NCBI GenBank assembly: GCA_001275005.1
Contig: JWZX01003057.1
Coordinates: forward strand, 1-39,783
Source of the DNA: Chrysochromulina tobinii
Lineage: Eukaryota
Direction of reading: 5' to 3'
DNA: 39,783 nt
A program made the position numbers and the translations under genes. Position 1 is the first letter of the stretch; each line of letters begins with the position of its first letter. Shown here one piece after another: positions 1 through 39,783 of this stretch. Under the pieces are notes generated by a model. The model was not told the origin of the DNA. It worked only from the letters and a program-made list of their open reading frames with translations, and did not search any database.

Positions 1-114
1 ACGGTCGTCGGCGCGGCAGATGACGGGGATGCTCGCACCCTCCCGCCGTCCGTCGACGACCTCGAGGAGCAGTGGCAGGCCATGCACGAGCAGCTCTGGC
101 TTGCCTCAAGGTGA
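1..114 (+). CDS. 3' end of an unknown gene entering from the left edge
   Basis: Frame 1 is open from base 1 and reads TVVGAADDGDARTLPPSVDDLEEQWQAMHEQLWLASR* with typical GC3-rich codons. No recognisable domain. Confidence 0.4.
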   Translation, partial: TVVGAADDGDARTLPPSVDDLEEQWQAMHEQLWLASR

Positions 115-263
115 GGCGGAGCGTAGGCGGAGCGCGTGCGGAAAAGGGGGGTGAGGCGCATGACGTTGTAGGTGATCTCGTCCTCTTCTTGTGTGGGCAT
201 GGTGTGAGAGACCGGCTGCCTGTCCAACGTGTGTTATTGCATGCGTACAGAGGCACACCGGGG

Positions 264-341
264 GATTGTGGGGACCTCGGGAGGCTCATGACCTTGTACG
301 TTGATTGTGGGGACCTCGGGAGGCTCATGACCTTGTACGTT
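264..341. repeat. Perfect 39-bp tandem duplication
   Basis: GATTGTGGGGACCTCGGGAGGCTCATGACCTTGTACGTT at 264-302 and 303-341. Confidence 0.95.
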
Positions 342-568
342 CGGTTACCCCGCTCGTCCATTGTTACGCTAGTGTCTCTTGTGTGCGCGTGGTAATCGCG
401 AGTAAGGATGAGGAGCACTCATACTGATCACAGACTGCTGACACATACTGTGATCAAACAAGCTTGTCTCACATGCTGGTCGCTGACGAGTCTCACGTAC
501 GGTCGCGTCGCATACAGGCGAGGCTCTCGCAAGGGGCTACATCTGGCTGCTGGTCCATTGTTTCCAAG

Positions 569-895
569 CGCTCAGCAGGGCACAGACTACCTTGTAGTGC
601 TTCACTTGCATCCATTGAAGTAGTATTCAATCCTGAATTGGATGCCCCACCTGCTGTGGATGCTGACGCCTTGAGCGCCGAACGGAGTCGGCTTAGCAGA
701 CGGTTCTCGCCGGTCGTCGTCGCAAGGAGCCGCTCAACAGGACACAGGCTTGGTTTGAGTGCTCCATCTGCCTCCATTTATGTATTACCCAATCCAAAAT
801 TGTATGCCACACCTGCTTTGGATGCTGACGCCTTGTGAGCCGAACGGAGTCGGCTTGGAATCACCTGGGCGCCGGTCGTCGTCGCAAGCCGGCCG
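569..895. repeat. Diverged 162-bp tandem duplication
   Basis: CGCTCAGCAGGGCACAG at 569 vs CGCTCAACAGGACACAG at 731. Shared blocks include GGATGCTGACGCCTTG, GCCGAACGGAGTCGGCTT and CGCCGGTCGTCGTCGCAAG. Confidence 0.85.
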
Positions 896-2020
896 TGCGA
901 CATGCACTTTCGCGGAGCTGGTACCGGTAAACGTACCGGTAAAACGAAAACTGTGAAGCCACACACACACGCTCGCGCTCGCGGCAGGCGCAAACGATAG
1001 CAACTATCTTTTTCCATTCACAGCCGTTTCACACCCTCGCAACGACAGCAAAAGCAATGGAGTCCACCCTATTGAACTGACAACCCTTCCCTCGGGCCCG
1101 CGTGTTCTGCCGCCGCCGCCACAGCCGCCACGCCCGCCACAACCGCCACGCCCGCCACAGGCGCCACCACTGCGGAGGCGCCCATGGGCTCTGCCAAGGG
1201 CCGCTCGAACGCATCGGCGCCGCAGCGTCCGGTCGTGCGGTTGCTTGACGTGTTGATTGAAGCGCTGCTCAACAGCATTGAGATCGACATCTCGAGCTCT
1301 GTGTTGGCGCTCGCGCGCAGCGGCGCGTGGCTGGTCAGCCGGTGGCAGTGCGCTCGCTTGCGCCCGAGCCAGCGGTGTGTACCCATCTTGGAGACGGGCG
1401 TTGGCATCGAGGTTAGGAGCGTGCGCTTCGAGCTGCAGCCGCATCCAGCGCTGCGGACTGTTGGCGGCAGCGGCGTCAGTGGCAGCGGCGGCAGCGGCAG
1501 CGGTGCACGTGTGGCCCCTGCCACCGACATGGCGTGTCCATCGGCCCGCCAATGACCAGCGGAGGGTGGCAACTGCGGCGCGATCAAGGCAGAAGCTCTC
1601 GTCGCTCCCGACGCCACAATGTCCACCGTGCGTCATGATCCGTGGCGGCACTGGGAACCCTGCAGTGCGACCGTGCGACGCTCCTGAGCACGGCGGCCAT
1701 GCCCGCGGACTTGCTCGTGCGGCCCGACGAGAGCGTGCCGCCGAATCGCGCATCCCGGAGCACAGGCACATCCGCGCGGCACTGCCCGAGCGGCCTGAGC
1801 ACTTAGATGGATACGGTGGGCATCGCTTTGTGTGGGCGCTGGACGCGGAGGCGGCGGCGGCGCGCCGGCTGGCGGGCAGCGAGGTGGATGGCAGCAGCGG
1901 CACGGATGCTGGCACGCTGACCATCTTCCCGATGGCGGAGCCCCAAGGAGCGCTCGACGTGCAGCTGCTCGAACAGTGGCTGCGGGAGATCCTAGCCGCT
2001 TGTGGGGAGCCCGCATGCGT

Positions 2021-2145
2021 GGCCCGCGACGACGCAGGTGCATGCGCCGCCCGCGACGAGCAGGAGCGGCCCGCGACGACGCAGGTGCATGCGCCGCCCG
2101 CGACGAGCAGGAGCGGCCCGCGACGACGCAGGTGCATGCGCCGCC
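2021..2145 (+). repeat. 47-bp tandem repeat (about 2.7 copies) within a probable intron 2038-2194
   Basis: GGCCCGCGACGACGCAGGTGCATGCGCCGCCCGCGACGAGCAGGAGC starts at 2021, 2068 and 2115. It is followed by CTGATGGCGTCCCTCATCAG|GTGCATGCGCCGCC. Confidence 0.85.
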
Positions 2146-2306
2146 AGGCGGCAGGTGATCGCCACTGATTGCCCCTGATGGCGTCCCTCATCAGGTGCAT
2201 GCGCCGCCGCCACTCGGCTCTCGGGTCCAGGTTTGGTGGGATGGCGATAAGAAGCGGTCTGCTTGGGACTGTGCTCTCGCGTGTGGGCACGGCCGCATTG
2301 GCCTGA

Positions 2307-2549
2307 AGTGACGCGGCGCTGTGCGCGGAACAGATGCACTCGCGCGGCATCGACAACGCGCTTGCCGAGCGCTTCGACCTCGGCTTCACAGCCCGGTGGC
2401 AAGGTCCTCGCTAAGTACCTCGCTAGCCAGCCAAACGTGTCGCGTACGCGTGCACGCAGGCCGGGCCGATCATCGACACCGGCAGCTACGACCGGTTCCG
2501 CGCGCGGCTGATGATTCCGATCCACGACGCGCACGGGCGTGTGATCGCG
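2307..2549 (+). pseudogene. dnaG: Fragment of bacterial-type DNA primase (DnaG catalytic core N-terminal region), frameshifted
   Basis: Reads EQMHSRGIDNALAERFDLGF / PGGKVLAKYLASQPNVS / AGPIIDTGSYDRFRARLMIPIHDAHGRVIA. This matches DnaG motifs YLxxRGI..F.LG.AP and YDRFRxRIMFPIxDxxGRVIxFGGR. Two compensating frameshifts; similarity stops before FGGR. Confidence 0.8.
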
Positions 2550-3099
2550 CTGCCCTCGCTCTCGGCTCCGTCACGGGTGGCGGCGGCGGTGCCCCTCAAC
2601 GATATAGTCGCCGCGAGTGGCCTGAGCGCCAAAATGGCCGCGGCAACTCCCACGACAACGCCCAGCGCGTAAGGGTAGGGCCGACGACAGTAGGTGTCGA
2701 CGGTGCCAGCTTACAAGCTCACCATATTGCGCGTGCCTCCGTCCAAGCTTCGGCCTTTCGACGCTCGATCTGAGCGGCTCGTGAAGCGCGGCCGAGGCGG
2801 CGCGTCTCATCGGCGGCCGTCCACGGCTGGGCGTCTGCCTAGGCTGGGTGATCTCTGCCTGGGTGAGGCTCAAGGGCGAGCCGTAATCAAGGAAACGGTG
2901 TTGACCGTGGGCGAGCTGAAGCGAATTCTTCTCGATGAGCGGCTTGGCGGCGGGCGTGCTCATGTCACCGTCGTCTCTGCCTGCGACGCTCGATTTGAGT
3001 GGATCGTCATGCGCGCCGGCGGCGCTTGCGAGGAAATTGGAGGGCCTGAGAAAGAACGCGGCGCTGATGGTCGAGCTGTTGGCGCTGCTGGTCGAGCTG

Positions 3100-3484
3100 G
3101 GGCGAGCGCGGAGGCGAGCGCGGCGGCGAGGGCGGCGAGGGCGGCGTCGAGGGCGGCGGCGAGGGCGGCGGTGACGGCGGCGGCGGTCATGGTGGGGTTG
3201 ATCGGGTTGGCGGCGGCGGAAAGGGCGGGGGGGACGACGTCGGCGGAGATGGTGGAGGCTACGGCGGCGGCGATGGCGGCGGGGATGGCCTCGGCGATGT
3301 GGCGGCGAGGTTGGCAGTGGCGGCGAGGTGGCGGCGAGGGTGGCGGTGACGCGACGGCGTCGGCGAAGGTGTCGAAGAGGATGGCGGTGGCGAAGGTGGC
3401 GGTGCCGGCGTCGGGGACGACGGCTGCGGTGTTGTAGGTGGCGATGGCGGGGGCGAGGTCGGTGGCGAGGGCGGTGCTCATGGA

Positions 3485-3515
<31 letters not shown>

Positions 3516-4140
3516 AGGGCGGCGGTGATGGCGGCGACGGTCATGGTGGTGTTGATCGGGATGGCGGCGGCGGAAAGGGCGGGGGCGGCGACGTCGGCGG
3601 AGATGGTGGAGGCGACGGCGGCGGCGATGGCGGCGGCGATGGCCTCGTCGATGTGGCGGCGAGGGTGGCGGTGGCGGCGAGGGTGGCGGTGACGGTGACG
3701 AAGAGGGTGGCGGTGGCGAAGGTGGCGGGGCCTGCGTCGGTGACGACGGCGGCGGTGATGTAGGTGGCGGTGGCGAGGTCGGTGCTGATGGAGGCGGCGG
3801 CGAGGGTGTCGATTGAGGCATCGCAGATGGTGGGGGCGGCGAGGGAGCAGGCGACCGTGGAGTCGTGGTTGGGGGAGGCGATTGGCGATCACGGAGGCGA
3901 TTGAGGTGGCGATGTAGGCGGCGGACAGGGTGGCGGTGGCGTGGGCGGAGGCGACGGCAGGGGCGATGGCTGCGGCGGAGATGGTGGGGTCGTAGTCGGC
4001 GGAGGAGACGGCGGCGGCGTCGATGGTTGGGGCGGCGACGGTGGAGGCGGTGGCGACGGCGGCGGCGGAGTTGGTGGTGGCGGAGACGGTGGCGGCGGCG
4101 GCGACGGCGGCGGCGGAGTTGGTGGTGGCGGAGATGGAGG
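3100..4140 (-). repeat. Low-complexity (GGC/GGT/GAG)-rich tract; degenerate Ser/Pro-rich (SPPPP) extensin-like coding repeat with an internal ~200-bp duplication
   Basis: The minus strand gives SPPPPTPPPPSPPP runs that jump between frames. Segment ~3120-3320 is repeated at ~3490-3680. Confidence 0.7.
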
Positions 4141-4276
4141 GACCGGTCCCTATATGTTCGGGCCCTCTGGTAATCAGACCAAATGATGGTTTCTCAACAT
4201 GTTGATTGTTGTGCATGCAATTCCAAATCCTGGACTTTTGGGCGGCTTGCCTTCTTTCGTCTGTTGAAGTGCTTTC

Positions 4277-6731
4277 ATGTCCGCGCGGCGAGGGGTGCGT
4301 GACGTCGCCGCAACGAGCCGGTGGGTGAGCGTCCTGTACGTGCCCACGGCCACAGTTTTCGCTTCAATGGCAAGGGTGCGTGACTGTGTGATGCAGCCCA
4401 CGCGCATGCGCCGCCTGCTCACATGATTCCACTGTCGCAGGTCGTGGGCCATGTCATGAGACCCGAGCTCAACTTGCGAGAGGCGTGTGTTATGACGATG
4501 CGCCGACCGGCACAGCATGGCCATCCGATAGTGTTCTTCATTCGCCTGGCGGGTGACCAGAACGAGCGTCTCGAACTCGAAGCCAAGAATCTCGAGGTCC
4601 GGCTGGAGTGGGAAGCAGGCAGTTTGGCGGGATCCTTTCATCATCCAGTCCAGCACTACGTGGACTTTGCTCCGTATGATGAGCCCGACCTCACCCTCCA
4701 TGTCGTCGCGCGCACGCACGGTCCGCCGAGCGTGAACATTCTGGACAATCAGGTCGTGCAATTTGTGGGGTACAATGCTGACACGGGGATGGTCCATGTG
4801 CGCCATGGCCGCTTCGGGGTTAACGCTGTGGCTGTGGGGGTGGCGCTCCTGCAGGCCTCGGCGCGCAACAAGCGGCACCGCGGCTCGTCGCTGGTGAACC
4901 AATCCCCGATGGGTGGTCCGGCCGCGCTCACGCGTGACTATCATCGCACTCGCGACGAAGTACACGCACCACCGAACGCGCTGGAAGGGTTTCAGGGCCG
5001 CAATGCTCGGCAGCGTCACTTCCTGACTATGGACGACCTTCAGGTTGTGATCGTAGGTGGCTCTGGCACAGGCAAGACGATGTGCGCCCTGGCAAAGGCG
5101 TACGGGATTGTCAAGTTAGCCCGTCACGCAGGCAGGGCGCACGCGCGCTGTTTGGTCTCGACGTTCACCCGTCGGAACGCAAAGCGCATCAAGCGCTTGC
5201 TGCGGTCCATGCACGTGTCCGACTTCTTCGACGTACACACACGCTACGAGCAGCTCATGTGGCCCGAAGACTTTCGGCCTCTACGAACGAAGGCCTCGGT
5301 GCAGGAGATTGTGCGGTTCATCAGGCGTGGCCAGTGCGCAGACGTGCGCGACGCAGACAGTCGAAAGTACGCACTTGCGGCCCGAGCCTTTGCAGCGTTT
5401 GAATTCGAGGTCCAGATCTGGGAGGAGGTCAACAATGAGAACTCCACCATTTCGTGGCTGCTGGATCACGTGATGCGCACGTTTGCGGCGGAGCATGAGG
5501 GCCGTGCGGGGACCATCGATGCAAACGCGCCATTCGGCGGCCAGAGGCTCCTCGTGACGGCGGCAGTGACACAGCTCGCCGCCATGCCGGCGGGCATGGA
5601 TGCCATCGGCCGTCCTATGGGCAACCTGCACTTGTTCGATGACCTCTTCTTCGACTGCGAGGCTCTAAATTCTCTCATGCGCGTCCGCTTCAAGGAGAAC
5701 GAGCGTCAGCAGAACCCTAGGCATCATCTCATTGTCCGTGATATCGAGCACGGGTTCCTGAGCGCCGAGGTGCGCGCTTTCATCACGGCGGCGATCGAGC
5801 GAGGTCACGCGGAGCGCACGGCTGAGACGGCCATGCCGTCGAGGTCAGCCACGTTGCACGGCATCGAGCTTGTGCCGGACGGCACTCCAGGTGTGATGCC
5901 GACGCATCGCGGGGCACAGGAGATGTTCTTGACGCGTGTGCGCAACTACTTGTCCCAGAATGAGAGGCTTCGAGAGAATGTGGATTACCTGCGTGTGCAG
6001 GCCTTCCACCCGGACACGAAGAGCGTCATCTATTCCGAGGCGGAGATGCAAGCCCTATTACGGAATGTGACGTTTGACCTGTATCTCATTCCCGGCCTCT
6101 TGTACTACGCGATGCGCACCACGACAGTGTCGATGGAGTTTGGCGTGGACGCCATGATCGAGCACGTCAAGGCCTATGACCTGTTGCGCTGCGTGAGCGT
6201 CGTCATACATCCGCCCAATCCGTTGTCCTCCACCCCGAGCCACCTGCCGGATTTCGTGGTGACCATGGAGGTCATCTCTGAGCCGACGCATCCGACCGTC
6301 CTTCTGACGGGTGAGTATTTCCAGCTCTACACGGGCATCATACGCGGGACGGACTTGCGCCATCACGGGGGGCCTCGTCAGTCGCAGGTGTACGCCATGC
6401 AGCTGCCCTTCAAGGGCTGCGACGATGACTCGATCAACCAGAACCAAGGCGATCGCATTCCGGCTGGTCGTCCGGTGATTCTCGACGTGCGCGCGTTGTT
6501 TACCACGGGCCAGTTCTATGTGCAAGTGGGCAGGTGCGAGGATATTGATCGCGGGAGAAGATTGAGGCGGATTTGCACCAGCACCCGCGTGCGCTGCTGT
6601 GGCTCGAGTCGAATGGTTACATGGACGATGTCGACCTCGCCCGGTATGGCGCTGCGTTGAGGAGAGCGCGCGTGGCCCTCCTCGACATGCAACGGCGTGA
6701 CGACGCTGCAGCTGCCAGTCTCGGAGATTGA
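4277..6731 (+). CDS. Highly divergent Pif1-family (SF1B) helicase, probably with a frameshift near 6550; predicted intron 4376-4440
   Basis: Motifs in correct order: I GGSGTGKT, Ia STFTRRNA, II IWEEV, PFGG..TQL (III), ENERQ (IV), QLPF..SINQNQG (V), FTTGQFYVQVGR (VI). A GTGCGT..CTGTCGCAG intron joins an upstream 33-codon exon. After motif VI a second frame reads EKIEADLHQHPRALLWLE..LGD* ending at 6731. Confidence 0.75.
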
Positions 6732-6805
6732 GGAGATTGAGTCATAGCGAATTTTTTAGATTAATAATAACGGAGGCCCTTCGTATACCTTCGCCCCCTT
6801 AATCT

Positions 6806-7058
6806 GACGGACGGCTTACAAATAGCTTGGCCCTACACCGTCTCGACGGACGGCTCCGCCACCGTCTCGACCTCCCGTAACTATACGTCGGAAAGGGGTG
6901 GGTGTGTGAGTACTAACCCTCGACGGACGGCTCTCCCGTAAAAATAGCTTGGAAGGGGGATAAGGGGGAGTCACCGTCTCGCATTACGGCTCGCTCCGCT
7001 CCCCCCGGTCCGAAAACACATAGCACGGAGACAAGTACTGACGCTCGCTCCCGGGGGG
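6806..7058. repeat. Block of shuffled short direct repeats plus a terminal inverted pair
   Basis: GACGGACGGCT x3 (6806, 6845, 6922), CACCGTCTCG x3 (6836, 6860, 6972), CTCCCGTAA x2, AAATAGCTTGG x2, GCTCGCTCC x2. CCCCCCGG (7001) and CCGGGGGG (7051) are inverted. Confidence 0.8.
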
Positions 7059-7288
7059 CTATTCATTTGCGGCCGCGTTGTCCGTTGAGCGTTCGCAGCG
7101 GCCCGTGCAGTACATTCGTATGTTGTAGATGCGCGTCGTGTCCGAAAACTGTATTAGTGCTGACACGTGTGGATCGAGACGCCCTCCACTGCGTGACTGT
7201 CTGCATGCTGCGTCGTGCGTGTCTGGTTTGTGGCCGTCGTCCCGCGCCCACCGCGCGCAACCTGTCTCTCGAGACGAGAATGATGGCC

Positions 7289-8089
7289 TTAAAGACCGTC
7301 CTGCCCGTCCTGATGTGCGAGCTCCCTGTGACTACGCGCCGTCGTGAGCGAGAGGATCGGGCGTGGTGCCGTCGCGAGCGTGCAGATCAGAGCGGCGCAC
7401 GCGGCGCCCAGTGCGGAGCCGAAGGCCACGTCGGCAGGATGATGCCAGTTATCGTGCACCCGCGATGCTGCCACCCAGCCCGCGACAGCGAGCGGCAGCG
7501 GCGCCAGCAGGCGAAGCGCCACATCCTCCCATCCCGCACCTCTGTCACGCAGCCTGCTGAGTAGCGTGAGCGTGAGCAGGGTTGCGGCGCATGCACTGCT
7601 CGACGCGTGGCCCGATGGGAAGCTGTGCCTACCCTCCAAGAACTGGCGCGTGCACTCGCCGGCCGTAGAGCTCCAGCCGCACCCGTCCAAGTAGTTTGGA
7701 CGGAAGTAGCCACAATAACGCTTGAACCAGGCCGTGAGCATGCCGTTGAGAGTCTGGCCGAGCGCGAAGACTGACGCTGCGTCCAGCGCTGCCGGCAACG
7801 TGCTGCGGTTAAGGGCGATCACGCACACCCAGGCCACGACGATCAACACGATCAGCAGCGCCCCCGGGCATGACGCCTCAGAGTCCGGGATGAATGGGGC
7901 CAGGTGGTTTGGATTGAGCACCGTGATGTTGGGATACACCAGCTGCACTGGCTCGGGACGCATGTTCAAACTGACAAGCAGGTTGACGGAAGCCTCGCCG
8001 AAGAAAAAGGCGACGAGCGAAGACGCAAGCCGCGCGACCGGGGCCGCGAGCCGATGGCGCATTGCTTCACGTTTCGCTTCAAGAAACAT
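7289..8089 (-). CDS. PAP2-family lipid phosphate phosphatase (start uncertain, possible upstream exon)
   Basis: Motifs KRYCGYFRP (Kx6RP), SFPSGH and SRVHDNWHHPAD, plus several hydrophobic helices. Confidence 0.92.
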   Translation of the reverse strand: MFLEAKREAMRHRLAAPVARLASSLVAFFFGEASVNLLVSLNMRPEPVQLVYPNITVLNPNHLAPFIPDSEASCPGALLIVLIVVAWVCVIALNRSTLPAALDAASVFALGQTLNGMLTAWFKRYCGYFRPNYLDGCGWSSTAGECTRQFLEGRHSFPSGHASSSACAATLLTLTLLSRLRDRGAGWEDVALRLLAPLPLAVAGWVAASRVHDNWHHPADVAFGSALGAACAALICTLATAPRPILSLTTARSHRELAHQDGQDGL

Positions 8090-9233
8090 ACCTGAAAAGG
8101 AAAGAGAAGTCCCCGCCCTAACACGCCCCACCACCCGCGGCCCCCAGCGCGCTTCACCAAGGTGGACCTTGCCACGTCACCTGTCCACGTCGCCAGGGTG
8201 GACCTGCTTCGTCCCAACGCTCACTGCGCTCTCTCGCCCAACCCCTCCACCTCTGCGCAACGCCTGCCTGAACCTCAAGTTGTGCTCCGCGTCCTTCTAG
8301 ACCTTGAATGATTTATTCTTTGCGGCTTGGACGCTTGGCGGGATTGGGGGCTTGGCGGCTGGCAACATGCCCTTGCGCCTCTTGATGAGCACATACAGAG
8401 CAGAGAGCACGAGGCAGCCTCCTCGAGGCCGAGCTGGAACCTGAGGCGTCGGGGCACCTCTTCGCTGTAGGCAGCTATAGGCAGCACGGTGGGATGCGAA
8501 GCCTAACCCGTGATGCATCCCACCGATGAGTCGCTGTGCCCCACCCCAGTTTAGCCTGTTTTCGTCCATTAAGTCCATTTAAACCATTTGTCCTCTCTTC
8601 TCATTCGCCTTCTCATCGATCGTGCCGTGGGGAGATGACTTTGCCTACAATGCGATGCCCGTCGCCCTGCCCCCTCCCCACGATGCATGTGGGGACGACT
8701 CCTGTCCGCTCACACTACGGTCGGGTACAGCCGACGGCCCGACGCGCTATACCTCCTACACCACCTACATGTACCTACCTTGGCCCTATACCTAACGTCC
8801 GAAAAGGGACACAGACACACCATTGAAACCACACGTTGGCACGTAATCTGACACTCTCACCACAGCCGGACACAGCCGGCACGCCTGCTTCCCCTACGCC
8901 GCGCCTCAGTTTCGCGCGCGAGTGTCGTGCAGTGAGGAGGTACTCTCGCTTCTCCTGTCGTCACCGTTACAAACAGCTCTTGTTTGCCGCATGCGTTGCG
9001 TGTAGCTCTTGGATGCCGTGCCTACGTGCGGTGCCTTTTGTACTTCCCCAGCCTCCCGTGTAGATGTCCATGCCGTCAGCAATGGCTGCCCTCCAGGGTT
9101 GCGCAGGCCTCCCACAGGGTCGCGAGCGTCGCGCGAAGATTGCGGAGGCCTGCAAAAAGCCGTGGCGCCGCCGCCGCGGCTTCCATCCACACATGCTTAG
9201 GGATATCTAAGGGATATCGACATGCATCGGCCA

Positions 9234-10721
9234 TCATTCTTGCAAGTCCCACCGAATCAGCGTCGATACTGTACATCTGAGGACCCCGTATCGATATGCA
9301 ATGAACATACCCTCGCTGCAGAGATCCTTTGGTCGAGGATCGTTGACGCGACTCGGATGGATGGGGTGGACTGCACGCACGAATGGCTGCAGCGCGCCCG
9401 GCCGTGCGGAGATGCCCACAACAGCGATGGGCCGGCCTTTCAAGTCCCCTCTGGACCCGAGCTTCCACACAGCGGCGAGGCTCTCGGCTGCAGATTTATT
9501 CGCAGCCCGTGCGGGCCGAAACACAGCGATCATGTGGCTCCCGAGAGGTATCTTGGTGTCATTGCCCGTGGCGCTATCTTCGAGCTCATCAACCCGATTC
9601 TCCATCGAGGGGTTGATGTACCTCGACCCGCGCATGCCTAGTGCCACATGGTGCTGTAGGGCAAGCTCGAGTTCTTCGGGGTACTTGCCATGCAGCCTCG
9701 AGGCCACGCACCCTCCTTTCAGTGGCCATGCACCAGCCGGAGAACTGCCTTCCGAAAGACTCGCATTGCATGCAAAGTCCGGTGGGAGGCCACGATGCCA
9801 GCATTTCTGCGTCCAGCAGTGCACCGCGGTCACGTTGCTGCAGCACGAGAGGAAGTTTGTCGAAGCGAACCGGCATACACTTTGGTTGTGCTGCTTGAGC
9901 CGATCGCGGAGCCACGACTCGGACGGCCAGGTGATGATGCGACGGCCAAGATGACGGCCAAGAAGGAGCAGATTCGTGCCGTTGCCCATCACCATCTCGA
10001 GGCGACCAAAGTAGGCCGAGGCGGCATCGCGCTCCATGACAGCGTGGCGATCGTTGAGCCCAACGTAATCGTGATCCTCCCCAACGTAATCCTCGCCAAG
10101 CGGGATCCAAATGCATGCACGGGGTTGCAAGAGCTCGAGCGGCGGGTGCGGCTTCAGCCAGGTGAACTCGAGGCGCGAGAAGATGACTGTCTCGTAGGGG
10201 ACCCCACGATCGCTCTCCATTTGTCTGAGCGCTGCGAGGCAACGCTGCTGGGAGACGAGCTCCAGGAGCACGCTGGTGCGCTGGTTGGCTCTCGGACCAT
10301 CGCCTAGTACAGGCGACAATGCCGAGTTGCGCGCCCCCTTGCATACATATGGCGACACATTGGGTGGCGAGGATGACGGGCTCCATGTCGCGTTGCGGGT
10401 GCACCACGTCGATATCTGCCCGAGCACGGCAGGCCAGATGGCCAGCGCCTCAAGCATCGCAGTCAGCTCCACGACCGTTCGCATACGCTCGGAGGCCACG
10501 AACGAGATTGGCTCCAGCCCACTGAAACGCACGCGAACGCAAGCTCTCCGGTCTTCAACAGTTGCACATTCGTCCATGGCAAAATGAGAGAGCACAAGTG
10601 CCACGTCGGAGCCCAGAGCATCGATCAGCTGGCTGCGCAACGGTCGACCGCGCTCGGCGACATCCGACTTGTACCAGCCCGTGAAGAAGGTCACCACCTT
10701 GTTGCTCTGATGGTGCTGCAT
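9234..10721 (-). CDS. Hypothetical protein, glycosyltransferase-like algal family
   Basis: 495-aa intact ORF. It contains Q.RCL..L....YETVIFSRLEFTWL.PHPPL and CIWIP.GEDY.GLNDRHAV..R..A..YFGR, resembling repeated algal GT-like proteins. Function is inference. Confidence 0.6.
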   Translation of the reverse strand: MQHHQSNKVVTFFTGWYKSDVAERGRPLRSQLIDALGSDVALVLSHFAMDECATVEDRRACVRVRFSGLEPISFVASERMRTVVELTAMLEALAIWPAVLGQISTWCTRNATWSPSSSPPNVSPYVCKGARNSALSPVLGDGPRANQRTSVLLELVSQQRCLAALRQMESDRGVPYETVIFSRLEFTWLKPHPPLELLQPRACIWIPLGEDYVGEDHDYVGLNDRHAVMERDAASAYFGRLEMVMGNGTNLLLLGRHLGRRIITWPSESWLRDRLKQHNQSVCRFASTNFLSCCSNVTAVHCWTQKCWHRGLPPDFACNASLSEGSSPAGAWPLKGGCVASRLHGKYPEELELALQHHVALGMRGSRYINPSMENRVDELEDSATGNDTKIPLGSHMIAVFRPARAANKSAAESLAAVWKLGSRGDLKGRPIAVVGISARPGALQPFVRAVHPIHPSRVNDPRPKDLCSEGMFIAYRYGVLRCTVSTLIRWDLQE

Positions 10722-11048
10722 CAGCTTCCGCTCCGTTCCGATTTTGGATCACTCGGCCCGTAGAGGTGCGTGCGCGGGTGGCAGCGTGGCTACAGCGTGG
10801 CTGAAGCAGACACACGGTCCTACGGAAAGGAAATACGTGCATAAACCGACCGACTTGCCGACAGGATTCCAGCCGACAAACCCTTGACTTGCAAAACCTC
10901 ATTTGCATGCAAGGTACCCTGATTCTATAGTGGCGCGATGTTGTGTTTAGACACGGGCACTTGTTCACATTCATAGGATTCCTAAACAGTCTGGAACTTG
11001 CAATTATCAGTGCAAGCACGCAACGAAACACAGCACCGTGACAAGGAA

Positions 11049-14000
11049 ATGTCGGCGCGTCACGTGGCTCGCGTGCTGAGCCAGCGCGCGCAGGAACATC
11101 CAGACTCGTCAGATGACGATTACGATGCTCCTAAGAAACCAATCCGCCCGGCGTTTCAGCTTCCCGTGGAGGGTGATGATGACGACAACGATAGTGAGGA
11201 GGAGGCGCTGCCGTTGGCCGCCGCGCATGCAGAGGCAGAGGACGACGGTGCGCATCCGGGAGCCGCACCAGCAGAGGGCGAGGACGACGATTTGGAGGAC
11301 GAGGATGGCCAGCCGCCTCAGGCGAAGGCTACGAAGAAGAAGAAGAAGAAGAAGAAGAACAGCAGCAGCAGCAAGCCGTCGTCGGCTGGTGCTGTGGGTG
11401 AGCCCGACGACGACGACGACGAGCGCGCGGTGCTGGAAGAGGCTGTCGCATCGAACTCGGCCGGCTCGCGTGCGGCGGCGATCGCGGCCGTTTGGATCGT
11501 GTCGGCGGGCGCTGTGGACGCCGACGGGGAGCTCAAGCGGAGATTTGGCGGGAAGGCGGTGCGTGCGGTGCAGCGGGAGGGCCTTGCCGCGAGCGCGGCG
11601 GCAAGGGGCGCGCGCGGCCCGCCCGCTCCTCGGCGCGTGCTCCTCGTCACACCCAAGCCCGAGTGGGGTCGACCCCACGGCCTTCTCAAAATGGAAAGCC
11701 GAGCGCTGGGAGATTCGAAGCTCTTCGAGTTCGTCTGGTCGGATGAGTACGTGCGACTCCAGCGGACTCTCGAATCACTCGTGCTCGCCTCGGCGGACCC
11801 AAACATGCTGATGGAGCTCCTTCATCACGAACCCTGCCACATCGGGGCGCTCCTGCAGCTCCATGACGTCGCGACGCATACGGGCCAGGTGAGGGGTCGA
11901 GGGGTCGCTGATGGCCTCTCGGAGGGTCGCTGATTGCCTCCCTGATTGCCACGGATGGCCTCTCGGAGGGTCGCTGATTGCCTCCCTGATTGCCACGGAT
12001 GGCCTCTCGGAGGGTCGCTGATTGCCTCCCTGATTGCGCCTCGGAGGGTCGCTGATTGCCTCCCTGATTGCGCCTCAGAGGGTCGCTGATTGCCTCCCTG
12101 ATTGCGCCTCGGAGGGTCGCTGATTGCCTCCCTGATTGCGCCTCAGGTTGAGCTCGCCTCGGAGCTCTTGCAGCGCGCAATCTGGTGCCACGAGGCGGCG
12201 GTGACGCCCGGTTTCGTCAACGCATGGCTCGCCGGCGGCGCGCGCATGCTCGGGAGCCTTCCCGCCAACCGGCCGTTCTTCCACGCGCTTCACAAGTACA
12301 CTGTGGCCGTCTCGCGTCGCGGGTGCCCGAAGGCCGCCGTCGCGCTGGCCAGCCTGCTGCTCTCCCTCGACCGCACTGACCCGACCCGAATCCGCTGCTG
12401 GCTCGACATCCTCTGCCTTCGTGCCTCCGAGCCCGCCCGCGTGTGGCTGCATGCACTCGAGTCTCCCGAGGCTTGCGACCGGCTGCCCGGCTTCGCCCTC
12501 TCGCACGCGCTCGCGCTCCACGAGCTCGCCGCCGCCGCTCAGGAGGGCGCGCCCAACACGGCGCTCGCCCACACGCCATTCGAAGCCGCCGCGCCGCCCG
12601 CCGGTCAGGCGCCGTCGTGGGCGGACGGCGGGCGCGCGCAGCTCAGTACGGCGCTGCTCACCTTTCCACAGCTGCTCCCCACAGCGCTGCAGGCGTGCGC
12701 GGCGAGCAGCGCCCCCGCCACGAAGCTCGCGGCGCGCTGGCGACGCGTCTTTGGCGAGGTGAGTGTCGTTAATTGCCTCTTGATTGCCACTGAGTGCATG
12801 CTGATTGCGCTGGCGACGCGTCTTTGGCGAGGCGAGACGGACGCCCAACACGACGCTGCGGCGCGCGTGCCGTCCCATGGCGGCCTCGTGGCAGACGAAA
12901 CCCTCAATCGGCGCACCTCGGGGCTGACGAAACCCCTGATCTTCACACCTCTTGGCTGACGAAACCCCTGATCTTCACACCTCTTGGCTGACGAAACCCC
13001 GGATCGTGCCCCCGATCTCGCATGCAGGTGCTGCGGACGGTGCCCAACACGGCGCGCCCAAACGGGACGCTCGACCATCTGATCACGCTATACTTCGAGC
13101 GTGCCGCCGAGCTCTGGGCCCGAACTGAGCCGTTGCGCTGGCTGCAGGAGGAGGCGACCAGGCTGCTCGATGCTCTCGAGGCTGCGGCGGCCGCCGAAAC
13201 GACGGCGCCCACGACGGCGCCCACGACGGCGCCCACGACGGCGCCCACGACGGCGCCCACGACGGCGCCCACGACGGCGCCCACGACGGCGGCCATCGAC
13301 GACGCACACCCGAGTCCGTCCTCGTCGTCTATGATGATGCCCCGAGTGCACGAGTCCGTCCTCGAGTGCGCGCGTGCTTCCGCGGCGAGGTGCCTTCGGT
13401 TCTACCCCCACTGACTGCCACTGATTGCCACTGATTGCCACTGATGAGCTATGATGATGACCTCTGATTGCCTCCCTCATCAGGTGCCTTCGGTTCTACC
13501 CCGCCGGTGGTCCTAATCTCCTACGGGGATGTGAGTACACGAAGCTGATCGCTGAGCAGGTCATCATGCCCCTCCCCTTGATGGCCTCTGATTGCCTCTC
13601 TCATCATGCCCGATGGCCTCTGATGGCCTCCGTCATCAGCTCTGATGACCTCTGATGGCCTCTGATGGCCTCGGATGACCTCGGATGAGCCTTCCTCATC
13701 AGGTTGTCATCCCGGAGGAGGAGGTGGTGCGCCCCGCCCCCCCGGCCCGCTCCAGAGCCGCCGCCCCCGCCCGCCGCCGCCGCCGCTGCCCAGGCCGGAC
13801 GCGTCGGCGGCGGGCGAGGCTGCTGGCGAGAGCGCGAGCGGCGATCTCGGAGCTGAGCTCGGCGATCATCTCGGCGAATTGTTCGAAGAGGCCAACGAGC
13901 TGAGCGAGCGCGTGCAGGAGCTCGAGCGCCTCGCAGCGCAGGTGATTGCTTCCCCTGATTGCGTGCTGATTGCGTGCTGATTGCCTCCTGATTGCACCTT

Positions 14001-14389
14001 GGATTGCTTCTTGAGTGCCTCTTGAATGCCTTTCACAAGAGCTCGAGCGTCTCCTGGCGCAGGGCGTGGCGCCGCACCTGCGCCCACTCTGATGACCTCT
14101 GATGACCTCTGATGACCTCCGATGACCTCTGATGACCTCTGATGACCTCCGATGACCTCTGATGACCTCCGATGACCTCTGATGACCTCTGCCGCAGGGC
14201 GTGGCGCCGCACCTGCGCGCCCTCATACGACAGCGGCTGGCCCACGTCGACGAGAAGCTCACGCGCTCGATGATTGCGACGGATGGCGCGAGTGCGGCCT
14301 CCCGAGAGGCGAAGCGCACGCTCATCAGCCGCCTGGACGGCCTGTGTGCGAGAGTGGCCGTATTGCAGGCAAAGGTGGGCGCCAACTAA
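11049..14389 (+). CDS. TCF25: TCF25/Rqc1 ribosome quality-control protein; exons 11049-11888, 12147-12758, 13028-13389, 13484-13559, 13703-13941, 14198-14389
   Basis: Acidic/Lys-rich N-terminus, ELKRRFG, PKPEW, F.F.WS.EY..LQ, DPN.L..LL...P.HI.ALLQL, NRPFF.AL...RRGC, LY.ERAAELW...WL. Introns are GT-AG. Exon 13703-13941 needs a 1-nt correction in a C/G run. Confidence 0.85.
11889..12146 (+). repeat. TCF25 intron 1, composed of ~34-39-bp GGAGGGTCGCTGATTGCCTCCCTGATTGC repeats
   Basis: CAG|GTGAGG ... CCTCAG|GTTGAG. Splicing restores HTGQ|VELASELLQRA. Confidence 0.85.
13199..13291 (+). repeat. Coding 12-bp minisatellite (TTAP)n
   Basis: ACGACGGCGCCC repeated about 7 times in a TCF25 exon. Confidence 0.9.
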
Positions 14390-14636
14390 AAGGCAAAGGT
14401 GGGCGCCAACTAAATGAATGTCGTCGCTTCAAGATCGAAGATGCATCGCTTCGAATCACGGACATCTGGGTCCTTTTTTCTCCCGCTTTGTTTGTGAAGT
14501 GAAGTGTGAAGGAACTTGAAAAGATGAAACGAATCCTGTGCGTCCGCCGCACCGTGGCAGGGGTCGGGCTTCATATCACCGCTTCGGAAGGGCCGGCTGA
14601 AGTGGGGGCGTCGAGTGCCCTTCTCGACCGCCCGAC

Positions 14637-17032
14637 ATGCCCGAAGTCAGCATTCAGATCGTCGAGTCGCGTGCTCCAGCTCCACTGAAGCGCTTCCAGG
14701 AGGCGGGCAAGAGTGTCATGCACTCGTCATCGCTGACGGTCGTGCTGCCGGTGTCCGTGCTCGAGGACGCCCAATGGCCTGCGATGGGGCCGTTCGATGG
14801 ACGAACTCAACCGCCAAAGGACGAAGACGAAGAGGCTCAGCTCGAGGAGCTGCGCCGCAAGCGCCAGGAAAAGCTCGAGGCCGTGCAGGCGTTGGGCGGT
14901 CACGCTGCAGGCAAGCGGATGACGGGGCGTCAGCGGGCGCGCTGGATGATTGAGGGCTGGAAGTGGCAGCTCTTCCTGCTCGTGGTTGCGATTATTGACA
15001 TTGCGATGCTCTTCGTGGAGCTGAATGCAGGCCCCGGGGCCATGATTCCCGTGGCGGTGGTCACCTTCGTTGTGCTCTTCATTTTTGTGGTCGACTTAAT
15101 CATCCGGTACTATGCGTTCCGCAACAAGCTCTTCAGCTCGTTTTGGTTCTGGTTCGACTTTTTCGTGGTGGCGTTCTCCATTGTGCTCTTCCTGATCGGG
15201 CTTGGGTTTGGCAGCACGGACGCCGAAGTGGGCCAGAGCGGTTCTACGGCGGCGCGCGGCGGCAAGGCGCTGCGCGGCATGATCGTTGCCCTACGCTGGT
15301 TGCGTGCTGCCCGCCTCGTCATCAAGCTAACCCAGGTGAAGGGCGGCGCCTCGACGGCCGCGCGCCACGCGACCGGAGAGAACAAGAAGCGCTACGTGGA
15401 CCTCGAGCACGGCTTCGACCTCGATCTCGCCTACGTGCTGCCCGACTTGATCGCCATGTCCGTGCCGGCGATCGGATGGACCGCGCTCTACCGCAATCCA
15501 CTACCCGAGGTCGCTCGCTTTCTCGAGCTGCGCCACGGCAAGGGCGGGTACACGATCATCAACTGCTGCCCGGAGCTGCCGTACCCGCCCGACAAGTTCA
15601 AATCAGGCGAGGTCGTGCGCTTCGACATCCAGGACCACACGCCGCCAAACATGCTCCAATTCGTCTCGTTCCTCAACTCGATGCGCCACAAGCCCGCCTC
15701 GCATACGCTCGCGATCCACTGCCGCGGCGGCAAGGGGCGCACTGGCTCGATGTGCTGTGCGTGGCTGCTCTACTCGCGCGCGTGCCTCGACGCGGACGAC
15801 GCCCTCACGCACTTTGCTCTCGAGAGAACGGAGCTCTCCCTCGGAAAGAAGAAGATCCAGGTTCGTTGATTGCCATTGATGAGCTGCCTTGCATGCAAGT
15901 GCTCACCGCAGCGCTCCCACCTGCCGCTCTCGAGTTACAGGGCGTCGACACCCCCTCGCAGCGCCGGTACGTTCACCAGCTCGACGCGCTGTTGCGAGCG
16001 CAGAGTGCCTACCTGACCGAGCCCACGAGACGGCGCCGCGCGCCCGCCTCCACCTCAGACGCGCAGGGCGAGGAGTCGGCCACGAGCCTGAGGGAGGAGA
16101 GCAGCAGCAGTAGCAGCAGCTGCTGGAGCCCCGATGGCACGGATGGCAGCTGCCGGAGCCCTAATGGTCGGCCGGCAGGATCGCTCGTGCGACCACCAGC
16201 GTGCCCCACCGCTTCGATGCGCTCGCTCGACCTCGTCAATTGGTACGCGAAGGCTCCCAAGGGCGCGCTCGTGTGTGCGGTGCATCGCAACGGCGGTGAG
16301 GGTGAGGACCGTGGCAAAGTGGTTCACTGGTCGCCGCCGGTGCGCGACTTCTCCACCGCGGGCTCTTTGATCTCGTTTGATCTCGCTGGGGTCGACGTGG
16401 ATGGCGACGTTCGGGTCTCCGTATTCGCCCTCGACGACCTCCTCAAGGTGCGGCGCAAGCGGCTCAAGAAGGGCCTGGCGGCGCGGCTGCCGTTCGACGC
16501 GGCGCCGACGGGTCCGTGGGAGGATACCGCTGACACGCCCGAGACGGCCATGCGTCAGAAAAAGTCGAAGAAGGACGACAAGCGCGTCATTGCGGGCAAG
16601 GAGAGCGGGTGCAAGTTCTTCTTGCTCTTCCACACGGGTTTCGTTAGCAGTACGGGCGAGATGCCGGTGCCGCTCAAGATGATGGACAAGGCCTTTAAGA
16701 ACAAGGGGAAGAAGTACCGTCCGGAGGGCGTCGCCACGCTGCGCTTCGAGTTGCTCGAGAAAGCTTCGATCAAACCGACCCTTGGGGCGGCCGTCGATCA
16801 GGCAGTCGGCGCACATGAGGCTGAGCTAAGCGCCGACCCAAGCGCCGACTCGTCGACGTCGAGCGCCACGCGCAATCAAGGGGCACTCGCCCGCGCGCGC
16901 AAGGCAAGTGGGGCGTCGTCGTCGGTGGAGACGTCGGCGATGCCCGAGACGACGCGACCGACGGGTGAGAGCACCGCGCTCGCTGAGATGATGGCGGCGG
17001 CCGAGGGCGATCGATCGGACGACCAAATCTGA
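14637..17032 (+). CDS. Voltage-sensing phosphatase (TPTE/VSP-like): voltage-sensor domain + PTEN phosphatase + C2; intron 15861-15940
   Basis: Four TM segments with FWFWFDFFVV and an Arg-periodic S4 (LRWLRAARLVIK). NKKRY...GFDLDLAYV, LYRNP, DHTPP, active site HCRGGKGRTG. Spliced IQ|GVDTPSQRRYV. C2-like GDVRV..F and FHTGFV...MDKA.K. Confidence 0.9.
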
Positions 17033-17713
17033 CCAAATCTGAGCAAATCTGACCAAATCTGAGCAGGCAGGAGGACTAGCGTTCCAACTCAACCCGTCTT
17101 GTGCGCTCTCCGGCCAGTCAGACTCATTAATGTGGTGCATGCTCATGTTCGCGTCCTCAGGGGATCGGCTGTGGGGTGTGTCCGGGAAGATAACGGGGGG
17201 CGCACATGCGTTATGCTGCCTGTGCTCGCGTATATCCCCCCCCCACCGCACGCGCGCGGCGCGTCGTTCCACTCGTTCTCCCGTCTCCCCCTCCGTATCT
17301 CCCAGAGTCGATGCTCGTTCGTGCGGCCGAGGTGGGGCGGTACGCCGCGTATTCGATTGCGGTGATCGAGTGATCTAGTATGACGTATACGTAACTCGAC
17401 TGTGGATAGAAGGTTCTGCCTCTTCTGCGCTGACGCCCACACTCACACTCTCGCGTCTGCAGCGGGGCGTCTCAAACTCAATCTACTCCGCTACACACCG
17501 CACTGTCGTCGCTGAGTTCTGTATTCTCCAAAAACGACATCGAACATGCAAACACGAAACCAGCGCCCCGGCCAGAGATCCAGCCGCGGGCCCACCTGTG
17601 TAGTTTGTAGTGTGCTGGTGTAGTGTATTCGGAATTCGCCGATTATCCGTATAAGAAGAAGTTAGTATTCGTATCTGTACAATCTGAAGCAAGTACACAT
17701 CGTCGTCTCTTCA

Positions 17714-18607
17714 TCATTGATCCAAGGCGGTTTGGCGGGCGGCCATGTCAATCAGGAGTTGCAGCGCAGCTCCGCCGCAGGGCGGTATCACTGCCCCGCC
17801 CGCGCTGTCCGTCGTCGAGGCTGACGACGGCTGTGCCATCCTCGCACAAGCGGCGCCGGCACCAAGGTGGTTACCGGTACCGGCACCAGTGGCTACGGCA
17901 GCGGGGCCCTCTTTGATCGCAATCCATGCGCCCGGTGCTGAGGTCGAGGCCGACGCGGCGCCTTCTGCTATCGAGGCTGCCACGCCCGCCGGCCCACCCA
18001 CCGATGGCCCGCTCGCCGTCGACCCGCCTGCCGCAAACGGCCCGCTCGCCGTCGACCCGCCTGCCGTCGCAACGGCCGCAAACGCCAGCACCGCAGGCAC
18101 CGCCATTCGCGGCGGCGGCGGCACTTCCGGCAACGCAAGTGCCGATGGCGCAAGGACCGGCGGATCGCCAAGTCCGTGCCCTAATTCTAATGGGGTGGGG
18201 GGCGGATGTGCAAGCGCCACTGGTGGTGGTGCTGGTTGCGCCGGAGCAGGCGGTGGAAAGACAACCGGCACGGATCGTGCCATCGATGCCACTGCCACTG
18301 CAGCTGGGCCGAGGGCCTGGGGAGGGCGGCTGTCACGAATCAGGCTGCGGCGGCTTACGCCGTCGGGGGTGATGCGGACAGCGTCCCCCGTGGCCGTGGT
18401 CAAGTGCAACGTCGTGCCATCTGGGTGGACGAGGGTTGCATTGCCGTTTTCCATGAGATGTACTGTGATGCCATTCGGCTCACGCACGATGCCAGGAACC
18501 CAGCGTCCATGAAGAGCCGTTCGCCGATTCAGCGTTCGGTAGAGACGGCGCTTGTCGTTGTTGAGCTCGTTCTGACCCTTTTTCGCCTCCCGCGAAGAAG
18601 GCATCAC
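17714..18607 (-). CDS. Hypothetical Pro/Ala-rich protein
   Basis: 297-aa ORF with a globular-looking N-terminal third and a low-complexity remainder. No recognised domain. Confidence 0.35.
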   Translation of the reverse strand: MMPSSREAKKGQNELNNDKRRLYRTLNRRTALHGRWVPGIVREPNGITVHLMENGNATLVHPDGTTLHLTTATGDAVRITPDGVSRRSLIRDSRPPQALGPAAVAVASMARSVPVVFPPPAPAQPAPPPVALAHPPPTPLELGHGLGDPPVLAPSALALPEVPPPPRMAVPAVLAFAAVATAGGSTASGPFAAGGSTASGPSVGGPAGVAASIAEGAASASTSAPGAWIAIKEGPAAVATGAGTGNHLGAGAACARMAQPSSASTTDSAGGAVIPPCGGAALQLLIDMAARQTALDQ

Positions 18608-19086
18608 GCACCGTGTGATCGGAGAAAGGCGGACGCGATGGCACTGGCGGTGCTGCAGCCGGCCAGCGCTTGACTGGACGATGGGACACTTTCCCCTTAA
18701 CGCCCCTCACTTCGGGGTCCCTTCAGGCGTCGAGCGGCGGGTGCCCCTCGGATGGTCAGAAGAAGCCCTCGTGTCTGGAAGCCCCTGAACCTCGATGAAA
18801 TTTAACGAAATCGAGTGTGAACATCCGGATGCTACCGAAGATGACAGACCTCGTGCGCAGACCGCACACCTACATGTATCTAAACTACTTACGCGTGGGG
18901 CGTGGCGCGCAGCTAGCTGCAACTCACATCGCACCCGTGTGACTTGTAGCGGGCAGGGGGTGCCACTGCGTCGCAGAGCACGTGCCCCCATGAGCCATGA
19001 CAAGCCCCACGAGCGACGCACGTGCAACGACCATGCAGGCGACCATGCATGCGATCATGCATGGGGCAACCATGGCAACGACCCAC

Positions 19087-19953
19087 CTAGCGCGAAAGAA
19101 GGCTGCTGAGGAGCGAGTCGCCGACGGCGGTGGCGCTCGCTGCCTGCTGTCCGACGACCTTACGCTGCTTGAAGCGCCGGCGCACCTGCCGCAGCCCCTC
19201 GTCCTCCTCCTCCTCCGTCGCCACCCGGCTGCGTCTTGGTGCGGACTCACCTTCGGCATGCTTCGCCTTCTTTCGCAGCGGTGGCTGGTCAGTGGCCGCT
19301 GGGCCCGCCGGGTCGCCGCCGCTGCCGCCGCTCGCCTCAGCGGCGCGCTTGCGCTTGCGATCCTCCATCGCGTCGATCGCCTTCGCTTGCTCCACCTTTT
19401 GTAGATAGAAGGAGGTTTCCTTCTTGGCCTGAGAGAGCTCTGCCTGCATCTTGTCTCGGCGCACGCGCGCCTCGTACGCAATTTTCTCGGTCAAGTGCGC
19501 CCACTTGAACCGGTGCAAATACTTGACGTTCCACAGGTCGTGCGCGTAAAAGTCGCGGTTGCCGCCGCCGATGGGCGTGTTGTTGAGCGTCGACGCGATT
19601 CGTTTGGCGCGCCGCTTGTTGTCAAACTCGACCCAGGCCTCGGTGAAGTTCTTCTTCTTGTTGCCGCCTGCACGCACGCGGCCGGCGCGCGCCGAGGCGT
19701 CCTCGGGGGCCAGATAGACGCGCAAAACCTCGGTGCCCATTCCCTCAAGCAAGTTGCGCAGCTTGTTGGGTTTCATGAACGGTGGGATCCGCGAGAAGTA
19801 GAGGACACCGCGGTTCTCGGCCTCGGCGAGGTGCTTTTCGAGCTTTTTCGCCGTCAGAGGCTTGATGACCTTCTTCTTCGGCTTCGTAGGAGCCTGCTCA
19901 TCCGCGGCGTCCGCAGCCGATCCCGAACTGGAAGGGCCAGCGGAGGCGTCCAT
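19087..19953 (-). CDS. ESF2: Pre-rRNA processing protein ESF2/ABT1
   Basis: GVLYFSRIPPFMKP.KLR.LL, RVYLAPED, FTEAWVEF..KR.AK..A..LNNTPIGG, DLWNVKYL.RFKW.HLTE.IAYE. Confidence 0.93.
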   Translation of the reverse strand: MDASAGPSSSGSAADAADEQAPTKPKKKVIKPLTAKKLEKHLAEAENRGVLYFSRIPPFMKPNKLRNLLEGMGTEVLRVYLAPEDASARAGRVRAGGNKKKNFTEAWVEFDNKRRAKRIASTLNNTPIGGGNRDFYAHDLWNVKYLHRFKWAHLTEKIAYEARVRRDKMQAELSQAKKETSFYLQKVEQAKAIDAMEDRKRKRAAEASGGSGGDPAGPAATDQPPLRKKAKHAEGESAPRRSRVATEEEEDEGLRQVRRRFKQRKVVGQQAASATAVGDSLLSSLLSR

Positions 19954-20279
19954 GTCGTTTACCGGTACGCGACGTGGACTCTTGCCGCCGTGTCGGGCGT
20001 TTACGATACGCGTCGGCTGGTTCGTGCTGTCTCGCGAGCACCCGATTGGGATCGCGGGCTGATGCGGCAGCTGCACATGATGTCGATAGTGTCGCTCGAT
20101 AAGTCCAGGCAGGGGTGGCAACCAGCTCTGGCCGTCAACCGCCTGTGCCGCTGCGAGCAAACTCGCTAGTGCCAAAGTTAGGCTCAAGCGGCCTTCCTTG
20201 AAGCCTGCTCGTATCTCCACCTCTTGCTGTACTGACTACTGTGGGAGGCGGCGGCGCCGGACGATGCGAGCGGCCGTGG

Positions 20280-21972
20280 CTGTGAGCTGGAGATTGGCTC
20301 CAGCCACACAAGCTAGAGCTACAATGGGCGCACATTCACCGTGCTGCACAAGCTCAAAGGTGCGTGAACTGCGCAGCTCAGCCCGTCATGACCGAGGCGG
20401 AGAAGAAGGCCCGCGGGCTCGAGTGGATTGTGGACGTCATAGTGCAACTACCTAAGTACTACCTAGAAACAACCTAACTACCTAGCAACTGACCTGACAA
20501 CTGCACTGTCCCGTTGTACTACGACGCCGACAAATATGCCGTGCCGCGAAGCGTGCATTTTGGCATCAACGAAGACCGTGCATCATCGTTGCCGGCCCCG
20601 CAGGTCCACTTCGCCCTTGTGCCAAACTCATCGAGATCGGCCTGCTCACCGTGTTGGTGGCACCGTTGCTGCCATCACGGAGCGGGAGCTCAGTGCGGAA
20701 TCCGTGCGGAGCCACACGCACTCACCTCACACCTGTGAGCTGGAGATTGGCTCCAGCCACAGCTACAATGGGCGCACATAGGGCGCACATTCACCGTGCT
20801 GCACAAGCTCAAAGGTGCGTGAACTGCGCAGCTCAGCCCGTAAGCTGGACAATCCTCTGCTCTGTGCTCCGGCGGGTACCAGAGGTCCCTGAAGGTCTTG
20901 AGCCGGCCAGCGCCCGCACCTTCGCTACATATGGCACGCCAACGCCAACCCTCAGTCAATGAAAGCCTTCAGCCTGCAGGATGTAACGGCGAAGGCGATT
21001 TGCCTTTCGAAGACGAACCCTCAGCCGCCAGTTCGGCAGCTGATCCAGCTACAGAACCCGGCGGCGGGGGGTGCTGGCGACCGCAGCGACTTCTTCCCTC
21101 ACCGGCCGGGAGATGTACGTACGGATGGCTCGAGGGCTACGTGGAGGAGGAGCAAGGCGCGGCCTCGAACGAGCTCGCGCAGAAGGTCGTCGAGCTCGGC
21201 ACGGAGGGCGTCGGCACGGCGGCGTGGATGCACGCCCGCTGGCACGGCGCCGCCGGCCCACTCATCGTGCTGTGCACGGACACCGAGGAGCAGCGCCAGA
21301 CGGTCTACGTCTCTACGAGCTCACTGGCGTCCTCGTCGCGCCGCTCGACTTCGAGGCGGCGCACACGGTGGGGCAGTCCGCCACGCAGTCCACCAAGTGG
21401 ATGCAGCAGAAGACGCGCCGCACCCTGAACTTCAACCCCCTGCTGGAGGCGCTCAAGGCCGGACCAGCCAAGCCGTTCGCCAAGCTCCTCGAGAAGCAAG
21501 ACGGCGGCTGCGCGTTCTTCTACAACGGCATCAAACACAAGGACAAGTCCTTGACCAACGAGCGCGTCATGCTCCGGCTCACCCAGACGCCCAAGAAGAT
21601 CCATTACCTGATGGTCGAAGGCGCCGACCACATCGTGTACTACAACATCGAGATGAAGGGTCCGTGTGCCTCAGGCTGTGAAGGCGACGCCACCATCCTC
21701 GCCAAGCGGCAACACGCGGTGCCCAAGCCGGAGGCGGATGGCAACGGCCTCATCACCATCCTGGTGACGCTCACGGACCAGCCGTGCGACTTCCGCACCA
21801 TCGCACCAAGATGATGGCGGCGCTCGAGAAGGTCAAGTCGGTCGAGGAGCCCTGGGAGGAGTTCAGCACGGCCGGCAACCGCAAGGGCCAGTTCGACCAC
21901 CTCACGAAGTCGCAGAGAAGCGAGGGTGCCGTGCTGCACAAGCTCAAAGGTGCGTGAACTGCGCAGCTCAGC
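20280..21972 (+). repeat. Dispersed direct repeat, three copies
   Basis: The 44-nt CCGTGCTGCACAAGCTCAAAGGTGCGTGAACTGCGCAGCTCAGC is identical at 20339, 20794 and 21929. The first two copies extend about 60 nt upstream (from 20280 and 20733). Confidence 0.95.
21110..21957 (+). pseudogene. Frameshifted ORF of unknown function
   Basis: Strongly GC3-biased coding signal continues across two frame switches: ~21310 (TVYV/YELTGVLV) and ~21805 (DFRTI/TKMMAALEKV..VLHKLKGA*). Confidence 0.6.
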
Positions 21973-22181
21973 AGACAACGGTAAATGGCGCCGCCGCCAA
22001 TTCGCAATTGGCCACCGCGCATGAACGCCTCAGGCCTTTCCAAAGGCATCAAGAGCACAAGAGCTATCCTGCCATTCCCCACCTTCCCCCCCTTCCCCCT
22101 CTTCCCCCGTCCCCACATCATTGCATGCTAGGAACCTACCGGTCCACACCGCTTTTCCCACAAGAACGCCAGGGGTTTTCG

Positions 22182-24245
22182 ATGCAGGCCGGAGGCCTAG
22201 CCATGGTCACACGCGTCGAGGCGACCTATTCGGCCATCTCATGCGTGGCGATGGGTGCCCTCATCCTCCGCGCACGGCGCTACGCCCTCTGCCGACGGGA
22301 CTTGAGCAGTAGCACCACTGCGCCGGCGGAGGCGGCGGCATCAGAGGTCTCCTTCAAAGCGGGCATGTTCAGCCTCAAGCCGGACACGTTCGGCATGCCC
22401 GCTGCGGAGGCGGACGCACGAGCGATATCCGAGGCGCGTCTCGTGGTCGTCGGCGAGATCCACTCAGTGCCGCCGTGCATCGAGCTGCAGCGCCGCACGG
22501 CGGTGGCCATGATGGCCGAGGGCCGCGGCTTGCTTCACATCGTGCTCGAGCACCTGAACTTTGAGCAGCAGCCGCTGCTGGACGCGTACGCGGACGGGAC
22601 GCTCGGGATGGCCGAGCTGCTCGAGCAGTACCGTCAGGGCACAGAGGGCCACGACCTTGTGCCGTACGAGCCTCTGCTCGCGCTCGGGCGCTTGCACCGC
22701 GCCGCAGTTCGCTTGCATGCGGGCTTCATTCCACGCTCATACGCGCGGATGGTGATGCGCGAGTCGCCCGAGGCGGCGCTGGCGGCCGCGCGCGACAAGG
22801 GATACGTGTCCGACGCCGAATCTCTCGACGCGACCGACGCGCACTACGACTTCTTCGAATCCCTTTTGACAGGTCGGAACCGCCATGCGACGCCGCCGAT
22901 GGCACCAACGGACAAGTTTCGCAAAATGTTCCCGGCGCAGGTGATCAAGGACGCGGCGATGGCGCACAAGGTGAGCCAGCTGCTGGCGGGCGGCGCGGGC
23001 GGCGCGGGCGGCGCGGGCGGCGCGGGCGGCGCGGGCGGCAGCGCAGACGGCGACTCGGCAGCGGTTCCGTCTGACAAGGTCCTTGTCATCTGCGGCGTGG
23101 GCCACTCGGGCTATTCACACGGCGTGCCCGAGCGCATCCTGCGCGTGCTGCCCTGGCTCCAGACGCACCGACAGACGCACATGTACCGCGTGTGGTGCCT
23201 ACCCGTAGACCCGGAAACCGAGCTCCATTCCGTCGAGGCAGTTCGCGCGGCGCTCTGTGAGGCTTTCGGACCGCCGGGCGTGTCGGACCCGGCGGATCTG
23301 TGCTTGGCGTTTGCAGAGGTGACCGATACAGCGCCTTCGAGGGTGGCGCGCACCTCGACGGCGGCGGCGGGTGGTGTGGCGGAGGAGGTCAAAGCAGCCA
23401 CCGCGGCCGCGTACAACGCCGTCGGCAGCACCGCCCACCTGGGCGGCGACGTGCAGCGTGCAGTCGCGATCATGCGCCGCCTCAAGTACGATGACGACCA
23501 AATCGGCATCGCAGGCGCCGACTCGGCCAACTTTCAGGGCGTGGCGTCGCCACACCAGCACGCGCGGTTGCAGCCGGGGGAGCGGGTCGTTGACCTGGGC
23601 AGTGGGCTTGGGATCGACTCTTTCATTGCGGCTGCGGCCGTCACCGCGGGCGGTGCGCGCGGGAGCGTCGTCGGGATTGACCTGGCAGAGAAGGAGGTGC
23701 GGCACGCCACCGCCCGCGCCGCTGCTCGTGGGCTGGTCGAGACGGCGGTCCGGTTTGCCGTGGGCGACCTCGAGCGTTTGCCGCTGGCCGATGAGAGTGC
23801 CGACGCCGTGATCTCGAATGGCGCCTTCTGCCTCGTTCCAAATAAGGCCACGGCCTTCGCGGAGGTCTTCCGAATCCTCAAGCCGGGCGGCCGCTTCGCC
23901 ATCGCCACGTCGGTGGTGCTCCAGCCTCTCGAAGAGGGGCAGTGGCCGCTGTGCATGCGCATGTTTAGTGAGCTGCACTCCCTCCGACCCCTCGCCACCG
24001 CCGCCGGCTTCACGTCCATCGAGCTCGACACGTCCGATATGGCCATGGCCTTCGAGCTGCCCGTGCCCGATGCGGCGCGCGTGGACACCGGCGCGCGGGC
24101 CTCGTTGTCATCGGCCGACGGCGCCTCGCGGAGCAATCAGCGCAATCAGGTGCACGTGGGCTCGCCTGAATTCAAACATCTGAGGGACCTCGATGTCAAC
24201 GCGATCTGCGGGCGCGTCGTCATCAGTGGCATCAAGCCGGCATGA
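22182..24245 (+). CDS. Fusion of a ChaN/EreA-like (haem-uptake, Tiki superfamily) domain and a class I SAM methyltransferase (ArsM-like)
   Basis: N-half has LVVVGEIH, LEHLNFEQQPLLDAY, YEPLL, AQVIKDAAMA, VICG.GH..Y.HGVPERI. C-half has LQPGERVVDLGSGLGID, VVGIDL, GDLERLPLADESADAVISN, EVFRILKPGGRFAI. Start codon uncertain (22182 or 22203). Confidence 0.82.
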   Translation: MQAGGLAMVTRVEATYSAISCVAMGALILRARRYALCRRDLSSSTTAPAEAAASEVSFKAGMFSLKPDTFGMPAAEADARAISEARLVVVGEIHSVPPCIELQRRTAVAMMAEGRGLLHIVLEHLNFEQQPLLDAYADGTLGMAELLEQYRQGTEGHDLVPYEPLLALGRLHRAAVRLHAGFIPRSYARMVMRESPEAALAAARDKGYVSDAESLDATDAHYDFFESLLTGRNRHATPPMAPTDKFRKMFPAQVIKDAAMAHKVSQLLAGGAGGAGGAGGAGGAGGSADGDSAAVPSDKVLVICGVGHSGYSHGVPERILRVLPWLQTHRQTHMYRVWCLPVDPETELHSVEAVRAALCEAFGPPGVSDPADLCLAFAEVTDTAPSRVARTSTAAAGGVAEEVKAATAAAYNAVGSTAHLGGDVQRAVAIMRRLKYDDDQIGIAGADSANFQGVASPHQHARLQPGERVVDLGSGLGIDSFIAAAAVTAGGARGSVVGIDLAEKEVRHATARAAARGLVETAVRFAVGDLERLPLADESADAVISNGAFCLVPNKATAFAEVFRILKPGGRFAIATSVVLQPLEEGQWPLCMRMFSELHSLRPLATAAGFTSIELDTSDMAMAFELPVPDAARVDTGARASLSSADGASRSNQRNQVHVGSPEFKHLRDLDVNAICGRVVISGIKPA

Positions 24246-24401
24246 CTCCGGGTGAGACGTTAGGGCGTACATGGAACAGCGAGTAGGTTGAGGGAGGGTT
24301 CTTCCAAGGGTCCTCGGGATAGGGGCGACTGTGTGAACGATAAGAACGGCGAACGAGAGCGCCCGCTTTTGCGGTCCGACAGCGCGCTCTTCGCTGGCGG
24401 G

Positions 24402-26037
24402 ATGCCGGTACTCCGAGTGCGCACCAAGGACGGCACCGAGCGGCTGACGGTGCCAGCGGGTGCGACGCTCGGTGACGTGCGCGCACAAATTGAGAACGAG
24501 CTCAAGGTGCCGCGCACGCAAGCGACGCTCGCACGGTCGGATCAGGCAGGGCCCGTCGCAAAAAAGGGCGCGCCGTTTTCGCCCAGCGACGACTTGCTGC
24601 CGCTCTCGGCGCTCGGCGTCGCCAATGGCGACATGGTCTTCCTCGACTACACGATGGAGCGCGAGAATCAGGCGCACTACGTCGAGAAGGACCCGTTCAA
24701 GACACTGGTGTCTGAGGGCGAGCTGCGGCAGCAGGGCAAGGACAAGTGGACGCTGACCGACTTCATGCTGTACCGGTCGAGCAAGGAGTTTGTGCTCGGC
24801 GCGCCGCCGGAGCCGCACGCCAAGTTCGTCCAGACCGACCAGCGCGCGACGCAGGCGTTCATTAACTACATGATCGCGACGGGCTTCATGCAGAAGCGCA
24901 TCGGGTACCTATACGGTCGGTGGGTGACGGACGCGGTGACGGGCGATGAGGGCGTGCAGGTGCACACGATCTACGAGCCCGCGCAGGAGTGCACATCCGA
25001 GGACGTGCAGCTGCTGCCAGACGCGGAGGGTGATGCGAAGCTCGCGCAGGTAGCGGCGATGCTGGGGCTCGTGCAGGTCGGCGTGATCATCGGGCACCCA
25101 GCGCGGGAGTACGCGTTCACGATCAATGAGATCATGCTCGCGTCGCAGCTGCACGCGGCCGCACTCGCCGCGGATCCAGAGCACGGCAAGCGCTTCGTCA
25201 CCATGAAGGCGCGCCCGCCAGCATGCATGTGCTCACCACGGCGCCCTCTCCTCCCCAGCATGCAAGTGCTCACCACGGCGCCCTCTCCTCCCCATGAAGG
25301 CGCGCCCCGTGCTCCGATCGGAGACTGAGATCGATGGAGTGGCCACGGTGGAGGCGTACCAGATGACGGACCAATGCGTGGAGCTCGTTAGCAAGGAGGC
25401 GTTCTCGCAGGTGCGCGCCATGGCTAGCGTCGGGCGGCGCGCCTCTGAGTACCTGCCACTGCGACGCGCGCGCCGTCTCGAGCACCGCCCTCTGAGTAGA
25501 GCTGCCACTGCGACGCGCCGTATCGAGCACCGCCCTCTGAGTACCTGCCACTGCGACGCGCGCGCCGTCTCGAGCACCGCCCTCTGAGTAGAGCTGCCAC
25601 TGCGACGCGCCGTCTCGAGCGCTCCCTCTCAGTCCAAGACGGACCCTCGAGTCGCCAAGACTGCCAAGGACTGCTGCTTCCTCGTCGAGAAGAAGGAGGT
25701 GCGCAAGGCCTCCTTCGAGATGTTCATCGCGCGTGTCTTCGACGTGGGACGTGCCCTGGACGGCAAGCCATTCAACTCCTTCCTCGGCTCCGGATTCGCG
25801 ATCGAGAACCGGCCGACTGAGCCGCAGGACGCGGCCAAGATGACCTCGTACTTGCGGAACCGCCGGAAGGAGCCCTTCTTGCGCACCGTCTCCGACTTGC
25901 ACTTCCTCCTCTTCTTGGCCAACTTCCTCGACGTCAAGTCGGATCTACCGGTACTCTGCGCCAAGGTCGTCGAGAACAAGGGCGACGAGCTCGAGGGGTT
26001 TCAAATGATGATCAACTGCTACGCGGGCCTCGAGTAG
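24402..26037 (+). CDS. NPL4: NPL4 (nuclear protein localisation 4, Cdc48/p97 cofactor); introns 25209-25299 (GC-AG) and 25411-25632
   Basis: N-terminal UBL (MPVLRVRTKDGTERL), R.GYLYG, V.V..IYEP.Q, LGL..VG.I.GH, EAYQM..Q, F.IENRP, SDLHFLLFL. Confidence 0.9.
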
Positions 26038-26499
26038 GTATGGGCGCCGTTATGAGCACGCCCGATACGGCGCCACGACCATGCTCCGCGCGAGAGAGGG
26101 GTACCCAGAGGTCTCAGGCTAGGAGAGAGGGTGGAGGTCTCCTCAACATGGCTCTTGGGAGACTTGTTGATTGTTCCAGCTGAGCACCCGACCGGCGACG
26201 CTCGCGAAACCCCTCGAGATGAGAATGTGCGGAGATCGCTCGAGCATTTGATTCAAGAACGTTCGAATCAAATGGATCTGGCGACCAGGTTGGTCTTCCT
26301 CAGATTCCCCCTAATTAAGAATACGTCAAAAAGGACGGAGTCATAAATTTTCTCATCATGAAGTTTGGCTCAAGATTCTCCTCCGACTTCGCGACAGGCA
26401 GATCGCCCTTTCCCGAAGAGGTGCGCCATGCACGCCTTGCCGGCCACCGCGACCAAGCGCCAAAGACTTGATGAATGCACCTCTGGCGGTGCAGGTACT

Positions 26500-27682
26500 A
26501 TGTCTGCTGCTAAGGCCGCGAAGCCTGTCGAAGATGTTGCCGGCGAGACCGACTTCAACTCGCTGACGCAGTGGCTCATGACGAACACGAAGGATAAGGA
26601 GGTGTGCACACGCGAGTGCATCCGGGATGCCCGGACGGACGCATGATGCCGGGAGCAGCGCTCGGGCCATTATCGACATCTCTCCATGTGCTCACGCTGC
26701 GCCGTGCTCGACTCTCGCCGCATTGCGATGCACTTTGCGACAGCTCACCGTGCTCATGGCGCAGCTTGCACTCGCATGCAAGGCCACCTCGCGTGCGTGC
26801 GCCAAGGCCGGCATCGCCAACCTGTTCGGCATGTACGGCGAGCAGAACTCGAGTGGCGATGACCAGAAGAAGCTCGACGTGCTCTCCAACGACATCTTTA
26901 TCAACGCGCTTCTCAAATCGGGCTCGTGCTGCGTCCTTGTCTCCGAGGAGAACGAGGAGCCGATCATCGTGCCTGAGGAGCTCGCGGGCCGCTTCTGCGT
27001 CGCGTTCGACCCGCTCGATGGCTCGTCGAACATCGACTGCAACGTGAGCACGGGCACCATCTTCGCCGTGTACGAACGTCTCTCGACTTCGCCGCTGGGC
27101 ACAGTGGAGGACATCCTCCGCACCGGCAACGACATCGTGGTGGCCGGCTACTGCATGTACGGCGCAGCGACAGAGCTCGTGCTGTGCTTCAAGCAGGGCA
27201 AGGTGGAGCGCTTCGCACTCGACCCGTCGCTCGGCGAATTCATCCACACGCATGCCAACGTGCGCTTTCCTGCCGACGGCGGCAAGAAGATCTACTCTTG
27301 CAACGAGGGCAATGCCCTCTTGTGGGACGAGACCTGCAAGAAGGCGGTGCAGCACTTCAAATCGAGCGGGTACGCGGCGCGCTATGTGGGCTCGATGGTG
27401 TCCGACGTGCACCGTACCATTCTGTACGGCGGCGTCTTCATCTACCCCGCTGACAAAAAGTCGACCAAGGGGAAGCTGCGCGTGTTGTATGAAGGGTTCC
27501 CTATGGCCCTGATCGTCGAGAGCGCGGGAGGGATCGCCTCGACGGGCATGTTCAACGGCTCGGTGCAGCGCATGCTCGACCTCGTGCCCACCAACATCCA
27601 CGAGCGCTGCCCGGTGATCCTCGGATCGCCCCGGGATGTCAATCTCATCCTCGGTATGTACAAGGGGACGGACGTCCAGTAG
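26500..27682 (+). CDS. FBP: Cytosolic class I fructose-1,6-bisphosphatase; intron 26602-26743
   Basis: GDDQKKLDVLSN, LVSEENEE, FDPLDGSSNIDCNVS.GTIF, ARYVGSMVSDVHRT, GKLRVLYEGFP. An alternative start at 26428 is possible. Confidence 0.96.
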
Positions 27683-27835
27683 AGACGCGCCGTCCCGGGC
27701 ATGGAAACAGCACGCGAACGGCGCGGATTGGCCCCTCACTAGGGACGGGCAGAGACGCCGACTTTCGCCTTTTCGGCGAGCGCCCTGTACTCGACATATC
27801 CATGTGGCCTTCGATGCCTGCATCTGCAGGCGACG

Positions 27836-27880
27836 GGCGAGATGCAGGCAGATGCAGGGAGATGCAGGGAGATGCAATCT
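27836..27880. repeat. Short (GAGATGCAGG)n microsatellite
   Basis: Three to four degenerate copies downstream of FBPase. Confidence 0.7.
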
Positions 27881-28559
27881 GCTACAATCTGCAGTCGAAG
27901 GGCGAGCGCGGTGGGTCGTGGCGGTGTATCCTTAGGGTATGCATGCAGCATGATGGATCTTGAACGTGGTGGCGAGGTTACGGCAAGGAGGACGGTGTGC
28001 AGCGGAGCCGAGGAGCCATAAGTGCAATACATGGATGCACGGCGAAAAGCGAGTGAGCGGGGCCGGGCGCGCAGTGGCACACCGCCGGCATGAAGTGGTA
28101 GAAGTACGTGAGCGCCCCGAGGCTGAGCAACGGTGCAGCGCGCGGCCTGGGCGCTCGGGCGGGAGACACTTGACACTGAGTGGTCTCGGCGTTACATAAT
28201 CTCGACTCGACCGGTCGCGTCCGCTGCGCGCTGCCGTCGACGGATCAGCACATAAAGCGGTTACTGCTGAAGGTGCATGCTCTTAGCATGCTCTGCGTCA
28301 CTCCTGGTGTGGGGTTTTGATACATGCAAGATATTCATAAATTGGTTTATTGGGATTATGGCGTGTTCAATCGCGAATCGGCAGCCACTCGAGCACCGTC
28401 CCATTGTTGGCGGCGGTGCTCAACCTCTCACGCAGTCCGGCAAGGCGCGGCGCACAGACCGCGCCTTGTCGGGCTCGCGGCGCTCGCGCGCATCCGCGCT
28501 CGTCCACTCGCCGTGCACACGCTCCCTCACGGCTTCATTAAGGCTTCATTAAGGCTTCA

Positions 28560-30011
28560 TTAAGGCTTCATGACCGTGCGCAGGCGCTTGCAGGCCTCGA
28601 TGCACGAGTCGCGCGGCGCGAAGGCAGAGAGCCGCAGGAACCCCTCGCCGCCCGGCCCGAAGCCGGCTCCGGGGATAGTAACCACCTGAGCCTCAGAGAG
28701 GATCTTCGAAAACATGTCCCAGGACGACTGGCCCTTGAGCCCGACGAAGATGTACGGCGCGTTGTCGCCGCCGTGCACCTCCATGCCGATGTCAAGCATC
28801 GTCTCCTTGAGGATGCGCGCGTTCTCCATGTAGTAATCGATCATGACCTGTTGAGGGAAGCAATCGGCGGTAATCAGCATGCACTCAGAGGTCATCATGA
28901 CCTTGATCTCCGCGAGGGCCTCGGGGTCGAGGCAATCAGCGGTAATCAGCATGCACTCAGAGGTCATCATGACCTTAATCTCTGCGAGGCCCTCGGGGTC
29001 GAGGGCGGCGAGCACGCCGCTCTGCACGATGTTGGACGCGCCGTTGAACGCGGTGCACATGATGCGGTTGTAGTCCGCCGCCACCGGCGAGCCGTCCGCG
29101 AAGGTAAGCTCCTTAGGGACGACGGTCCAACCCAATCGAACGCCCGTGAACCCTGCGTACTTGGAGAAAGAGTTGACTTCAATGGAGCATGTGCGCGCGC
29201 CCGGGATCTCGAAGATGGACTTGGGCACATCGGGCGAGCGGATGAACGGCGCGTACGCCGCGTCGAAGACGATGATCGAGCCCATCTTGTTGGCCCAGTT
29301 CACGAGCTCGGTCAGCTGGGCGCGCGAGGCGGCCGCGCCGGTCGGGTTGTTGGGCGAGCAGAAGTAGATGATGTCGGCGCGCGGCGTGTTTTTGAGGTCG
29401 GGGAACCAGTTGTTGCCCGGATTGCATGGCATGTACACGATGTTCTCGTACTGCTTGCGCTCCTGGTTCATCAGGCCGGTCTGGCCCATGATGACCGAGG
29501 TGTCGACGTAGACGGGGTACGACGGGTCCTGCACCGCGGTCTTGGTCGAGCTGCCGAACATCATCTGCAGCCGGCCGATGTCGCACTTGGAGCCATCCGA
29601 GACGAACACCTCACTCGGGTCGATCTTGTCGTCGTACAGGTTCTTGGCGATCTTGCTGCGCAGCTGAGCAATGCCCTGCTCAGGACCGTAGCCTGTGTAG
29701 CCCTCCTTGGTGCCGAGCTTTGCGGCGCCGGCCTTGAGGCCGTTGAGGATGTGCTCAGGCACGGGAAGCGTCGTGTCGCCAATGCCGAGGCTGATAATCG
29801 GCCGAGTGTTCGGGTTGGCCTCGATGTACGCGGTCCGCCTGCGGCCAATCTCCGGGAAGAGGTAGCCCGCCTGCAGCTTGCCCATGTTGACGTTGCGCGC
29901 GACCGCGCTCATCGCGATGCCCGATTGGTCCACGCGCGAGGCGGATGCCGCGTCGGGCGCGTTGCCGACGAAAGCCGAGAGCGGCAGCAGCAAGGTAACG
30001 GCGTAGAGCAT
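28560..30011 (-). CDS. dapL: Plastid-targeted LL-diaminopimelate aminotransferase; intron 28848-28973
   Basis: RNVNMGKLQAGYLFPEI, ISLGIGDTT, EVFVSDGSKCDI, QDPSYPVYVD, FCSPNNPTG, SFSKYAGFTGVRLGW, PGAGFGPGGEGFLRLSAF. N-terminus MLYAVTLLLPLSAF is a signal peptide + AF motif. Confidence 0.96.
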   Translation of the reverse strand: MLYAVTLLLPLSAFVGNAPDAASASRVDQSGIAMSAVARNVNMGKLQAGYLFPEIGRRRTAYIEANPNTRPIISLGIGDTTLPVPEHILNGLKAGAAKLGTKEGYTGYGPEQGIAQLRSKIAKNLYDDKIDPSEVFVSDGSKCDIGRLQMMFGSSTKTAVQDPSYPVYVDTSVIMGQTGLMNQERKQYENIVYMPCNPGNNWFPDLKNTPRADIIYFCSPNNPTGAAASRAQLTELVNWANKMGSIIVFDAAYAPFIRSPDVPKSIFEIPGARTCSIEVNSFSKYAGFTGVRLGWTVVPKELTFADGSPVAADYNRIMCTAFNGASNIVQSGVLAALDPEGLAEIKVMMTSECMLITADCLDPEALAEIKVMMTSECMLITADCFPQQVMIDYYMENARILKETMLDIGMEVHGGDNAPYIFVGLKGQSSWDMFSKILSEAQVVTIPGAGFGPGGEGFLRLSAFAPRDSCIEACKRLRTVMKP

Positions 30012-30933
30012 TTGCTTCGGTGTCGACTGCGTGGACGCCGAGAGAAAGCAGCAGGAAGATCTCGCGAATCGGAGATTGGCCGATCGCAAGGGGCGGTCCC
30101 GTCTGACAGATGACTGATGTGTCTGCCAGGGCCGAGGGGGTAACATGTAAGGGGGCTCGTGTCTGGCGACTCGCGACCGACCAATTGCGAGTTTGCGACC
30201 GACCTCATACATGTATCTGCGCTCTATGGCGCTCTGGGTGCTCGTTCGTTTCCCAACATTCCCTTTCCCCCCACCAACCTGGTTTTCGGCTCCAGATCAT
30301 TCACAGTACCCGTACCCTCTGCAACCGAGTGGTTCTCTTTGTATCGCACGTAAAGACTTTCCTTGTCTTGCTCTAATGTTTCAACTCCGACCCCGTGGCA
30401 TCGGCCAGGGCCAGCCATAACTCGATGCCGCTTCACGTGGCCCAGAGAGCGCGGCAGCGAACTGAAATTCAGCCGCCGCCGGTCGTCGCATCGTCGTTAC
30501 CACTACCACCGCCACTGATGCCACCAACGCGATTGCTCGCTCAGCTGACAATTGCTCACGGGGCGAGCTTCCTGCCCTGCGGCCACACGCACTTCTCATG
30601 GCAAAGTGCACACACAGGCGCCGTCCCGCCAGGGCACACGCCATTCTCATGGGGCACCGCATTATAGAGCAAGGATTCTAACCACCATCACCATGCCCAT
30701 GCTATGCCCGAAACGGCTGCGGCAAGTAGGTGGAAGACAAAGTCGCCCGACAAGACCATCCGCGGTACGACAAGACCATCCGCAGTAGGCCGTGGTGGCA
30801 TGCGCGTTGCCTCGCCCGTCGAGCACGCGGCCGGGCCATCGGCCCCGAGCTTTAGGCTGGCTCTCGCAGGTGCATTGACCTTCCGAGTGCCCTCCGAGTG
30901 CTACTGATAGCCTGCACTCTCTGCTCGGTGGCT

Positions 30934-31034
30934 GCCATGCAACCCTGCGCCTCCAGCCATTGCAGGCTCCAACCCCGCGCCACCAGCCATTGCACGCAAG
31001 CCTGCCATGCAACCCCGCGCCTCCAGCCATTGCA
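30934..31034. repeat. Degenerate ~30-40-bp tandem repeat
   Basis: CAACCCCGCGCC(T/A)CCAGCCATTGCA x3. Confidence 0.75.
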
Positions 31035-31820
31035 CGGGTCAAGGACGAAGCATTCCACTCCACCAACACTGAGGAAACCATGCGGAATAGTGCATTCCAA
31101 TTGATCCTACCGAGACCGATGCGGTGGCGCCTCTGCGTAACCCTCTGCTTGCAATCCCACTGGCGCTCTGATTGACCCTGATTGACCCTCTGATCACCCC
31201 TGTCCCGCTGCTGGATCGCGGGCGTGCACAGCAGGCAGGACGTGCACTTGCCGATCAGCTCGTGCAGCTCACCGCGCTGTGATCCGCGGGTACCACCTTC
31301 ATCCACCTCACTTTGGGCACCTGGAGCTCACGAAGCCCATGTACCACGTATAATAGTTACGCCTAGGGCCCGAGGCCGGGCAGGCGCTGTGCTAGGAGCT
31401 AGCGATGCAGCCGCGGGCCAAGTTCAAGCGCAGGTGTACACTTTACAACGATTACGCGCTTACCGGGGCGTTCTTGAGTCGTGTTGTGGTTGTGTACGAT
31501 CCCCGTGCGGGCGTCCTCATATGTGCGCCGTGCTGCGTCATTACGGTTAGCTTTTTAGGCACTACAACCGGTCCACACAGTACAGAGGCTGGTGCTTTGC
31601 CCTCCATGCGCCTTCATGCGCCTTGCCCCCCGGTTTCACCCACCATGCTCATTCATAGACATTCCGGATACCGTTGTACATGTACTTCGTGCGTGTCCCG
31701 GCTCCCCCAGAGCTCCCCCGGTGTTTTTAACCTTCAAGGGGGGAACAAGGGGTAACGCGGTAGAAGTTTGTTTTGGAAGGAGGGAAACACAACATGAAGG
31801 CATCCTAGGCATGCGCCCTG

Positions 31821-33471
31821 ATGCGCACGAAGTTGACCACGCACCACCATTTGTTACATGTAGTCCTCGCCGCGCTCATGCAGCGGCCCACATCGGCTTT
31901 GACTCAGACTGAACTGGACACCATGTGCGGCATCGGACCTGGTGTCGATGGATCTGCGTTTTCGCCCATGGGCTGCGGAAACCTCGCCAGCGTGTCGGGT
32001 CAATGTATAGAGCACATCAACGGGCGCATGCATGCTGGGATGGCCTATCAGCTCATATGCGACGCTGAGGTCGACTTTGTCCGTGGAATGATTCCTCATC
32101 ACCAGGCCGCCCTTGAAATGTGCCTTGCCCTGCTCAGTTTGGGCAACCCAGTCGACCCAGCCCTCCGCCTCTTTTGTCGTGGGATGGAACTCGACCCACG
32201 ACTACTTGAAGGGAGTCATTCCGGGGCAGCAACGTGAGATTGCCCAGCTTTACGCGTTCCTGGCGCAGCGTGCGGTCGGCAACGCGACGCTGTGCCCACA
32301 AACTGCCATGAGCATGTCACCTGCGCCGTCGTCGCCGTCGGGAGGGCACACGGGCCATGGGCGGCGTCTTGCCGTCTCGCAACATGAGTGCGGCATTCAC
32401 TCCCGAATCATCGACCTTCCCATCTACGCCACATCGGCGCCGCGGTATGGCGTCAGCGTCGCTCCTCAGGGTCGCCGTTTGCAGCACGCTGGTCATTCGA
32501 TGGTGATGGCGTGTGGCGACCTGAGCTGCACTTCCTCACAATGCTTTCAATACGTGAGCGCCGAAGCTGTCACCCTCCTCCATGCTCCATGCTCTGATTA
32601 ACGCTGATTGTGCTATTAACGTCTCTGATTGCCTCTGATAGCATTGGCCCCATTAACGTCACCCTCCTCCATGCTCCATGCTCTGATTAACGCTGATTGT
32701 GCTATTATCGTCTCCCTCCTCCATGCTCCATGCTCGAGCCCTCTCCTACCTCAGCCCCCATCCCACCGCTGCCCGCAGGGGAACGAGTACATGCACACCA
32801 ACATGGCGATCGAGCTCACAGGGGACATCAACATCGACTTCGCTCGCTCCATGCGTCCGCATCACCAGGTGCGTGATGACCGCTGATGGGCGATGATTGC
32901 CTCTGATGGCCTCTGATGGCCTCTGATTACCTCTGATGGGTGATGATTGCATCTGATGGCCTCTGATTGCCTCTGAGTATAACTGACGAACTCGAGTGCC
33001 TCTGATTGCCTCTGATTACCTCTGATTACCTCTGATTACCTCGGATGGGTGATGATTGCATCTGATGGCCTCTGATTGCCTCTGAGTATAACTGACGAAC
33101 TTGAGTGCGTCTGAGTGCAGTCTGCCGTGGACATGTGTCGAGTCCTGATCGAGTTCCGGGGGACACTCCTACACCCCTTCTTGCGCTACACGTGCAACGA
33201 GGTGATCGCGCATCAGCAAGAGGAGATTGAATACATCAATGCGTGGCTCTCTGCGCGCGGTCTCGCCGCTGGCCAACTGTGCAGTAGCCAGCCGGCCGAT
33301 GTGGGGAATGATGTGGGCATGATCATCGGGGCCGCCGTCGGTGGAAGTCTCGGCTTCTTGGCTCTGTTGGGCGGCATCTACGCAGTCGCGTCATATACGA
33401 AAGCCACCGCCGCCACCACCGTCGCCGCGAAGAGCATTCCAACGGGCGTTGTGATGACTGATAAAATTTGA
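31821..33471 (+). CDS. Secreted/type I membrane protein with two DUF305 (CopM-like, ferritin-like) units; frameshift near 32177; introns 32554-32778 and 32869-33120
   Basis: Signal-like N-terminus. MHAGM..DFVRGMIPHHQAALEMC..Q.REI..L and MHTNM..GD..IDFARSMRPHHQ|SAVDMC..VIAHQQEEI..I..WL. C-terminal TM GMIIGAAVGGSLGFLALLGGIYAV. Confidence 0.8.
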
Positions 33472-33994
33472 GAGCCTGCTGGCGGGACAGAGTAACCACC
33501 AGACGCGTATTGCGTGAGGGCACATCTCGATTACGTTATGGCGGGGTAGCACCGGGCGCCAGGGTGCTTGCAGCGGCGTTCTCGCCTGTCGCGCCTCTGC
33601 AGGCGTGTGCCGGGCGGCGGGGTGAGGCGCGGCGTGCCCGGCGTGCGACTCCCGAGCGTTGCGAGTCAGTGTGGTTGCGAGTGTTGACTGAGTGTTGAAC
33701 TGAGTGTACGCGTGCGTTCGTGCTGTGTGCCGCATGACTCATGTGCCAGAAAGCAGAATCGGTCGGCAAAATGTACTATACGTGTGTGGACAATAATGTA
33801 TGCACACGACGTGCGCTCTGGGCACGAACACGTTCGTGGTCACCACATCGGCGTGCCCGCCCGCCCGCCGCGCCCGCCCGCTAGCCCGCCCGCTAGCGAA
33901 CTACGAGGGGGAGGGCGGTCCTATGGCCCTCGACTAGGTGCCCGTGATGACCGTCAACAATTGTCTCCAACCGGTCTGGTGCCAGTGCGACCAT

Positions 33995-34618
33995 TCAGAG
34001 CTTGGCGCATGCGTGCGTCTTGAAGGACGCCTTGAGCTCATCGACGCGCGCAATCGCCGGGAAGAAGTGTACCTGCCCTGGCTTGGCTCCTCTGGCGAGC
34101 GCCTCGGGGCTGTTTGCCTGCTCACCCGGGCCCACGTTCCAGAACTGCTCGGGCGTCTGCGTCTCTTTGAAGTACACCAAGATGGGAAAGCTCTCCGATG
34201 GGAAAAAGTCCCAGTTGACGAACTCATCGTAGCGCCAGACGTTCTCGCCGCCAACAACGACGTTCTCACCTGTAGATGAGCCGTCCGCCTTCACGAGCGC
34301 AAAGCTGGTCTCGTCGAATGTGAAGCGCAGCGTGGTCGTTTGGAAGGCGATGAAGAGGCCGAAGACGGCGCAGAGCGCGCCAAGGGCGTAGCCCGCGCGC
34401 GAAGCCAAGCTCGGTGCACGGCTCGGCAGTCCGAAGACGCCGCCAAGAAGGACGGAGCCGATGGCGAGATCGTAGGAAGGGTTGATTACCTCCAGAGAGG
34501 CTGCGGGTCCTGTGCAGCGTGCAGCGGCGCGGCCTCGTGCAGGCGCAAGCGCTGGCAACGTGAACGCGGTCATCGTTGGCAACGCGAGGAGCACGAGGAA
34601 ACCCTTGCTCTTCGCCAT
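33995..34618 (-). CDS. DUF3119 family plastid membrane protein
   Basis: Signal + TAF transit motif, two TM helices, QTTTLRFTFD, WRYDEFVNWDFFP...PILVYFKETQ, QVHFFP. Confidence 0.88.
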   Translation of the reverse strand: MAKSKGFLVLLALPTMTAFTLPALAPARGRAAARCTGPAASLEVINPSYDLAIGSVLLGGVFGLPSRAPSLASRAGYALGALCAVFGLFIAFQTTTLRFTFDETSFALVKADGSSTGENVVVGGENVWRYDEFVNWDFFPSESFPILVYFKETQTPEQFWNVGPGEQANSPEALARGAKPGQVHFFPAIARVDELKASFKTHACAKL

Positions 34619-34698
34619 GTGTGAGCGAGCACACACGACAATTAATTTTCTTTCCTAAAATGGGCTACCGGTACATCCGATTCACACGTGAAGCTCGC

Positions 34699-37600
34699 TT
34701 AATCGCGAACAGCGGCGCACGCGCACAGGCGCGTCGTCAGTTTATGGAAGCCGAGGCACGTGGGCGCCTCCGTGTTGACGAGACACATTCTCGGCTTGCT
34801 TTCGGCCGGGGCGTCTTCGGACACCAGAGCAGGCTGGTCGGCACCGAACGACACCTCACAGCCCTGGCACTTGAGGTACTTCTCGAGCTCGGAGCACACG
34901 TTGATCGCCCTCAGCCCCTCTTCGGAACAGCGCTTCCCACTGGCTGCGCATGTCGCCTCGCAATCGGCGCTCTGCTTGGCCACGAACACGCTCCACGGAT
35001 CCTCGATGGCATCGGCGCCCACCTCGGCGCGAAGCAGGCCACGTGTGACCTCCTCGTCGAGCTCGGCGCTCGACACGGCGCCCACCTCAGCTTGAGACTC
35101 GTCCACGCGCTCACCGCCATCGGCGCCGTGCCGAGCGCCGACGAATTTCCGACTGCTCACGAGTTGCCTAATCCGGTCGAGCGCCTTTTGCAGTCGTTTC
35201 ATCTTATCGCCCTCGCCGCCGCCGCTGCCGCCGCTGCTGCTCCTGACGCTCCTTACGCTCCTGCTGCCGCTTCCGCCGCCGCCGCCGCCGCTGCTTCCGC
35301 CGCGCTCCCCTGTGAGCTGGGGAGGAGAGGGCGCCGTAGTGAGCACTTGCATGCTGCTGCTGCTGCTGCGCTGGCCGCTGATCGACTGCTCGATCGTAAC
35401 GGTCGGCGTGTCGATCTCCGGTGTGGGCGCCGTCGTGGGCGTCACCGTGCGCGCATCGTGCGCACGGAACGAAGGCAGCGCGCGTAGCGGTGGCAGCGAC
35501 CCCAGAGGAGCGGTGACGCGTTCCTGATGAGGGAGCCAATCAGGTGCCATCAGTGACCATCAGTTCCTGATGAGGGAGCCAATCAGGTGCCATCGGTGAC
35601 CATCAGTGGCCATCAGAGACAAGCCATGCCGATCAGCGACCCCAGAAGATTGGCGACGCGAGCCTTGCTCAGGGAGAGCGCCACGTCATCAGCGATCATC
35701 AGCGATACTCAGTGACAATCAGCGTGCCTTGCTCGGGGAGAGCGCCACGTTCTTGTAGGAGCTCGCCGACCATTGAATCCTCGCAGGGCTGAAGAACGTG
35801 GGCGAGTGCTGCGCCGCCTCGGTGCACGGCCATAGGTCGTCATCCGGGCACTGCTTCTCATTGAAGACCTGCCATCAGAGGTACTCAGAGGTACTCAGAG
35901 GTCATGAGAGGTCATCAGAGGTACTCGGCGGTACTCAGAAGTACTCAGAGGCCATCATAGGCCATCGGAGGCCATCAGAGGCCATCAGAGGCCATCAGAG
36001 GCCATCAGAGGTCATCAGAGGTCATCAGAGGTCATCAGAGGTCATCAGAGGTCATCAGAGGTCATCAGAGGTCATCAGTAGCCATCAGAGGCCATCAGCG
36101 TCATCAGGGCTAATGCTTCTCATGACTCACCTCTGCTGGCAGTAACCAGTCATATAGCAGCGAGTAACAACCCGGGTTGAACCGGTTCGTCAGTTGAGCG
36201 AGGGTCGAGATATGACCCACATGGTGGAACGTATTGTACCGGTAGATCCGGTCGGAGCGGCCCTTGGCATAGGCAGCGGTATCGTCACGCTCTCCCTGAG
36301 ACAAGTCGGGCGCTCGCAATCAGAAGACATGTCGGGCGCTCGCAATCCGAAGCCATGTCGGGCGCTCGCAATCCGAAGCCATGCCGGGCGCTCGCAATCC
36401 GAAGACATGCCGGGCGCTCGCAATCCGAAGACATGTCGGGCGCTCGCGAACCAAGGCCATCAGTGGCAATCCGTGGCAATCCGAGGCGATCAGTGGCAAT
36501 CCGAGGCAATCAGTGGCCCACCGAGGCCATCCGAGGCCATCCGAGGCCATCCGAGGCAATCCGACACGTACCGAGAACCATTCGAAGAGTAGATGACCGA
36601 GGCAATCAGTGGCAATCAGTGGCAATCAGTGGCAATCAGTGGCAATCAGTGGCAATCAGTGGCAATCAGTGGCAATCAGTGGCAATCAGTGGCAATCCGA
36701 CACGTACCGAGAACCACTCGAAGAGTAGATGATCGGGAGGGCGTCGGTCAAAGTGCGCCGCCAGGTGCGATGCCAAAGACGGCAGGTCGGACTGGCGTAC
36801 CTGATGAGGGAGGCAATCAGAGGTCGGACTGGCGTACCTGATGAGGGAGGCAATCAGAGGTCGGACTGGCGTACCTGATGAGGGAGGCAATCAGAGGTCG
36901 GACTGGCGTACCTGGCAAGTTGACGCGCTGCGATGAGCACTTGCATGCAAGGCAGGTCGGACTGGCGGACGCGCTGCGATGAGCACTTGCATGCAAGGCA
37001 GGTCGGACTGGCGGACGCGCTGCGATGAGCACTTGCATGCACGGCAGGTCGGACTGGCGTACCTGCGATATGGTACCATCAGAGGTGCCATCAGAGGTCA
37101 CCATAGGCCATCAGAGGGGCCATCAGAGGGGCCATCAGAGAGGCCATCAGAAGTTACCATAGGCCATCAGAGAGGCCATCAGAGGTTACCATAGGCCATC
37201 AGAGAGGCCATCAGAGGTTACCATAGGCCATCAGAGGTTACCATAGGACATCAGAGGGTGGCGCTCACCACGACGCCGTTGAAGCCGTAGCTCACACGGA
37301 GTGCCAAGGCCATCAGAGGGGCCATCAGAGGGTGGCGCTCACCACGACGCCATTGAAGCCGTAGCTCACACGGAGCGCCAACCATCGAGGATCATACCGG
37401 TACGCCTTGTCGATCGCGTGGTGTACACTCGCGAGGCCGTGCGGGCACAGCAGCCAATCGTCCTCGAGCAACATCAGGTGCGCCGCCGCTGGGCGCACGT
37501 TGAGTAGCGCTTCGAAGGCGCTCACAAGGTCGCAAGATTGCTGCTGGACTGAGGCCTTCGGAGGCGCGTGAGAGCCTCCCGCCTTGGGTGCGCGCGGGCA

Positions 37601-38239
37601 GCGGAGCGGCGGGCTGCGCGGCTTCTTGACGATGAAGCGGGCGGCATGAGCATACGTGCGCGCCGCCTGCTCGAAGATCCGGTGCTCCCCGGGCTCGTGG
37701 TTGTTGTTGACGACCACGATGTCCGTCGAGGTGCGCATCGGGTGTGCGGGCTCGGCGGGCATCTCCTCGACGATCGCGTGGAGCGTGCGCAGCAGGTAGT
37801 CGGCGTTGTGACTGCGGGCGATGCTCACGATCGCGAAGCGCAGCCAGATGGCGCCGCTCGGAGCCTCTACTGGCACCGATGGCACCGACGACGACGACGA
37901 TGCTGGCAGCTCACGCGCTGGCGTGGGCAGCTGCTGGGAGGACGCGGCGCTATCGAAAGATGCCGATAAGGTGCGCTGCACGCGATCAAGCATCGAGATT
38001 ACACTCTGATCTATATCATCGCAGCTCAAATTGCGCAGCGCAGCCGAATTGCGCTGCGCGAGCAGCACGAGCGCCTTGAGCGCCTCACTGTCCTCAGCGC
38101 TCGAGCTGGCGCACGATCGCTCGGAGCTGTTGAATTGGTGGATGAGCACCCACGGGAAGAATAGGCTTGCGGACGCCGCAGCGGCGATCACCAGGTAGCT
38201 GCGCGTCTGCTGTGGCGTCGGCCGATTCGCTTGCTGCAT
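34699..38239 (-). CDS. Type II membrane glycosyltransferase (GT54/MGAT4-like) with C-terminal MGAT5-like Cys-rich domain; exons 38239-37343, 36800-36708, 36295-36131, 35868-35728, 35523-34699
   Basis: N-terminal TM, AIVSIAR...DYL.RTL, LLEDDW.LC, LRVSYGFNG, FHHVGHISTL. Tail C...C....C..IN.C...DQP...CL...C......RLCAC. All exon lengths are multiples of 3 and join without stops. Confidence 0.75.
35869..36130 (-). repeat. Intron filled with (CTCTGATGAC/CTCTGATGGC)n decamers
   Basis: Plus-strand GTCATCAGAG/GCCATCAGAG arrays bounded by GTGAGT and CAG on the minus strand. Confidence 0.85.
36296..36707 (-). repeat. Intron with (CTGATTGCCA)n decamers, a 24-bp repeat and a copy of the upstream exon end
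   Basis: GGCAATCAGT x9 at 36601-36690, CGGGCGCTCGCAATCCGAAG x5-6, and an exon-end copy at ~36555-36594. Confidence 0.85.
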
Positions 38240-38411
38240 CTTGCCTAGCCGCTGAGGCGCGCGCGACGTTCACACGTCGGACGAACGTTAACACACATCA
38301 TTTTAGCTGATCGAAACAAGCTTTTCCTCAGTACTCTATGGCCTGAATCGAATCACGTATCGCCCAAGTCCGCCCATATACCGTTCACTTACACCGGCGT
38401 GACTGTGAAAA

Positions 38412-38725
38412 CACTGTGTGTGAAGTTAAACGGGTCCTCCCCGACACAAAGACACAATGTCCTCACACTGGCGTGGCCATTCTATTTAACACGGCTTACG
38501 ATAAAGGTGAGCCGTGTTAAATATCGTGAGCCGTGTTATATATAGAAATATAGCGCGTGAAACTGTATCTGCGGAAAGAAACGCTCAGATCTAACGAAAC
38601 GTCTAAGAAACCTGAGACGTCCTGAAAACGCTAAGCGCGTGATCCGACTACAGTAAGGGACAATCGGACGCTGACGCGTATCTCCGTGGTTCATGCCACA
38701 TGCGGATATTTCCCCACACACAGTG
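38412..38725. mobile_element. Putative non-autonomous TIR element (MITE, CACTG termini)
   Basis: Perfect 11-bp terminal inverted repeats CACTGTGTGTG (38412) and CACACACAGTG (38715). AT-richer than its surroundings, with an internal hairpin at 38483-38523. No target-site duplication found. Confidence 0.5.
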
Positions 38726-38942
38726 CGACAGGTCGTTTATAGGGCTTCGTGCATCATAGCATCATTGTGCATGAGCCATGACGTGATGCGCATTTGATCT
38801 CTGAGAGCCATTTCCAATTACGCTGTACGGCTGTCGTCACACAGTACGGTTGTGCGACAGCCCCAGCGGTGCCACTGCGCACAAGCAGTGGCGCCGTTAA
38901 GCCCGCCCTGTAACTACGTGAAGGGCAAGCAGCGCCGACCAC

Positions 38943-39012
38943 CTCCAGTGCTCTCCAATATCTCCCAATATCTCCCCATATCTCCAATATCTCCAGTGCT
39001 CTCCAATATCCC
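38943..39012. repeat. (CTCCAATAT)-type microsatellite downstream of AMP deaminase
   Basis: CTCCAGTGCTCTCCAATATC x2 with intervening CTCCCAATAT units. Confidence 0.75.
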
Positions 39013-39163
39013 AACGCAGCCTCTCCACCCAAAGGCGCCATAGCTGCCCCAAGCGCCCGGTGAGCTCTCACAAATCCTGTTCTGACGTTGGCGGACTGCC
39101 GCCTCATTCCCCACAGCCTCCTTAGGCGCAAAGCCTTTGGCCGCCGGCCGCGAATTGAAGCGT

Positions 39164-39783
39164 TCACTTTGCAGGCGTCACCTTGAGCGACCTTTTGAAC
39201 TGGCTAGCAGCGAACGTCGCGCGCAGTGTCTTCGAGGAGAAAAAGCTCGCCAACAAGCCTGGCTTAGCTGGCTTAGCTGGCTTCTTGCCGTCGCCACCCC
39301 CGGCGCTCCGGGGGCTGTTGCGCCACGCGGATTCCATCACTGAATCGTTGATCATGCTTTCGGTCTTCGTCAGAGCTCGCTTCTTCGCGAACTGCTGGTT
39401 CTCCCCTGCTTGCAGCATTTTATCCGATGGATCGGAGCGCTCCAGCCCATGGACCGGGTACATGGGCGGAGGCAGGCCGATGATCATGTTGTTGCGCGCC
39501 CTCTCATCGTGCCGGAAGTCGAATCGCCGCTTGGGCACGTTGCACCGATCGCACGGGTCCGGTCCTCCGATGAGCTCCTCTCGAAGCTCATGACGTGCGG
39601 ACGAGATGAGGACGGAATTGCGCGCGATCTCGCTCAAATCGGTCATCGTCAGACTCCATGCGTGCTTCGCCGTGATGTACTCCTCCATCTGAGGTTGGTT
39701 GCTCATGTGGAACTGGAGGGGGTCGTCGGTTGTGAGCGTCACGCGCAAGCCACGCTTGAACATCATCGGGAACGGGTTCTTTG
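39164..39783 (-). CDS. AMPD: AMP deaminase, C-terminal part (gene continues beyond the window)
   Basis: NPFPMMFKRGLRVTLTTDDPLQFHM..P.MEEY..AK..W.L...DLSEIARNSVL.S, NVP..RF.FR. Confidence 0.92.
   Translation of the reverse strand, partial: KNPFPMMFKRGLRVTLTTDDPLQFHMSNQPQMEEYITAKHAWSLTMTDLSEIARNSVLISSARHELREELIGGPDPCDRCNVPKRRFDFRHDERARNNMIIGLPPPMYPVHGLERSDPSDKMLQAGENQQFAKKRALTKTESMINDSVMESAWRNSPRSAGGGDGKKPAKPAKPGLLASFFSSKTLRATFAASQFKRSLKVTPAK

Follow-up and report, generated by a model that had tools for sequence, protein, structure and literature searches.

Exon copies in introns of Chrysochromulina tobinii and a recent, polymorphic intron gain in NPL4

Intron 1 of NPL4 in Chrysochromulina tobinii is a true recent gain that persists as a spliced presence/absence polymorphism, and the copies of adjacent exon sequence found in other introns of the same window are genuine and strain-variable. 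The window is the whole 39,783-nt stretch analysed (contig JWZX01003057.1), and its named database matches are to C. tobinii/parva. On balance, the copies seem to arise by template switching, mostly enlarging old introns and only rarely making a new one by way of a dispersed module.

The initial annotation had named nine introns as containing copies of the neighboring exon ends or exon starts. All nine of its coordinates delimit GT/GC..AG segments, and removal of introns gives open frames for NPL4, dapL and a gene at 34.7-38.2 kb; for TCF25 the frame is open on locus L004, which is without two extra C present in the window. Exon matches anchored at the splice sites score 17, 25, 19, 21, 22, 20, 22 and 33 in eight of the nine. 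Set against the kind of shuffled control the annotation had proposed, with 17 window introns covered, the claim holds: 272 swapped intron/flank pairs reach a maximum of 8, and pairing with 118 exonic AG|G sites (2006 pairs) gives at most 9. The ninth, NPL4 intron 1, has 8+8 nt, one match at each end, inside a 16-nt duplication, versus end matches of 1-4 at other introns. Copies are therefore present in 9 of the 17 window introns; the eight other delimitable introns score 3-5 and are copy-free, five of them still having CTGAY repeats. At the named introns other than NPL4 the copies are 14-39 nt long, and they are a minority of each intron's length, except in 2038-2194. The 17 introns are different mosaics with only short modules in common. 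Several copy/exon differences, noted by eye, are synonymous, too few to judge origin from another allele.

An assembly artefact is a very improbable source of the copies and is already largely refuted. Short-read contigs do break within the repeats, none spanning them, and locus L002 is one 44-nt unit short in TCF25 intron 1. Against this, L004 equals the window over 20,612 bases except for two single-base gaps, the copies also occur in the diverged loci L001, L003 and L005 and in many independent protein records, and substitutions distinguish copies from their exons. In the RNA comparison, which covered one stretch with NPL4 and dapL, contigs splice both introns exactly; the other seven named introns are predicted ones, with the reading frame as their basis.

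NPL4 intron 1 (25209..25299, forward strand) is a 91-nt GC-AG intron in which two units of a 37-nt module (about 25218-25291; TRF period 37) lie between copies of a 16-nt target, at 25201-25216 and 25292-25307. This duplication supplies both the donor and the acceptor. Splicing is exact in an RNA contig (X17 record 23), with a concordant loose end in X14. The intron is present in 15 and precisely absent from 15 of 30 informative near-identical proteins, and is the only one of the nine named introns with a demonstrated empty allele. The empty alleles, known from protein sequences, retain NPL4 intron 2 (25411..25632, forward strand; no exon copy; a 222-nt skip in three RNA runs) on contigs up to 18 kb, and the presence of intron 2 in relatives' contigs marks these as genomic. 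(P0226, being an annotated model, was not counted as genomic evidence.) Among more distant matches, 39 of 53 read through the intron 1 site; 12 of the 39 break later elsewhere, behavior expected of genomic ORF calls. When orthologs were compared, as the annotation had suggested, intron positions of dapL, NPL4 and TCF25 proved to be missing in other haptophytes, the NPL4 intron 1 site being uninterrupted in outgroups whose retrieval may favor orthologs poor in introns. Protein P0012 breaks three codons past this site and P0221 stops about five codons short of the TCF25 13560 site; nearby positions are therefore interrupted in some other lineages.

It could be argued that ordinary tandem duplication and survivorship are all that is at work, with the NPL4 empty allele reflecting precise intron loss. 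Short tandem duplications are indeed common across the window (110 TRF rows), and in a non-splicing control similar copies lie across 2 of 12 stop codons. Such a loss is improbable, however, given the uninterrupted outgroup site, the intact 16-nt duplication and the near-identical module units, and before it could be lost, an intron of this form would first have to have been gained.

The 37-nt module is dispersed, with seven matches in the window versus 0.23 expected, and serves elsewhere as a source of 3′ splice sites; in DNA contigs, 42 and 35 exit at its ends, mostly continuing CAG|G. One intron-creation event, NPL4 intron 1, is seen for it. A different view has the module as a non-autonomous mobile element, retro-mobilized or an atypical Introner, that makes introns, all other copies being unrelated slippage. 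Dispersal at high depth is in keeping with this, as is the 16-nt duplication supplying both splice sites, which fits retrotransposition too; long, variable target duplications are typical of non-LTR insertion. Yet neither a poly(A) tail nor terminal inverted repeats were seen in the module, whose fold is no better than shuffles (z 0.83, no significant hairpin). A single site can hold from 2 to about 4 of its units, in other contigs it is fused to decamer arrays, and variants lie inside older introns. In addition, there is a likeness between the module and the empty NPL4 site, which scores 27 against it versus a maximum of 24 among 736 coding windows in a post hoc comparison, and an Introner screen gave zero families for C. 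tobinii (PMC12130899 file 7). A mobile element is thus rather unlikely.

The dapL intron (28848..28973, reverse strand) illustrates enlargement. Its 126 nt, in frame, break down into an intron of 54 nt and a duplication of 72 nt, which takes in the exon end (copy 28902-28932) and the 5′ part of the intron. The 126-nt skip occurs in all three RNA runs and not in the DNA run and, as the intron is spliced whole from its outer sites, the exon copy stays out of the protein; the frame is also open when unspliced. Relatives have one-, two- and three-unit forms with 0, 1 or 2 exon copies, and these show the copy to be a later addition to a pre-existing 54-nt intron. The 8-nt ‘exon start’ in this intron is missing from most single-unit relatives (VRM instead of VMM).

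In TCF25 (forward strand), intron 1 (11889..12146), unnamed in the initial annotation, has no exon copy in the window, but L001 and L003 carry a 21-nt copy of the exon start there. Intron 2 (12759..13027) carries at 12807-12831 a copy of 25 nt of the exon end, after which L005 has a second start resembling a donor (GTGAG); the intron's position is uninterrupted in outgroups. Intron 3 (13390..13483) begins with a 19-nt copy of the next exon (13390-13408), then has decamers and a CCCTCATCAG acceptor; identical in layout in L001, L003, L004 and L005 and with outgroups uninterrupted, it is the best candidate for a second gain via duplication plus module. Intron 5 (13942..14197) has a diverged exon-end copy (14039-14062) joined to an exon-start copy (14063-14083) between decamer arrays. 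In L001 there is instead an exact exon-end copy and then an intron-start copy, a plain duplication across the donor. An mRNA template for such joined copies is conceivable but unnecessary, L001 showing that the 13942 form is reachable by successive duplications. The copies in introns 1 and 5 are later duplications or changes at existing splice sites. No empty TCF25 alleles were found among four loci at 13390 or 12 covering proteins at 11889.

The gene at 34.7-38.2 kb (reverse strand) had been labelled ‘GT’, a name not borne out by any Pfam match; no match was found for four of seven Pfam queries. Its predicted intron 1 (36801..37342) has duplications at both ends: at the donor with a 39-nt exon copy (37269-37307), and at the acceptor repeatedly, with a 37-nt period (36784-36914) and a module related to that of NPL4. 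This intron is present in 13 of 13 covering genomic cluster members among the matches listed, and no empty allele of the gene was found among cluster members. Predicted intron 2 (36296..36707) has a 25-nt exon-end copy (36572-36596) followed by an intron-start copy; in intron 4 (35524..35727), a predicted GC-AG intron, an exon-end copy (35664-35686) is fused to a diverged copy of the exon start (35634-35663). The intron-like segment 2038..2194 (forward strand) is composed of 47-nt units that contain exon start and exon end, and then has a short block of decamer and acceptor; of the 14 cluster members that cover it, 11 have one unit fewer. Its putative host gene has no Pfam match, and a stop soon after splicing.

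In its strong form, the initial annotation held that exon copies are how the introns were made, each arising de novo by templated copying of its own exons, with decamers added. Intron positions are lineage-specific, TCF25 13390 and 2038 start with the next exon's sequence, and joined exon-end/exon-start copies are present in 12759, 13942, 35524 and 2038. This origin is nevertheless improbable for the set as a whole, since in dapL and TCF25 11889 and 13942 the intron was already there when copies were added or altered, relatives share the dapL intron without any exon copy, five of the eight copy-free introns have CTGAY repeats, the exon copy in 36801 and 36296 precedes the intron's own start, and similar copies span stop codons. 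Exon copies at intron ends may be later additions and alone are no evidence of intron origin; they have also misled gene models in the genus.

The decamers were said to be always sense-oriented, and CYGATKRMC occurs 87 times in sense and never in antisense in the 17 introns. NPL4 intron 1 and TCF25 12759, however, have no strict decamer; as for the proposed fit of CTGAY to the CTRAY branchpoint consensus, CTGAY is common (122) but CTRAC rare (6). Motif and orientation suggest that the decamers may be expansions of a 3′ unit bearing a putative branch point. Birth of the acceptor by decamer fold-back (CTGATG/CATCAG) found no support, as the folds did not outdo those of shuffled sequences (z -1.7 to 0.08). 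Emiliania huxleyi introns reportedly contain 10-11-nt tandem repeats, the likeness being strand-biased decamer repeats in haptophyte introns; exon copies or intron gain are not known to have been linked to them.

Returning to template switching, copy junctions show microhomology of 34 versus 16.6 bases (12 of 18 testable junctions; P about 7e-4, a small sample), with P from 8e-5 to 0.046 over eight settings and 0.03-0.05 with one junction per intron; at 4 of the 12, including the NPL4 3′ junction, microhomology is 0-1 nt. The earlier interpretation holds in part: this excess is what template-switching repair would lead one to expect and NPL4 intron 1 is a recent gain, but the copies are not supported as the origin of introns (dapL, TCF25). 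Short switches (10-70 nt) would be guided by microhomology during DNA repair or replication. As a rule they would duplicate a stretch that spans a splice site already in place; less often they would put a dispersed splice-signal module between two copies of the targeted exon sequence, which would yield a new intron. One process may underlie both enlargement and creation, with copies presumably persisting in introns because splicing removes them. Polymerase-theta, or synthesis-dependent microhomology, end joining yields templated flank copies, repeated switches and 2-5 nt junction homology. Such flank copies, switches and junction microhomology are paralleled here; replication slippage is an equally good fit for the long pure arrays and for copies as long as 72 nt. 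A bolder and distinctly tentative proposal is that C. tobinii/parva has an active, transposase-free intron maker: exon breaks at module-like sites would be repaired by copying intronic modules, duplicating 15-20 nt of target and spreading splice signals, so that much of the intron set would have been made in this way, invisible to Introner screens.

Gain at repaired double-strand breaks is described for Daphnia and Drosophila in a review (PMC3443670) and a report of cases (PMC2809761). NPL4 intron 1 is alike in being polymorphic and new, with direct repeats overlapping both splice sites (8+8 nt, above background), a weak (GC) donor and a frameshift if unspliced. The filler in the break-repair gains of PMC2809761 is without homologue elsewhere in the genome, whereas NPL4 has a dispersed module already used as a 3′ splice region and a 16-nt repeat. 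Tandem AG|GT duplication (PMC3443670; PMC4974935) is similar in that duplicated exon gives a donor or acceptor (NPL4, TCF25 13390, 2038). It differs in that no intron here consists purely of duplicated exon, foreign modules always being present, and in that those duplications that could be traced run across a splice site already in place without creating a new intron.

Introners have target duplications of 3-9 nt, families alike end to end and frequent inverted repeats (PMC9860276, PMC12130899), and in Polarella class 14 both splice sites come from the target duplication (10.1101/2020.10.14.339549). The likeness lies in a dispersed repeat making an intron, here in one instance, in sense orientation only, with class 14-like splice sites at NPL4. 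The 17 window introns, in contrast, are mosaics, not alike end to end, with variable unit number, no inverted repeat seen and, rather than a short fixed duplication, one of 16 nt at NPL4 and copies of 14-39 nt elsewhere. Some Introner families are without both short duplication and inverted repeats, and an atypical Introner is therefore compatible. Introners with 4-nt duplications are present in a marine Chrysochromulina MAG (PMC9860276, PMC12130899).

Little is settled about how spliceosomal introns originate apart from Introner bursts, and few polymorphic gains have an identifiable donor. The alga studied here is cultured and haploid and has many wild strains; it offers a segregating, spliced new intron with traceable filler, and an allelic series (1, 2 and 3 units) gives a view of how introns grow; repair-driven intron gain is therefore testable by population genomics. 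A search of the open literature yielded no paper on these nuclear introns. Pattern scans gave 0 and 0 matches in genome contigs and 0, 1, 1 and 9 in viral contigs. Nine of these 11 loci were dismissed as chance matches, only L006 and part of L011 being haptophyte-like, and these two show the same intron anatomy.

Introns in this window carry copies of their own flanking exons. With a copy score defined as the best ungapped, splice-site-anchored match of an intron to its own flanks, eight of the nine introns named in the initial annotation (2038-2194; TCF25 12759, 13390 and 13942; NPL4 intron 1, 25209-25299; dapL 28848-28973; and 35524, 36296 and 36801 in the 34.7-38.2 kb, or ‘GT’, gene) reach 17-33, against control maxima of 8 with swapped flanks (272 pairs) and 9 with exonic AG|G sites (2006 pairs), and only 3-5 is reached by the 8 other introns that could be delimited. 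In NPL4 intron 1 the flank matches are 8 nt long at either end and make up a 16-nt duplication. GT/GC..AG termini are common to all nine segments, and predicted splicing leaves open frames in NPL4, dapL, the 34.7-38.2 kb gene and TCF25. The companion claim, that the decamers (CYGATKRMC) are always sense-oriented, also held, with 87 in sense and 0 in antisense in 17 window introns and 9 more outside these introns. Decamer repeats are present in Emiliania introns as well; the sense-only bias could stem from a role as branch points or from counter-selection of the CAG acceptors that the reverse strand carries.

An origin of the copies in faulty assembly is countered by their recurrence, for TCF25 12759 and 13390, in three diverged loci (L001, L003, L005), and by a near-identical locus, L004, possibly from the same culture, which differs from window 2147-22760 only by two single-base gaps. 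These gaps remove a TCF25 frameshift caused by two extra C, at 13746 and 13770, which are likely assembly errors since both are absent from L004 and L001. RNA contigs and a DNA run were compared over 23300-33400, which takes in NPL4 and dapL among the named introns, and both introns proved to be removed in RNA. The 126-nt dapL segment is skipped in three of three RNA runs, as are NPL4 intron 2 and the FBPase intron, and NPL4 intron 1 is removed in record 23 of RNA contig set X17 (25200 joined to 25292), with which a loose end in set X14 agrees. None of these joints is among those listed for the DNA run, whose contigs show no differences where they run into the introns, though none reaches across. 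A 74-nt GT..AG skip in one RNA run, just upstream of the FBPase start (26418-26493), is likely a 5′ UTR intron. The public dapL model P0065 retains 6 extra exon-copy residues of the segment that RNA contigs skip whole, and the C. parva model P0376 is likewise misled by exon copies.

The one proven gain is that of NPL4 intron 1. Among 34 near-identical NPL4 proteins retrieved (at most 15 members listed per cluster), the intron is read into 15 and precisely absent from 15, with the site not covered in 4. The forms without it still read into intron 2; they occur on contigs up to 18 kb, and are thus genomic. The site is uninterrupted in 39 of 53 more distant hits, and 12 of the 39 break further on, at other places, in the manner typical of genomic ORF calls. 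Among the remaining 14, most either stop short of the site or do not align there, and P0012 has its break 3 codons downstream of it. Gain is a simpler reading of this distribution than loss.

The filler of this intron consists of a 37-nt unit, repeated 2 to about 4 times. The unit is a dispersed module, which makes up the 3′ end of other introns. This follows from the recurrence of the module core (7 window occurrences against 0.23 expected), from a summed depth, not to be taken as a copy number, of 8558 against about 44 for the bin with the module in the DNA run, and from the contigs of that run that leave the module, 42 at one end and 35 at the other, those at the 3′ end mostly going on with CAG|G. 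The module aligns better to the empty NPL4 site (score 27) than to the best of 736 coding windows (24), a pattern noticed before it was tested. Locus L006 and the haptophyte-like part of contig L011 hold the same mixture of duplicated gene-like sequence and modules. At 1-500 of L011, a ‘viral’ contig, a decamer joins AT-rich phage-like DNA to intron sequence that is GC-rich and haptophyte-like; this contig is probably a chimera made in assembly. The same 37-nt module also lies in frame at 35312-35360 (-), within the final predicted exon of the 34.7-38.2 kb gene in 15 of 15 listed cluster members, and is either exonised or an unrecognised in-frame intron.

Elsewhere exon copies were added by duplication to introns that already existed. 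Retention of the dapL intron leaves the frame open, and ORF calls from metagenomes therefore run across it: of 120 homologues listed, one 18-residue stretch of intron text appears in 5 and the duplicated form in 3. The intron text is missing from 112, among them a likely transcript and an annotated model of C. tobinii; the others of these 112 are at most 78% identical. Since single-, double- and three-unit forms (the last in P0445) exist in relatives, the dapL exon copy is the product of a duplication that took in the exon end and the intron start, and whose breakpoint lies where a decamer end resembles the exon. In TCF25 intron 11889, a 21-nt exon-start copy is present in L001 and L003 and absent in the window; in intron 13942, L001 has an exact exon-end copy and then a copy of the intron start, and the window a diverged exon-end copy joined to the exon start. 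In the 36801 and 36296 introns the intron's own start comes after the exon copy. Of 12 stop codons, 2 are also followed by a copy of the coding end (scores of 23 and 12, where controls reach at most 7), which shows that duplication across a boundary does not depend on splicing; tandem duplications at stop codons lie at 14367-14414 (TCF25), 17021-17062 (a phosphatase gene) and 28531-28571 (dapL).

Template switching at short homologies probably gave rise to both copies and modules: it would act in cis for the duplications, modules would be copied from other introns in the same way, and exon copies would survive wherever they are taken out by splicing from the outer sites, as happens in dapL. 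Microhomology was counted at the 12 of 18 junctions that bring an exon copy up against a module found also in another window intron; it totals 34 bases where 16.6 would be expected with chance extension allowed for (P 7e-4; 8e-5 to 0.003 over four settings; 0.03-0.05 at one junction per intron); 4 of the 12 have 0-1 nt overlap. The proposal that introns are built from exon copies is partly supported: the NPL4 gain and the junction microhomology favor it, but in dapL and TCF25 11889 and 13942 copies were added to, or changed in, existing introns.

No description of these introns was found in the literature searched. Tandem duplication and repair of breaks are both listed as routes to intron gain in an earlier report, which puts the share of gained Daphnia introns with direct repeats at 43% (PMC3443670); in Drosophila, such repeats were found at a few gains, whose filler had no donor (PMC2809761). 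The present case works like such break-repair gain, though with recurrent, traceable filler, together with intron growth by duplication across splice sites. Exon copies are not the whole intron content, unlike in introns of pure tandem duplication. Introners have been described with 3-9-nt duplications, and are present in a marine Chrysochromulina MAG (PMC9860276); one dinoflagellate class derives both its splice sites from a duplication of 4 nt (10.1101/2020.10.14.339549). The present set differs in showing neither end-to-end likeness nor short duplications or inverted repeats; C. tobinii was scored with 0 Introner families in PMC12130899.

An ortholog comparison for TCF25 found all five intron positions uninterrupted in P0400, P0220 and P0222 (clusters on contigs up to 5, 11.7 and 12.5 kb), so the set looks lineage-specific, though retrieval may favor intron-poor orthologues; P0221 ends close to the 13560 site. 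Among the loci and listed proteins compared, none had an empty allele for introns of TCF25 or the 34.7-38.2 kb gene. The best named matches of dapL and TCF25 are from C. tobinii, with C. parva models in the same clusters; Pfam backs TCF25 and NPL4, and gave no match for the ‘GT’ gene or the region around 2038. The genome is reported to be likely haploid, with ~1 intron per gene, in a paper whose main text speaks of introns once (PMC4580454).

At 14637-17032 (+) an ion-transport domain is fused to a PTP-type phosphatase, with one 80-nt intron holding a module variant; we take the protein to resemble a voltage-sensing phosphatase. A fragment at 2312-2773, Pfam search of which gave no match, presumably resembles DnaG primase, and adjoins a long GGC-rich low-complexity frame (2960-4140). 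By eye, near-identical dispersed segments occupy 20297-20390, 20737-20842 and 21927-21975 in a gene-poor stretch.
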